Positions 1 to 64,000 of a stretch of 64,000 nt of DNA are shown piece by piece (position 1 is the first letter of the stretch; each line of letters starts with the position of its first letter). The position numbers and the translations under genes were made by a program. The DNA is from Tetramitus jugosus. Lineage: Eukaryota > Protista > Heterolobosea. Under the pieces are notes generated by a model that saw only the letters and a program-made list of their open reading frames with translations, made no database searches and was not told where the DNA came from. The stretch lies in NCBI GenBank assembly GCA_937625935.1, contig OW569385.1, positions 124,001 through 188,000 on the forward strand, given 5' to 3'.

Positions 1-785
1 TACAAGAATTTTTTGGTCCCTCACTCGCCCTGTTTCTCCTTGTTAGCCGCCTGATGTTGACTTGGGTCATGAGTTTGCACAGGACACAATACCTGACTTG
101 AGCAAGTCGGCACCTGAAAATGAATGGCAACTTGGACCACTGCAGATGGTTGGTTTGTACCTGACTCCAGTGCTGACTCTGGGATAGTCAGCACCGGACT
201 TGATCCGAGTCAGGATCTGGCGCAACGAAAGTCAGGTGCTGGTTGCCTCATGTGATTTTTTATTCGGGCTGCCTCTACACCATCAATGCTCCTTTGCTTT
301 CTGTAAATCGGCAGTTGACGGTTTCGTATTTCTCCACTTTTCGTGTCGAAAAGTGATAGGTACCGGATGAGCGAGGATCTCGCAAAGGACCTTGGTAGTG
401 AAGATTTGGGTTTTTCACGTGCGTGCATCCCAGTGCAGATCCAGCTTCACCACTTCAAAGAGGAGACAAACGGCAGTCAGTCAGGACATCTATTACTGTG
501 AACACCCAGTCTATGACCGTTTCTTTCCATCTCTTCGTATCACTCTCTGTTCCTTTGAAAGCCAACACTATCACACCAGCTTGGTTGTTCACTGCAATCG
601 TAGCATGAGAATTCAAAAAATTCTTTGACTATGAATTTCACTACGAAGCTGCCAGTTACCACATGATTTCAATCTGGAATAACCGAGATCAGCAGACATG
701 TTCACGAGAAAAGTTGTGTGTTTGATTTCAAGCTCAAGACTTTAATAAAACGGAGAAAGGTGAGTAGAAGTCTATAAAACGAGAC

Positions 786-1418
786 TTAACACGGATGAGC
801 GGCTGTTCGTTTCTCCACTTCCGACTTTGTTGTCAAATAACCATGTGCTCCCTCTCTCAGAATCAACTCTGTAACCAACACTCCATTCTCGTTCCAATAG
901 GACTTGTACTGCTTGGTACCAATCACTTGACTTGTCGGCTCCACAGGTATCAAATTCACAGCAGCATTCACATTTGAATCATCAATAGGAGATGACAACA
1001 ATAGTTCTGCTTCATTGACAAACAACAGACTTGAATTCGAGTGAACAATGGACAAATTTGGACACAATGATTCATCTTGAATGATCAATCGAGAATCATG
1101 ACACTGATCAATGGCAATCAATTGAACATTGGTGCTAGATTGGCTAGGGAATTGTAATTGAACATTGTTTGAACTGAACATTTCAATTGTGCTCGTGCGT
1201 ATTCCACAATTAATGACAAGCTGTACGTCCGTGCATTTTTCGATCAATACTTTTTCCAGTTTTTGACAGGTGACAGAAATTTGACACTTGGAACAATTGC
1301 GAATGTAGAGGAGATGATTGTTCATTTCATGACCAATTTCAATGGTCTCATTTTCATTGTGTCTATTCTCAATAAATGATTGCTTTCGTTGTTGGAGTGA
1401 GAGGAAAATTTGATTCAT
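786..1418 (-). CDS. CAP C-terminal (CARP) beta-helix-like protein
   Basis: 210-aa ORF with repeating I-x-N-C-x-x-C / IEKCTDV / TIEMFSSNNV / IAIDQCHD pattern resembling the cyclase-associated-protein C-terminal domain. Confidence 0.55.
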   Translation of the reverse strand: MNQIFLSLQQRKQSFIENRHNENETIEIGHEMNNHLLYIRNCSKCQISVTCQKLEKVLIEKCTDVQLVINCGIRTSTIEMFSSNNVQLQFPSQSSTNVQLIAIDQCHDSRLIIQDESLCPNLSIVHSNSSLLFVNEAELLLSSPIDDSNVNAAVNLIPVEPTSQVIGTKQYKSYWNENGVLVTELILREGAHGYLTTKSEVEKRTAAHPC

Positions 1419-1676
1419 CGCTTTCTTTGTTGTTTGGTTTTCTTTCCTCCTGGAAGCAGTTTGATGGCCTCTCAGATGTCGGGTATGATAGGTGATACTC
1501 CGAACGATCCTGCTCCTTTACAAATCACAATTGGGCTAAACAGTCGTCTGCTCTCTTGTAGACCAAGGACTCAAATCATTGATTCTACAACGCATTAACT
1601 TAGATGAGTTAACTTGTTCAAGATATAAACAAGAAAGAATTGATACGAAGAGTTTGCTCTGCGAAAAGAGTAAAAG

Positions 1677-1749
1677 TACCGACGACGGGACTCGAACCCG
1701 CGACCACTGGATTAGAAGTCCAGTGCTCTTCCAGCTGAGCTACGACGGC
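1677..1749 (-). tRNA. tRNA-Arg (anticodon TCT)
   Basis: Reverse complement GCCGTCGTAGCTCAGCTGGAAGAGCACTGGA-CT-TCT-AA-TCCAGTGGTCGCGGGTTCGAGTCCCGTCGTCGGTA folds as a cloverleaf with A and B boxes; TTTT follows. Confidence 0.95.
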
Positions 1750-1827
1750 TAGATATTCGAGTGATTTGACTGATGCACTATGTGCGAAACAAAAAACGAA
1801 AATTTCGCTGGTGAAGCGAGCGGCGGC

Positions 1828-2090
1828 ATGATGAGGCTCACAGCGAGACAAGTGGCTCGAATTGTTAACACCTGCATCCACCCGTGAGGAGATCAAGCTT
1901 CGGCAAACATTCCAAAGGGAGAATGTCTTTCAGTCCAACAACAGGCTGGAGCTCATACCTCAAGTGGTGCGCGGAACGCCTGCACAACAACAATTTGACT
2001 ATCGCATATGGAGATGAGGTCAATTGTTTGGACTGTAACCTTGCCATGTCGCAGCCAAACGTTGTGACAAAGAAATTCTTTTACCTCTAT
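1828..2090 (+). mobile_element. Decayed, internally deleted ORF2 fragment of the tRNA-upstream non-LTR retrotransposon (R1)
   Basis: Translates to MMRLTARQVARIVNTCIHP, EIKLRQTFQ, ENVFQSNNRLE and SYLKWCAERLH..CLDCNLA, collinear with IMRLTARQVSRVVNTCIHP, DIKLHQTFQQENVFQSSNRLE and TYHKWCAIRMH..CDECRLA in ORF 25675..27258; boundaries approximate. Confidence 0.85.
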
Positions 2091-2161
2091 GGGAATATCA
2101 CTGGCTCTCAACACAAAAATAAGAGAATGTTTCTATGTTTATGTATGAAGTGATCACAAGC

Positions 2162-4165
2162 TTATCGCAGGAAATGATCCTGCAACAAATCATAAATTTC
2201 AGGATCTTGAAAATTGACTTCGTTTTGCAGAGAGGCAGACAGATCTTGCTCCTCTTCATATTCATCATCAATCTCCTCCATATCTAACAATTCACTATCC
2301 TGATCTGCATATCTTGTTTCTGAGAATTTGAACTTGACGAACCTTCTTTGATGTTCTTCGTTGTACACATCAAATGAATCCATGTGGAATGGAGCACGGT
2401 TAGTATACATGTATGAATCTTGATCCATCTTTTTCTGTGCTGTTCGTACAATTGATGAAGGAATCAAACTATTTGCAGATGCTACTTGCTGAGAACGAGG
2501 ACTGCTTCCGCCTCGCCTTGGTGTCTCTGCAGTCACGATACTACTACTACTGCTACCACTATTGATACCATTCGTAGAATGATCTACGGATGTATTGCCC
2601 GTGTTATTGTTGTTGCTGCTGTTGTTTGCAACAAAAGAGTGAACAATAGGAGACCCTCTCTTCATCATAATCGTATCAGCCTTTCTCCGAACAACCATGG
2701 AAGAAGAAGGCGAAGTGGAAGACATTCCATTACTACCACTACCATTATTGATCATGACATCTTCACTAGGGGAATTTGGTGTCGTTGCTTCTGATATTCT
2801 TCTCTTGAATCGATCAGAACGAGTGGCAATTTTGATGGCACCACTCGATGCAGCATAATTGAGTGGTGCCGTACTCGAAGCAGTGCTCGTGCTCATGTGT
2901 GTACCTGTTGTACTAGCTGTCGCTGTTCCCGTTGCTGTTGTAGACCTAGATGGATGAGCGAGAGAAGATCCAAAGCTCTTGTATCCATGATGATTGTTGT
3001 TACCTATGTTGTTATTGTTATTATGACTTGCCTGATTGTTCATCATGCTGCTGCCATTGTTACTACTGCCATTGCTACTACTGCCAATGCTACTGCTACT
3101 GTTGTTACTGTTCGTGTTTGTATCAGTGAAAACACGATTCAACTGATCATCCATTCTCATGACACTCATCATATCACCACCAGGAAAGTAAAAATCAGGA
3201 TCACGAATAAACTCTGTCATGAGACTGTTGCTAAACTTGGTGTCCTTGATGAGATCTTCTGTGCTCTGAACTTGATTGGTACGGAGAATGTTGGGAGCAA
3301 AGACAATGGCCAAATTATGGGCATTCATCTTGTTTTGAGCCTGATTCTTTGTTATACGGTACAGGAAATGACATAGCTGACTCAAGATTGTGAAATGACC
3401 CTTGGGCAAGAACTGTAGCACGTGCTTAATTTTCTCTTGCTTGGCGCGTGCGAGCATACTAGCGACACTCTCATCTTCTTCACTTGACGATCCACCACTA
3501 CCGCCGCCGTAAGCTTGATTTTTTTTGGCGGGCAATTTATTGGCGGCGGCAACCGCACTATTGTCATCCATGGCGCTCACCGCAATAAACATGTCATAGT
3601 TTTCAAATGAGAGCAACGGATCTTTTAGCTCTCTAAAGTATAGCTTTAGCAAGTTTGCAGCGACATGTGGGCCAACAGATCGATTATATTGCTCCAAAGG
3701 TATCACATAACGCCCCTCACTGTTCTCCAACTCTGAAATGACACTTTCCAGAATGTTGACTTGAGCAGAGAGACGAAAAATGCCTTCCACGTCGAGACAT
3801 TGATCCTCAATGTACCTCATACACTGATGAATAAAGGGTGGTAGTTCTCTGAGTGAATCAGGCACATTCTTGTGAAACACTTTGCTATTGACATATTTTG
3901 ACGTGTGTATTTGAGTCAAAATTTTTTGTGAAGCAGTGTTGTTTGTTGTTGTTGTAGCTATACATTGAGAATGGGTTGTTGCTGTTGCTACAGAAGAAGT
4001 ATTTGTTGTTGTTGTTGTTGGATGATGCTGATTATTGTTGTTGTTGCCGTGATTTGAAATCATTGTGGCGGTTCGTTTGATGAGACCAGGAAATGCCTTT
4101 TTCTTGACAATTTTTGGAGCTCCATTGTGAGTGTCAGTGGACGACGGAGGATGAGGGGTAGTCAT
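2162..4165 (-). CDS. RhoGAP domain protein with low-complexity tails
   Basis: EGIFRLS arginine finger, LLKLYFREL.DPL and NKMNAHNLAIVFAPNIL motifs. Confidence 0.93.
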   Translation of the reverse strand: MTTPHPPSSTDTHNGAPKIVKKKAFPGLIKRTATMISNHGNNNNNQHHPTTTTTNTSSVATATTHSQCIATTTTNNTASQKILTQIHTSKYVNSKVFHKNVPDSLRELPPFIHQCMRYIEDQCLDVEGIFRLSAQVNILESVISELENSEGRYVIPLEQYNRSVGPHVAANLLKLYFRELKDPLLSFENYDMFIAVSAMDDNSAVAAANKLPAKKNQAYGGGSGGSSSEEDESVASMLARAKQEKIKHVLQFLPKGHFTILSQLCHFLYRITKNQAQNKMNAHNLAIVFAPNILRTNQVQSTEDLIKDTKFSNSLMTEFIRDPDFYFPGGDMMSVMRMDDQLNRVFTDTNTNSNNSSSSIGSSSNGSSNNGSSMMNNQASHNNNNNIGNNNHHGYKSFGSSLAHPSRSTTATGTATASTTGTHMSTSTASSTAPLNYAASSGAIKIATRSDRFKRRISEATTPNSPSEDVMINNGSGSNGMSSTSPSSSMVVRRKADTIMMKRGSPIVHSFVANNSSNNNNTGNTSVDHSTNGINSGSSSSSIVTAETPRRGGSSPRSQQVASANSLIPSSIVRTAQKKMDQDSYMYTNRAPFHMDSFDVYNEEHQRRFVKFKFSETRYADQDSELLDMEEIDDEYEEEQDLSASLQNEVNFQDPEIYDLLQDHFLR

Positions 4166-4865
4166 TCTTTTTTTACACTGCTAAAAAAAATGGATATATT
4201 GTTGTTGCTTTTGTTTTTGTTGTTGTTTTGATATGAATAATATTATTATTGGCTTCTTTGCTAGTGCTCACACCCAAACTTTTCGAGTGTCAGATATTGA
4301 TGTGTTGTTGTTTCGTGTTCGGTGTGATGTTGTTCGTTCCTTTGTGTTCTAGTGCTGTGGAAATAGTACCTTGGTAAGTCACTCATGCAAGCCTTATTCT
4401 CACTTGGTTTTTTCGTGTTCAACAAAAAAAGTGTTTTAATTGTGGGGCTGTTTCTTTTTACGACGAGATTGGTTGTTGGATGTCGGATACGCATCAACGA
4501 CAAGGCGTCTCATTCAAACGTCAAATACATTCGGTTTCGGAGATTCGCGTTCTTCCACCACCTGATCGGGCTGGAAGGTTTTTGGAGACGCTTCAGAGGG
4601 TCAAAGTTTGGCGCTCACAAGAGGTTCCGCACTGTCTTGGAAGGTATTCCATGTTGAATGCCACACGTTTTTGTTTATTCGGGTTGCAAAGACACACACG
4701 GAATATTTGATTGATGGATTGAATGCATTGTAAGTAGTACAAATCATCCATTGGCCGCTTCGTCCCAGAAGGTTTCACAGAATAAAGTAGAAAAGATCCA
4801 CTTCGTCCCCCATTCAACCTCAACCAGATCAAAGCAACACTCCATCGCGCTGTTCATTGTGAAGT

Positions 4866-6779
<1,914 letters not shown>

Positions 6780-7212
6780 CTAGGCTGGAATGTGTATATG
6801 TTAACGTGGGTGTTGTGTGTGGTTTTTGATTTGTGTGAGAAGCTTTTTTATTGCTTTTTTTTGGAGAGGGAAGCGAGTGAGTGGAACGGAGAACCACACA
6901 GTGCAACCTCACAGCAGCGGTTTGATTCACCGCCGCTTCTCGCATAAACACGCGCCCACTCTTTGTGAAAAAAAATATTTTCCGATGGAATCAACCAGGG
7001 CAACTGCATCAATTCGTTGATTGAACCATCATTGTGGTCTGGATTTACAATTCCGATATTGATCAAAATTCAATCTTGACCTGTTTTTAGGGTGGTGAAT
7101 TTACAAGGAATCATTCCAAGGAATTTGTAAATGCATTGATGAACTTACAAAGTGCATGATTACGATTCTGTAGATCAGGAGTGCCTTTCCAAAGAAGAAA
7201 TCGTAAATTTGA

Positions 7213-8430
7213 TCATTTGTCCTTGGAATCGCTTGCAGAGTCTGGTTGGGGTGGGTGAAGCACTGATCTGCAATACTCAACAAATTCCTTCTTTGATATT
7301 TCTTTTCCTGACCGTTCCAAGGAGGGCACTAGTTCTGATTTGCTTTCTCGCATGGCTTGCAGCTTGGAGAGTACGAGTTGGGTGCAAGCTTCTGGAGTTC
7401 GCATCTCAGCTGGTAATGAATGGATATACTTTTCATTCAGAAGCTTGAAAATGTGCGTCAACATTCGAGTAATGTCTTCGTCCTTAATAGCAGTGCTAGG
7501 GGTTGGATTGACCAGCCGATTTGCATTCGGTGGATTGGCAAACAGTTGGAAGCCCCATTCTAGTGCGCCATCCACATTTCCATTCATGTACACATCGATC
7601 GTTGGCAACAATGTTTGAAATGCCAGATGATCCATATTATTCTGTTGTTCTTGCACTTTCTGCCACAGAGCTTGATACTGTTGTTGTTGTTGCAATAGAG
7701 ACGCCTTGCCCGCACTAGACAATTGAGCACTGTTTGCGTTTCCACCAGAGGAAGAAGAAGTGCTCCGAGGAGAGAGTGGAGGACCACTATTGCTTGCTTG
7801 CGGCTGTCCTCCTCCAATCGGTGCTGCATTCGCCATATTTCCACCACCACCACCACCACCACCAACATTGCCCGAACCACCACCAATATTCGTCATTGTG
7901 CTACTGCTACTGCTGTTGAGACCAGTGGCAGAGTTCGGAGTCAGAGTACTCGCTGGTGACAAAGAAGCGTTTGAAAGAAGTGACTGATAGAGTTGTTCCT
8001 GTTGCTTCTGCACATGACTTCCACTCTGAATGGCTTCAATCTCCTGTTTCAACACTTTCATCTCCTTCTTGTGTTCATTCGTGCCAAACGACACAAAATT
8101 ATCAAATATGCTGTTCATGAGTGCTGTTTCTTTGTCATGTCCTCTTCCACTGCGCTGATCATCACCACTACTACTATTATTACTGCTATTATTCTTACAT
8201 TTGGCTAAAAATTTTTCACGAGTCATCACAGCTGTGCCACTGGTGCCACTACTAATACTGTTCGATGAGCTACTACCACCTCCTTGATGCACGGGACTGA
8301 CTGGAGTCGTTGTTGTCATTGCGGTGAAATTTTGATACCATTCTTCAATTTCACGCCGCGTAAAATTGGAATGACTCTGAAGATCGATCAACTGATCCTG
8401 ACTGAGTTTGTTTGATGGTGAATTTCCCAT
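7213..8430 (-). CDS. N-myristoylated neuronal calcium sensor/recoverin-like EF-hand protein with long low-complexity inserts
   Basis: MGNSPSNKLSQDQLIDLQSHSNFTRREIEEWYQNF N-terminus; LEWGFQLF, TPE and ISKKEFVEYC match the NCS layout. Confidence 0.65.
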   Translation of the reverse strand: MGNSPSNKLSQDQLIDLQSHSNFTRREIEEWYQNFTAMTTTTPVSPVHQGGGSSSSNSISSGTSGTAVMTREKFLAKCKNNSSNNSSSGDDQRSGRGHDKETALMNSIFDNFVSFGTNEHKKEMKVLKQEIEAIQSGSHVQKQQEQLYQSLLSNASLSPASTLTPNSATGLNSSSSSTMTNIGGGSGNVGGGGGGGGNMANAAPIGGGQPQASNSGPPLSPRSTSSSSGGNANSAQLSSAGKASLLQQQQQYQALWQKVQEQQNNMDHLAFQTLLPTIDVYMNGNVDGALEWGFQLFANPPNANRLVNPTPSTAIKDEDITRMLTHIFKLLNEKYIHSLPAEMRTPEACTQLVLSKLQAMRESKSELVPSLERSGKEISKKEFVEYCRSVLHPPQPDSASDSKDK

Positions 8431-8600
8431 TTCTGTTTCGAAAGCTTCTTGTTGCTAGCAATTGGTTGTGTGCACTCTTCTTTGGCGTTTTGTTGCGTTA
8501 GTTTTTGTGCCTCTTTCGTCACAAACATGAACTTTTCGAGCACTCACATTTCAAGCGCAATTCTTCCGGATACCTGATTTGGTAATTGACGTTGCGCCAA

Positions 8601-11600
8601 CTACGGATTTTTAGACTTCAACCGCGTTCTTGATCGAGTTTGGAAGAGCTCATGCAAGGCGATAATCTCCTGAAAAGAGGAATAAAGGGAGAAATTGAGA
8701 CCTTGTTCACACAATTGCTTTTTTGCTTGATTGAGTCGCACGAATAGGAGTCTCAGAGTCTCAATTTGAGCTTTTCGAAAATCGGTGTTGTCATGATGTT
8801 TGGCCAGTGTTCGCAGTGTTGATAGAATGTACTGAAGGTTGATCAAGTTAAACTCATTCTGTAAGCTCGATTGAATCATTGTGTACCAATGAATACCCAG
8901 TCGTTCCACACCACTTGGTGTTTGACTCAGTCTAAGTGACGCATAGTACAAGTAGGCAGACAAACTTTCCTCCAGGTTGGCAGTCAAGAACGCTTGAACT
9001 GATGAATCGCAATCACAGAGAATCAAGGTCAATACGAGAATTCTCTTATAACGAGTCAGGTTACAGTGTTCGGGATCAGACAAAGAGAAGCATATGAGCT
9101 GTTGAACCTTTTGTTCCATGTTCCGGTCCATTCTAAACAGGAAGCAAGAAAAGGCTTGAAGTTCATAGAGGATGTCATGTAGGGGCGATGATGAGTATCG
9201 AGCAGTTGATTGTTCACTCCAAAAGTCAAACAACACGAACAGTAGTTGATAAACATCTTCACTGATCGCTGGGGATTGTTTTCCATATGATGAGACATTT
9301 GCTATCCAGTCAAATATGGATGATAGTTGTTTCTTGTCATTATCGTTCAAATCGTTCGTAAGCTCAAAGTTCTTTCTCACAACCTTCATCACCATGTTTG
9401 AAAATAGTTGAACGTAACCTCGATACACCATTTCAAAGGCTGCGTGTTCCTGTTCAGGCAGATTGACAAATGACTGGACAAGAACTAGGGATATTACCGT
9501 CAATATATGCATGAGGAACGATCGAGTTGGATACAACAATAGAGAGCATTCTTCGAGCAGATTCAAGGCAATATTGTAACCTACGAAGTGATTTTGACTG
9601 TTTCCATACAACAATCGCTTGCATGCAGATACGAGCTCAAAATTCTCAAATTGCGACCTGTGAATGATATTGCGCAGCATGGTAATTAACAGGGCAATAC
9701 CTTTCATATTCGAGAGCTCATGGGGACGAGAACAGATATCAGTGTTATCCTCTTTTTGAATCATCTCTACCAATGAGGATGTATTCACTGGTTTAGTTCC
9801 TGAAGCAAGATTCAGCCTGTTGTGTTCACTCTCCACTATAAAATTTCGTGGAAGAACAAATTCATATCGGAATTTGTTGTCTTGCATCATCATGTCTATC
9901 ACGTTAGTGGCTTCTTGGTTCGGATCCAGCGTTTGTAAAAATAATGCTTCATTCGGAGAGTGAGTGAACTCTGTGTCATGTTGGCAGTAGAGGTATAGGA
10001 GAGCTTCAAAATTGGTTTTCCAGGTATCGACATCTCTCTGATAAGCGATTATAAAGTCTGCCCCCTGTGTCAAGCAGATAGAATATGGCGATTCGTTATA
10101 CATATGTTTTGAAACACGAATCAACAGTTTCTCATCATTAAGAAGTCTGGAAGCTATCCTTTTCTTCATGGGTAACAGTCGATCGTCAGTATAGTGTATG
10201 GCATCAATGGCGTGTAAAATCTTCTTCTCTGATCGATAGAACTCAACCATGCAAGTATTGATACTCGAGGCCCAACGAATTTGAACCATCATTTTGATGG
10301 AGTTCAGAAGTGGCAGGGCTGTCACAACGTCTACGAAACTATGTAGTGATGATTTCCATAACATTCTGTCTATTTGAGCCCAATCTGCGTTTTGATTCTC
10401 GATAGTGATCCGGAATACATTCCTGATTTGCTCATTCAACATCAACTTTTTGAGACTTGCTTCGAGTTGATTCCTCTTCCTAATAATTTCTTCCTTGTTC
10501 ACAATCCGTCCCAACGCAGATGCGAGAGCAGGATCCACTAATTCAAGGCAAGCGAATAGAAGAGAGCCTTGAACAAGAATTTTGGTATTCCATTCTCCTC
10601 TTGACTTCAGTACTTGAATAAATCTTGTTAGTTGTGACTGGTGGTCACCACTAGCTCCATCTGCAGTTACAGACTCTTGAGCAGTAATTGACATATTCTT
10701 TTTCAATCCTGCCAGAATACATGCTTTGTTAATTGGAGAGAGGGAGAATATTCCGCTGTACTGCAGAGTTTCATCTGAATCGATAAAGTCGATTATCCAG
10801 CGGTAGAGTTCTTCTACCGGTCTGCTGAAGTATGACAATATTTGGAGGGTATGAGCATATTTGATGAATGCTGGAGTGTCCTTCTGATCAATTCTCAAAA
10901 ATTGTTGACTCAGTACAACAATTCGCAGTTGCTTGAGTGAAAGTATAAGTTGAGATAGGACAGAAGAGTTCTGTGTCACTTTTTTGTGTAGGAGGTTTCT
11001 TGCGAATGAATAGAACTTCTTCTTTGGTATGCGAAATAGATTTTGGATTACGTCAACAAAGGATTCGTGGTAGATTTTCTCTTTTTCATAACGAATATGT
11101 TGTTTCATCAACTGATTCACATCTTTTAGTTGTGATGCGATATCCGTATGCTTTGAGAGTTCATCTTTTAGACCTTTTGAATCCATAGTAATACTTGTTC
11201 TTTCGTCCTCTTTGTACATTCGAATGAACTTGTGTAGCAATATCCATACTGGCATTGCTTTGGATATGTAATTTGTTGAACATATCAAGTCTGACATTTG
11301 TGTCAATAGTTTGTAGAATGAACTATTCTGTAATAAGAAAGATTTCAACCCCTCAGTTAGGTGATGATAGATGCTGAAAACCGAAAGCTCTTCTGGATGA
11401 CTGCTTGTTATATTAGCTATTTCGAAGAACATGAGTAGAGTTATCCTATTTGACTGGGGGAGGTCATGAAGACAATCATCATGGTTCTTACTTAAATTAG
11501 TGAGAAGTCGATGCAATAGTTTCATAGTGCTCATGTTGTGAACAGATGTGACTACATCGGAGAACCAAGACAATTCTGATCCAGCATTCCACGAGATTTT

Positions 11601-14600
11601 GACTGTTTGTCCAAGCAAGCTCTGTTGATAAAGGAAATTAAGCAAATAATAATCTTCGTCATCCTCAATTGATTGCGAATTTCCGTGCAGACGCTTGTAG
11701 TATAATAAATAGTGAAATGATTGAGAGTGTTCATCTTTGCATACTGTATGCACTATGACTGGATGATATTCAATTATGTTCCAAACTGATTGAGTATTTG
11801 TAGGGGAGGGAGTTGCATCAGGCTTGTCTCTCATTGATAAGATTATATCATTAATGAGAGGATGATACTGAAACTCATCGCTAGTGTTGTCTCCGAAGGA
11901 CTGGAACAAATACTTAACTTGATTGAGCTCGTTTGGGAATTGATGACAAAGTTGGGCTCTATTCATTGCCTTCTTCAAACGGATCGCTTGTCTGAGTAAA
12001 CTTTCGACATCTGTGGAGTAATTTGTACCCTCCAGTATTGAGACGCAGTGCTGGAGTGCTTGGTAATAGCGACTTAACTTGAAATATATGTGGATATCGG
12101 GTTCAATGCTTTTGAGTTTTCGTATTTGATGCATCAATCGAATTGAGTTAAACATTGCATAGGATTCGTTGTTTTTCATCGAAATATTCCGCATCAACAA
12201 GTTAATGGCTTGGTACTGACATTCAAGCTGTGGTATCACTTCTGCTGGTAGCATGTACTCTGACAAAAATTTATCCAGACTATTAATTGCTTGCTGCAGC
12301 TTTTGACTATTGCGAGGGAGGTTGAGAGCAATAGATTGAAGGATTTTCCAGACACTCGGTAATTCTACAAATAAGCGATTTGCAAAATCCGAAGATCTAT
12401 GATCAGTAATTACGAGCGGTCTAACATCTGGTAGGAGTGTAGTGTTAAGGATAGCAAGTTTCTCGAGTGCCAGCGATGGTGGCCCATCTGAAGCTACTTG
12501 CACACGTAGAGTATCCAAGGTATCTATGATGTTTGTGAATGTAATCGATGTGAGCAGTGTCCGATCAAACATTGCACTTGGGCTATCTTCTAAGTGACAG
12601 ATGACCTGAGACCTAATATCGTGCATATCACTTACTTCATTTTGATGCAAGTATTCAGAATCAAAAATAATTTGTGTAGACTGAAGGATATCTTCGCGAA
12701 GATAAGATCCTGATAATAACTTGTTGATGTCGAGTTGGGGAATGTGGGTCAATGATTTGAGGAATAGCGGAACAAGTTTTGTCATGGATGTTTTCTTTTT
12801 CGCATATCGCTTCACACTCAAAATTATCTTTAGCAACTGTGGATCAGATCTATTGCTACTCATAAGTCTAAGTAACTCGTTGCAATTTCTTTCTAATTCT
12901 CTGTGAGATGGATTAAAACTGATTAATGCAAGGTCAATCTGTGAGGTAAGAATTGTATAGCGTTCTCGGTCTTCAGCATACAATAATGGTATGCATCTTT
13001 CAATGATCGTGCTGACGACCGAATAAATCGAGTTTCGAGGTGAGGCAGCTGCAGGGAAAGCCTGCAAATATACTTCATTGATCACTTGAATAGCTGAATC
13101 ATAATTTACATTCACGAGTTCAGCTAACTTTCGTTGTTCTTGAATAGTTGAGAGACTGGCAAGACAAACATATTCAGCTATTCCGTGAGCAATATAGTGA
13201 TCAATTTGTTCGAGAATGGCTATGTATCTTGTGATTGGATAGGACTTACAGAACCCTAACATTGACGAACAAATTACGAAGCTAGTGTATAAAGCATCGT
13301 CGACAGATTGGTCAACACTAGCAGCAGAGAACCAAGAACTAATCAAATGGTCCGTAACATTATCATACCAATAATCTAATACATCGTCTGTTGATGCAAC
13401 ATACGAACTCATCAATGTCCAAGCATGACTTTCTTCTGGGCACAGCTTCTTTAGGAAAGCCTTTAGTCTATCCAATGTCAACAATAATGATCGAAATACA
13501 TCTTGTTGAGTGAAAGGAAAATTTCTTGAATTAATAGTTATAGTCTCGGATAGATGAATTTGTAACTGTACAATTTTAAGGAGGGTTACTACTTCAAAGG
13601 GCATAATCGCAAATGTTGGAATGCTTGTTGATATATTCTCTAATTGCATGGTTGATAGATAGCTCAGTTTCCCTATATTATTGTTCGCTCCTGGATGTTC
13701 AAATGTGACAGCACGCCGATTGAACATGACCGATGATATTAGATCATCAATTAGGCATTCCAAAGATTGTCCAGCTGTCATCTGCTTTGACAGCAAGAAC
13801 AACATAATTAGTTGGGATTTTTGGTCCACGAAACAATCAGCATATTGTGAAAAAGTTCGCCACAGGTTGGTCGGAGGCTGATTGAGTAACCGACTCAGAA
13901 TGATTTTGAGAGAGGATGTGCGTATTGAATCAAAAATGTCTAGCATTAGCACAGGTATTAATAGTACAAGAGTACTCGTTCCAAGTGAGGTCTGCTCGTT
14001 CTGCATCAGATACACAACGAATCTGGCAAAATCAGCCTGGAATGTCACATTTGTTCGAACCTGCGACTTTGAGAGTTGGAACAATGAATCAGACAAAGAC
14101 GGCCAGCTATCGAAAGGAAATATTTTGCTTTGGAGCAAAGCATGAAGACAAAAGCAAGTTAGAACTAATGTTTTCAGTTCATCTGCAGCGGTTTTCGATA
14201 ACTCATTCCATGAATCTATGATTGCTACCGACAACCTAACACCATGGATAAAAAACTCTTTGGTGCACAAGAGAATAGTCACGAGGTGTCGGATCAATGT
14301 CACATCTCGTAGTACTGGTTCCATCTCTAAATCACCAATCAAAGACTCAACCATGTTTCTTACAGAACTATTGTAGGAGAGGCTGGGCACTTTTGTTCCA
14401 GAATACTGAATTTTCATCAGGTAATAGAAAAGTTTCTGTTCTCTCTCAGTTGGTAAGAATGATGCAGTATCAGCAAGGAGAGTTTTGTGTCTTAGAGTAA
14501 AGCTGCTGTGGTCTCTTGATGTGAGAATAGTTTTGATATCAGCAAGCGTCGTTTCTATCTTTGATGAATATATATCCTCGTTAGGAACTCCACTTGTGTT

Positions 14601-17561
14601 TGGTTCATCATTCGAAGAGCTTGTTGATTGTGCGACTAATCGACTGAGAGAGCTGACTTGATGTTTGAGCGTGGATATTTGAGACAATCTTTCTCTTGAG
14701 GCAAGTCGACTGATCACGAACTCTCTCTTCTGACTTCGTGAGATATCGGAGAGGACACTTCGAAGCCTTGGCGCTTCATCCTTGAAGTACTTGAGGAGAT
14801 TGTTAGGCCTCTTCAGGTTGACATTCTCCAAAATGAAAGGATCAAATAATGGTCCAAAGTGAGACGGTTGTGCTTTCGAGGTTTTGTCCCGAATAAGAAT
14901 GTCTTTGAAGTATGAGAACAGATAGGGATTTTCAGGTTTGAAGTTTGGTCGTTTTTTGCGCAAGAGAGTAGACGAATAGTTGTCACTGCTGTTGGAGATT
15001 TCAGGCGGCTCTTGAGTTGTTTTCCAAGAGGAGATTAACTTTTGAATTATCTTACTTTTGGAGGTAACCTTCTTGACCTCGGTGTTCGGCTCAAGATCGC
15101 TGGGGTTTATCTCATATGATTGCTGATAGATCAAATCTAAACACTTAATCGTCATAGAGCCGGAACCGTTATCATCAACTCTCTGTAATTGGACTCTCTC
15201 GACTAGTTCGTTAAAGATTGTATTGCTACGGATGTTTTTGTTGTAATGTGCTTGTATTTCAAAACTCTTTAGGTTAGTATGTCGCCAATGCACATTCCAG
15301 TCCGCAGTTTTCCGGCAGGTTTCAATCATCTGTTCGAGATACAGTCGACAATCATCCAGGGATGATGAAGAATTGAGCTTTGGAGCCCCAATACGAGCAA
15401 TTTGTTTGTCCACATGTTTGTTTGATTTCTCAACAAACTTGCTGTATAAGGAATGTTCCTCTGTTTCTTGTGCAAGCTTTTTCACTGGTAATCGGTCTCT
15501 CTCCTTTGACCGAAAGAATTGCTCGAGGGTAATAGAAACAGATAAAATGTCATCCACATCTAGTAATGCCTTTTTCCTAGAGTTGTGAGCAGGTTCGTTC
15601 GGGATGCAAGTCTGAACGACACCTATTATGTGCGGAATTATTTGTTGAATGTCAGACAGAAGACTTAGGTTGATCGCTGTTGAATCGCTCAATTTCTTTG
15701 ATAAACTTCTCACACTGTGAGTAAATAACACGAGTGGATGTTGTTTCTCAGTTGATGCATATACGTTGTTCGAAAAGATAGAATTTAAGTGAAACATTAG
15801 CAATTCATCCATAATACTATCTTCTTCCATAACCATATGACTGTATTCATTTGCAATGAATCTCTGTAGCATAACTTGTAACTCTTCCTTCGTGCCATAC
15901 AGATTTTTCCACTTTTTGGCAGTCTTGCGTTTCTTTTCTCCCTTTTTGAGCGGAATAGACGTCTCGTCTCTCGCTTGTGCTTTTCTCTTCTTACGCAGAG
16001 TATCAATCTGAGACAGGATATCCATAAAATCAACAATGCGATGAGGTTGTTGGAGGTTGATCGGTTTTACAGTACGACTGCACTGAGCTTCAATGTAGCT
16101 TTGATCCTTTGAAACGGATTTTGACAATTGCTCAGAGTTCATTGTACTGTCATAGAAGGTGCCAGGGATATACCAATTCACTTCTCCGTGCAAAATCGAT
16201 ATCATTTTTGGAAATTTGTCCAAAAGTTGATGATCAACTCCTCCAGTAAACGGGATCACATTACCAAATGGCCTCCAAGATGTTCGTTCGTGCCATTCTC
16301 GAACATACTCTGATTCATTGTCATCTTCATCGTCTCCAAACTCCATGAGATAACCAGTAAACACATGCACAAGATCAACGAATCTCAATCGAACACATCT
16401 CATCAACTTATTGTCTGTTTGTTCTTCTCGATTGATTTTTGAATGAAATAGTCGCATCAAAGCATAAATAAAACTGTGAAACGCACTGATCACATAGGAT
16501 GGCATCACACCAGACAGAGGAGTAATCATTTGACACAATTCTCTCGTCATTTGTTCCACATCTCTGTGAAGCACACTGTTCCCACCAGAATTGAGGGGTG
16601 CTACACATTGTCTCAACCAATCATGTTGCCCATGTTGCTCTTCTGACGATCGATTTTCATAGTTGAACGATTCAAACAATTGTTCTCCAAATTTTTCGAT
16701 TCGTTTTCGATTTTTAGCCGTAGTTCGTTCAGCCGCTGTTTCGTCACTCGATCTCTCGTTATTTTTTCCCAAGTGCAAATCGATATCTGCAATCAACTCA
16801 CGCATCACTCTCTCTATTCTCATGGTACCATCATGAGCACAGCTACCCTCACCACACATGATCATTTGCTGATTCACATAGAGTTCCTTCAGATTACCAA
16901 TCAATTGAATCAAGTGCTGCAAATCTTGGACTTTGCTTTGCTTTGTCACTGCAGCACTAAAATTTCGTTTGCGTTTCCACTTTTCGAACATTGCTTTATC
17001 ATCATCATCATCGTCATCAATATCATCATCTCTATAGTCATCATCTTCATTGTTCAATTTGTTGTTTCGTTGTGCTAGCACTTCAGAAATCATGGTTTGA
17101 TTCTCAAACGAGTTCACTTCTTGATTCAACCGACTCAAAAATTGATCATAATCCAACTGTTTCAATGAATCATCATCATCATTGTCCTTGTGTGTTGTTG
17201 TTGTTGTTGTCTGATTTTTGTCGCTTGTCTGATTGCCATTGTTATCCTTGTTGTTGTTATTGGATGATATATATCGTAACCAAAACAAGTCATTCTCTAC
17301 TATCGTTTTTGTTTCTTCTTGTTGTAACATATTGTGATTCATTGCTGCATTTTCTGTGCTTTGTTGATCATTATTCTTAGTGTGAGTGTTCGTATAGTGA
17401 TGGAGCAACGGATGAATCATTTGAGTGAATTCAACAACACGTATCACATGCATCAATCTGGATGATGATGATGATGATGATGACTGTAAGAATGATGATG
17501 AGAATGGTGAGAGTAGTGGTAACGATGATGATGATGATGATGATAGTGGAGCATTGAACAA
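8601..17561 (-). CDS. Very large (~3000 aa) hypothetical, probably helical, protein; true start uncertain
   Basis: Uninterrupted 2986-codon ORF called from TTG; the same frame stays open about 100 codons further upstream (to ~17866); no domain recognised. Confidence 0.8.
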   Translation of the reverse strand: MFNAPLSSSSSSSLPLLSPFSSSFLQSSSSSSSSRLMHVIRVVEFTQMIHPLLHHYTNTHTKNNDQQSTENAAMNHNMLQQEETKTIVENDLFWLRYISSNNNNKDNNGNQTSDKNQTTTTTTHKDNDDDDSLKQLDYDQFLSRLNQEVNSFENQTMISEVLAQRNNKLNNEDDDYRDDDIDDDDDDDKAMFEKWKRKRNFSAAVTKQSKVQDLQHLIQLIGNLKELYVNQQMIMCGEGSCAHDGTMRIERVMRELIADIDLHLGKNNERSSDETAAERTTAKNRKRIEKFGEQLFESFNYENRSSEEQHGQHDWLRQCVAPLNSGGNSVLHRDVEQMTRELCQMITPLSGVMPSYVISAFHSFIYALMRLFHSKINREEQTDNKLMRCVRLRFVDLVHVFTGYLMEFGDDEDDNESEYVREWHERTSWRPFGNVIPFTGGVDHQLLDKFPKMISILHGEVNWYIPGTFYDSTMNSEQLSKSVSKDQSYIEAQCSRTVKPINLQQPHRIVDFMDILSQIDTLRKKRKAQARDETSIPLKKGEKKRKTAKKWKNLYGTKEELQVMLQRFIANEYSHMVMEEDSIMDELLMFHLNSIFSNNVYASTEKQHPLVLFTHSVRSLSKKLSDSTAINLSLLSDIQQIIPHIIGVVQTCIPNEPAHNSRKKALLDVDDILSVSITLEQFFRSKERDRLPVKKLAQETEEHSLYSKFVEKSNKHVDKQIARIGAPKLNSSSSLDDCRLYLEQMIETCRKTADWNVHWRHTNLKSFEIQAHYNKNIRSNTIFNELVERVQLQRVDDNGSGSMTIKCLDLIYQQSYEINPSDLEPNTEVKKVTSKSKIIQKLISSWKTTQEPPEISNSSDNYSSTLLRKKRPNFKPENPYLFSYFKDILIRDKTSKAQPSHFGPLFDPFILENVNLKRPNNLLKYFKDEAPRLRSVLSDISRSQKREFVISRLASRERLSQISTLKHQVSSLSRLVAQSTSSSNDEPNTSGVPNEDIYSSKIETTLADIKTILTSRDHSSFTLRHKTLLADTASFLPTEREQKLFYYLMKIQYSGTKVPSLSYNSSVRNMVESLIGDLEMEPVLRDVTLIRHLVTILLCTKEFFIHGVRLSVAIIDSWNELSKTAADELKTLVLTCFCLHALLQSKIFPFDSWPSLSDSLFQLSKSQVRTNVTFQADFARFVVYLMQNEQTSLGTSTLVLLIPVLMLDIFDSIRTSSLKIILSRLLNQPPTNLWRTFSQYADCFVDQKSQLIMLFLLSKQMTAGQSLECLIDDLISSVMFNRRAVTFEHPGANNNIGKLSYLSTMQLENISTSIPTFAIMPFEVVTLLKIVQLQIHLSETITINSRNFPFTQQDVFRSLLLTLDRLKAFLKKLCPEESHAWTLMSSYVASTDDVLDYWYDNVTDHLISSWFSAASVDQSVDDALYTSFVICSSMLGFCKSYPITRYIAILEQIDHYIAHGIAEYVCLASLSTIQEQRKLAELVNVNYDSAIQVINEVYLQAFPAAASPRNSIYSVVSTIIERCIPLLYAEDRERYTILTSQIDLALISFNPSHRELERNCNELLRLMSSNRSDPQLLKIILSVKRYAKKKTSMTKLVPLFLKSLTHIPQLDINKLLSGSYLREDILQSTQIIFDSEYLHQNEVSDMHDIRSQVICHLEDSPSAMFDRTLLTSITFTNIIDTLDTLRVQVASDGPPSLALEKLAILNTTLLPDVRPLVITDHRSSDFANRLFVELPSVWKILQSIALNLPRNSQKLQQAINSLDKFLSEYMLPAEVIPQLECQYQAINLLMRNISMKNNESYAMFNSIRLMHQIRKLKSIEPDIHIYFKLSRYYQALQHCVSILEGTNYSTDVESLLRQAIRLKKAMNRAQLCHQFPNELNQVKYLFQSFGDNTSDEFQYHPLINDIILSMRDKPDATPSPTNTQSVWNIIEYHPVIVHTVCKDEHSQSFHYLLYYKRLHGNSQSIEDDEDYYLLNFLYQQSLLGQTVKISWNAGSELSWFSDVVTSVHNMSTMKLLHRLLTNLSKNHDDCLHDLPQSNRITLLMFFEIANITSSHPEELSVFSIYHHLTEGLKSFLLQNSSFYKLLTQMSDLICSTNYISKAMPVWILLHKFIRMYKEDERTSITMDSKGLKDELSKHTDIASQLKDVNQLMKQHIRYEKEKIYHESFVDVIQNLFRIPKKKFYSFARNLLHKKVTQNSSVLSQLILSLKQLRIVVLSQQFLRIDQKDTPAFIKYAHTLQILSYFSRPVEELYRWIIDFIDSDETLQYSGIFSLSPINKACILAGLKKNMSITAQESVTADGASGDHQSQLTRFIQVLKSRGEWNTKILVQGSLLFACLELVDPALASALGRIVNKEEIIRKRNQLEASLKKLMLNEQIRNVFRITIENQNADWAQIDRMLWKSSLHSFVDVVTALPLLNSIKMMVQIRWASSINTCMVEFYRSEKKILHAIDAIHYTDDRLLPMKKRIASRLLNDEKLLIRVSKHMYNESPYSICLTQGADFIIAYQRDVDTWKTNFEALLYLYCQHDTEFTHSPNEALFLQTLDPNQEATNVIDMMMQDNKFRYEFVLPRNFIVESEHNRLNLASGTKPVNTSSLVEMIQKEDNTDICSRPHELSNMKGIALLITMLRNIIHRSQFENFELVSACKRLLYGNSQNHFVGYNIALNLLEECSLLLYPTRSFLMHILTVISLVLVQSFVNLPEQEHAAFEMVYRGYVQLFSNMVMKVVRKNFELTNDLNDNDKKQLSSIFDWIANVSSYGKQSPAISEDVYQLLFVLFDFWSEQSTARYSSSPLHDILYELQAFSCFLFRMDRNMEQKVQQLICFSLSDPEHCNLTRYKRILVLTLILCDCDSSVQAFLTANLEESLSAYLYYASLRLSQTPSGVERLGIHWYTMIQSSLQNEFNLINLQYILSTLRTLAKHHDNTDFRKAQIETLRLLFVRLNQAKKQLCEQGLNFSLYSSFQEIIALHELFQTRSRTRLKSKNP

Positions 17562-18905
17562 AAATTGTTGAAAATGATTGTATTCAAACGAATAGGGAAA
17601 TAGCTCTGGTGCAACATGTTGTTCAGATGATGATGATGAGTCTATAGTCGGAGGAAGAGTATTCGGTATCGTTGTTGTTGTTGTTGAAGTTTGATCATCA
17701 TTGGTTTGATTTTTTGTGATCGTGTTGTTATTGTTGATTGTGTCGTTGGTTGTTGGAGAAGGAGGTGAGGATGTGGGGGTGGATGCGTCATGTTGGTTCT
17801 CGAATTCAGAGTAAACATCGTCATCATTCTCGTCGTCATCGCTGCTGTCGTTGGGACTGTGGGATCATGATCAAGTTTCATTTTTTTTTTCCACTGAAAA
17901 CTGAGAGGACGGCCTAATTTATAAACCACGGGAAAAATCTGGGCAGTTTGAACATCTCTACCTAAACAACTACGAGAACTACCAAATAACAATGATACAA
18001 TACACTCATCATCTTTTCAAACAACGAATGATCACAAAGATAAATTCATACAGTCATTACGGAATGACCAATCAATAGGTTAAGTGAAACAAATGAAGTG
18101 ATTTATAAAGGAAATTATTACGCTGTGCTCGACCGTGAATTTCCCTACTTGTTGAATGATACTCGGATAATAAATCTATAAGTAATACAACCCTTTTCAT
18201 ATATGTTCTTTGACTTCCTCAATAAACATATTGCAAATATCCACAACCTTCCTCTCACACTCTGCCTGCGAGCTATTAAATCACCCATCAACGACTATGC
18301 TGTGCTGGAGCCAGTAGGAGCGGGCTCTGACACGACTTAAATATCAATTATTGATCCAATACAGTACAAATTCGGGAACTCAGTATTCAATGTCCTATAA
18401 AAATTAACAAACTATTATTATTTTCCACCACAATCTATTCTCTTTAGTAACTCTTCTGAATAACCATCAATAATCATACGGAAATAGGACATTCAATATC
18501 TATCCCGTCTAATAAAGCATTTATAATATGTCGGATTTGGTGTCATGATTAATCTGATTTGTTCTTTGAATTCCCATATGAAGAGGACGTAAAACTCTGA
18601 AGTTCAAAATTCACTTTACTAACATAAATAAGCATAACACTATTTTTATAACGGAATTCTCTTTTGAGAAATCGTTAATCACTCTTGCTTTGTGAGCATG
18701 TTATTGCGATAGTTTCCATCTTCATTTGACTCCATTTACTTCAAACCTGATCTGGAAGTAGAGAAGAGTACTCACCAAGTATTTATGGGCCCTACAATGA
18801 TTGGAAAACTGCAGTTGATCGAGTACAAGTGTTCCTTGCCAAAGCTGGTGTATCACTTGTTGAGTCTCAAAGCTTTTATCCTACCATGAAACAAGCTACG
18901 AAGGA

Positions 18906-18953
18906 CATTATTCGTGAAGAGATCGACATACATGGATCTCTTCACGAATAATG
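18906..18953. repeat. Perfect 19-bp inverted repeat with 10-nt spacer
   Basis: CATTATTCGTGAAGAGATC (18906-18924) and GATCTCTTCACGAATAATG (18935-18953). Confidence 0.9.
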
Positions 18954-20544
18954 ATTATTCTAACACCTTGACGAAGCAACTGGACATTACCATCGAGGGC
19001 TTCTTCTGCAACTAGCAAATCGGAGAGTCGTCGACTGATTCTTTTCTTTTAGACAAGATAAGAGGTGTGTTCATCAACGATTTCAAAATATACGCCATGT
19101 CAAATGCGCTCGCTTCGAATTCTGTTCCATAATAACGAACAAATGTTCTTTGTTGTAGAGACTCCTTACTGAGAATTGATCCGGAATTGCTGCACAACAA
19201 ACTATATTCAGTCAAGTGAGACACATTTTATCGACTCAGTGTTTTTCCCTGGATTTGCCCACAATGGAATTGGATCTTAGAAGGGTTTATACTTCAATGG
19301 GACAGAAATTTCGCCTTGTTACTTCACAGGAAGTAAATAACAGTTCAAAAGCCGACGATTCTCCTTTAAAGATAACACCAATGGGTGTTTAAGATTTGTT
19401 AATAATGTATACCGGTATTAGATCTGGTGATAGACTTCAAGAAGCATTCGATTATTACTGCTCCCAGAGGTGCCTCCAAACAAGTATGTTGTATATCCTG
19501 TGAACAATAACCGTCTGTACAAGAGTCCTTTGCTGTATAGGTTCAACAAGGTTGCTCGCCAATTCCATCTTCCCATCACTCCAGTTGGTTTTACTCAGGG
19601 CATGGTCGAAATGAACCATTTTGACCGTTGTGAATTTTTTTGTTATATAGTGCATGAATTGTCTTTAAGAAGTTGACCTTAAACCAAATAACTACACACC
19701 ATAAACTATGTGAACAAGGACAAGAGAAGCTGTCTGCACAGAGACAATAACAAACTTCGGGCGTTATTGCAAAGAAAGAGTAAAGTAGGTCGAACTCCCA
19801 ATAGTTTTCCACAATTAAAAAGTTTGTGACAAATTGGGACTGACGGCTTTTTGCCCGCCGTTTGATTGAATAAAATCTCAGTTATTCTCGAATTAAAATT
19901 CTCCAACTAAAATTCTCGAATATTGAGATGCCAAAAGAAGAATCCTACTTGTATCGAACTATTCGACCATTATAGCATTGTGGTCAGAAGAATGTTGCCC
20001 AAGAGGCATGGATTTTCATCATTCCAATGTATCAAGAAAAATTCCCAAGATCATCGACTGTTGGCTTATGTTTTATTTTTATGGAGATTGTTGAGACCAC
20101 CATTCTTAGATGAATTTCTCGAATTTCGAGAGGGTAATTTCGGGTGGGGATTGTATTGTACTCGAACTGTGGAGGACAAGAGTCGACTTAAAGTTATTGG
20201 TGTGTCGTTTAGATATGTATCCGATCTTGTGATCTGGTTCATCCATCTCTTATCGAACAGGATAGAGGCGGCGGAGTCACCAATGATACTTCTCGGTCCT
20301 TACTTTTTGAATCAATTATGCTTATCGAATGTATTTTCATCTAGTTGCAAGCTGAGTACAATAGTACCTAGCAAGAAAACAAGAGAACTCCTTCCAAGGA
20401 TTATCAATCAAATTCCAAAATAGATATGAATCAATGTTTTACTATTTGAAGCTGGATTCACAAGTTCCTTTGAAAAAGGGAGAGATCATGGTGAACTATT
20501 CACCTCTGGATCATCTTCTAGAGATTTTTTTCCACTCTCGGTTT

Positions 20545-21560
20545 CTATTGCCAATGTGAACGATACAAACAAAAGAAGAAGGAAAAGATGAAGAAGAGTA
20601 AATATTTGGATTGCATTGTTGATGACCTGTCATTGTAGTCACATTCCTTTTGTTTACTAGTTTCTCTACTATCTGTGATTATTGAAAACATTTGGACCCT
20701 CAATAAACTTTTGCCGAACCGTAGTTCAAGAAATTCTCCACTTCGGACTAGAGAATCAGCATAAGTGCAAGAGCACCGATGCAAGAACAATTTTTCTCCT
20801 TTTTCTTCATCTACAATAACCATCTACAAGAATATATTTGACATTGTAGATCGTTCAAATCATCAATTTCAACTCGGTTTGTTCCATTGTCGAGGACGCA
20901 ACAGTAGTCAGTACTAAGAATGAACTTGGGGATATCATTGAAGAAGAAGCTGATTGGATTCCTTTGTTGTTCAAGTTTTCGAAAATTTCTGAAAGACAAA
21001 ATTTTCTGGAATTGTCTTCCACCTTCAAAAGACAAATCATCTGAATCTAAAAGTCAATAAAAACAAATTCAACACCAACCCTAACTAGATCTTGTCGAGA
21101 GGTGCAAGAGCTCATAGCATCAGCCAATTTGAACAAAAATCATAAGGTAAGAACACCTTTTGTTGGCTTTTCCGTTGGAGCCCCTGAGTGTTTGATGTGA
21201 GTGATGTAGAAGAAAAATAAATGTGTACGATTCGTCATTGTACCATCAGAAAATTTATTTTTGGTTGTAATGACTGGATTTTGAACTAGTTTCTTAACTT
21301 CCTGTAAAAATGTGAATCCGTCTCTGTCAACTGAGTGCATTCCCGTATGTATCGCATAATGTATGATTGCCGCATTGATATGTTTACAAATCTGTCCAAA
21401 ATTACAAATGTAATCCAAACAATTACAAAAAAGTCCTCTGATATTAGGATAAAACATTTGATCACTTTCTGGTTTTTACACGGAAAACCACATCAGAACC
21501 GAGAAATGGACGAACATATCCGTGATTATAATAGGAAATTCCTTTTTCCAGATGTTTGTT
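20545..21560 (-). pseudogene. Fragmented SWIM zinc-finger-containing sequence (possible DNA-transposon relic)
   Basis: CNCLDYICNFGQICKH (CxC..CxH SWIM pattern) in ORF 21140..21457, preceded out of frame by KGISYYNHGYV; broken frames. Confidence 0.4.
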
Positions 21561-21591
21561 AAATTGCAATACAGTTTCTGATCGAGGTAGG

Positions 21592-21716
21592 TTGACCATT
21601 GCATATACTTTGGGGATACTTTTTGACTCATTGAACAAACTCATACAACTTGTCATTTACATCACTGACACAGGCAATGAAGTCCCCCTTATCTCATCTT
21701 ATGACTTGCACTCTTG
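21592..21716 (-). mobile_element. ORF1 fragment of the retrotransposon family (G2)
   Basis: Nucleotide similarity to 30492-30623 (ttgaccattgcat..tggggat.cttttgactcattgaa..atgacttgcactcttg); FNESKSIPKVYAMV vs FNESKRIPKAHAMV. Confidence 0.8.
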
Positions 21717-21717
21717 G

Positions 21718-23560
21718 ATTCTGACACGATGTTGCAGTCGTCAACGTACGCAATGTTCCAGATCCTTTGAGAGAGTGCCTGTTATCCAGAAACTCTTCGT
21801 TGCGCAAACATGAGGACTGTTTGATGTACCAATACATACGTGGGGGACAACGAGTCCCCTTGTCTCGTGCCCTTGTTGACTTTGAAGGGTCTCGAGAACT
21901 GTCCTGCTAATACTTGTGCCTCATTGTTCGACACCATATCAATGACGAAATTGGTGATGTTGTCTGGGTAGCCGAAGATAAGTTAATAAAAGGTATAGTT
22001 GTTTCTGCCTCCTATTCGCATCATCGACAACCTTATACTGTGTCCACCTTACTCTTCTGGCCTTCTTTGCTGTCGATGACGCAAAGAACAGACTCGAATT
22101 AATATGCTCTGACGTTCTCGCTTTCCAGATCCACTTGCGGAATTGGCGATCATTTGACCTACGCCTCTTAAGCCATACTTGTTCATGAGATGGTCCAACT
22201 TTGGGATCGACAATGTGCGATTCTCTATTGAATCAATCAACACTAACCTATGCTGAACAAGCCGTCTGGTCCGTCTATTTTCCCTCACTCTCTTTTCCTC
22301 TTTCCTAACTCGAAAGCATTGGGCGTGATTAACGATCGTGGAGGTAATAAGATCGCATTGCATATTAACATCATCAATGTCCGTGATACCCAGTGTTTTC
22401 AATTCATCTAACAGTCCTTGTCCACTTTGGGTCATCCTTCTCCTAGGGAAGCAATGAGCTGTCAGGATGGGTCCTCGGCACCTACTGACAGTACTCGCTA
22501 CTTTCAGCTTCACCTCAATCGGTAAGTGGTCACTCCTGGTGCCGTTCTGGGAGTAGATTCCAACTCTCTGGATGTCGACTATTGTTTTCCTGCTGCACCA
22601 GACTGTGTTGAGTCTTGATGAGCAGTTCCAAATAGTATGCTTCCATCCAGACGTCCAGATGATCTGTCCGTTCTATTAATTACAGTGTTACGGTCTCCCC
22701 CCATTAACACTTTTCCTTCAACGCTGATCTTGTTCAACACGGCGGAGAGTTTTTCGTAATGTTCCTCACTTCTCATATGTGGACAATAATGATTGACCAG
22801 CGTGTAACTGGTTGATCCTATGCTGATACTCAGGCTTGTATTCTGTCGCTGGAGTGGATGATTCCATAGCTGTCCACTGAAGTGACCTTGATGATTGTCG
22901 CTACATACTTACTTGGTGTGTCGCACAAAAGGACACAATTGATTCTCTCCAGCATTCTGTTGACCCTCTAACAAAAGCGTTCATCCATTTTGCTTGCTTC
23001 CTGGATCATAATCACATCAATACTCTCTGTCGCTATAACGTTGAACGTTAACGATATCATGGATCTTTCTAAGCACTTGTAAAGACTTCTTGTTTCTTTG
23101 CAACGAGAGTTCCTTAATTTGCTTCTCTAATGCCTCAATCTTACTGCTTAGACTTTTCACCATGTCGGTATCTTTGATCTTAAGCATTCTCTTTCTTGTT
23201 TTCTTGTTCGTATCTTCCGTTCTTTCTACATACTTGCTTACAGATCCATTTGGTACTTCAAGTGATTCCATCACTGCCCGAGCATACGACTTTGACTGCA
23301 TGGTACCGAATGCTGTACTACCATTGATGGCCCCTTATCGTTACCGATCATAGATTTGATATTGTTCTCTGTTTTGCCGGTGACATTGTGGACAACAACT
23401 TTCTTGTCGTTGTCTATTCCTTCTCTTCACATCTGCTCTCATATGGGAGTTATTCTCTTTGTTGAAGAGTTCAACAAAATCATACAAATTATCATCCTTT
23501 ACTTACCTCCGGAGAGGATGGAATTGTTTGCGTTTTTTTCGGCATTTTTTGTTTTTTTGT
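21718..23560 (-). mobile_element. Heavily deleted non-LTR retrotransposon upstream of tRNA-Gln (G1): ORF1, endonuclease and RT remnants
   Basis: ATG at 23545 (MPKKTQT); ORF1 pieces QSKSYARAV..YVER; endonuclease pieces IDVIMIQEA, INCVLLCDTP, GGDRN, SDHLP; RT pieces KGTRQGDSLSP (~21845-21880) and IWNIAYVDDCN (~21730-21765). Confidence 0.9.
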
Positions 23561-23595
23561 TGATTATTGCCCTTCATGACCACTTCGGACGAGTA

Positions 23596-23666
23596 TCTCC
23601 TATGGTCTAGTGGTATGATAGCGGACTTTGAATCCGTTGACGGTGGTTCGATTCCACCTAGGAGAA
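23596..23666 (+). tRNA. tRNA-Gln (anticodon TTG)
   Basis: TCTCCTA/TAGGAGA acceptor stem, GCGGA-CT-TTG-AA-TCCGT anticodon arm, GGTTCGATTCC B box, TTTTT terminator at 23667. Confidence 0.95.
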
Positions 23667-23686
23667 TTTTTGCAGTTGCTATGTGT

Positions 23687-24874
23687 TCATTGCTTCACCA
23701 TATTGATAATGTCGGCCTTACCAGGTAGACCGTTGACATTGTACCAGACAACTCCTAACATAATGTACCTCTTGGCTCTTGTTAAGAAGGCATCCCTCTG
23801 TCGAATCGTTGGTAAGTGAGCAGGGGTATTGATCAATTTCCTTTTCCTCTCATTCGTCTGAGACCCAGTTGAGAGCTTGTGCACCTTATCCCTCTTAACT
23901 GGTCTTGATTGTTCAGACATATTTCTGCCAATTAGTGGACAAGTTTTTTGTCGTTGTCAAGCCCTTTCTGGATAAATGCCTTGGCATTTTTCACACACTT
24001 TCTTGCATTGAAATGAGCCACAAACTCATATATTTCATCTTTCTTGATGTTGAGCCATGCAACCTTGTAGTAGGACCGTCGATGGACACAGAGCCATCTG
24101 TTTTTTTTTCTTGTCTTGGGCCTTGTTGCTCCTCAGATCACCCAGTGTGATCCTAGCACCCCTCTTCTTGTTGTCATTGAGTTGTGGACTCTGAATCTCC
24201 TTTTCGGAGTCATCATCCACATCAACAATGACTGGTTCGTCCTCAGTCAAAACATACCTTTTGCGTGCACTGGCTAGTGCCAATGCAGCAATTTCCTTCT
24301 TCGCTCTTGCGAACACTGGAGAAGTGGCATTCACTTGCTCCAGGATTTGATCTTTGTCAACCTCTTGTTGACAGCCTTGAGAGGATCATGTGGTCTCTCG
24401 ACGTATCGAGTGACCGTGGCCTTGACCTTTTGCTCTCCGCTGAGCACTGCTTGTGCATAGGTTTCATCACCCATGACCACGAAAGCAGTGTCACCCTTCT
24501 TGAGCACACTGGCAACCTTCTCAGGTCCCAGTAGCTTCTTGATGTCGTCCACTGACATGTTCTTCATGCCATGGACGACCACCTTTCTTGTGCAATCAAC
24601 ACTGCGCTTGGGTGCAGCAGTGCTGTTGCCAATCCTCCTCTCTTTGTTGAACAACTCAACAAAGTCATAGATGCGGTCACCCTTGACCGTCACCCATGTA
24701 ACAAAGCGTTGCTGGCCTTTCCTTTTGATGACCTGGACTCGGTTGAGCCAGTAATGACGACCTCTCTGTCACTTGGCCTCGTGCCTATCCGTGCAGTGGT
24801 CCACACTGCATAACGACTGTTGCCGTATTCCTTCACCAAATTTGTTGAATCACCAGACACGTGATTCCGTTTTT
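23687..24874 (-). mobile_element. 3'-truncated, degenerate element T4 (MSGDSTN-type ORF1 plus start of ORF2)
   Basis: ORF1 nearly identical to 31117..31977 but start mutated to GTG and carrying deletions; continues into MLGVVWYNVNGLPGK, homologous to the ORF2 start MLNVVWYNINGIKGK, and ends ~20 bp from the tRNA-Gln 3' end. Confidence 0.9.
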
Positions 24875-24890
24875 TTCTGCGTTTTTATCA

Positions 24891-25533
24891 TTTTTTTTTT
24901 AAATACAACCATTTCGGTTGCTTAGATTTTATTTTCTGACTATTTACACTGGATAACGCTCGAAGAGCGTTATCTCCTCCGTTACTTTTCATTTCTCACA
25001 ATGACGCTCTACGAGCGTCATTGTTATGTGTCTTCCTTGTGTGAGATGAATAGGTGATGAAGGGTCGACGCACCTCCTCTTCACCCTGTTCACGAATGAT
25101 TTCGCTTTCTTTTCCGCCATGACCTTCTTCACACCGTTCATCCTCAAACCTTTTGTTACTTGTTCCACTGCTTTATTTTCAACCCCCATCATACCAGATA
25201 GGAACTCCTTGCTTGTCTTACGATTTTCTCTCACCGAAATTTTACCATCCATCCACACAACATTATCAAACCATATATCGATTTGCTGCTTATGATGAAC
25301 ACCCAGCTTGTCAAGGTCTTTACCTACGGACAATGCCAGTCTTCTTCGGCGCACGATGGCCCTTGGACAGCGTATGAGACAGTGTTGTATCGTCTCTGGC
25401 TCTTTGAGACATCGCTCACATCTTTCCATCTTCATCCTTGCCATAAAGACAGCGCTTTGTCTCTTTTGTGTGAAGAGTACCGCTGCGCACTTGAGCATAG
25501 AACCACTCCACTTGCCTATTGATCTTGTGGGGG
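24891..25533 (-). mobile_element. 5'-truncated retrotransposon copy T3 (C-terminal CCHC region, 3' UTR, A10 tail)
   Basis: CERCLKEPETIQHCLIRC..IDIWFDNV..VKRRC homologous to the ORF2 C-terminus; poly(A); flanked by TTCTGCGTTTTTATC at 24875-24889 and 25534-25548. Confidence 0.92.
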
Positions 25534-25674
25534 TTCTGCGTTTTTATCTTTTTTTTTTTTTTTTTTAATACAACCATTTCGGTTGCTCACTTTATTGTCA
25601 ATACATTTTCATCAGCCATCGCTCTTTGAGCGATGGCTCTTGGTCGTCTGATTAATTCCCAATGACGCAGAGCG

Positions 25675-28600
25675 TCATTGCTGTTGTTTCGCTTTTGTTG
25701 CGGTGAAGAGGTGAAGGAGAGTCGTGAGACATCTCCGTTTCACCCCATTCACAAAGGTTCTTGCTTTCTTACCGGCTTCTGTTGTTTTGATCCCAGTCTC
25801 TACCAGTCCGTTGGTGACCTCTTCGATGGCGTTTGTTTCTATGCCCATCATACCCTTCAGAAATTCTCTACTCGTCCGTCGCAAAGGACGCCTTTCCATC
25901 TTGCCATCCTTCAGTCGCACATTATCGAACCATATGTCGATACAGGACACACCCATGCTGGTAAGCTCCTTACTGACAGTCAAGGCTAGACATCTTCTTG
26001 CATACACAGCCCTTGAGCATCGAATGAGGCAGTGCAGCACACTTTCGGGTTCTTTGTTACACCAGACACACATTGAGGGCTCGGTGCCAGTGTTATAAAG
26101 ACACCGAACAACTTCCTCCGTGTGGAGAGTACCACTTCTGACCTGAAGCTGGAACCATTCCAGCCTTCTGTCAACAACGTGTGGGTACTTGAGAAAGCTG
26201 AAGTCTGCGCCGCTGTAGTTGGCATCTTTTTGAATCCACCAACGCTCGCTCTTCTCTACACGTGCATTTCTCTCCTGATCAAACAGGGACTGTAGGTGTT
26301 CTCTACTCTCGACTCTGAGGTTACTCTTGTACAGAGCAGGTTCATTTTTAGTGGAGTTTTGGCTAATGGGACACTGACAGGTCCTCATTTGCGCAATCAA
26401 AATGTTCAGTATTTGGTGCGACTTTGCACCTATCCTACATGTTGGGAATAGTTTCTTGAATTCTTTGAAACAGATGGGATGTTCCTCTACAAGCAGTTGA
26501 TTGCGGCTGACTATACCTGAGAGGTAGAGTTTTTTGAGGATGGTGGATGGTACGTACCTTGCCAACCTACACTCATCACACTGCGTAGTTGTATCAACAG
26601 TTAATCTGATCCCATGTGCGTGCATCCTGATGGCACACCACTTGTGGTAAGTTGACATGACATTCTCGAGTCTGTTGCTTGACTGAAATACATTCTCTTG
26701 TTGGAATGTTTGGTGGAGCTTGATGTCCTCAAGCGTGTCAAGGAACAGCCTACGAGCTTCAGTGTCTCTCTTACCGTTGATCATTGAGAACACAAACCAT
26801 CCAGTCTGCGTCGCAATTGTCTCTTCAATGTCCTTTAGTCCTACTGACCCGAGCTCAAAGCCGATGGACAGTAGCTCAGTCGGGAACCTCTTCATTGCCT
26901 TCGACCCGAACTTCACTAATGATCTTCCCAGTGTATTAACTTTGTTCAACCACTCATCTGTCCAGTCAGTAAACTCTGATGCATAAGCGAATAGAGGATG
27001 GATGCACGTGTTCACCACCCGACTCACTTGTCTTGCGGTGAGTCTCATTATTTTGAGCCTAACAACCACCCTCTGTGCCTTTTGCCACGCTTGTTCTCTC
27101 TGTTTCTGGGTTGCACCCTTGAGATTCGTGTACAGACCCAGCGCACGAAACACCTGCCTGTTGTTTCTCCCCACCACCTTGGTGCCATCCACAGTAATGT
27201 CGTTCGATGACTTATTGTCCACTTTTCTGACGTAAAGTTCCAACTTGTCAGGATGCATTAACCCAAAGCGGTAGACATTGCTTTGGCGGCAATTTCAATG
27301 TCCTCCCTGGATTCAGCAAACAGATTACAGTCATCCACGTACGCAGCATTCCAGAGTCTCTGAGTCATCGCACCAAATCCTTTCACTTGACTTTTCACAT
27401 ACAACAAAACCACTTGGTGCACCAGTATGTAGGTAGTGGGTGATAGTGAATCACCCTGTCTCGTACCTTTCCCTATTCTAAACCTTCTCGAAAGCGAAGA
27501 GGTCAAGACTCGTGCATGATTGTCACGCACCATACCACTGACAAGTTTCACTATTCCCTCAGGAAAACCAAAGAATCTGTATACAGCTTCTATGGCGTTG
27601 TGCGGAACCGAGTCGAAAGCCTTGGAAATGTCCGTCAACAAAAGGTACAATTGCTTGTCATGACGATTGGCACAGTCAATGACACCCCTTATCAAGGACA
27701 GTTTCTCCCTGATATCTCGAAATTTTCTTCCTCCCCCTTGAACATTCGTAAACACACATCCTTCCTCTGCCGCCTTCGAGATGCGTTGATTCAAAAGCTT
27801 AGTGTAAAGCTTAGACAACGAACTAAGAAGGCAAATAGGACGATAGTTCTCTGGTCGTGTGACGTCCCCTTTTTTGTAGGCAGGGATGATCACACACTCC
27901 TTCCACGCTCTCGGGAACTTGCCGGTATTAGTGATGTTGTTGAAGAAGTTGCAGAGAGTCTCTGCCAATTCCCACCTGAAGTCTCTTTTCTTGGTGCGCG
28001 GGAGTTTGACCATCTCGTTATGAACACCGTCAGCACCTGGGCATTTTCTATTCCTTAACCATCTGATTGCTTCCGCGACTTCCTCTGTCTTGAAAGGTTG
28101 GATAGCTGTCCTCAGTTTGTGTTTATCGCTTCGACTATCCATCAGTGCAAGGAAGCCCATGCTAGCTTTATCCTTCTTGAATGCCTCTTCGTAATAGTCA
28201 GCTGCTACTTCACCAACTATATGAGGATCTGTGTATTGCAAACCGTTTTTGGTGACCCTAGTCAACCGGACTCTACAACTCTTCTTTGCAGATGCAGCAG
28301 AGAAAAACCTCGACGGGTCGCTGAACTCAGACGTTCTTGCTATCCACTCCCACTTTCTGTACTTGTGTGTTGCCTTCTTCGCCCTTGCTTGGTGGAGTGA
28401 ATCATTGATGTACTTGAGTGTACTCAATACTCTATCTGCTCTTGGTTCACTTTTGTCGGTGGACGAGCATATCCGGTCCAGCTTGGAGCACCATACGTGG
28501 TGCGACATGAACTTCATCAACAAAGCTCTGTGTTTCAATAGTCTTCTCTCTCTTCTACTCTGTCTCCATGTTTTTGTTGCTTTCACATCTCGGAATTGCT

Positions 28601-29471
28601 GGGCATGCTCAAGAATGGTGCTGGTGATAAGTTCACATTGGGAATCCACATCGTTAGAGTCCTGAATCCACCCTCTCTTCAACGTACTGACAACGTTTTT
28701 TGCATAGTCCACCCACCTAGGATCACTCCTATCTTTTGGAAATCGATACGACCTGCGCTCACTTAAGGTTGGAGTGTGTTTATCAGTTTCCACTACCAAC
28801 AGCGTGGGAACATGATCGCTGCCTACACCATTTTGGGTGTACATTTTCACTGCTTCTATATCTTCTAGGGCAGCTCTATTGCACCATACTGTGTCGATGC
28901 GTGAAGAGGAACCCTTCTTTTAGAAAGTGTGGAACCTCTCCGTACCCAGCTTTTCGTTCACATCGAAAAGGTTGTTGTCCGTCATCGTCTCCACCAGCGA
29001 TTTTGTGTTGCGATCGATCCTACCAGCAGACCTATCCATGGCACACGAGACAGCGTTATGGTCTCCTCCAAATACGAACTTCCCTTCTAGTGAGAACCGA
29101 CTGATTACCTGTTTCAAACTTCGGTAGTGTGTCAAGTCACTCTTGTGTGGTCCGTAGTGATTTGCTAATGTGATGGTCCTGTTTCCCACTTCGATCTTGA
29201 TTACCTGTAGTCTGTCTTGGCTGTGAAGTACACCGTATATGGGCACTGTTGTGGTGCGTACAATTGTAGCAAGATATTGATTGGGTGCGTCGCACAAAAG
29301 TACACAGTTAATACGGGACAGCTGTCGGCTTAGCTTTTGATACCACACTTCATTGATATCTGTTGCCTCTTGTACCATTAGCACATCTATTTCCTCTGTT
29401 TCCATCAAGCTCACCACATCCAAGGCCTTACCCTTGATTCCATTAATGTTGTACCATACCACGTTCAACAT
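25675..29471 (-). pseudogene. ORF2: APE endonuclease - reverse transcriptase - C-terminal CCHC zinc knuckle, split by two frameshifts (~28920 and ~27265)
   Basis: Endonuclease: WYNING, VQE, YGP, GGDHN, SRID, SDHVP. RT: YRPICLL, DISKAFDSV, GTRQGDSLSP, YVDD. C-terminus: CVWC-x8-H-x4-C. Confidence 0.92.
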
Positions 29472-30817
29472 TGATTAGGTGGTTGGGAATCAGTCTCGTT
29501 TGGCTCATCATTTTGAACTTGACTAGCCGATTGTGCATCACTGTTTGATGACAGCAACATGGATTTCTTTCTTCTCCTCTCAGAAAGCGGGATGTGAGCT
29601 CCTCTTTTGCCTCCTTCTTTGATTGGAGTATCACTATTTTCAGTCTGCTCAGAGGTCAAAAACCGGTGCATTGTTGCTTGTTTGTCTCGAATGAGACTTC
29701 TTAATCTTCTTGTCTTTTGACGCTCTGACATGTTGGAATTCACGTCAGTTAGGTGCTCAAAGGTTATCATAGAGCTTGCCATGACGGAAGTTGCCATGCC
29801 TTCAGTACTTAGTGCTGACTCCCAACTGTCACTTGAATCCTCCACTTCACTGGTGACAAATGACCCGCGGTTTACTTCAGAGACAGGTTCACTTGTCTCT
29901 CTCTCCACTGCACAGTCCACCACAACTGCCTCTACCTGGTTTTCCATAGGACTATCCCTTTCTGGGTCACCGATTACTTCCACCAGCATCATTGCTGTTC
30001 CGCTTGGTTCGGAGTCTCCATGCACATCCTCAACTGTGTCTACTTCCTCTTCTTCCGTGACCATGTCACTCTCATCCTCGACTTCTTCTGAGAGCTGTGG
30101 TGCTCTTCCTTTGCTCCTGAGTCCCTTATCTGCACCTGCTTTCTTGGGGCGACCACTGTTCCTTTTACCGAAAGTGCTTTCGAGTTGAACAACTCTCATT
30201 TGAAGAGACTCAATTTGCCTTGTTAGTTGTGCCTTCATTTTCTTGAATCTCTTGGTTAGTTCAGTTAGTGGATCGCTTTTTCTTTCATAGTATGGGCTGA
30301 TTTCCGCCACAATCGTCTTACTGCCAACCACAGCCTGTGCATACGTCTGATTTGTCATCGTTACAAATGCGACATCACCTTTTTTCTCCACGTGCTTCAC
30401 CTTTTCAACACCGAGGAGTCTCGCTATGTCATCCTTTGATTGTCTTTCCATTTTGTGCACTACAAGTTTCTTCTCACTGTCGATTCCTCTCTTGACCATT
30501 GCATGTGCTTTGGGGATTCTTTTTGACTCATTGAAAGCGTCTACAAACTCATACAACCTGTCATTCACAACATTGACCCATGCAATAAAGTCACCCTTGT
30601 CCCATCTAATGACTTGCACTCTTGTGACCCAATCACCATATTGCATCCCAATTGCTTTGGCCATTGCTGAGTGTGTTCTGTGACATTCCGTCCCTTTGAT
30701 TACCACTTCCTTTTTGTTCATTCCGCTTCCATTGATCAGTGTCGTCCATACTGCGTATCCGTCACGAACATACTCGCGCACGCCCTTAGAGGATGAGATG
30801 TTTGTTTGTTTTTTCAT
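29465..30817 (-). CDS. Retrotransposon ORF1 protein (RRM-like region, coiled coil, acidic tail), MKKQTN subfamily
   Basis: 450-aa intact ORF directly 5' of ORF2, overlapping it by 7 nt (ATGTTGA); KLVVHKM..AFVTM..YAQAV RRM-like pattern followed by heptads. Confidence 0.85.
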   Translation of the reverse strand: MKKQTNISSSKGVREYVRDGYAVWTTLINGSGMNKKEVVIKGTECHRTHSAMAKAIGMQYGDWVTRVQVIRWDKGDFIAWVNVVNDRLYEFVDAFNESKRIPKAHAMVKRGIDSEKKLVVHKMERQSKDDIARLLGVEKVKHVEKKGDVAFVTMTNQTYAQAVVGSKTIVAEISPYYERKSDPLTELTKRFKKMKAQLTRQIESLQMRVVQLESTFGKRNSGRPKKAGADKGLRSKGRAPQLSEEVEDESDMVTEEEEVDTVEDVHGDSEPSGTAMMLVEVIGDPERDSPMENQVEAVVVDCAVERETSEPVSEVNRGSFVTSEVEDSSDSWESALSTEGMATSVMASSMITFEHLTDVNSNMSERQKTRRLRSLIRDKQATMHRFLTSEQTENSDTPIKEGGKRGAHIPLSERRRKKSMLLSSNSDAQSASQVQNDEPNETDSQPPNQC

Positions 30818-30845
30818 AGCGTTTTTTCTGCGTTTTTATCATTGC

Positions 30846-32013
30846 TTTTTTTTTTTTTGTTCCATACAACCATGTGTGCTTGCGCAGCAAGCGCACGATT
30901 GCTCATTTATTGACTTGTTTTGTGAGTGACGACCCGTAGGGCGTCATTCACTCTTCTTCTCTTGTTGTCCCCGACGGTGCACCTACAGGTTGAAAGAATC
31001 ACTCTGGTGAGTGTTTTGGTTGATGCTCTTCATCAAAGAGCGTAACCTTGTAGTAGGACCGCCGATGGACACAGAGCCATCTGTTGTTTTTTTCTTGTCT
31101 TGGGCCTTGTTGCTCTTCAGATCACCCAGTGTGATCCTGGCACTCCTTTTCTTGTTGTCATTGAGTTGTGGAGGATTTGCTGATTTTGAGTGCTGAGCTG
31201 TGCAACAGGCACTGTTGGCAGTGGTGTTGCACTCCTTTGTTCTTCTGCCTCCATTATATCAGGAGCAGTTCTTTGTGCAACTTCTTGTTCCGGTATTGGA
31301 ACCGGTTTGTTGCCCTCTAGACCCTTTGTCTTAGCCAATTCCTTGGTGAGTTCTGTGACCTGTCGACGCAGTGCGTCAACCACCGTCAGCAGCTCCTCGT
31401 ACATCTTCGTCAACCTCTTGTTGACAGCCTTGAGAGGATCATGTGGTCTCTCGACGTATCGAGTGACCGTGGCCTTTACCTTGTTCTCTCCGCTGAGCAC
31501 TGCTTGTGCATAGGTTTCATCACCCATGACCACGAAAGCAGTGTCACGCTTCTTGAGCACACTGGCGACCTTTTCAGGTCCCAGTAGCTTCTTGATGTCG
31601 TCCACTGACATGTTCTTCATGCCATGGACGACCACCTTTCTTGTGCAATCAACACTGCGCTTGGGTGCAGCAGTGCTGTTGCCAATCCTCCTTTGTTTGT
31701 TGAACAAATCAACAAAGTCATAGATGCGGTCACCCTTGACCGTCACCCATGCAACAAAGCGTTGCTGGCCTTTCCTCTTGATGACCTGGACTCGGTTGAG
31801 CCAGTCATCAAACTCCTCTCCAATCTTTCTTGCCAATGCTGACTGAGAGACACCATTACCATTGCCAGTAATGACGACCTCTCTGTCACTTGGCCTAGAG
31901 CCTTTCCGTGCAGTGGTCCACACTGCATAACGGCTGTTGCCGTATTCCTTCACCAAATTTGTTGAATCACCAGACATGTGATTCCGTTTTTTTCTGCGTT
32001 TTTTTTTTTTTTT
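30846..32013 (-). mobile_element. ORF1-only non-autonomous element T1 (~1.17 kb)
   Basis: ORF1 31117..31977 (deletion-induced frameshift near the 3' end), no ORF2, 3' UTR and A13 tail; near-identical to 51881..53122; 5' A-run ends 47 nt from tRNA-Thr. Confidence 0.92.
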
Positions 32014-32060
32014 ATTATCATTACCATTGCTATCATACAGTCAAACCAGATAGTACAAAT

Positions 32061-32133
32061 GGCTCCTTAGCACAGGTGGCAGTGCGCTGTCCTAGTAAGA
32101 CAGAGGTCACGAGTTCGAGTCTCGTAGGAGCCT
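32061..32133 (+). tRNA. tRNA-Thr (anticodon AGT)
   Basis: GGCTCCT/AGGAGCC acceptor stem, CTGTC-CT-AGT-AA-GACAG anticodon arm, AGTTCGAGTC T-loop; TTTT shortly downstream. Confidence 0.95.
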
Positions 32134-32227
32134 GAACGTTTTGCTCCAGCAACAAACTTTCTGGGCGCCAAAACTGGATTGAAAAGTCAACCAAAATTTT
32201 CCATCAAACAAGCAACATCTTCGAAAA

Positions 32228-32806
32228 ATGATCAGAACTGCAGCATCACGCATCCTCAGACAACAACAATCTCTATCGACCGCTCGTTGTTCCTTCTTCA
32301 CCAACTCTCGCGTCCTTCACAACAAAAACACTCAATATGAAAGCGAGGAACCCACAGCAGCTGAAGAAGAGCTCTTTAATCAAATGGAGAGTGAAGCTTC
32401 CGCCAAAAAATCCTTCAAAATGCGTGCCACTCTCAACAAGGCCATCATTTGTGGTAGAGTAGGTGCCACACCAAACGTAAAGTTGGGCAGTGAAGCTACT
32501 GCTGATGCACCAGCAAAGAAGGGCTTTGGTCTAGTGAACCTTGCCACGAGTGATACTTACCTAAAGGATGCCAATGGTAAGAATGCAGTCACATGGCACG
32601 CCATTATCACATTCCATCCAAACATTCTTTCCATTTTGAACAAGTATGTTCGCAAGGGAATGTTGGTCTATGCGGAAGGACCCATCATTTATAGACAATC
32701 AAAGGACAAGGACGGTAATCCTCGGACTGTGACTCAAATCTTGGTGCGTGAACCAAGTGATTTTAGAGTGTTGGACGGAGAGGTCTCTCTTGATCAAGAC
32801 AAGTAA
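32228..32806 (+). CDS. Mitochondrial single-stranded DNA-binding protein (SSB family)
   Basis: Arg/Ser-rich transit peptide; LNKAIICGRVG, LATS, WH, KGMLVYAEG OB-fold motifs. Confidence 0.88.
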   Translation: MIRTAASRILRQQQSLSTARCSFFTNSRVLHNKNTQYESEEPTAAEEELFNQMESEASAKKSFKMRATLNKAIICGRVGATPNVKLGSEATADAPAKKGFGLVNLATSDTYLKDANGKNAVTWHAIITFHPNILSILNKYVRKGMLVYAEGPIIYRQSKDKDGNPRTVTQILVREPSDFRVLDGEVSLDQDK

Positions 32807-33123
32807 AAACGACAGTACTCATGGAATTCTTGTTTTTTATTTGGGAATAAAGATGGCATTATTATATAATATACCACCGAAAAAAAAAGATGTGCTTTTA
32901 ATTATATCTAAGTAGTGTACAGGAAATCGATTTCTTTTGTCAAGGTTGTTGCATTCGAGATTATGTTATACTTGGATTGTATATGGGCCAATGATTGTTG
33001 TGCAGCATTGCTGGTGTGCACAGATCTCCACGCAAAATGTCGCGACTCAACAAATCAACAACACCACACACAACAACAATCAACAACAGCGCAACACACC
33101 TCTGGACAGACAAAGAATCATCA

Positions 33124-33534
33124 TTACTTTTTAAGCTTTTTCACAAAAGCTTCATAATCAATATCACCATCCTCATCCATTCCCATATCCTTCAACAACT
33201 CTTCAATATCCGTCACTGTCATCTTTTCACTCTGCAAAATCTTCTTGAGTTCCTCCGACGAAACATGCCCGTTATTTCCCCGATCAAACACGCGGAACGC
33301 TTCCAGTAAATCATCGCTCTGTGACTCATCTCTCATCAATCGACTCATCAGTGCCAAAAAATTGGCAAATTCACATTCACCCTTTGGACCACATGCCTTT
33401 GATACTTCACGTTCAATTTCATCACGTGAAATGCACCCAACTGCCTCCAATGTTTTTTGTAATTCGTCTCTTGTTAATTTTCCGTCACCGTTTCGGTCAA
33501 ATAGTGAGAATGCCTCTCGAAGTTCTTGATCCAT
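33124..33534 (-). CDS. Calmodulin-like EF-hand protein
   Basis: ELREAFSLFDRNGDGKL, EAFRVFDRGNNGHV, DEDGDIDYEAF. Confidence 0.9.
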   Translation of the reverse strand: MDQELREAFSLFDRNGDGKLTRDELQKTLEAVGCISRDEIEREVSKACGPKGECEFANFLALMSRLMRDESQSDDLLEAFRVFDRGNNGHVSSEELKKILQSEKMTVTDIEELLKDMGMDEDGDIDYEAFVKKLKK

Positions 33535-33781
33535 TATTTTTGGTTATGATGTGAATGGGTGTGTTTTTGTAGGTTGTTGTTTTTCACCTTGTTTCTCGCT
33601 GTTGCTTGTTGTTCTTGCTCGGGGTATTTTGAATGGCGCGTCATGTGTCAAGGAAAAACACCGATTGAAAACCGTTATCCGTTCAGATACGACTCAAAAG
33701 AGAGAGGGCCTCTTCTGAGAAACAAGAGCTAACTTGTGTGAGAATATTCATTTCAAATTTTTTGATCTTGTATACTGAAAG

Positions 33782-35401
33782 ATGAATCAATCATCTTCGA
33801 ACCATCGTTCAACGAGTACTGTTTCTGCTCCATTACCACCTCCCTCGAGAGATGGGACGATTCAGAGGCCAAGGATTCCAAGAGAGAATGAAACCTTCAA
33901 GAAATTGACTCAACAAACTCGCAATGATCCAACTTTGGACTCAAAAGTGAAAAGTGTTCATCGAAGGTCGATAGATAGAGCGAAAGAGATGGAGTTCAGA
34001 GCAGACAACGGTTCATCTATTGCAAAGGAGAGGTCAACAATGTCAAAGGAATCCTCTCCCAAAGTTTCTTCTCTGAGTTTGGATAAGGTGTCCAATCGTT
34101 CTCCATCTCTTTCGGTTACCAGCTCTGTAAATAGCGGTCGAGGAAGTTCGGGGAATATGTCTCCTATTAACTCTCGAAGATCCTTATCATCTCCTTCTCA
34201 ACGACCTCCAGCTGGCGTATCATCTTGGAGGCAGACTCACAAGATAACTGCTTCTCATGTTTTTGACCCAATGGAATCGAGCAGAATTTTTGACTACGTA
34301 CCTCAACACCTTTATGCTGTTAACTACAAGAATGATATTTTCGAGGTGCTGAAAGACAAAATTGACCAATACTCGAATAGTTTCCATCAATCATTCCAGA
34401 GATTGAACAAATCAATTGGTTCCCAGGGGTGGTGCGTGAAAAAGGAAGACTTCAAAAGGGCTCTTATCAAAGACTTCCACTTGTTTGAGGATGTTCCAGC
34501 AGGAGAAACTCAAGAGCATAGAGAGATACGAAGGTATCAAGAACAACAAAAGAGAAAACTAGATGAATTCTTGGACGATGCAGCTTCAAAGAACGATGGT
34601 TACATTCGGTATAGTGATTTTATTAAGGCAATTAAAAGTTTGGACAGGCGAGTGAGCAACATGAGTACAACGACTGAACGACAAGCTCGATACTCATCAA
34701 CAATGAGCAATCAAGCGAACAACATTATTGAGGCGAGAAAACGACAGAAACTGGAGAGAGAACAGTTGAAACCTCCTCCCTTTGCTCTCTATGATGAAAC
34801 TGAACAATATGACATGTACTACTATCAAAGATACAAGGATCGTTTAGCCGCTTTGAGAGGTTCATTTAGTCACTTTGATGTGATGGGAGAACATGAAAAG
34901 GTGCCCTATGAATTATTCAAAAAGGGATTACTAAAATTTGACAAATATATCACCGAGAGAGAAGTGAATGAAATCTATAGATTCTTGGATCCGAAGAGGA
35001 AGGGATACATTGATTTAGGACAATTCATGGATAGGTTTGCTGTTCAGATTCTTAACAACAAGTCACTCAGAGGAACCTGTGAGACCGGTTTTACGCACAT
35101 GTCGTGGCCTCGATCCTTGATAGAAACTGTTCCGAGAAACACTACCATTGAGGAATTGAGAGAGAAGAATGCAAAGCATACTCTGAAGGCGAAGAGCAGG
35201 AACACCCGAACGCTGTACATGCGGAACGACAAGATCGAAAGAGACTCAATTCTGAAAGAGAACAGATCCATTCTAGCAAACACTGGATACTTGAGTCAGG
35301 AACAAAGAGACAAAGGGGAGCTCCCTTTCTATCATAAGAAGCGACCTACTACTGCCTCTGCGGCAATCAATAGATCTTCAATAAGATTCAATCGAACATA
35401 A
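33782..35401 (+). CDS. EF-hand-containing hypothetical protein
   Basis: 539 aa; Ser-rich N-terminus; NDGYIRYSDF and DPKRKGYIDLGQF EF-hand-like loops. Confidence 0.65.
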   Translation: MNQSSSNHRSTSTVSAPLPPPSRDGTIQRPRIPRENETFKKLTQQTRNDPTLDSKVKSVHRRSIDRAKEMEFRADNGSSIAKERSTMSKESSPKVSSLSLDKVSNRSPSLSVTSSVNSGRGSSGNMSPINSRRSLSSPSQRPPAGVSSWRQTHKITASHVFDPMESSRIFDYVPQHLYAVNYKNDIFEVLKDKIDQYSNSFHQSFQRLNKSIGSQGWCVKKEDFKRALIKDFHLFEDVPAGETQEHREIRRYQEQQKRKLDEFLDDAASKNDGYIRYSDFIKAIKSLDRRVSNMSTTTERQARYSSTMSNQANNIIEARKRQKLEREQLKPPPFALYDETEQYDMYYYQRYKDRLAALRGSFSHFDVMGEHEKVPYELFKKGLLKFDKYITEREVNEIYRFLDPKRKGYIDLGQFMDRFAVQILNNKSLRGTCETGFTHMSWPRSLIETVPRNTTIEELREKNAKHTLKAKSRNTRTLYMRNDKIERDSILKENRSILANTGYLSQEQRDKGELPFYHKKRPTTASAAINRSSIRFNRT

Positions 35402-35447
35402 ATATATCAATGTAAACTTTCTATTGATGGATATACTACAAATTTGA

Positions 35448-36946
35448 TCAATCTGAATCCCAGCTACTCTCATCACTATCTGAGTGGACATCTTTTCTGA
35501 TCTTGAGTAGGGCATGTTGGATGCAAGAAACTAAATCTTTCTTGTCATTTTCATCGATCTTCTGTAAATCGATATTCACTGAGTGTGAAGCATCTACAGA
35601 CTTGAGTTTTGCTTTGTGCCCTCCATTTCTGATTTGAGCAAGAAGATCATTCCGGTTTGGACTTGAGTCTGGCAATGATTGTGGTCTGTAGGGTACCTTC
35701 TTCTCGGCAGGAGCCTCAGAAACCTTGATGGCCATGGCTGGGAAGTTACCCATAGTAGGTGGAGGTGGAGGTGGGGGAGGAATTCCCATCACGGGTCCAG
35801 ACGGTGGGGGTGGTGGTGGACAAAAAGGTGGAAGCGTTCGCTCAGAGTTGGTATGTGTCGGTACAACAGGAGGAGCTACCATTGGTCGAGGAGGTGGTGG
35901 TGGAGGAGGAGTGACTATCAGTGGAGCATCTGTCACAGGATCAGAGGGTGGAGGAAGAGGCATTCTACGATTATTCTTTTCGGAGGTTGGTGGGTGAGGG
36001 GGTGGTGAAGGCTTCTTCGTTCCATCTAACTTGTTGGCAAACTTGTTCATTTCTTTCATAATTACGGAAGCGGTCTCAGGGTTTTCAAGAACAGCCTTAT
36101 CTACACCCGAAGCATCGAACAATTGTTTCCATTCAGTTGGTAAATTCTCATACACAAATCCTTTCTCTGGATCAAAGCCAATATGAGCACCTCTGCTGAA
36201 TTCCTTCACTCCAGAAATAACAACTTCTCTTCTTACAGGTTTAGGTTCAGCGGGACCTCCCAACAGTTTTTCTTTCATTCGTCCAAAGAAACTCTTCTTC
36301 GGTTGTTGTTGTTGCTTTGGAGAATCTGAGGACTGTCTTCGACTGCTTCCTGCCTTTTGGTACAATCTGAGTTTTGCATTGACAGCATCAATGAATTGTC
36401 CATGATTTTGACCTTCAGCCAGTAAAATTCCAATGGAGCTTCTCTGGTGTTGGGAAAATAATTAGAGAAAGAGCTTAACAACTTTGGAACAACACCAGTC
36501 TACATACATCTGATTCAAAAGCAAAAAATCCTGGTTCGAGGGGTAAAAACGAAAAATTCATGTACATTTCAAATGACCAAATGAACCCTCCTCTCTAATG
36601 ATTATTGTCAAGGGAAGGGAACGGTTAGTAATGATTTTGGTAAGTGCGAACGCACAAAATACTGCTTCCTTTAAACACATACACTACTGTCGTACAACCT
36701 CATAAACATAGTGTCCTCCTTATCTTGTGTTACACACAAAACACCAACTAGTGCAAGGTCATTCCATGTTGAACTACCTTCTTCAGCTTCGTACAGCTTC
36801 ACAACAGCATAACTAACGAGCTAATGAATAGTGAGGTTAGTATTGAGACCGACTTGAGGAGTAACAACTTCGGGCTAACATACAACTTCCTCAGTTAGTG
36901 CTTTCGAGATTCGAATTAGAGTATCAGGTGGCACCAAACGGTTCAT
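35448..36946 (-). CDS. WASP-like actin nucleation-promoting factor (WH1-CRIB-polyPro-WH2-acidic), multi-exon
   Basis: Last exon has ISG..F..HIGFDPEKGF CRIB, polyproline, RNDLLAQIRNG..LKSV WH2 and DSDESSWDSD; upstream exons (AVVKLY..W..VGVLC..MRLYD) bounded by GTATGT donors give a WH1 domain; start at 36946 inferred. Confidence 0.85.
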
Positions 36947-37079
36947 TTCGAAAATTATTAATTGTTCTGGTTGGCCAAGACCGTTCAGCTGTAAAATTTG
37001 TTCGTTCGGGCTTAAATTACTTCCGACAAAAAAATAGAAGCGGAAATTCATTCTTGCTCCGCCTCTGAAAGCAAAAACA

Positions 37080-39323
37080 ATGCAACAACATGAGAATAAC
37101 AGAAATCAAATCGAGCAACATTTTTCGAGTTCTGTTGTTGATCAACTAACAGAAGATAGTTGCTTGGGAGATTCCACTCCCTGTGTCCATCATTTTCTTT
37201 CCCGCTCTTTTCATGCGATTGATCCTCACTACCGCGGTGATTTACTAAAATCCCGTCAACAGGTTTACTCCGAGCCTTTCCTCACGAAGCAAATGAGCTA
37301 TCGACTTCGCTATGGAGCGGGAAATTGGGGAAACCTTTTACAGTTTTCTCACTACAACCCAGGAGACACTCATTTTTTCTTGGCTTGCTCTGATGCTCAA
37401 AAATTCAATCGTGTGCTAAAATTTGAAAATGGTTGCACGAGAGCAGATCCCATTGCTCGACCAAGCTTAAGTCAACATTTTCTAGTTCAGCACGATGACG
37501 TTGTAGAGCAAATACAGTGGTCACTGGACAATCGTTTCATCTATGATACCTCTCGTGATCGAACAGTGTGCAAGATGAGTGTAGAAACTGGAAAGTTCTG
37601 TTCTATTGTGAATACACGAAAATTTGGTCTTCCTGTTGGGTTGTGCGTTCCAAGAAATGATAAGACTAGTTCCCTCGTGTACTTTTGTACGGATAGAAAT
37701 GGTGTGGTTTGTTGGGATAGTCGATTGTCAGGTAAACAGAGTCATAATCTGGATCAAGTGAACCAACAAGTAGAAAAGTTTCAGAACATGTCTTGGATTG
37801 ATTGTTACATGACGAACAATGATCAAATTATTGTTTCTGGTTCAAAGAATGGTATTCTTACGTGGTGGGATATCCGAATGAAAAAAGAACTGTATTCTGT
37901 GATGGATTCGAATCGAAAGTTCATCTCCAGTGTAGAGATTGATCAAAACGATCGAAACGTTTTGATATTTAGTGCATCGGGAGATGTGTATTCATTTGAT
38001 CAGCATTTGCTTGTACCTGACAGCAACAATATGCAGACTCTTCAATCCATTACGGGTTTGAAGACATACAAGGGAGCTCAGAATACCTTTGATCGCAAGT
38101 CAGCACATTTTTCCAATGGTTCAAACTATGTCATTGCAGGTAGTGATACAGGAGCGGTATTCATTTGGAATGCCCACACTTGTGAAGAGCTGTTCCAGAT
38201 TAATTGTGGTCGCGATGCCGACAATGAACCATACCGCATTTTATCTGCTCTGTTTGCCCCGATACCATGTGAGAGCGATATATTGGCCATAACATGCAAT
38301 CTGCCTGCTCTTCTCATTTATCAACTCTGTTCCAAACAGAACACTAATTTATCTTGGCAAGAACTTTATTTCGATGATGATATTGGTCAAGCTGAAGATG
38401 ATATATCAGACGATGATTTTGAAGAAGCAGAAGATTGGGCGGACAATCCGATTACTGAAGACAGCTCGGCTGAATGTACATATGAGTTGAGTTACGCCGA
38501 TCAAATTGTCTATCTGTGCTTGACATGTCTAGCAAATGGAGTGCATCCTGCTGGTTTGTGTGAGCCATGTGCAAAGTTTTGTCATCGGATGCGTGGTCAT
38601 CACGTATACAATCTTGGTCGAAAGCGAAATTTCAAGTGCGATTGTGGAAACAGCAAATTCAATGGTTATGAGTGTTGTTTATTACCGAACAAAGACCCTA
38701 TGAATCCTCGAAACAAATATAATCATAATTTCAAGAACGAATGGTGCTATTGTGGTGCTGAGGAGATAAGACCCATGTACCAGTGCGATAACTGTGAGGA
38801 TTGGTTCCACGGGCGTTGCCTCAATGTAGATGTTATTGACGAGGAATTGTCATATATATGTGATATTTGTCTATCAGGTGTGTGCTCATTTCTACGTGAG
38901 TATCCAATTGATACAACTTCATCGACAGAGAGCTCCGCGATCAGTAAAAGAACTCCCTTGTCTGGTGTGCCAGTTGCTCGAGGGCGCTTCCTGCCCTTAG
39001 ACTGGCGGGATAAAATAACAACAGAACATCGAAATCAAATGTTGAACAGTGAGAGAGCAAAGGAGCCTGTAAATGTTTTAGTGCCACGGCGGAAAGCACC
39101 AGTGGTGAACATCTCTGCTGCCTCAGCGTCACTGCCTACAGAGCCATCTTCCTCCTCATCGAGAAGTGTCCCTGACTCTGTTCGTCCAGTAATTTCAAAA
39201 CCAACGCAAAGAGAAGATGAAGAAGAGGAGATACTTGATGAGAGTGAAGATGAGGACAACGAAGACGAAGATGACGTAGATTCGGAGAGTGACGAGTTCT
39301 TAGAAGACGAAGCAATGGAATGA
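37080..39323 (+). CDS. WD40-repeat protein fused to UBR-box and PHD-like fingers (UBR7-like)
   Basis: CTY..Q.VYLCLTC..GLC..C..FCH..H..LG.KRNFKCDCGNSKF..NKYNHNF..WCYC..MYQC..CEDWFH..C; N-terminal WD repeats; acidic tail. Confidence 0.85.
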   Translation: MQQHENNRNQIEQHFSSSVVDQLTEDSCLGDSTPCVHHFLSRSFHAIDPHYRGDLLKSRQQVYSEPFLTKQMSYRLRYGAGNWGNLLQFSHYNPGDTHFFLACSDAQKFNRVLKFENGCTRADPIARPSLSQHFLVQHDDVVEQIQWSLDNRFIYDTSRDRTVCKMSVETGKFCSIVNTRKFGLPVGLCVPRNDKTSSLVYFCTDRNGVVCWDSRLSGKQSHNLDQVNQQVEKFQNMSWIDCYMTNNDQIIVSGSKNGILTWWDIRMKKELYSVMDSNRKFISSVEIDQNDRNVLIFSASGDVYSFDQHLLVPDSNNMQTLQSITGLKTYKGAQNTFDRKSAHFSNGSNYVIAGSDTGAVFIWNAHTCEELFQINCGRDADNEPYRILSALFAPIPCESDILAITCNLPALLIYQLCSKQNTNLSWQELYFDDDIGQAEDDISDDDFEEAEDWADNPITEDSSAECTYELSYADQIVYLCLTCLANGVHPAGLCEPCAKFCHRMRGHHVYNLGRKRNFKCDCGNSKFNGYECCLLPNKDPMNPRNKYNHNFKNEWCYCGAEEIRPMYQCDNCEDWFHGRCLNVDVIDEELSYICDICLSGVCSFLREYPIDTTSSTESSAISKRTPLSGVPVARGRFLPLDWRDKITTEHRNQMLNSERAKEPVNVLVPRRKAPVVNISAASASLPTEPSSSSSRSVPDSVRPVISKPTQREDEEEEILDESEDEDNEDEDDVDSESDEFLEDEAME

Positions 39324-39336
39324 TAAAAATCATTAT

Positions 39337-40452
39337 TTATTCCTCGGTCACTGGTTCTTGTGATGCTATCGCTTCCTTTTTCAGAATTGCAAAGTAAAGT
39401 GGACCCCAACCTCCCTTATCTGGCAATACAATCCAACCATGCTTTGTTGGTTCTCCAATAGCAAATGTCTTTTTAACCACTTCAAAACGGAGACCAAACT
39501 TATTGCCCAAGGCCTTTTCGATCACATCATCATTTTCAAGTTGACTCAAAGAACAAGTTCCATAAACAACTGTACCACCAGGTTTAACGGTACTCAGTGC
39601 TGTCAACAATAGCAAATATTGCTTTTGATGCATTTCCTTGGTCAGTGCAGGAGTCCATTTGACCATTTGATCGCGATCATGCAACACATGTCTATCGGAG
39701 GAGCAAGGTGCATCAACCAGCACCTTGTCATAGAGATCCTTCTTGAACCATTGAGAGACAGTTCCATCATAACCCGTGACACTGACTCTGCTTCTCATTG
39801 ACAAAGGAACATAGTCTGCAATCACCTTCTGCAGTCTTTTTCTCCGCTCATCCGACCTCTCATTACAATGAAGAGTGCTGCCCGTGTGAGCAAACAGTTT
39901 TTGAATAAGAGCTACAGATTTGCCTCCAGGTGCAGCGCACAAGTCCAAAACCTTCATATCACTCGATGTGATATCCATGGCCTCCACAGCTAACACAGAA
40001 GCTGCATCCAATAAATAATAACTGTAGACTTGATTGGAGTCACGAACTGGTCTTGGAAAACTCAATAAGCTAATATCAACCTCCTCTTCGCTCTGCTGTA
40101 GTTGGAGCTCCTCCGCGCCATTTTCGATCGGAGTGGATTGTTTCTCCGGTTTCGCAAAAATATAGCAAGGAATCGTGACGTGAGGCATCGTAGACAGATA
40201 AGGTTGAACAAGTGCCAAATACTCATCAAGTTCCTTCCTATTTGCAAATCGATTGAGCATGCAACAATGACTCGTTGGAAGCTCAAGTGCACTCACGAGT
40301 TGACTCCATCTTTTGACGCCGTACTGAGCATTGTAGTGTTCCATGAATGCTCTTTTACCAACATTTTTGCTGCTTTGACCAGAGTTGCTTTTTCCTCCTC
40401 TGTTTGTGTTTCTTCTCATGCTTGTTTTTGTGCAGCTTTGTTTTCTCCGCAT
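39337..40452 (-). CDS. NOL1/NOP2/Sun-family RNA m5C methyltransferase (NSUN3/4-like)
   Basis: VLDLCAAPGGKS, DKVLVDAPCS, VYGTCSL..END motifs. Confidence 0.92.
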   Translation of the reverse strand: MRRKQSCTKTSMRRNTNRGGKSNSGQSSKNVGKRAFMEHYNAQYGVKRWSQLVSALELPTSHCCMLNRFANRKELDEYLALVQPYLSTMPHVTIPCYIFAKPEKQSTPIENGAEELQLQQSEEEVDISLLSFPRPVRDSNQVYSYYLLDAASVLAVEAMDITSSDMKVLDLCAAPGGKSVALIQKLFAHTGSTLHCNERSDERRKRLQKVIADYVPLSMRSRVSVTGYDGTVSQWFKKDLYDKVLVDAPCSSDRHVLHDRDQMVKWTPALTKEMHQKQYLLLLTALSTVKPGGTVVYGTCSLSQLENDDVIEKALGNKFGLRFEVVKKTFAIGEPTKHGWIVLPDKGGWGPLYFAILKKEAIASQEPVTEE

Positions 40453-40521
40453 GTGAAAATAACTCTTGATTCTCCGAGGATAAAGGAGCGAGTAGTTGTA
40501 AAGTTTAATATTTATTGCTTC

Positions 40522-41397
40522 TCATATGGCTTGTTGTTCGTTGGACAAGTGAAGAGTTTTGTTCGTCCTTCTTTGGAGTAAGGATGAAGATCGTCTCGGT
40601 TTGTGAATCCTATTCCTTCTAAAGTGACATTCCTGATCATGGTTTGTCACTGAGAATGATGATCTGTGCTGTGAAAGCAATGGAACGTTCCGATGTTCAA
40701 TCGAAAATCCTTGGTTCTCTGTCCTTTTGTCTTCGCACCCAGAATCAGTGCCATCGTTTGTATGTACAAGTCTGGGAGTCTTCGCTTCTCCTTTAAAATC
40801 TAGTGAATCCCCATTTCTTCTCTTTGTTATCCAACGAATATTCCTAATCGAACTCTGAAAGTACTCTTGAAACTCCTTCTTTGCCTTCTGGAAATCAACT
40901 TCTGGGTCGGCAGGCGTTGCTGGAGTTACAGGAGCCGAGGAAAAGCCATGAACTGAAGGTTCTTGCTCTTTAGAGGAAAAGTTCTCAAGGAAACATCTTC
41001 GATGGAGTGAATTTCGTTCACTGCTATGACCAACCTTCCTTTTGTTTGAAAGAGAGAATGCCGATAGACACGATGACATTTCGTCTATTCTATTGTCCAA
41101 CTGTTTAGTATTCGGGGTTAAGCAACTCGTGGATAACAGTGATCTCTGAAGATAACGCTGAGATTTCTTCTCGGGCATTAGCAGAGGTTTGAGATTTGCC
41201 ACTGATTTCTTCGGATGAGCAGGGGAACACTCAACCGACGAGGGTCCAGAAGCTTTATTGAAATACGATGACGAATAAGGAGGATTCAAAGAAGTTTGAG
41301 ATAATGAAGACAAGGATTCTTCATCTCTCTCCTTCAGGTTACTATGACTCATTTGTTGTGGGTTTGATCCGCCATCTTCGCGCATGAAACTAACCAT
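40522..41397 (-). CDS. Hypothetical Ser-rich protein
   Basis: 291-aa ATG-initiated ORF filling the gap between genes; no domain recognised. Confidence 0.6.
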   Translation of the reverse strand: MVSFMREDGGSNPQQMSHSNLKERDEESLSSLSQTSLNPPYSSSYFNKASGPSSVECSPAHPKKSVANLKPLLMPEKKSQRYLQRSLLSTSCLTPNTKQLDNRIDEMSSCLSAFSLSNKRKVGHSSERNSLHRRCFLENFSSKEQEPSVHGFSSAPVTPATPADPEVDFQKAKKEFQEYFQSSIRNIRWITKRRNGDSLDFKGEAKTPRLVHTNDGTDSGCEDKRTENQGFSIEHRNVPLLSQHRSSFSVTNHDQECHFRRNRIHKPRRSSSLLQRRTNKTLHLSNEQQAI

Positions 41398-41670
41398 CCT
41401 AGTGTTTGACTCAAGCTTCTTCTAGAAAGATAAACAATAAGAATATTGTTGTTTGGTTTGGAAAGTCAGATTCTGTTTGTTGCGATAGATGGCATTCGTT
41501 CAAATAAATTGCGAAACGTATCTTCCTTCGAGTAAGGAATTATAAATAGTTATTAGGCACCTCTTCGGAAGAAGCTTCCAGATACCTGATTGATGTTCCT
41601 CGACCAATTCTTATTCTTGGACGATACTTGATATTGATTCTTCTTCATTTGTGATGTCTAGTTCTCTTAA

Positions 41671-43227
41671 TTGGCCATGATTTGCAGGGCATCATCCCCA
41701 CATCACCTTTTCCTTCAAATTGAAAAAAAAATTTGCCGCCAAACTCTCGGACAAAATCATCAATTCATGCAAAACATGCACAGAAAATGGTATCAAACGA
41801 CAACGCACAAATTCGTTTCTAACCTTTTTGGATATTCCTCCAAAACTTACCATTCCTATGGAAATCAAAGATTGTTTTCTCATCTCGCAAATGGCAAACT
41901 TTTCGCGCCAGAAGAAAATTCGTTCGTGAATTCCCGCCAAAACACTGTTTACGACGGGCGCGTCAACATTTGCGGAAAAAGCAGACAAGATGTGAAAGGT
42001 TTGCTACAGGCAACGAATGACCCTGCCTTTTCAGAGTCCAGTATGCCAGACTATCGCATCAATGAGCTCTTTAGATACATTTATCATCATGGTGAAACTG
42101 ATTTCTTGCAGATGCACAAGCTAAGCAAAGCCATGAAGCTAGCACTGAACAACCATTTCAAAGTAGAGTACTGTAATGAGTTGCTGGATCACAAGGTTGA
42201 CTCTACGGATGGCACAAGAAAATTGTTGCTTGCATTTGATGAATTGAACAAGAAACAAGCTCGTTCTGCACTTGATGTTCCCTCAAAGATGGATGAATCA
42301 CCATCTCTCATGAAAAAAAATACTTTATGTGCCGAGAAAAATGTCAATGACACGTCTAGAGTCAAGGTAGAGTCCGTATTTATACCTGATGAAAACAGAG
42401 GCACTGTATGTGTCTCCTCGCAAGTTGGTTGCTCGCTGAGTTGCAAGTTTTGTCACACGGGCACGCAAGCACTGGAAAGAAATCTACAGAGTGATGAAAT
42501 TGTGAGACAAGTGATGATGGCAAAGAAGGTCCTGGGAGATTTCAATCACAGAACAAGTGAACAGAGAAAAGTGTCACATGTCGTTTTCATGGGTCAGGGA
42601 GAACCATTGTACAATTATCGAAATGTCAAGAAGGCGATAGAAGTAATGGGTGATGACTTTGGCTTGAAAATTGGTCAGAGAACCATCACTGTCAGTACAT
42701 CTGGCATTGTTCCTGTCATTACGAGACTCAATCAGGATTTTCCTCGAATTCACATTGCCATTTCGTTGCATGCAACAACAGACGAGCTAAGAAACGAACT
42801 TGTGCCCATCAATAAGACATATAATATCGCCACATTAATGAATACATTGCGCAATCTACCAAACATTCGGCCGAGCAGAAAAATAATGTTTGAATATGTC
42901 ATGTTACGAGGCGTTAATGACAGTTTTGAGGATGCAGAGCGATTGGTGCAATTGCTGGACGGATTACCTGCTATCGTGAATCTGATCCCATTCAATAGCT
43001 GGCCTGGATCTGGATTCGAGAGCTCTACACCAGAACACATAGAACAATTTTCAAACTATATCTCAAGTCGAGGCATTCGTGCTCCTGTTCGTTGGTCCAA
43101 GGGATTTGAAATCCTTGGCGCCTGCGGTCAACTGAGATCCTCTAGCAAACTGAAGGAAGCGTACATCAAACTGATCACTTCAGAGAATACGCAAATACGA
43201 ACTGGAAAATCTCTGTTAAGTTTTTAG
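41671..43227 (+). CDS. rlmN: RlmN-type radical SAM RNA methyltransferase, probably organelle-targeted
   Basis: CVSSQVGCSLSCKFCHTG (CxxxCxxC), MGQGEP, SLHA, NLIPFN, GACGQL; N-terminal extension; ATG likely 41677 or later. Confidence 0.92.
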   Translation: MAMICRASSPHHLFLQIEKKICRQTLGQNHQFMQNMHRKWYQTTTHKFVSNLFGYSSKTYHSYGNQRLFSHLANGKLFAPEENSFVNSRQNTVYDGRVNICGKSRQDVKGLLQATNDPAFSESSMPDYRINELFRYIYHHGETDFLQMHKLSKAMKLALNNHFKVEYCNELLDHKVDSTDGTRKLLLAFDELNKKQARSALDVPSKMDESPSLMKKNTLCAEKNVNDTSRVKVESVFIPDENRGTVCVSSQVGCSLSCKFCHTGTQALERNLQSDEIVRQVMMAKKVLGDFNHRTSEQRKVSHVVFMGQGEPLYNYRNVKKAIEVMGDDFGLKIGQRTITVSTSGIVPVITRLNQDFPRIHIAISLHATTDELRNELVPINKTYNIATLMNTLRNLPNIRPSRKIMFEYVMLRGVNDSFEDAERLVQLLDGLPAIVNLIPFNSWPGSGFESSTPEHIEQFSNYISSRGIRAPVRWSKGFEILGACGQLRSSSKLKEAYIKLITSENTQIRTGKSLLSF

Positions 43228-43259
43228 AATAATAAATTATTGTATTGAAACTATCTCGC

Positions 43260-46200
43260 TCACAAGAAATACTTCTTTGGCTTGTATCTCTGGAGTAACA
43301 GCGAGAAGAAAACAACTGGAAGACTAGAGAATATCTCAGACAAGCCAGCGATTGCAGGTGGTATGGTGATGTGGAACATAGGATAGAGGAGGCCTGCTGC
43401 CAGTGGAATACCGATAGCATTGTAGAAGAAAGCCCACAGGAAGTTAATCTTAATTCTTCGGTACGTGGTTTTAGACAAGTCTAACGCCACCAACACATCA
43501 CGCAAATCACTCTTCATGAGGACGATATCAGCAGTTTCTAATGTGATATCAGATCCAGCACCAATTGCCATACCCACATCAGCTCTCGCAATTGAAATAC
43601 TGTCATTTACACCATCACCAACCATGGCAACAATCTTTCCTTGAGACTGCAACTCGCGGATCTTATCAGCCTTATCACTGGGAAGAGCTTCACCAATGAC
43701 GTTTGTAATACCAACCTCATCAGCTATAGCATGAGTAGTGGCAGCATTATCACCACTAACGACCCACACTTCAATACCTTGCTTCTTCAATTCGCGCACA
43801 ACTAGTCTGGCTTCAGGCTTTGGCGTATCCGATAGAGCAACCACTCCACAAAGTACATTTCCTATACAAACACAAATCACAGTCTTTCTGTCATTTTCGT
43901 ACGAGGCAATCAAATCTACAACATCTTCGTTCAATTCAATGAAGTTTTCTTGCATCCAGAATGTGTTGCCAACAATTAGGTCATCTCCGAACACCGAACA
44001 CTTGAATCCTCGTCCAGGTTCAGCTTGATAATCTGCTGGTTCAACCAAGGTCATATCCTTCAATTCTTCTTTTGCATAATTTACAATAGCTTTGCCAATC
44101 ACGTGCTCACTTCCTAACTCAGCCGATCCCACAAGGTATAGAAAATTGGATAATTGCATTTTATCATCCAATATTTCTACATTGGTAACCACGGGCTTTC
44201 CAACTGTCAATGTTCCTGTCTTATCAAAAACAACAGCATTAACTTTGTGACAAGTCTCAATGACTGGACCGCTCTTATACAGCACCCCAAACTTTGCTCC
44301 TTGTCCTATTCCAACCATGACTGCTGTAGGAGCAGCCAGTGATATAGCACATGGACAAGAAATAACCAAGATAGCCAATGCAAATTGCAATGCAAAGGCA
44401 ATTGGATGCATTGTAGGTTTAAATACATTTGCGTATGCTAACGATAGCCAAACAATAAATGCAATGATAGCCATTAGCACGATTACTGGAATAAAGTATG
44501 CAGATACTGTATCGGCTATTCGCTGAATAGGCGCTTTCTCGGCTTGAGCCTCATGGATAGCTCTATCGATCTCAGATAGAGTGTTCTCAGCGGCAATTTT
44601 GGTCACTTGTATATGTATTGTGCCATTTTGGTTGATTGTTCCTCCATATACAAGGTGGTTTAACTCCTTGAGGACTGGGATTGACTCGCCAGTAATCATT
44701 GACTCATCAATGGTTGTTGTTCCATAAACAACAATGCCGTCAGTTGGCACTCTCGCACCTGGTGTGACCTTCAAAACATCTCTTCGCTGCACTAATTCGA
44801 TATCAATCTCTGCTTCTTCATCCTCGCTCACTAAAATTGCCTTATCGACTCTCAACTCCATCATCTTTGACAAAATATCACTCGTTTTTCCTTTGGCTAA
44901 TATTTCACAATACCTACCAAGAATGATAAATGTGAGAAGCATGGCCGAGGTCTCAAAGAATGATTCATCCTGGAAATCTTTACCTAGCATAGCGATCACA
45001 GTGCTGACCACAGAGTAAAAATAAGCTGTGGTCGTGCTTAGCATCACCAAGGTATCCATGTTTGGCTTCTTGGCATATCTTATGGCTCTATAAGCCGATA
45101 AATACAATGGTTTTCCTAAAACAAATTGAATTGGAGTAGCTAAAAACCATGAGATCAATACTCTTATCGACAATCCCTGAATTACACTTTGTTCAAAGAA
45201 TGCATGCACTGATTTGTTCAGAGGAACGATAAAAGATAAAATAAATATGGGAACACTCAGAGACAAACTGATGATAAACTGAAGTCTCCACTTGTAGATT
45301 TCGTTTGCCTGGTCCACTTGGACAGACCGAGGTTCAAAGTACAGTGAAACTGGACCGTGACTCTCCTCAATAACTGCCTTAAGAGTTCTGACTCCAGTGA
45401 TCTCTGGATCGTAATGCACCGTTAAAATGTGTCTCTCCACTGATAAGCTCCGAATACCTGGTGTTGTTGCTGCAATTCGATCATCAACCGTTAAACCAGC
45501 CTCTGCGAACCCTTCTCCCATATTGAACATGACTTTTGTAAACGAGGAATCGCTAGCTACGGACACTCCAAATCCAAACTTTGCAATCTCGTCACACACC
45601 TGTTTACTACTGATCATTGTTCGATTGTATCTTACAAGTGCAGAATTAGTAATAGCAATGATTTGAATACTGATAATTGCAGGATTCTTCCGTACTGTCT
45701 CTTCAGCCATTATCGCACAATCGGCACAATGAATCTTTGTAATGGTTAACTTGACTTCTGCAATCTCAGATTCCAAGTGACTTGAATTCATATCGACAAG
45801 CACAGATGCCGAAGATGCATGATCACTCGAATAATAGACACTGGAAACTTGATCATTACTGCTCTTGGAGCAACAACCCTTTGAACAACTTGTGCTTTGC
45901 TGTTGTTTTTCAACAACAACAGCTTTTGCATTGCGACTACAACCCTTGCTGCTGCAACAAGAAGAACTTTTTACTTCTTGCTCACTTGTTTGTGCAGGTT
46001 TGCTGCCACAGCTTGTTTTGGGCTCTGCTGCAGAATGAGAGGATGAACAGCTACTATGCTTGCTATCCGATGAAGAGCAACAAGAAGTAGGTTTTGCTGG
46101 CTTGACACTAGGAGAAGAAGAGTGATCACAACAAGATTTCTTCTTCTCTGCACTTTTACTGCAGGAACTGGTGTTGCTCGTTGAACAACAAGCTGTTTTG

Positions 46201-46433
46201 CCACTCTCTTTGGAAATAATGGTTGGAAGCTCAATCTCTTCATGATGATGAAGATTGGACTTTGAGGCAGCACAACACGATGAAACCGATTTGCTCGTGG
46301 AGTCCAATGAGTCAAGTGAAGGCTCAACGGTATGACTCATCTTCTCACTCTTCTGATTCGTTGCACCACAACAACCCTTGGAACAGTTTGTCATTGTTGC
46401 TGAGTTGTGCAAGGGGAGTAATTGATGCATCAA
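43260..46433 (-). CDS. P1B-type heavy-metal (Cu-like) transporting ATPase with Cys-rich N-terminus
   Basis: HCADC HMA motif, TGES, CPC, DKTGTLT, SEH, GDGVND, YN motifs. Confidence 0.95.
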   Translation of the reverse strand: MMHQLLPLHNSATMTNCSKGCCGATNQKSEKMSHTVEPSLDSLDSTSKSVSSCCAASKSNLHHHEEIELPTIISKESGKTACCSTSNTSSCSKSAEKKKSCCDHSSSPSVKPAKPTSCCSSSDSKHSSCSSSHSAAEPKTSCGSKPAQTSEQEVKSSSCCSSKGCSRNAKAVVVEKQQQSTSCSKGCCSKSSNDQVSSVYYSSDHASSASVLVDMNSSHLESEIAEVKLTITKIHCADCAIMAEETVRKNPAIISIQIIAITNSALVRYNRTMISSKQVCDEIAKFGFGVSVASDSSFTKVMFNMGEGFAEAGLTVDDRIAATTPGIRSLSVERHILTVHYDPEITGVRTLKAVIEESHGPVSLYFEPRSVQVDQANEIYKWRLQFIISLSLSVPIFILSFIVPLNKSVHAFFEQSVIQGLSIRVLISWFLATPIQFVLGKPLYLSAYRAIRYAKKPNMDTLVMLSTTTAYFYSVVSTVIAMLGKDFQDESFFETSAMLLTFIILGRYCEILAKGKTSDILSKMMELRVDKAILVSEDEEAEIDIELVQRRDVLKVTPGARVPTDGIVVYGTTTIDESMITGESIPVLKELNHLVYGGTINQNGTIHIQVTKIAAENTLSEIDRAIHEAQAEKAPIQRIADTVSAYFIPVIVLMAIIAFIVWLSLAYANVFKPTMHPIAFALQFALAILVISCPCAISLAAPTAVMVGIGQGAKFGVLYKSGPVIETCHKVNAVVFDKTGTLTVGKPVVTNVEILDDKMQLSNFLYLVGSAELGSEHVIGKAIVNYAKEELKDMTLVEPADYQAEPGRGFKCSVFGDDLIVGNTFWMQENFIELNEDVVDLIASYENDRKTVICVCIGNVLCGVVALSDTPKPEARLVVRELKKQGIEVWVVSGDNAATTHAIADEVGITNVIGEALPSDKADKIRELQSQGKIVAMVGDGVNDSISIARADVGMAIGAGSDITLETADIVLMKSDLRDVLVALDLSKTTYRRIKINFLWAFFYNAIGIPLAAGLLYPMFHITIPPAIAGLSEIFSSLPVVFFSLLLQRYKPKKYFL

Positions 46434-46780
46434 CTTTGTTTGGAAGGGAGCGGAGCAAGGTTGTTAGTCCGCTTCTTTGTAAGCGGGACCAAAGAAGGAC
46501 CGGTTTGTGCAGGATTCACTCGCTTGGTCAGTGTACTTTTGCAAGCATATGTTTTTGAAGGGAGCAAAGTTCCTGAGTTCTCCTCAAGCTAAAAAAGCTA
46601 TTGAGCTATGAGGACGAATTATTCGTTTTTTGACAATGACTAAAAAGAGCTCTCGCTTTCGAGTAACAAATAAGTCGCGGGTACCCTTCTCCGAGTAGCC
46701 ACTAACCGTTTATCTCTTCTCATCATGCATATTTTTGTTACAAACAAGAAGAAGAAACGAGCACGCATCAAACTATTGTT

Positions 46781-47656
46781 TTGTATCTTCCCACTACAAG
46801 AAGGAAGGATTTTGTCAACTTGATCACCACCATGAACAAAAAACCCAATCTTTTCATTAGACCGAGTACACCACGATCTGCTAACACACCAGAAAAGAAT
46901 GAATCCGCCATTTGTAAGTTGTGCAGAGAACCAGATATTAGATTGTATGGACATGTTCTAATTGGAGAATCTTCGATGGCACGATTAATCATATGTGAGG
47001 ATCGTGAGGAAGTGTATACACTCGTTGATCCACAAGTGAGTCACAAGTTAGAGGAAGGAGATGCAATATGCTTTGATTGTATTGACTCTCTGCTAGAGAA
47101 AAAAGATGTGATCACAAGAGTTAAATTGCAAGATGCATGCTGCGAGTGTGGGAGAAATGTGAAGGAGATGGCAGGAGAAACAGTCAGCGAAGAAGAACAA
47201 CGCCTCTTAACAAATGTTCACTCTCCAATAAGTACTGTGATCAAATCCTGGGCTCACATTGAAGGAAAGCGAACCTTCTCCTATGGTTTATCAGGCACTT
47301 TTGAATTTGTGAATTTGAGCAAAGATTTACAACCCGGATGTGTCATGTGTCGCTTCTGTATGAACAAACACGAATATGTACCGTATCTCTGTGTCTCATG
47401 TGATCACTGCCACAAAAACTATCAGGGTTGTATGAGACTGACAGACGTAGAGAATGGATTCGGTTGTGCAGCCAATGTGGAACCTTATGGCATCTGTTGT
47501 GGTTATGGAAGCAAGTATGACGATCAGGTTCTACGATTTACAGATCCAAGCGATGTCCAGAGTAATAGATTACAACTAGGACATCGAATATGTGACGACT
47601 GCATCTCCACACTCATTGATCATGGTGTTTGCTTCTCACCGGACTCCCAAGCGTAG
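46781..47656 (+). CDS. Hypothetical Cys-rich protein with several CxxC pairs
   Basis: Repeated ICFDCI / MCRFCM / ICDDCI units; ATG likely at 46832. Confidence 0.7.
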   Translation: MYLPTTRRKDFVNLITTMNKKPNLFIRPSTPRSANTPEKNESAICKLCREPDIRLYGHVLIGESSMARLIICEDREEVYTLVDPQVSHKLEEGDAICFDCIDSLLEKKDVITRVKLQDACCECGRNVKEMAGETVSEEEQRLLTNVHSPISTVIKSWAHIEGKRTFSYGLSGTFEFVNLSKDLQPGCVMCRFCMNKHEYVPYLCVSCDHCHKNYQGCMRLTDVENGFGCAANVEPYGICCGYGSKYDDQVLRFTDPSDVQSNRLQLGHRICDDCISTLIDHGVCFSPDSQA

Positions 47657-47863
47657 AAATGGAAGTTATCTTCACACTCCGACAATTCCATAAAAAAACT
47701 TTACAACAACTCTGAAGTTCTCCTCAACATCGAACTTCACACCCTTCAAAAGCTCGTTTCTTGGTTTTGCACTTTCAAGTTTTCTCATCACACAAAACCC
47801 ATACTTCAATCACCATAATCCACGAACACAACAACTACCCACTCATAACACAACAAACTCACT

Positions 47864-49003
47864 ATGCACCTGTCACTTTTCTCCAACAATGAACAACAAC
47901 AACCATCATTGATCACATTCGATCAAAGTCAATACTTGGCCACATTGGAATTGCTCCAACAATACTCTTCTCCACCAACACCACCAATGCAACAACAAGC
48001 ACCACCACAACAGCAAACTACTGCTGCTGCTTCAGAAGAAGAAGAGTCCTACTTTCCAATGGACTATTTTTTCCTATCAGAGGAAGAAACCTTGTCTAAC
48101 TTGGTTCAAGACTTGATTGATGAGCCTCATCAAGAAGAAGATGACTGCTCTGCAGGTTCATCCTCTTCCACAACCATGATCTCAGTCATGAATGATGAAT
48201 TCATTGATTCACAAGAGGAAGAAACAGAGCAACAAGTACAAAAGTTGAACGTTTCTGATGTTATTGATGGACTGTTTGATCAAGACAATGGATGGAAAGT
48301 GATCAAGAGCGACTCCAATGTGATCAACAGTGAAGATTGTGGAACCAGAATTGTTCTCTCCTCTCGTAAATTCTCCAGTTCAGAGAAGATTGATGCAGAG
48401 TTGTACAGTTGTGTCACCTATGAGATGAGACATGAGGCATATGGTTCTTTTGTGAGAAATGCAGCTGAGAAGCACAGGGTTTTGTTGGTTCGTGTGGAGG
48501 TGATTGATCCAAGCACCAATCAAGTCGTTCTCAAGAACGGCAAAACAATTTTGAATGGATGCACCGAAGGTGCCATTTCAAAATTGAATCATAGTGATAT
48601 TTGGAGATATGATATGAAGATCAAGTTTAATTCTTGTAGCTATCATTTCTCCAAGACAAGTTTTTGCTTTAGGGTGTCCTATTTCTTTGAAAATATGGAA
48701 GAACCATTCTTGGTGAAGCAAAGCTCTGATTTCATGATTTATGCCAGAGTAAAGAAGCAAGAGAAGAAGCCAGCATCTGAAAAGAGAAAGCGCTCTTACT
48801 CATCTGAGGAAGAAACAGAGGAAAACATGAATAAGAGAACTTGTGTGCGCCAACAACAGGAGCCACTAACACAACAATCATCAGAATTGAAGAGCTTTTC
48901 TGAAAAACTACAAGCTCTATTGAATGAAGTGAGCCACATGAGTGGCCAGGATAGAAAAATTGCCCTCGATATGATTCAAGGTCATGTACGAGCCAATTTT
49001 TAA
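47864..49003 (+). CDS. Hypothetical protein, possible transcription factor
   Basis: Acidic/Gln-rich N-terminus, beta-rich central domain (CSYHF..FCFRV), basic KRKR NLS-like motif. Confidence 0.6.
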   Translation: MHLSLFSNNEQQQPSLITFDQSQYLATLELLQQYSSPPTPPMQQQAPPQQQTTAAASEEEESYFPMDYFFLSEEETLSNLVQDLIDEPHQEEDDCSAGSSSSTTMISVMNDEFIDSQEEETEQQVQKLNVSDVIDGLFDQDNGWKVIKSDSNVINSEDCGTRIVLSSRKFSSSEKIDAELYSCVTYEMRHEAYGSFVRNAAEKHRVLLVRVEVIDPSTNQVVLKNGKTILNGCTEGAISKLNHSDIWRYDMKIKFNSCSYHFSKTSFCFRVSYFFENMEEPFLVKQSSDFMIYARVKKQEKKPASEKRKRSYSSEEETEENMNKRTCVRQQQEPLTQQSSELKSFSEKLQALLNEVSHMSGQDRKIALDMIQGHVRANF

Positions 49004-49712
49004 GAGTCTCACATGCGCAACAAGCTTGGCATGAGATGATGGATGAGAAGAGAAGTATACTCCACACTTGAGGGAACTACAACACTTGAGAGGCAAAAAT
49101 TTGATCTGCTGCCAACAACAAACCAAAAAAACAGCAAAATGACAAAAAAGAGCATTATAGAATCATGAGCAGATCGAAGAAGAGGAATAAGCCCACCCTT
49201 GTAGATTCCTTGTGGATGTTTCACTCTTTCTCTAGAAATTGAAACAAAAAAAATGGGAGCATCGTGCCCCGTTTTGATAACTTGACAAACCAACCATTGC
49301 AACAACACCACAACCTCGCACGAGGATTGAACCAAAGAATGAGGTTGTCGTTGAAATGCCTGATTGTTGGACACTTGATCTTGCACTCTAGCTGCACACA
49401 CAAATTTTGAGAGTGTACCTGTTTGATCGTGTCCATGTCCGAGAGCACCAGCAAGCACAGAAGCAGATTTAGCAATTTAACACAACGTTAACAGGGTTAG
49501 TTCCCACTAATCCGTTAACGAGATGGATTCAGCATGCTGGTCGTAGAGATGTTCTCTGTGCATTTTCCATCATCTCTGGTGATAGATTACACTTTGAATT
49601 CTCTCGAACCAGGCCCATTTTTTCAAAAGAAGTGGACTGTCCTGTCCGAAGTGAGAACCCTATTACCGCCTCGCCCATTCGTTTTACTTTGTTGTGACTA
49701 CTAACATCATTT

Positions 49713-50048
49713 TTATTTAACGCGATCTCTCAGTCTCTGTTCCTCCTTGTCCGTGGATTGCTTCAGTGGTTCGTCTTTTTTCAAGTTGCCTCGATTCAAG
49801 TATTCCAAATCAGAAAAGTTTATGTTCTGGTCCTTGTACAATGGATAGATATCGTTGTACGGAGTGAGGTTGTTAATCGTGTTCATGTCGAGAGAATCCA
49901 TTGATTGTTCGTCGATGCTGTCAGATCGTGCCTTGTCCATTGTATAGCAGCACTTTTGAACAGAGTATCTGGCTGGAGGTTTGCCTCTGATGACTTCTCT
50001 TATGATGATTCTTCGTAGCATTGTGGACCTGTGAAAAGTTATGTACAA
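49713..50048 (-). CDS. Small hypothetical protein (may be partial)
   Basis: 111-aa ORF with a transit-peptide-like start (MLRRIII). Confidence 0.3.
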   Translation of the reverse strand: MYITFHRSTMLRRIIIREVIRGKPPARYSVQKCCYTMDKARSDSIDEQSMDSLDMNTINNLTPYNDIYPLYKDQNINFSDLEYLNRGNLKKDEPLKQSTDKEEQRLRDRVK

Positions 50049-50270
50049 TTTACACTTATGTTCTTTGTTTCAATAGGAGCTTGATTGAATGATGAATTGG
50101 TGTTGTGTGTTTCCAATGCGAGATCTCGCCAGATAAAATTAATTCTTCGTACCTTTTTTAGTATCTCGAAGTCAACTTACTTTAAGAAATGAACACTCTT
50201 TACAACCGATGATTCTTCTTTTCTCCGCTCCAAGTAGTTCCATTTTTTCGGCGAAGATCACAAAGAAAAA

Positions 50271-51752
50271 ATGTTGAACTCATCTCGTTGCGTGGCTTTG
50301 CTTGTTGTACTTTTGCTATTTCTGTCTGCCATGTCCGTTTTTTCATCTAGTTCTTTTGGAAGTGATGTTCATGTGTGCCAATCTAAATTTTCTCAATGGA
50401 TGGATGACTGGTTGTCCAGGAACGAAGGCAGAGCCTCATTTGGAGTATCCGTGCGTAGTTTGAACCCAGAATCAACGTTCAACTATCAGTACAATGCCAA
50501 AAAATTATTCCAACCTGCATCAACAAACAAGGTGTTGACGACTGTTGCTGCCCTCGTAAATCTTGGAAGTGCCTACCAATTCCGTACTCGTATTCTGATT
50601 GACAAGAATACGAAGAGGAGATTAAGGATTGAAATGACGGGTGATCCTTCGTTGTCTAGCACTGTTTTAGTCGATAAGATCAAGTCTCTATCGATTGAAG
50701 GCTCCATAGAAACAGTCGAAGTGGATATCTCTGCGTTCAAGAACACTGCTCCATTGCCTGACAGCTGGGAATTTGGTGACTTGGGTTATGATTATGGTGC
50801 TCAGCCTAGCTGTTCAGTTTTGGACCATAATTTCGTAATTTTTCGGATATCACCTGGAGCAAGTGTTGGCCAGCCGCTGAGTGTTGTTCAGTTAAACGAT
50901 CAAGGAACACCGACAATATGGGAGAATGTTTCTGTTTTTGGACTAAAGGACACTAGAACAGTAGATAATCAAGAGACGAATATTCGAGAGCCTGATTTGT
51001 TTTATCGACCGGGTGAGGACGCGTTGCGAATTGTGGGTCAAATGAAGTTGGGTGCTAAGAGTGTTGATATCGTTCGATCTGTGATGAAGCCTGATGAGTA
51101 TATTGCCAAGACGGTTGCAAGGATGGTTGGCGCACGCAACAGCACCGTAACAAGCGAACCACCAGGCGAGAATTATGTTTCCATTGGCACAATACTGTCT
51201 GAGCCGATAACCGTACTCATGAACAAAACCTTGTTAGAGTCTGACAATTTATATGCCGAATTGTTCATGCGTCAACTCGGTGTTCTCAAATCAAAGAGTG
51301 CTAGTGACAACATTGAACAGATTGGGATTGAACGAGTGAGATCTGTCTTGGTGGACGCTCTGGGTGTAACGGCTGACTCATTCAGGCAAGCTGATGGTTC
51401 AGGATTGTCGCGACAAAACTTGGTGAGCCCTCAAAGTTTAGTAGAAACATTCTATCACCTCTATCAAAGAGATCGCTCCTTATTCAAGTTGTACAAATCC
51501 ATGCTTCCAGTGGGAGGAGTGAGTGGTACTCTTAAGAACAGATTTGTTGATTACCCAGGAGTTGTTCAGGCCAAGACTGGAAGCATGACGGGTGTGATAT
51601 CTCTTTCTGGTCTTGTGGACAGTTTTATGCCAAACCACGACCCATACTTGTTCGCATTTATCGTTAACCAGTCTTCTCTCACCTCTTCCCAGATCAGGAA
51701 AGCAATGGATGAAGTTGTAATTGCCCTCCACCAGATGGATCGAAGTTGCTAA
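50271..51752 (+). CDS. Secreted D-Ala-D-Ala carboxypeptidase/endopeptidase (peptidase S13, PBP4/DacB-like)
   Basis: Signal peptide; PASTNK (SxxK), SDN (SxN), DGSGLSR, AKTGS (KTG). Confidence 0.93.
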   Translation: MLNSSRCVALLVVLLLFLSAMSVFSSSSFGSDVHVCQSKFSQWMDDWLSRNEGRASFGVSVRSLNPESTFNYQYNAKKLFQPASTNKVLTTVAALVNLGSAYQFRTRILIDKNTKRRLRIEMTGDPSLSSTVLVDKIKSLSIEGSIETVEVDISAFKNTAPLPDSWEFGDLGYDYGAQPSCSVLDHNFVIFRISPGASVGQPLSVVQLNDQGTPTIWENVSVFGLKDTRTVDNQETNIREPDLFYRPGEDALRIVGQMKLGAKSVDIVRSVMKPDEYIAKTVARMVGARNSTVTSEPPGENYVSIGTILSEPITVLMNKTLLESDNLYAELFMRQLGVLKSKSASDNIEQIGIERVRSVLVDALGVTADSFRQADGSGLSRQNLVSPQSLVETFYHLYQRDRSLFKLYKSMLPVGGVSGTLKNRFVDYPGVVQAKTGSMTGVISLSGLVDSFMPNHDPYLFAFIVNQSSLTSSQIRKAMDEVVIALHQMDRSC

Positions 51753-51763
51753 ATAAAAGGGAT

Positions 51764-51837
51764 TACAGGCTATGAGAATCGAACTCATGACCTTAACGGT
51801 GTAAACGTTACGTTCTAACCGACTGAACTAAGCCTGC
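51764..51837 (-). tRNA. tRNA-Val (anticodon TAC)
   Basis: GCAGGCT/AGCCTGT acceptor stem, TAACG-TT-TAC-AC-CGTTA anticodon arm, AGTTCGATTC T-loop, TTTT downstream. Confidence 0.95.
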
Positions 51838-51880
51838 TTTCTCTATAAATAGATTTTTGAATTGTTATTGGACGTTATTT

Positions 51881-53122
51881 TTTTACAGAAAAAAACGGAA
51901 TCACATGTCTGGTGATTCAACAAATTTGGTGAAGGAATACGGCAACAGCCGTTATGCAGTGTGGACCACTGCACGGAAAGGCTCTAGGCCAAGTGACAGA
52001 GAGGTCGTCATTACCGGCAACGGTAGTGGTGTCTCTCAGTCAGCATTGGCAAGAAAGATTGGAGAGGAGTTTGGTGACTGGCTCAACCGAGTCCAAGTCA
52101 TTAAAAGGAAAGGCCAGCAACGCTTTGTTGCATGGGTGACGGTCAAGGGTGACCGCATCTACGAGTTTGTTGAGTTATTCAACAAACAGAGGAGGATTGG
52201 CAACAGCACTGCTGCACCCAAGCGCAGTGTTGATTGCACAAGAAAGGTGGTCGTCCATGGCATGAAGAACATGTCAGTGGACGACATCAAGAAGCTACTG
52301 GGACCTGAGAAGGTTGCCAGTGTGCTCAAGAAGCGTGACACTGCTTTCGTGGTCACTCGATACGTCGAGCGGCCACATGATCCCCTCAAGGCTGTCAACA
52401 AGAGGTTGACGAAGATGTACGAGGAGCTGCTGACGGTGGTTGACGCACTGCGTCGACAGGTCACAGAACTCACCAAGGACTTGGCAAAGACAAAGGGTCA
52501 AGAGAGCAACAAACCGGTTCCGATACCGGAACTAGAAGTTGCACAAAGAACTGATCCAGATCTAATGGAAGCAGAAGAACAAAGGAGTACAACACCACTG
52601 CCAACAGTGCCTGTTGTACAGCTCAGCGCTGAAAATCAGCAAATACTGGAGCAAGTGAATGCCACTTCTCCAGTGTTTGCCAGAGTGAAGAAGGAAATTG
52701 CTGCATTGGCACTTGCTGCTGCACGCAAAAGGTATGGTTTGACAGAGGACGAACCAGTCATTGTGGATGTGGATGATGACTCCGAAAAGGAGATTCAGAG
52801 TCCACAACTCAATGACAACAAGAAAAGGAGTGCTAGGATCACACTGGGTGATCTGAGGAGCAACAAGGCCCAAGACAAGAAAAAAACAACAGATGGCTCT
52901 GTGTCCATCGGCGGTCCTACTACAAGGTTACGCTCTTTGATGAAGAGCATCAACCAAAACACTCACCTGAGTGATTCTTCCAACCTGTAGGTGCACCGTC
53001 GGGGACAACAAGAGAAGAAGAGTGAATGACGCCCTACGGGTCGTCACTCACAAAACAAGTCAATAAATGAGCAATCGTGTGCTTGCGCACACTTGGTTGT
53101 ATGGAACAAAAAAAAAAAAAAA
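51881..53122 (+). mobile_element. ORF1-only non-autonomous element V1 (~1.24 kb) with perfect 15-bp TSD
   Basis: TATTGGACGTTATTT at 51866-51880 and 53123-53137; A15 tail; starts 43 nt from the tRNA-Val 5' end. Confidence 0.95.
51905..52990 (+). CDS. ORF1 protein (MSGDSTN subfamily), 361 aa, open
   Basis: Homologous to ORF1 29465..30817 (YAVWT, EVVI.G, RVQVI, VVH.M, AFV, Y.ER..DPL); carries a 63-nt in-frame deletion relative to T1. Confidence 0.85.
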   Translation: MSGDSTNLVKEYGNSRYAVWTTARKGSRPSDREVVITGNGSGVSQSALARKIGEEFGDWLNRVQVIKRKGQQRFVAWVTVKGDRIYEFVELFNKQRRIGNSTAAPKRSVDCTRKVVVHGMKNMSVDDIKKLLGPEKVASVLKKRDTAFVVTRYVERPHDPLKAVNKRLTKMYEELLTVVDALRRQVTELTKDLAKTKGQESNKPVPIPELEVAQRTDPDLMEAEEQRSTTPLPTVPVVQLSAENQQILEQVNATSPVFARVKKEIAALALAAARKRYGLTEDEPVIVDVDDDSEKEIQSPQLNDNKKRSARITLGDLRSNKAQDKKKTTDGSVSIGGPTTRLRSLMKSINQNTHLSDSSNL

Positions 53123-53150
53123 TATTGGACGTTATTTGAAGTAGTTATGT

Positions 53151-53920
53151 CACATAGAAAACAGGAAGCATCTGCAGTCACTATTTGACCAGGAAAGGAA
53201 CAGAAGAGTGGAAGAATGTGTGAGAGGTGGTGGTTACAAAAGGCCGTTAGTAGAAGTGAAGCGGACTTCAGCTTCCTCAAAAATCCCCACAGTATAGACA
53301 GGCAGCTTGTGTGGTTTCAGATGCAAGTCCTCAGTGGGACGCTCCATACCGCAGAGGTTGTAAGAGTCCTCTACAACTCAGACAACAATCCCACCAAATG
53401 CGTATGGTGCAGTCAGGAGCCCGAAAGTGTGCTCCACTGTCTAATTCGGTGCCCTAGAGCGGTTCGTGCCAGAAGATGCCTCGCTATGACGGTGGCAGCA
53501 GAAATTATCAAGATGGGGGTTGCCGATACCAGCTGTATCAATATATGGTTCGACAATGTGAGGATAGTAGGCGGAGAAGTGGTCAGGAGACCGTTGAGAA
53601 GAACGAGCCGGGAGTTCCTGATGGGAATGATGGGTGTTGAGACAGAGACCGTCAGCGACATCGCGGAAGGTCTGATAGCAAATGGAGTAAAGACAGCAAC
53701 GGCAGATAAGATAACTAAAACTTACGTGAATAGTGTGAAACGGAGATGCCTCACGACTCTACTCCACCTATTCACGCAACGAAAGAGAAACAACAGCAAT
53801 GACGCTCTCCGAGCGTCATTGGGGAATCAAAATGGTGACCAAGGGCCACCGCTCTGCGAGCTATGGCTAATGAATATAACAGACAATAAAGTGAGCAACC
53901 GATATGGTTGTATTAAAAAA
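53151..53920 (+). mobile_element. 5'-truncated copy V2 (ORF2 C-terminus, 3' UTR, poly A)
   Basis: ERWWLQK..CVWCSQEPESVLHCLIRC..KRRCLTTLLHLFT; flanked by ATTTGAAGTAGTTATGT at 53134-53150 and 53921-53937. Confidence 0.93.
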
Positions 53921-53937
53921 ATTTGAAGTAGTTATGT

Positions 53938-54261
53938 AAGCGGAGGAAAACATTGGGTATTGAAACAAGGCCGCTGAAACAAGTGATCAAAGGACTGACG
54001 AAGAGTGGGATGGAGAAGAAGAAGGCAAGTGAGAAGGCCCAACAATTTGTCGATCATACAAAGAGTAGGTGTGTGGAGGTGATGCGACGCCTCTTCACGT
54101 GTTCAAAGGAGATTGCTGGTTGCTAATGCTCTACGAGCATTTGCAACTACTTAAATCAATAGTGACGGCATTCTGCCGTCACGAAACCGATACAGAGAAT
54201 CAACAAAGAAGGAATCAACAAAGAAGTAAAATGAGCAATGGTTGTATTTTAAAAAAACAAA
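53938..54261 (+). mobile_element. Severely 5'-truncated copy V3 of another subfamily
   Basis: GIET..QVIKGLTKSGMEKKKASEKAQQFVDHTKSRC matches the ORF2 end; hairpin 3' UTR, ATGGTTGTATT and A tail; TSD repeated at 54262-54277. Confidence 0.88.
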
Positions 54262-54278
54262 ATTTGAAGTAGTTATGC

Positions 54279-54381
54279 TACCGTAGAAGATCCAGTTGAG
54301 TTGGATCTCTGTAACTCCGACTGCGAGTTACAGAGTCACCACCTCACGCACCATTTGTTGAATTGCTTTGTTGAAAAAAAA
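54279..54381 (+). mobile_element. ~100-nt hairpin-rich retroposed unit V4
   Basis: Bounded by TTGAAGTAGTTATGC and TTGAAGCAGTTATGC, ends in A8, contains two stem-loops. Confidence 0.65.
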
Positions 54382-54389
54382 TTGAAGCA

Positions 54390-54709
54390 GTTATGCAGTG
54401 TGGGCCACTGCACGGAAAGGCTCTAGGCCAAGTGACATTGGCAAAGGGTAAAGAAGTTCCAATATCGGAACTAGAAGTTGCACAAAGAACTGCTCCTGAT
54501 CTAATGGAGGCAGAAGAACAAAGGAGTTCAACACCACTGTCAACAGTGCCTGTCGTACAGCTCAGCGCCGAAAATCGGCTAATTCTGGAGCAAGTGAATG
54601 CCGCTTCTCCAGTGTTCGCCAGAGTAAAGAAGGAAATTGCTGCATTGGGCAGGTTGGAGATTCAGAGTCATCCACATTCTCAACGACTGGTTCGTCCTCA
54701 GTCAAACCA
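54390..54709 (+). mobile_element. Deleted ORF1 relic V5 with inverted terminal segment
   Basis: Matches 51951-51997 and ~52480-52710; 54665-54709 is the reverse complement of ~52735-52781. Confidence 0.85.
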
Positions 54710-54806
54710 AAGACTTGACTAGATTGTGATCATATTTGTTTGTTCTTTATTTATTGAGTTCAACCAGGTATTGCTCACAGGCATAGTTTTGTGAAGTTCA
54801 CTGTTA

Positions 54807-55907
54807 TTACAAAGTTTGGCGCTCCCCACTCTGTGAAGCTGTTTCAATTGCTTCCAACATACGATGGCGCAACACAGCATCCGTAAAGGTTGGAACAAGA
54901 TGTGTACCATTGCGAATGTCACTTAAGACTTGAGCATATGCATGTGAGATTGCGTACGCTGGATCACTACCTTCACCTTCAAATTCAATAAACTTGGCTG
55001 GTACAGGCAGGTCGACAAGAGCCTTCTCATCACCAGTTGCTCCTCTAATGGTAACATTGCTAAACTGCAAATGTCCACTACTACCTGTAACAATGAGATC
55101 ACCATTGGTGCCATTGATTTCCCAAAGGAAGTTCGTTCCACGGCATATTCCACCTCGATAATGGATCGAAGCAACAGCTCCACGATTCAATACTCCGTTA
55201 ACAGCCACTTGATCAGGTGATGTGTTGGATAATAGTTCATTTGTCTCCACACTTCTAATCTTTTGTCTTCGAATTGCTTGAGTGGCAGTCAATTGTGAGA
55301 ACTCTCCCAGTATCCAACACAATGCATCAATTGAGTGGCCAAAAGGAATGGACAGCATCGTGGCGCCATTCTTCTTATCAAGAAGATATTGGTTTCTCTG
55401 ATCGATAGCTTCTCCCCATGCAAGACCAGACCCGATGACTGTTGTGGACAAAACTTCACCCACATAGCCAGATTGAACGAGATCCCTCACGTATCTGACT
55501 TCTGGAGCGGAACGTGCTTGAAGACCAACAAAAGTTTTTACATTCTTATCCTTGGCAAGAGCATCCAATCTGATGGCCTCTTCAAGAGTGGCTCCCAAAG
55601 GCCACTCACAATAGACCATCTTACCACCATTTAAGGCTGCTTCGACAAGCTTGAAATGTTCTGGCACCTTGACTGACACTACAACAAGATCAACGTCTGG
55701 ATGAGCGACAAGTTCTTCTGGTTTTTCAAAGAAATGGGGCACATTGAACTTTTTGGCAGCTTCCTCAGCAGATTGCAGCGTAGAAGCTGTAAGAGCAGTG
55801 ATCTCAAAGTCAGGCAGCAATTTGAGGGCTGGTACGTGGGCACTGGCGGCCCATCCTCCTTTTGCGCTCAAACCAATAATTCCTACACCAATCTTCTTTT
55901 GGGACAT
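54807..55907 (-). CDS. Gfo/Idh/MocA-family NAD(P)-dependent oxidoreductase
   Basis: VGIIGLS..GWA..AH.PAL, VSVKVPEH, YCEWPLG, GLQAR, FGHSID. Confidence 0.92.
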   Translation of the reverse strand: MSQKKIGVGIIGLSAKGGWAASAHVPALKLLPDFEITALTASTLQSAEEAAKKFNVPHFFEKPEELVAHPDVDLVVVSVKVPEHFKLVEAALNGGKMVYCEWPLGATLEEAIRLDALAKDKNVKTFVGLQARSAPEVRYVRDLVQSGYVGEVLSTTVIGSGLAWGEAIDQRNQYLLDKKNGATMLSIPFGHSIDALCWILGEFSQLTATQAIRRQKIRSVETNELLSNTSPDQVAVNGVLNRGAVASIHYRGGICRGTNFLWEINGTNGDLIVTGSSGHLQFSNVTIRGATGDEKALVDLPVPAKFIEFEGEGSDPAYAISHAYAQVLSDIRNGTHLVPTFTDAVLRHRMLEAIETASQSGERQTL

Positions 55908-56215
55908 GCTTTGTTGTGTGATTTTGTTTTTGTGTGACTGATCAGTAAGCTTTCTCTCGTCATAGTCCAGTCGAAATTCTTAAGCTACAGAAAATGGCGC
56001 ATCGATCTCACCGATGTCCGCACCGGAACTACCGGTTACCCTTGTTTGTATTTTGGGGCATATGTCGCGCGATCAACTCCTTTTCTTGTTGTATACGTGT
56101 GTGTTTGTGCGCATCGCCTGGTTACAAACTTACCAAAACGATTGACTGGATTGGATCTACAATACATCTTTTCGTTCAATCGACATGCTTTGAGTTATAC
56201 AAGAGATGACATCCG

Positions 56216-57442
56216 CTATTTAATAGGAACCTGTAAATATTGACCAAAGAAGGAAGATAGTTTCTGCTTGTACTCTTGCATTTGACTTGCGATTAGTGTA
56301 CAGTGGTTATTGCACCCATCTCTTTTGATATTTGTGTATACCTTGTTATCTCCAAAATACACGGAAGGTGAGCCACCTGCACCTCTATTCGCCAACAAGC
56401 ATGAAATTGTATTGGACTCTGGAACAACCATATCTCGGTAACCCTGAACAAGAAACAATGGTCTGTTACCAATCTGAGAACATGATTTCAAAGGGTCATA
56501 TGGAAAGGGAGGAAAACCGTACTTGCTCATCACCTTGGACACAACGTGAGCGCCAGACATGAGTATGGTTGATAGTAATCGACTATTAACAATCTCTTGC
56601 ATTCCAAATAAAATTGTCTGATAAACATCAGTTGGAGGTGAATCTAGGAATACCGCTTTCAACTTCTCTTCTTGTGCATAGGCAATTACCCCAGTAGCGG
56701 CTCCCATACTACTTCCATGGAGACCTACAGTAATATTGGCACCAAATTTTTCAACTAAATAGTCATATCCTCCCAATACATCTAAATGTTCAGCATAACC
56801 AAATGTTGCGTATGGATACTTGCTATCCACTTGTGAACTGCCGTGATTTCTCAAATCAGGAATGAGGACATTATATCCAGAATAATAGAGCATTCCAGCA
56901 GTAGCTAATTTGGAAGAGCTACTCTTGCATCCATGGTAACCATGAATCACAATGACAAATGAATGATTCAGTGGATCATTTTGTGTAATCAGAAATGCTG
57001 AAAGTTTCATGGTTGAAGCGAAGGAAGCCTTTCTGGACATGAACTCGACCAATTTCCAACTATTTTCTGGAACAGTTAACCCATCAAAAGTATTATTGCC
57101 GGTAATCAATTTTCTCAACTCTGGGCAATGCCTATACTCTCCTTGCTTCCAGTGAGATGGTGTGTTATTGGCTGTGACACTATTTGCACACTCGTTCAGT
57201 TTATGGTTGGACTTGAAAACCTTTGAAAATGCAAAAACACCCAGAATCAAGTACAACACGAATATACTAAATGCAACTACAAGTGCCATGGTGAGCGCAG
57301 AGAGAAATCCACAACAGCAACTACAAATTGAAAGATTCTTTTTCTTGGACTTGTGTGTGGATGAAGAGAGTATATCCTGGTCGTCAATTTGCTTGTAAGG
57401 CCACATGAGGAGCTCCTCAGTTGAAGAACTTTTGTTTGTCAT
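56216..57442 (-). CDS. Membrane-anchored alpha/beta hydrolase
   Basis: N-terminal TM helix; IHG, PDLRNHGSS, GSSMG nucleophile elbow, G.RD.VVP, terminal His. Confidence 0.88.
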   Translation of the reverse strand: MTNKSSSTEELLMWPYKQIDDQDILSSSTHKSKKKNLSICSCCCGFLSALTMALVVAFSIFVLYLILGVFAFSKVFKSNHKLNECANSVTANNTPSHWKQGEYRHCPELRKLITGNNTFDGLTVPENSWKLVEFMSRKASFASTMKLSAFLITQNDPLNHSFVIVIHGYHGCKSSSSKLATAGMLYYSGYNVLIPDLRNHGSSQVDSKYPYATFGYAEHLDVLGGYDYLVEKFGANITVGLHGSSMGAATGVIAYAQEEKLKAVFLDSPPTDVYQTILFGMQEIVNSRLLSTILMSGAHVVSKVMSKYGFPPFPYDPLKSCSQIGNRPLFLVQGYRDMVVPESNTISCLLANRGAGGSPSVYFGDNKVYTNIKRDGCNNHCTLIASQMQEYKQKLSSFFGQYLQVPIK

Positions 57443-57709
57443 TGAGGGATGTCCTTTTGTTTGTTCTGTCGGAGGAAGATTTCTGGGAGTTCTTTCTTCG
57501 CACCATACTCGGCCGCAGAATTACCGGACACTGGTAATTACTCATCTTGCTCATTGTATAGGGTGGTTCAGTTACAAGATTTATCCTTTAAAGTTGCCCT
57601 CAAAGTCGATAAGTGATCTTCATGATCCAGTCTAAAATTAGTTGGTGGATTCTGATCGGGAACAAGTTTGGTTGCTCCATCAATTTTTTTACCTCACAAC
57701 AAAAAAAAG

Positions 57710-58924
57710 ATGGCATTGAATTTGGATGTGTGGAGTATCATCATCGAGTATTGTGATTCTCGTTCTTGGATTCAATTGAGTTGCACTAGCAAGGAGATCA
57801 ACCAGTTTAAGTTTGATCGATCGATGATGTGCAACAAGCGAAGAACGTTAAAAAAGGTTGATTCCGAAGAGATTACAAGATTGTTAAGCTTGGCAAGAGG
57901 AACGTTATTTAATGTGTGTTGTAGTGCGAATGACAGTGTCACTGATGAACATTTTCAGTTTTTTGAAGGAATTCACACTTTAGATATGTCTTGGTGCAAC
58001 CAGTCGACTGTGACTGGTAAGGCCTTGTCCCACTTAACAGGAATTCATACTTTAATAATGCATCATTGTTTTCAAGGTTCGATCAATGATGACTCCTTTG
58101 CGTTCTTGTCTGGTATTCACTCACTTAACATGTCCTGGTGTAATCAGCGCACAATTACCGATCAGGCCTTTTCTCACCTGTCTGGAATTCGCACCTTGAA
58201 TATGAATTGCTGTCAACAACCATCAATAACTGAAAAAGCTTTTTCTTACTTGACTGGAGTACAATCCTTGAGCATCTCCCGGTGTAATCGAGCAACTATA
58301 ACTGATAATATATTTCCTCATTTGGTTGGAATCCGAAAGTTGAACATGGACCGATGCAACCAAGATACAATCACCGATAAAGCTTTCTCATACCTAACAG
58401 GAATACATACACTAAGTATGAACGGTTGCAATCAGGAGACAATCACGGATTACGCATTCTCCTTCTTGTCTGGAGTCCACACATTGAGTATATCAGGTTG
58501 CACTCAATTAACAGATCATGCCTTTTCTTATCTGTCTGGCATTCGTAAGTTGATGATGCAACAATGTAATCAGAGAACAATTACGGATGACGCCTTCTCC
58601 TATCTATCAGGTATTCGTGAACTGAACATGTTCGGCTGCGACCAGACAACGATATCAGACAGGGCTTTTTCGTACTTGAAAGGAATAGAAAAGTTGGATA
58701 TATCCTCTTGTGATCAGGAAACTATCACAGATGCTGCCTTTTCACACTTGACAGGGATCGAATATTTAAACATGTGCAACTGCCCTCAGCCCACAATCAC
58801 GGACAAAGCATACTCGTACTTGGGAGGAATCAGAACCCTCATTGTGACAAGACGCAGAAATATTTCAAACAAGGCACTATCCTCCTTGCCAAGAACGAAC
58901 GTGGTGTATTCTTTCGACGATTGA
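57710..58924 (+). CDS. F-box/leucine-rich repeat protein
   Basis: LDVWSIIIEY..LSCTSK F-box-like start; ~12 repeats of ITD.AFS.L.GI..L.M..CNQ. Confidence 0.85.
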   Translation: MALNLDVWSIIIEYCDSRSWIQLSCTSKEINQFKFDRSMMCNKRRTLKKVDSEEITRLLSLARGTLFNVCCSANDSVTDEHFQFFEGIHTLDMSWCNQSTVTGKALSHLTGIHTLIMHHCFQGSINDDSFAFLSGIHSLNMSWCNQRTITDQAFSHLSGIRTLNMNCCQQPSITEKAFSYLTGVQSLSISRCNRATITDNIFPHLVGIRKLNMDRCNQDTITDKAFSYLTGIHTLSMNGCNQETITDYAFSFLSGVHTLSISGCTQLTDHAFSYLSGIRKLMMQQCNQRTITDDAFSYLSGIRELNMFGCDQTTISDRAFSYLKGIEKLDISSCDQETITDAAFSHLTGIEYLNMCNCPQPTITDKAYSYLGGIRTLIVTRRRNISNKALSSLPRTNVVYSFDD

Positions 58925-59115
58925 CCTGGGAGTCCATAACGGAGTATCAATTTATAAATGGGCTCAAGATTCCCCTTCAAGATATTTGTGCCGCGCGATT
59001 CAGAATTCATATGTTACAAGTCAAAAGTTCCATGAATCTTTCGTGCAACTAAAGACTCAAAACAACAAAACCAAATCAAAACACCATAACTTGTGTCCCC
59101 CTTTCAGTGGCAAGA

Positions 59116-60663
59116 ATGAAGATCTCCAATAGTGTGACCTGTTCCTTGCTTTTTGTACTCTTGATTACAATTCTTTTTGTAATCGTAGCTCCTTCTCAAC
59201 AACAAGCTCCAACCACAAGACCAGTGTTGCCGTTGACTTTTAGAGTTACTCTGTCCTTTACTCTCCCCAGCTCTGCATTCACCATGTCCTATCAAGAGTA
59301 CTATGATGGACCAAGCAAGAGATTCAGAATTGATTCAAGCTTCAGTGGCACTAGGCACATGAATCTGTGGAACTTGCAAAAGAAGAGATACTATGACATT
59401 AATCGTACGATGAGAACATGTGACGTGTACGATAGCAATGACTATGTAATTAATCAAGGAGCTGGTCAAGTTTCTCCAGTCAAGAACGGAACCAACCAAT
59501 TGTTCTCACCAAAGGAACTGTTCCAATTCGATGATGATTTTGTCTATAATGGAACAGATGTGATCAGAGGTGTCACGTGTGAAGTTTATAGAAGAGACAG
59601 CACTAATTTTTATTATAGTCCAGAAGTCGTGTTCAATGGAACTCAAATCATGTACTTTTCCATTCCAGATTGGACATTTATGGGAAAGAATATTACTAGG
59701 ATTCCACTTCGATCCAGAACAATTGGAACAATCAAGTTTTCAGATCCAGTGACTCGAAATGTGACTATCGTGCCAGATATTAGCACAATGGTTGATTTTA
59801 CTGATTTTAATACTGATGTGCCTGAGGATGTGTTCGAAGTTCCTTCCTTCTGTGTCGATCAAGTGAACCCTGTTCCAGTGCCTAACTTTGAGAGTGGCTC
59901 TTTTATTGCTTCATTGCAGATCAATCACAGAAAGACAAAGAAGATTGTGTTGATTGATGAGTACTGGGATACACAGAACCAATTAGTCAGAATCAACAGT
60001 CGTTCTGGATCAGAGTCCAACACTACCATCGGATTAGGAGCTAAGAAGCAATTGTTCGTGATGGGATCCAACAGAACCAAGTGTGCAAAGGAGGATCTGT
60101 CAACAGATTTTGCTCAAGTAGGTGGCCTTTTCTCTGTGAAGCAATTGTTCAAGATGGATACCAGATTCGGTGAAGTGTACAAGGGGCAACAAATGGTTCA
60201 TGAGATCAACTGTGACCATTGGGTCGCTGTACAAACATTGTCCGATGGCAGAAACTATACTGTTGAGAGATTTTTCTCTGCTGATGAGTGGAACACTGAT
60301 GGAACATCTGATGTGATTCCAACTCGTATCATTGTTGTTGGCACAGATGCTGATGGAAACGACATTGATGTCGCTATCGATGTGACCAAGTATCTTGATA
60401 TCTCACCAGATCCAGATATGTTTGAAGTTCCATCATCCTGCCCAGGATATCTCATCTACACCACTGTGAGAGCGTACAATGCTGCTGGCATTGGTTTCTT
60501 GTGTCTGTTCATTGGCTTGATCTTTGGAGCTATTGCCGGAGCAGGAATCATTTATCTTGTCTTTGTTAAGAAGGTATGCAACAGAATTTCAAAGGGAGGA
60601 AACATTCAAGTTCCCTCACCAGACACCAGAGGTAGAAACTATTCCATGGACGACTACGAGTAA
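59116..60663 (+). CDS. Type I membrane protein with two ependymin-related (EPDR/LolA-fold-like) domains
   Basis: Signal peptide; two repeats EY(Y/W)D..RI.S..G...I..C..F.VPS.C; C-terminal TM helix and short tail. Confidence 0.7.
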   Translation: MKISNSVTCSLLFVLLITILFVIVAPSQQQAPTTRPVLPLTFRVTLSFTLPSSAFTMSYQEYYDGPSKRFRIDSSFSGTRHMNLWNLQKKRYYDINRTMRTCDVYDSNDYVINQGAGQVSPVKNGTNQLFSPKELFQFDDDFVYNGTDVIRGVTCEVYRRDSTNFYYSPEVVFNGTQIMYFSIPDWTFMGKNITRIPLRSRTIGTIKFSDPVTRNVTIVPDISTMVDFTDFNTDVPEDVFEVPSFCVDQVNPVPVPNFESGSFIASLQINHRKTKKIVLIDEYWDTQNQLVRINSRSGSESNTTIGLGAKKQLFVMGSNRTKCAKEDLSTDFAQVGGLFSVKQLFKMDTRFGEVYKGQQMVHEINCDHWVAVQTLSDGRNYTVERFFSADEWNTDGTSDVIPTRIIVVGTDADGNDIDVAIDVTKYLDISPDPDMFEVPSSCPGYLIYTTVRAYNAAGIGFLCLFIGLIFGAIAGAGIIYLVFVKKVCNRISKGGNIQVPSPDTRGRNYSMDDYE

Positions 60664-61034
60664 GAATACCAAACCGGGTTCAGATTACGAATAAAGCACC
60701 AAACTAATTTCTCCGAAACCAAAAAATTAGGCACAGAAAAAATGACAGAAAATGGCGGCAACAATTTATCTCATCTGATCTATCGAGGATCTTCTCAGGC
60801 ATTGGTCTTGAGCGAAACAAACACCAATGATCAAAATGGCCGGCGGTATGAATCATCCACTGACGTTGCTCTCATTGATAATGTATGTTCATCATGATTT
60901 TTGAGCAACAAAAGCTTGTGGCACAAGTTATCACGCATAGCTTTCTTCCGTTATTGTGTTGGTGTTGCTTGTCGTACACGACATAATTGTGTGAACTAAC
61001 ACCGTTCAATTTTTTTCTTTTTGATCAACAGTCG

Positions 61035-62036
61035 ATGGCTAACAAGCGCATCTCTTCGCTGTCTGCGCCCAATGTGCAGCTGAAGGGTCATCAAGGCGCA
61101 GTGCTCACGTGCTCCTTTTCTCCCTGTGGTTCCTACTTGGTCACTGGTTCATCTGATAAGACATTGATGATTTGGGATCTCTTTAGTCAAGGTGAGTGTC
61201 AAAATATATCTGTTTTGAAGGGTCATAACAATGCTGTGCTTCAAGCATGTTGGAACTCTGATTCCACTCGTATCTGTTCAGTGTCTGCAGACAAGAGTGT
61301 CATGGTCTGGGATCCATTGAGTCACAAGAGGTTGAGAAGGTATAGAGATCACGAATCAATTGTCAATAGTTGTAGCTCTGTTGCCAATGTGATGTATTCT
61401 GCTCATGCCAGTGCAGATTCAGCAATGTTCTTTGTCACGGGATCAGATGATAAAACTGCAAAATTATTTGATGTAAGATGTAAGGAGGCTGTTCATTCTC
61501 TTCCATGCAAATACCCAGTATTGTCTGTTGCTATGAGTGCCAATGAAGTGTTTACTGCTGGTATTGATGAAGTGATCAAGGTCTGGGACAGAAGAATGAA
61601 CACAATTTCCTATGTTTTGTCTGGAGGTCATTCCGATTCAATCACTGGAATACAGTTGAGTCCTGATGGCAACTCTCTGTTGTCTTGTGCTATGGATACC
61701 ACATTGTGCATCTGGGATGTCAAACCATTCTTGGCCACCGATAACGTTACGTCTACTTCTCGCTTAGTGAAACAGATTCCTGGTGCAGCACTCTATGGAG
61801 TTGATAAAAATTTGCTCAGGTGTGCCTGGTCCAGCAACGGCAAGAGAATCTCTTGTGGTTCTGCTGATATTCCAAATCACGTGTATTTATGGGATAGCAC
61901 GAGCACTCAACTAAAGTACAGATTGCCTGGTCACAAGGATGCCGTCAATGAAGTAGCCTTCCATCCAAATCAACCAATAATTGCTTCTGCCAGCTCTGAC
62001 CGAACTGTTTTCCTCGGTGAATTGGAAGATATCTGA
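61035..62036 (+). CDS. SNRNP40: U5 snRNP 40-kDa WD40 protein
   Basis: SSLSAP..L.GH.G.V, KNLLRCAWS, YRLPGH..VNEVAFHP..PII.SASSD.T.FLGE. Confidence 0.88.
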   Translation: MANKRISSLSAPNVQLKGHQGAVLTCSFSPCGSYLVTGSSDKTLMIWDLFSQGECQNISVLKGHNNAVLQACWNSDSTRICSVSADKSVMVWDPLSHKRLRRYRDHESIVNSCSSVANVMYSAHASADSAMFFVTGSDDKTAKLFDVRCKEAVHSLPCKYPVLSVAMSANEVFTAGIDEVIKVWDRRMNTISYVLSGGHSDSITGIQLSPDGNSLLSCAMDTTLCIWDVKPFLATDNVTSTSRLVKQIPGAALYGVDKNLLRCAWSSNGKRISCGSADIPNHVYLWDSTSTQLKYRLPGHKDAVNEVAFHPNQPIIASASSDRTVFLGELEDI

Positions 62037-62606
62037 GTGAATTGAATAACTCACCACTGAATTGTATCTCATTCATCAGAGCTCGGAGGTATTGCCCAAA
62101 GAAGGCAGCGGAGTATTACATCACTATTTACGGATAATTTTTCCTGTTCCCGAGAAAACTCGAACCATAAAACTCGAACTGAAAGCACGTAAATTTAATT
62201 TTTGTGATTCCAAAAAACCATAAAACACCAACACGTCCCTCTTACGTAGCTCACGTATTATATATATTCACATAACACTTTGACATTTTGTTTACGTGCC
62301 AAAAACAACGCCTTTACGCAGCAAACACACATCTTAAAGCCACAATTCTTGCTTCCTACGTACATACAATAACTAACAAACAAAACGACTAAGAATATGA
62401 CATACCTCACAACCAAAAGAACAAGACAACTACAGAAAGGAGAACCATTGGTTTCACCTCTCAAAAAGAAACCAAAGCTTCTTCTCGCAGCTCACAGTCC
62501 CCCCACCAACCATCTTTATCGCTTCACTCACTCAAAAGCTACCACCTTAACACCCATACCAATAACAACAACAACAACAACAACAACAACACTAACAAAA
62601 AAAACA

Positions 62607-64000
62607 ATGGACAACAACATGGATAAACAAGTGTTTTACTTGTTGATAAATGATGTTGTAAAGAATCAGATCATTATTGATTGTATCACCTCATTCTTGC
62701 CTTACTGTGACTTAGTGTCCTTGTGTATGACAAGTAGACACTTGTATACACTGTTGAGTGAACATGGAGATGAATTCCATTTCCATTATCTCAAAAGATT
62801 GTTATTCAAGAAGCATGTCACGTCTTTTTTGAGTGAATACTTTACTCAACATGTGCTGCTACACAATACAACAAAAAATACAAAAAACAACAAGACAATA
62901 AAGCAAGAGACCAAGAAGAAGAACAAAAAACAAAGATCGTTAATGAACATATCATTTGATGATATCACTGCATCTTTGAGTGATAGTGATGAAGATGATG
63001 ATGAAGTGGCTCGTTTAACTAGTCAATCTGACGATGAAGATGATGACGATGATGTCATTGACGATGAGGAAGATGATGCCGAGGAAGAAGAGGTGAATGG
63101 TGGTCAAATCGAAGAAATTGATGGTTTGTCAAGTATTCTGGCTGATGTCAGTCGTCGAAACTTTCACATGCAAGCCATTCATAAGATGCAAGTGTTTATT
63201 GCTGGAAAGTGTGATTCCATGCAAGCTCTGCACTCAATCAGGCAACATTGCTCCTACCCGAATCATGTATTTTCAAGAATCATGTCATGGTACCATTCAT
63301 TGATCCATTCAGGATCCATTCGCACCATTGCAGTGTATGATGACTCATGGATCCTTCATCAACCTGCTTCAGTTGCGACCCAACAACAGAGTCTGAGCGA
63401 CCGAACGGTCACCCTGGAAATCTTTCCATTGAAATGGTTTCCTCATGTGAACCAACAAACTTTAGCCAGCAACATGAGAGAAAGAGAAGAACAGCGAGTA
63501 CTCTTGACAATTATTTCTAAAAAGTTGCCTTGTGATTCTAGTAAGGTTGTAGTCGCCTACTTGGAGACAAGAAGTACCAAAGTCGCATCAGAACTAGGTA
63601 TCTCGGTATCGGAGAGAACATGTGCATTTGAGATTTATCCTACGAAAACGAACATGGAGTGTCATGTTTATCCAGTGCTGAAAAATCTCAACTCATTGAT
63701 GATGTTGGGTGAATCTGATATATCCACGTGGATTGAATTGCTATTGTGGTATTCCGGTGTTCAATGCAAGCTCGACATATGCACATTTATTTATGAATTG
63801 TTTGATGAAGAGCTGGGTGAGAAGGATATTATCACGCCGATTCAAGATGATACAGAGATGGATGTTAGGACTAGTAATTTCGAGTCAAAGTTCAATCAGT
63901 TTGTTGCTGATTATGCATATGACTCTCTATGGTTAGATTCCGAGCTTGTATCCTATGTTTTCTCGATGTTGAATCGAATGTATTGCAAGAAAGCATACGA
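62607..64000 (+). CDS. F-box protein with acidic region; runs off the window end (absent from the ORF track)
   Basis: MDNNMDK..IIDCITSFLPYCDLVSLCMTSRHLY F-box; the frame appears open to the window edge. Confidence 0.75.
   Translation, partial: MDNNMDKQVFYLLINDVVKNQIIIDCITSFLPYCDLVSLCMTSRHLYTLLSEHGDEFHFHYLKRLLFKKHVTSFLSEYFTQHVLLHNTTKNTKNNKTIKQETKKKNKKQRSLMNISFDDITASLSDSDEDDDEVARLTSQSDDEDDDDDVIDDEEDDAEEEEVNGGQIEEIDGLSSILADVSRRNFHMQAIHKMQVFIAGKCDSMQALHSIRQHCSYPNHVFSRIMSWYHSLIHSGSIRTIAVYDDSWILHQPASVATQQQSLSDRTVTLEIFPLKWFPHVNQQTLASNMREREEQRVLLTIISKKLPCDSSKVVVAYLETRSTKVASELGISVSERTCAFEIYPTKTNMECHVYPVLKNLNSLMMLGESDISTWIELLLWYSGVQCKLDICTFIYELFDEELGEKDIITPIQDDTEMDVRTSNFESKFNQFVADYAYDSLWLDSELVSYVFSMLNRMYCKKAY

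Follow-up and report, generated by a model that had tools for sequence, protein, structure and literature searches.

LINEs that target tRNA genes have been described only from dictyostelids, in which such targeting arose several times, the TRE elements not having been found in other Amoebozoa (PMC5006619). The TRE5 elements, whose ORF1 protein binds TFIIIB, insert upstream of tRNA genes at 40-54 bp and of 5S genes at 37-41 bp (PMC5911963, PMC3159450); TRE5 has been functionally defined by a location upstream of tRNA genes at the TRE5-like distance (Spaller et al. 2016). NLTR-B of Polysphondylium (Heterostelium) pallidum, a LINE outside the TRE group, independently came to insert upstream of tRNA genes, at 39-64 bp (PMC5006619). 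A literature search found no report of tRNA-gene-targeting LINEs in Heterolobosea.

The 64-kb stretch of DNA analysed here (the window) contains exactly four tRNA genes, as identified with ARAGORN, which are those listed in the first-pass annotation:

1676-1749, minus strand: tRNA-Arg(TCT), target gene
23596-23666, plus strand: tRNA-Gln(TTG), target gene
32061-32133, plus strand: tRNA-Thr(AGT), target gene
51764-51837, minus strand: tRNA-Val(TAC), target gene

The proposal that sequence of one family lies upstream of all four, in a fixed orientation, was borne out by blastn and tblastn searches combined with the ARAGORN positions: at 4/4 genes the arrangement is head-to-head, with the sense strand of the element pointing away from the tRNA. 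No copy had been recognised away from a tRNA gene, and tblastn found none in the window, the seemingly remote sequences at 24061-25534 and 53154-54709 being older layers of stacks and the rest of the 64 kb holding no family sequence besides the tRNA-linked copies and stacks. At tRNA-Arg the family sequence is a relic, and at tRNA-Gln it is degenerate:

1828-2111, plus strand: 5'-truncated family relic from the C-terminal region of ORF2, lying 78 nt from the 5' end of tRNA-Arg in head-to-head orientation
21594-23502, minus strand: one or more old, degenerate autonomous copies upstream of tRNA-Gln (tblastn identities of 28-81%, every match on the minus strand)
23104-23502, minus strand: ORF1-like part of the tRNA-Gln copy
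22645-23039, minus strand: APE part of the tRNA-Gln copy
21713-22621, minus strand: RT part of the tRNA-Gln copy
21594-21714, minus strand: second ORF1 fragment at tRNA-Gln

The relic at tRNA-Arg matches the ORF2 C-terminal piece with 79-84% identity over short stretches in tblastn, and with 81% in blastn. At tRNA-Thr, the contiguous repeat 25546-31998 had appeared to be a single 6.4-kb element, but it actually consists of two stacked elements, a 1.3-kb ORF1-only element (S) and a 5.3-kb autonomous LINE (A); in the earlier reading of the abundant 'ORF1' element, its status as a separate, ORF2-less family (S) was overlooked. The layers of this stack are as follows:

30846-31998, minus strand: youngest layer, S copy with a 153-nt internal deletion at 31172
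25549-30832, minus strand: A element, 5.3 kb
24891-25534, minus strand: third layer (tblastn with the C-terminal piece, 48-55%; zf-RVT hint; junction sequences)
24061-24881, minus strand: fourth layer, an older, internally rearranged S copy (blastn, 95-97% to S)
23693-24186, minus strand: bottom (oldest) layer, ORF1-like and APE fragments (tblastn)

The target motif of tRNA-Thr (..ATGATAA..AAA) was found at 4/4 junctions of the stack, and in the older S copy the target-derived TGATAAAAA precedes the 5' CGCAG. The third layer has kept a 5' CGCAGAA, after which its sequence continues with the C-terminal part of ORF2 and the 3' end from a related family. The youngest S copy starts with CGCAG at 31998, 62 nt from the tRNA +1, so that the spacing of 47 nt initially given for tRNA-Thr holds only if a 15-nt A run is counted, while that of less than 80 nt for tRNA-Arg stands. 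RNA-library contigs extend into the 153 nt missing from this copy. Stacked copies are also found at tRNA-Val, where the S copy lies 46 nt from the tRNA +1:

51866-51880: target-site duplication flanking the Val S copy, repeat on the tRNA side TATTGGACGTTATTT, 15 nt, -43 to -29 from tRNA +1
51884-53120, plus strand: Val S copy, 1237 nt, poly(A) behind it (ORF 51905-52987, 361 aa)
53123-53137: target-site duplication flanking the Val S copy, second repeat
53154-53921, plus strand: second layer, the C-terminal part of ORF2 and the 3' end of a 5'-truncated copy from a related family (tblastn 65%, zf-RVT hint, 3' end match)
53953-54709, plus strand: deeper layers, with a C-terminal fragment (53953-54108) and S/S2-like ORF1 fragments (54271-54709)

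The A element of the window is the sole full-length copy of its subfamily found in the genome. It starts with CGCAGAAAAAACG, and its 3' UTR contains hairpins and AATAAA, then ..TGGTTGTATT(A)18; a related element in L044 starts at the same point, 46 nt from tRNA-Lys. Two overlapping reading frames make up the coding region:

29468-30817, minus strand: A ORF1, 450 aa
25678-29471, minus strand: A ORF2, about 1264 codons, encoding APE, RT and a C-terminal region rich in Cys

The ATG of ORF2 overlaps the stop codon of ORF1 (ATGTTGA). The window copy is defective, with an in-frame stop in ORF2 (28920-28922) and a frameshift near 27260; the frame is unbroken in other copies, for example as a 1116-aa frame in L034. 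In ORF2, Pfam searches detected RVT_1 (E = 1.3e-23), a weak zf-RVT and, just under Pfam's cut-off, Exo_endo_phos (E = 2e-4) with Exo_endo_phos_2 alongside, and the PDB matches were L1 ORF2p and R2 RT (E = 1e-16 to 1e-18). Searches for an RNase H domain gave no match in the 1116-aa frame of L034 (E <= 0.1) or in the ORF2 C-terminal piece of the window (E <= 1). Truncated copies start at 3014, 3767, 4590, 4686, 5177 and 5356, numbered along the stacked query of 6453 nt, in which A begins at position 1167, and always keep the 3' end. These families are APE-type non-LTR retrotransposons (LINEs): ORF2 of the autonomous kind has an N-terminal endonuclease ahead of the RT, and the poly(A) 3' ends, target-site duplications and 5'-truncated copies are marks of target-primed reverse transcription (TPRT).

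Mapping of copies with respect to Pol III genes demonstrated that the position and orientation specificity holds across the 26-Mb genome. Among 40 young copies, 28 adjoin a tRNA gene (one via a weak tRNA match), two adjoin a 5S rRNA gene and six more belong to tRNA-anchored stacks. The element starts 39-54 nt from the +1 of the Pol III gene in 23/24 measured S copies (median, 49), and 5'-truncated copies show the same spacing (52-56 nt). In the reverse test, 27 of the 53 sampled tRNA genes were occupied, 26 of the 27 head-to-head, with 188 HSPs in that orientation versus 3 in the other. Such a pattern is far beyond chance. Target-site duplications of at least 9 nt accompany 29/32 S copies; by tolerating one mismatch they are about 13-18 nt long and cover approximately -44 to -28, counted from the mature tRNA's first base, their near edge being 26-29 nt from the tRNA +1 in 18/24 copies. 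For the two S copies at 5S genes, the duplications are at -38 to -21 and -39 to -23. The elements turn their 5' end to the gene and point away from it with the poly(A) end. DNA upstream of tRNA genes is A+T-rich, and it had been noticed that the upstream flanks share no obvious sequence; indeed, the information content between -44 and -20 is below 0.3 bit per position in 53 tRNA upstream regions, and the target-site duplications of the S copies have no common motif. Exceptions are a 5'-truncated copy (C3:410028-412728) with no Pol III gene within 5 kb and an S copy (L030) only 10 nt from tRNA-Thr. Both U6 genes (n = 2) are empty of family copies. An environmental contig carries an ORF1 element, 50% identical, about 58 nt upstream of tRNA-Ser and head-to-head.

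S is 1.3 kb long, encodes ORF1 only and is present in at least 33 copies genome-wide, with the ORF (382-388 aa) intact in 29/33. The first bases, CGCAGAAAAAA, the 3' ..TGGTTGTAT..poly(A), and the 3' stem with AATAAA are common to S and A, and folding of the 3' UTR hairpins gave z values of -7.3 (A) and -3.2 (S). The ORF1 protein is predicted to consist of a tandem RRM fold followed by a long helix or coiled coil and a disordered tail. The N-terminal part of A ORF1 (218 aa) shares 45% identity with S ORF1 over 212 aa, and the pairwise dN/dS of S ORF1, approximately 0.27, is that expected of a frame under purifying selection. On these two values, S is a long-separate lineage and not a deletion product of A. 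Contigs of three RNA libraries, which are assembled and carry neither strand nor end information, cover S and hardly reach A; in an oligo-dT library one contig has a poly(A) loose end exactly at the S 3' end. S copies are up to 99% alike, that is, very young, while the sole full-length A of its subfamily is defective.

By taking these observations together, we consider it likely that several related LINE families integrate by TPRT at one fixed site upstream of Pol III genes, guided by the initiation complex. From the lack of a DNA motif at the insertion site we infer that the elements are tethered to this complex; thus, of the first-pass proposal of Pol III-guided integration, the specificity for site and orientation is borne out and extended to 5S genes, and guidance itself is consistent with the pattern. 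A protein contact with the initiation complex, most likely with TFIIIB, which is the factor common to tRNA and 5S promoters, would place the cutting complex so that the first nick occurs approximately 21-23 nt upstream of the Pol III start, and target-primed reverse transcription would then insert the element at this fixed point. The duplication would rebuild the DNA upstream of the tRNA, so that the gene would still be usable and the target restored for the next insertion; repeated insertion at one site leads to stacks with the youngest element next to the gene. S would be mobilised in trans by the ORF2 protein of an autonomous relative, as is TRE5-A.2 in Dictyostelium. A further, tentative and rather doubtful, suggestion is that the elements have no promoter of their own, given that the 5' UTRs are only 21 nt (S), 15 nt (A) or 2-5 nt (sister families) long and are preceded by variable oligo(A), with the TFIIIB-bound, nucleosome-free target DNA acting as their divergent promoter and the S ORF1 protein packaging the RNA and docking on TFIIIB. 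If so, the target site would double as element promoter as well as safe harbour, and the S lineage would persist through the packaging and TFIIIB docking carried out by its tandem-RRM ORF1 protein.

It is unlikely that the elements are positioned by something in the host besides TFIIIB, be it a Pol III subunit, TFIIIC, a nucleosome-free gap or the first upstream nucleosome. Pol III, like TFIIIB, is present at both tRNA and 5S genes, so that the two are indistinguishable here, and a precedent exists in Ty1, whose integrase binds the Pol III subunit AC40 (PMC7459421). TFIIIC, on the contrary, is bound inside the gene and differently at tRNA and 5S promoters, and the near edge of the duplication, varying by only a few bases (26-29 nt, 18/24), is tighter than the nucleosome-guided insertion of Ty1, which extends up to about 1 kb upstream (PMC5911963).

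The host, a free-living amoeba, is probably a heterolobosean and not a dictyostelid, as moderately supported by comparisons of its genes. A single frame of 488 aa encodes DHFR fused to TS, such a fusion being a bikont marker, and the Cu-ATPase is 52-53% identical to that of Naegleria versus 48-49% to those of dictyostelids; the GC content is 42%. Among the best 150 of 65,910 RT matches, all of the approximately 11 named proteins are animal or algal (arthropod, charophyte) and, within this set, the RT appears to have no close named relative. It is improbable that the elements are true TRE5 relatives whose targeting was inherited from a very old ancestor or horizontally transferred from or to a dictyostelid, even by taking into account that they share with TRE5 the target window, orientation, 5S targeting, the layout of ORF1 followed by APE, RT and zinc finger and an ORF1-only derivative (PMC5911963, PMC3159450). 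Outside the close relatives (P0001 and short fragments) RT identity drops to 27-32%, the UTRs with A, B and C modules are absent, and the failure to find TRE elements in Physarum, Acanthamoeba and Protostelium (PMC5006619) means that an ancient origin needs many losses. The suggestion of a non-dictyostelid host with a possibly independent origin has thus gained moderate support from the DHFR-TS fusion, the Cu-ATPase and the RT matches, independence being likely and the TRE5-like targeting probably a convergent, separate invention.

Recognition by the endonuclease of DNA sequence or shape upstream of Pol III genes, for example of a TATA-like stretch, with no protein tether, would have a precedent in the sequence-specific APE-type endonucleases of the LINEs R1, TRAS and Tx1, and the A+T-richness of tRNA upstream regions could be quoted in its favour. 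Given the low information content and motif-free duplications described above, and that the unrelated flanks of tRNA and 5S genes are hit at matching distances, it is very improbable. Random insertion with selective survival of tRNA-adjacent copies may be practically dismissed since, although the genome is gene-dense so that most random insertions would be harmful, selection cannot yield a window of a few bases, one orientation and repeated use of the same 13-nt target, and copies 99% alike are already at the target site.

The same -45 to -50 window, orientation and 5S targeting are now met in a second, very distant host, which suggests that the geometry of the Pol III initiation complex itself dictates the docking site of LINEs. 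An independent system thus becomes available for locating the contact surface with the Pol III machinery. The family is young, as judged from copies up to 99% alike and their presence in RNA libraries, and its long-lived ORF1-only partner, under purifying selection, makes the question of ORF1p versus ORF2p as target-setter addressable by comparison with TRE5-A. A fixed, harmless insertion site may also serve as a practical model for safe-harbour gene insertion.

When the functional definition of TRE5 is applied, the elements lie at the corresponding distance and orientation with respect to tRNA genes, and the outer edges of their 5S insertions (-38 and -39) compare with approximately 37-41 bp for TRE5. 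The likeness to TRE5-A/B/C of Dictyostelium discoideum and the TRE5-like elements of other dictyostelids, all of L1 type, comprises the tRNA window (40-54 bp versus 39-54 nt here), ORF1 and an ORF2 with APE, RT and Cys-rich tail, the poly(A) end and structured 3' UTR, an abundant non-autonomous ORF1-only form (TRE5-A.2 in Dictyostelium, S in the present case), and the occurrence of stacks and of 5'-truncated copies. Several features differ: the hosts of TRE5 are dictyostelids, whereas the present one is probably heterolobosean; TRE5 has modular UTRs (A+B at the 5' end, B+C at the 3' end, with a promoter module of about 200 bp), whereas no 5'/3' duplicated module was seen here and a 5' UTR of 2-21 nt is too short to hold such a promoter module upstream; ORF2 starts at an ATG of its own, which overlaps the stop codon of ORF1; S is a long-separate lineage rather than a deletion product of A; and the RT, as far as its named matches go, shows no closeness to that of TRE. 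NLTR-B provides the precedent for convergence on the same tRNA-upstream site, and differs in having RNase H after RT, and APE, RT and RNase H in three separate ORFs, the present elements having no RNase H match. Ty3 of Saccharomyces and DGLT-A of Dictyostelium, which use TFIIIB, likewise find a safe harbour within compact genomes by aiming at the DNA that TFIIIB occupies upstream of Pol III genes, but they are LTR elements that rely on an integrase and not on TPRT, with Ty3 inserting at the transcription start and DGLT-A 13-33 bp upstream. Finally, mammalian HAL1 ('half-L1') elements are long-lived non-autonomous LINE derivatives with a selected ORF1 only, which use the ORF2 protein in trans. 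S belongs to this ORF1-only type of non-autonomous LINE derivative, exemplified by TRE5-A.2 and HAL1, and would likewise be mobilised in trans; HAL1 has no target specificity, whereas S keeps the targeting upstream of Pol III genes.

Exactly four tRNA genes were identified by ARAGORN in the window, and family sequence, as mapped by repeat finding, blastn and tblastn with pieces of the element proteins, was found to be confined to four blocks, each beginning directly upstream of one of these genes with the element sense strand pointing away from it:

1676-1749, minus strand: tRNA-Arg(TCT)
1828-2111, plus strand: family block beside tRNA-Arg
21594-23502, minus strand: family block beside tRNA-Gln
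23596-23666, plus strand: tRNA-Gln(TTG)
23693-31998, minus strand: family block beside tRNA-Thr
32061-32133, plus strand: tRNA-Thr(AGT)
51764-51837, minus strand: tRNA-Val(TAC)
51884-54709, plus strand: family block beside tRNA-Val

The same searches detected no family sequence in the other ~47 kb of the window. The first-pass annotation, which had described adjoining upstream family sequence in a fixed orientation at all four genes and no copy away from a tRNA gene, is borne out on these points, and its element-to-tRNA spacings were correct to a few bases. Close to tRNA-Val, an intact ORF of 493 aa (50271-51752, plus strand), ending 12 nt from the tRNA gene, carries a complete D-Ala-D-Ala carboxypeptidase domain of bacterial type (Peptidase_S13, E = 3e-65) and is a candidate for horizontal acquisition by a eukaryote.

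Two elements can be distinguished in the block beside tRNA-Thr, namely S, a short ORF1-only element, and A, an autonomous LINE with ORF1 and an APE-RT-Cys-rich ORF2:

30846-31998: S, ~1.3 kb, with a 153-nt internal deletion in this copy
25549-30832: A, 5.3 kb
29468-30817: ORF1 of A, 450 aa
25678-29471, minus strand: ORF2 of A, ~1264 codons

A reading of this region as one 6.4-kb, three-ORF element (6453 nt, 25546-31998) was rejected, the stretch being S stacked on A. Its first 1153 nt stand alone at at least 33 other genome sites, where the copies carry an extra 153 nt at query position 827 and a poly(A) end followed by unrelated DNA, and at loci L044 and L068, where related elements lie 46 and 51 nt away from tRNA genes, these elements begin at query position 1166-1167. 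At the S/A junction, ..TGGTTGTATGGAAC(A)13 is followed by GCAATGATAAAAA and then by CGCAGAAAAAACGCTATG.., the three parts being, in this order, the tail of one element, 13 nt of target DNA and the head of the next.

In S, UTRs of 21 nt (5') and ~130 nt (3') flank a single ORF of 382-388 aa. In A, the ORF1 stop is overlapped by the ORF2 ATG (ATGTTGA). Pfam matches in ORF2 comprise an AP-like endonuclease, a reverse transcriptase and a weak zinc-binding RT tail, identifying the elements as APE-type LINEs. In the window copy, a stop codon (28920-28922) and a frameshift (near 27260) interrupt ORF2, which was searched piecewise, with no consensus built and no frame repaired; the frame is unbroken in other, 5'-truncated A copies (e.g. 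1116 aa in L034), and a domain search of the window pieces and of this 1116-aa frame found no RNase H domain. Both elements share the start CGCAGAAAAAA(A)CG and a 3' end formed by two hairpins, AATAAA, a short terminal stem and ..TGGTTGTAT..poly(A), with fold z-scores of −7.3 for A and −3.2 for S. The genome also contains S2, a second ORF1-only family, with an ORF1 49% identical to that of S and its last 25 nt identical to those of A, and further autonomous relatives with RTs 50-57% identical to that of A.

Over its N-terminal 212 aa, S ORF1 shows 45% identity to the ORF1 of A. A structure model built on 11 family ORF1 sequences (mean pLDDT 61, 70-86 for residues 10-210) contains two beta-alpha-beta domains, a long helix (181-218) and a second helix (263-297), and is disordered elsewhere. 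Foldseek matches to tandem-RRM proteins and to RRM-RRM-coiled-coil DBHS proteins, with E values down to 1.6e-6, indicate that ORF1p is an RNA-binding protein, like that of other LINEs, and probably multimeric.

Across the 26.35-Mb assembly (56 contigs, with the window at C42:124001-188000), 39 loci with young S and A copies were collected, yielding 40 copies, of which 34 retain the S 5' end intact and six are 5'-truncated A, placed as follows:

28 copies: adjoining a tRNA gene, at least 17 tRNA species, one match weak
2 copies: adjoining a 5S rRNA gene
6 copies: behind a family member itself adjoining tRNA-Leu, Trp, Ser, Glu, Pro or Ala
2 copies: no anchor gene assigned, one in a stack deeper than 6 kb and one a rearranged fragment at a contig end
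1 copy: truncated, no Pol III gene within 5 kb (C3:410028-412728)
1 copy: broken layer of a stack already counted, a rearranged S at the bottom of L034

In this mapping of the young S and A copies, a check of the kind proposed in the first-pass annotation, most lie at tRNA genes (28 of 40), at 5S genes (two) or in tRNA-anchored stacks (six). The copy at C3:410028-412728 (retrieved as L035, L097 and L105), a 5'-truncated, 98%-identical A whose ~5 kb of upstream DNA contains neither a tRNA nor a 5S nor any other Rfam gene, is the single clear exception to the targeting rule. That the tRNA gene might be part of the element was rejected, as at least 17 tRNA species and 5S genes are targeted and the target-site duplications (TSDs) exclude the gene. 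No element was found at either of the two U6 genes. The 5S rRNA genes are present in at least 47 near-identical single copies scattered over many contigs, neither in tandem nor on the rDNA unit; among 47 listed, one has an adjacent S copy by coordinates (C13:105984, S only). Contigs C54 and C56 carry tRNA genes at the same coordinates (941, 12773, 14364, 14438, 44585), and are probably an organelle genome assembled twice.

In the reverse direction, the 53 best-scoring nuclear tRNA genes from Infernal, chosen irrespective of elements, were inspected with 2 kb of upstream sequence each. Family homology was present at 27 of them, its edge lying 26-91 nt upstream (median 52), and the orientation claimed from the window holds beyond it, 26 of the 27 occupied genes being head-to-head, with the element 5' end facing the tRNA 5' end (188 HSPs versus 3). 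The observation is confirmed to be far beyond chance.

The geometry of insertion is narrowly defined. The distance from tRNA +1, the first base of the mature tRNA, to CGCAG, the first bases of the element, has a median of 49 nt, and 23 of 24 copies fall within 39-54 nt. TSDs of at least 9 nt were detected in 29 of 32 S copies, with a median of 17 nt as scored with one mismatch allowed and ~13-16 nt when exact, and span approximately −44 to −28 from tRNA +1. Their tRNA-proximal edge, which 18 of 24 copies have at 26-29 nt from tRNA +1, is the poly(A) joining point and therefore marks the first nick. The TSDs at the two 5S genes run from −38 to −21 and from −39 to −23. If a tRNA leader of ~5 nt is assumed, the first nick would lie ~21-23 nt ahead of the Pol III start in both gene classes. 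The 5'-truncated copies lie 52-56 nt from the tRNA gene, like full-length ones, as expected if the target, rather than the element 5' end, fixes the position. Between the TSD and CGCAG there is usually an oligo(A) of 0-14 nt that looks untemplated, almost all S copies (L001-L034) having 2-14 additional A's here, for which untemplated addition, transcription-start slippage and microhomology with poly(A) are candidate origins. In the stack at tRNA-Thr, a target-derived motif ..ATGATAA..AAA is found at all four junctions (GGTAATGATAAT(A)14, GCAATGATAAAAA, GATAAAAA and TGATAAAAA): the site was hit at least four times, and every insertion displaced the older copies away from the gene. At another tRNA-Thr(AGT) gene (L030, C24:419100-422070), the S 5' end (2668) and the tRNA (2679) are 10 nt apart, with a ~10-nt TSD extending into the first bases of the tRNA; off-register insertion and later deletion are both candidate explanations.

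With respect to what determines the site, recognition of a DNA motif finds little in its favour: the 53 tRNA upstream regions (L041-L093) carry <0.3 bit at each position from −44 to −20, being conserved only at −8 to −5 and −1 (..AATATCAA; A at −1 in 92%), and no common motif was found among the TSDs of S copies. The −8 to −1 motif immediately 5' of the tRNA coding regions, ..AATAT(C/A)NA, is possibly a host Pol III start or proximal promoter element. tRNA genes have internal A and B boxes and 5S genes an internal control region, and upstream of the start TFIIIB and Pol III are common to both. Since the two classes have this machinery, and no DNA sequence upstream of the start, in common, the simplest reading is that an element protein would dock on the assembled Pol III initiation complex, the protein being ORF1p or ORF2p and its partner TFIIIB or Pol III. 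The position-specific targeting upstream of Pol III genes proposed initially is therefore upheld by the fixed spacing, the use of both gene classes and the lack of a site motif, with guidance by the Pol III machinery as the inferred component. In vitro, TRE5-A ORF1p binds TBP, Brf1 and Bdp1 (PMC3159450, PMC5911963). For S ORF1p, a complex prediction with residues 1-300, the host TBP core and the Brf1 homology-II region gave a score of 0.00, which is no evidence on binding either way.

Identity among S copies is 93-99%, the ORF is intact in 29 of 33, and pairwise dN/dS is ~0.27, overall as well as when the 382-aa subfamily is compared with the 386-388-aa one. ORF1 has therefore evolved under selection during the amplification of S, in keeping with the strong cis preference of TRE5-A ORF1p (PMC3159450). 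The genome yielded no A-subfamily copy that is both autonomous and intact. In three metatranscriptome runs, contigs extend over S (30846-31992) and adjacent host genes, whereas A is covered by none except one low-depth contig, and in an oligo-dT run a loose end of T's coincides exactly with the S 3' end. DNA carry-over would cover multi-copy A too, so S RNA is probably present and polyadenylated, a suggestive reading of contigs that are strandless and lack transcript ends. In run X1 (same organism, library type not on record), where depth sums were compared across elements within 27410-33400, contig depth relative to flanking single-copy genes is ~150-300x for S and ~10-20x for A, with many odd internal joints within S; high copy number, high expression and an enrichment artefact are candidate causes of the excess over S.

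The host is probably a heterolobosean and very probably not a dictyostelid, as judged from its Cu-ATPase, whose best named matches are Naegleria lovaniensis (53%, 611 bits) and N. fowleri (52%, 608 bits) versus 48-49% identity and 513 bits for dictyostelids, and from a fused DHFR-TS with both domains in a single 488-aa open frame (C52:224782-226053, minus strand; L107/L108). The DHFR-TS fusion is a 'bikont' marker, not known from Amoebozoa and opisthokonts. GC content is ~42%.

RT relatives were sought by a word-based and an exhaustive HMMER search. One relative was found at 59-60% identity (GCA_037189345.1), followed by short fragments at 43-70% and full-length proteins at only 27-32%. The namable matches in cluster look-ups were from an arthropod, an alga and one mis-binned MAG protein, and the longer namable ones are animal and algal LINEs. 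PDB scores are similar for R2 and L1 ORF2p, and so do not assign a LINE clade. No tRNA gene was found on the contigs of the distant relatives L040, L114, L115 and L116, which are too short or lack the 5' end. One of these (L115; GCA_037189325.1, JBBCKK010018384.1), from a sister assembly, has an RT ~26% identical, after which comes an ORF encoding an RNase H domain, and is another LINE type than the RNase H-less elements described here. On an environmental contig, an element with a 50%-identical ORF1 lies ~58 nt upstream of tRNA-Ser, head-to-head; the habit is therefore common to at least one relative outside this assembly.

A literature search retrieved no report of tRNA-targeting elements in Heterolobosea, and the word tRNA is absent from a 2026 survey of transposons in that group. 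TRE elements have been reported only from dictyostelids, where tRNA targeting arose at least six times (PMC5006619). TRE5 elements insert head-to-head upstream of tRNA genes, at 40-54 bp, and of 5S genes, at 37-41 bp, and consist of ORF1 and an APE-RT-ZF ORF2, with an ORF1-only derivative mobilised in trans (PMC5911963, PMC3159450). Distances, orientation, 5S targeting, ORF layout and the ORF1-only form are all matched here. The present elements differ in their host, in very short 5' UTRs without module structure, in an ORF2 with its own ATG, and in an ORF1-only lineage long separate from its autonomous relatives. The data support a system of TRE5-like, Pol III-upstream-targeting LINEs in a host far from Dictyostelium, whose targeting is most likely convergent with that of TRE5, a convergence on the −50 site for which NLTR-B, with its RNase H domain, provides a precedent. 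The kind of targeting is thus already known, and the elements are a further member of that functional kind rather than a new one.
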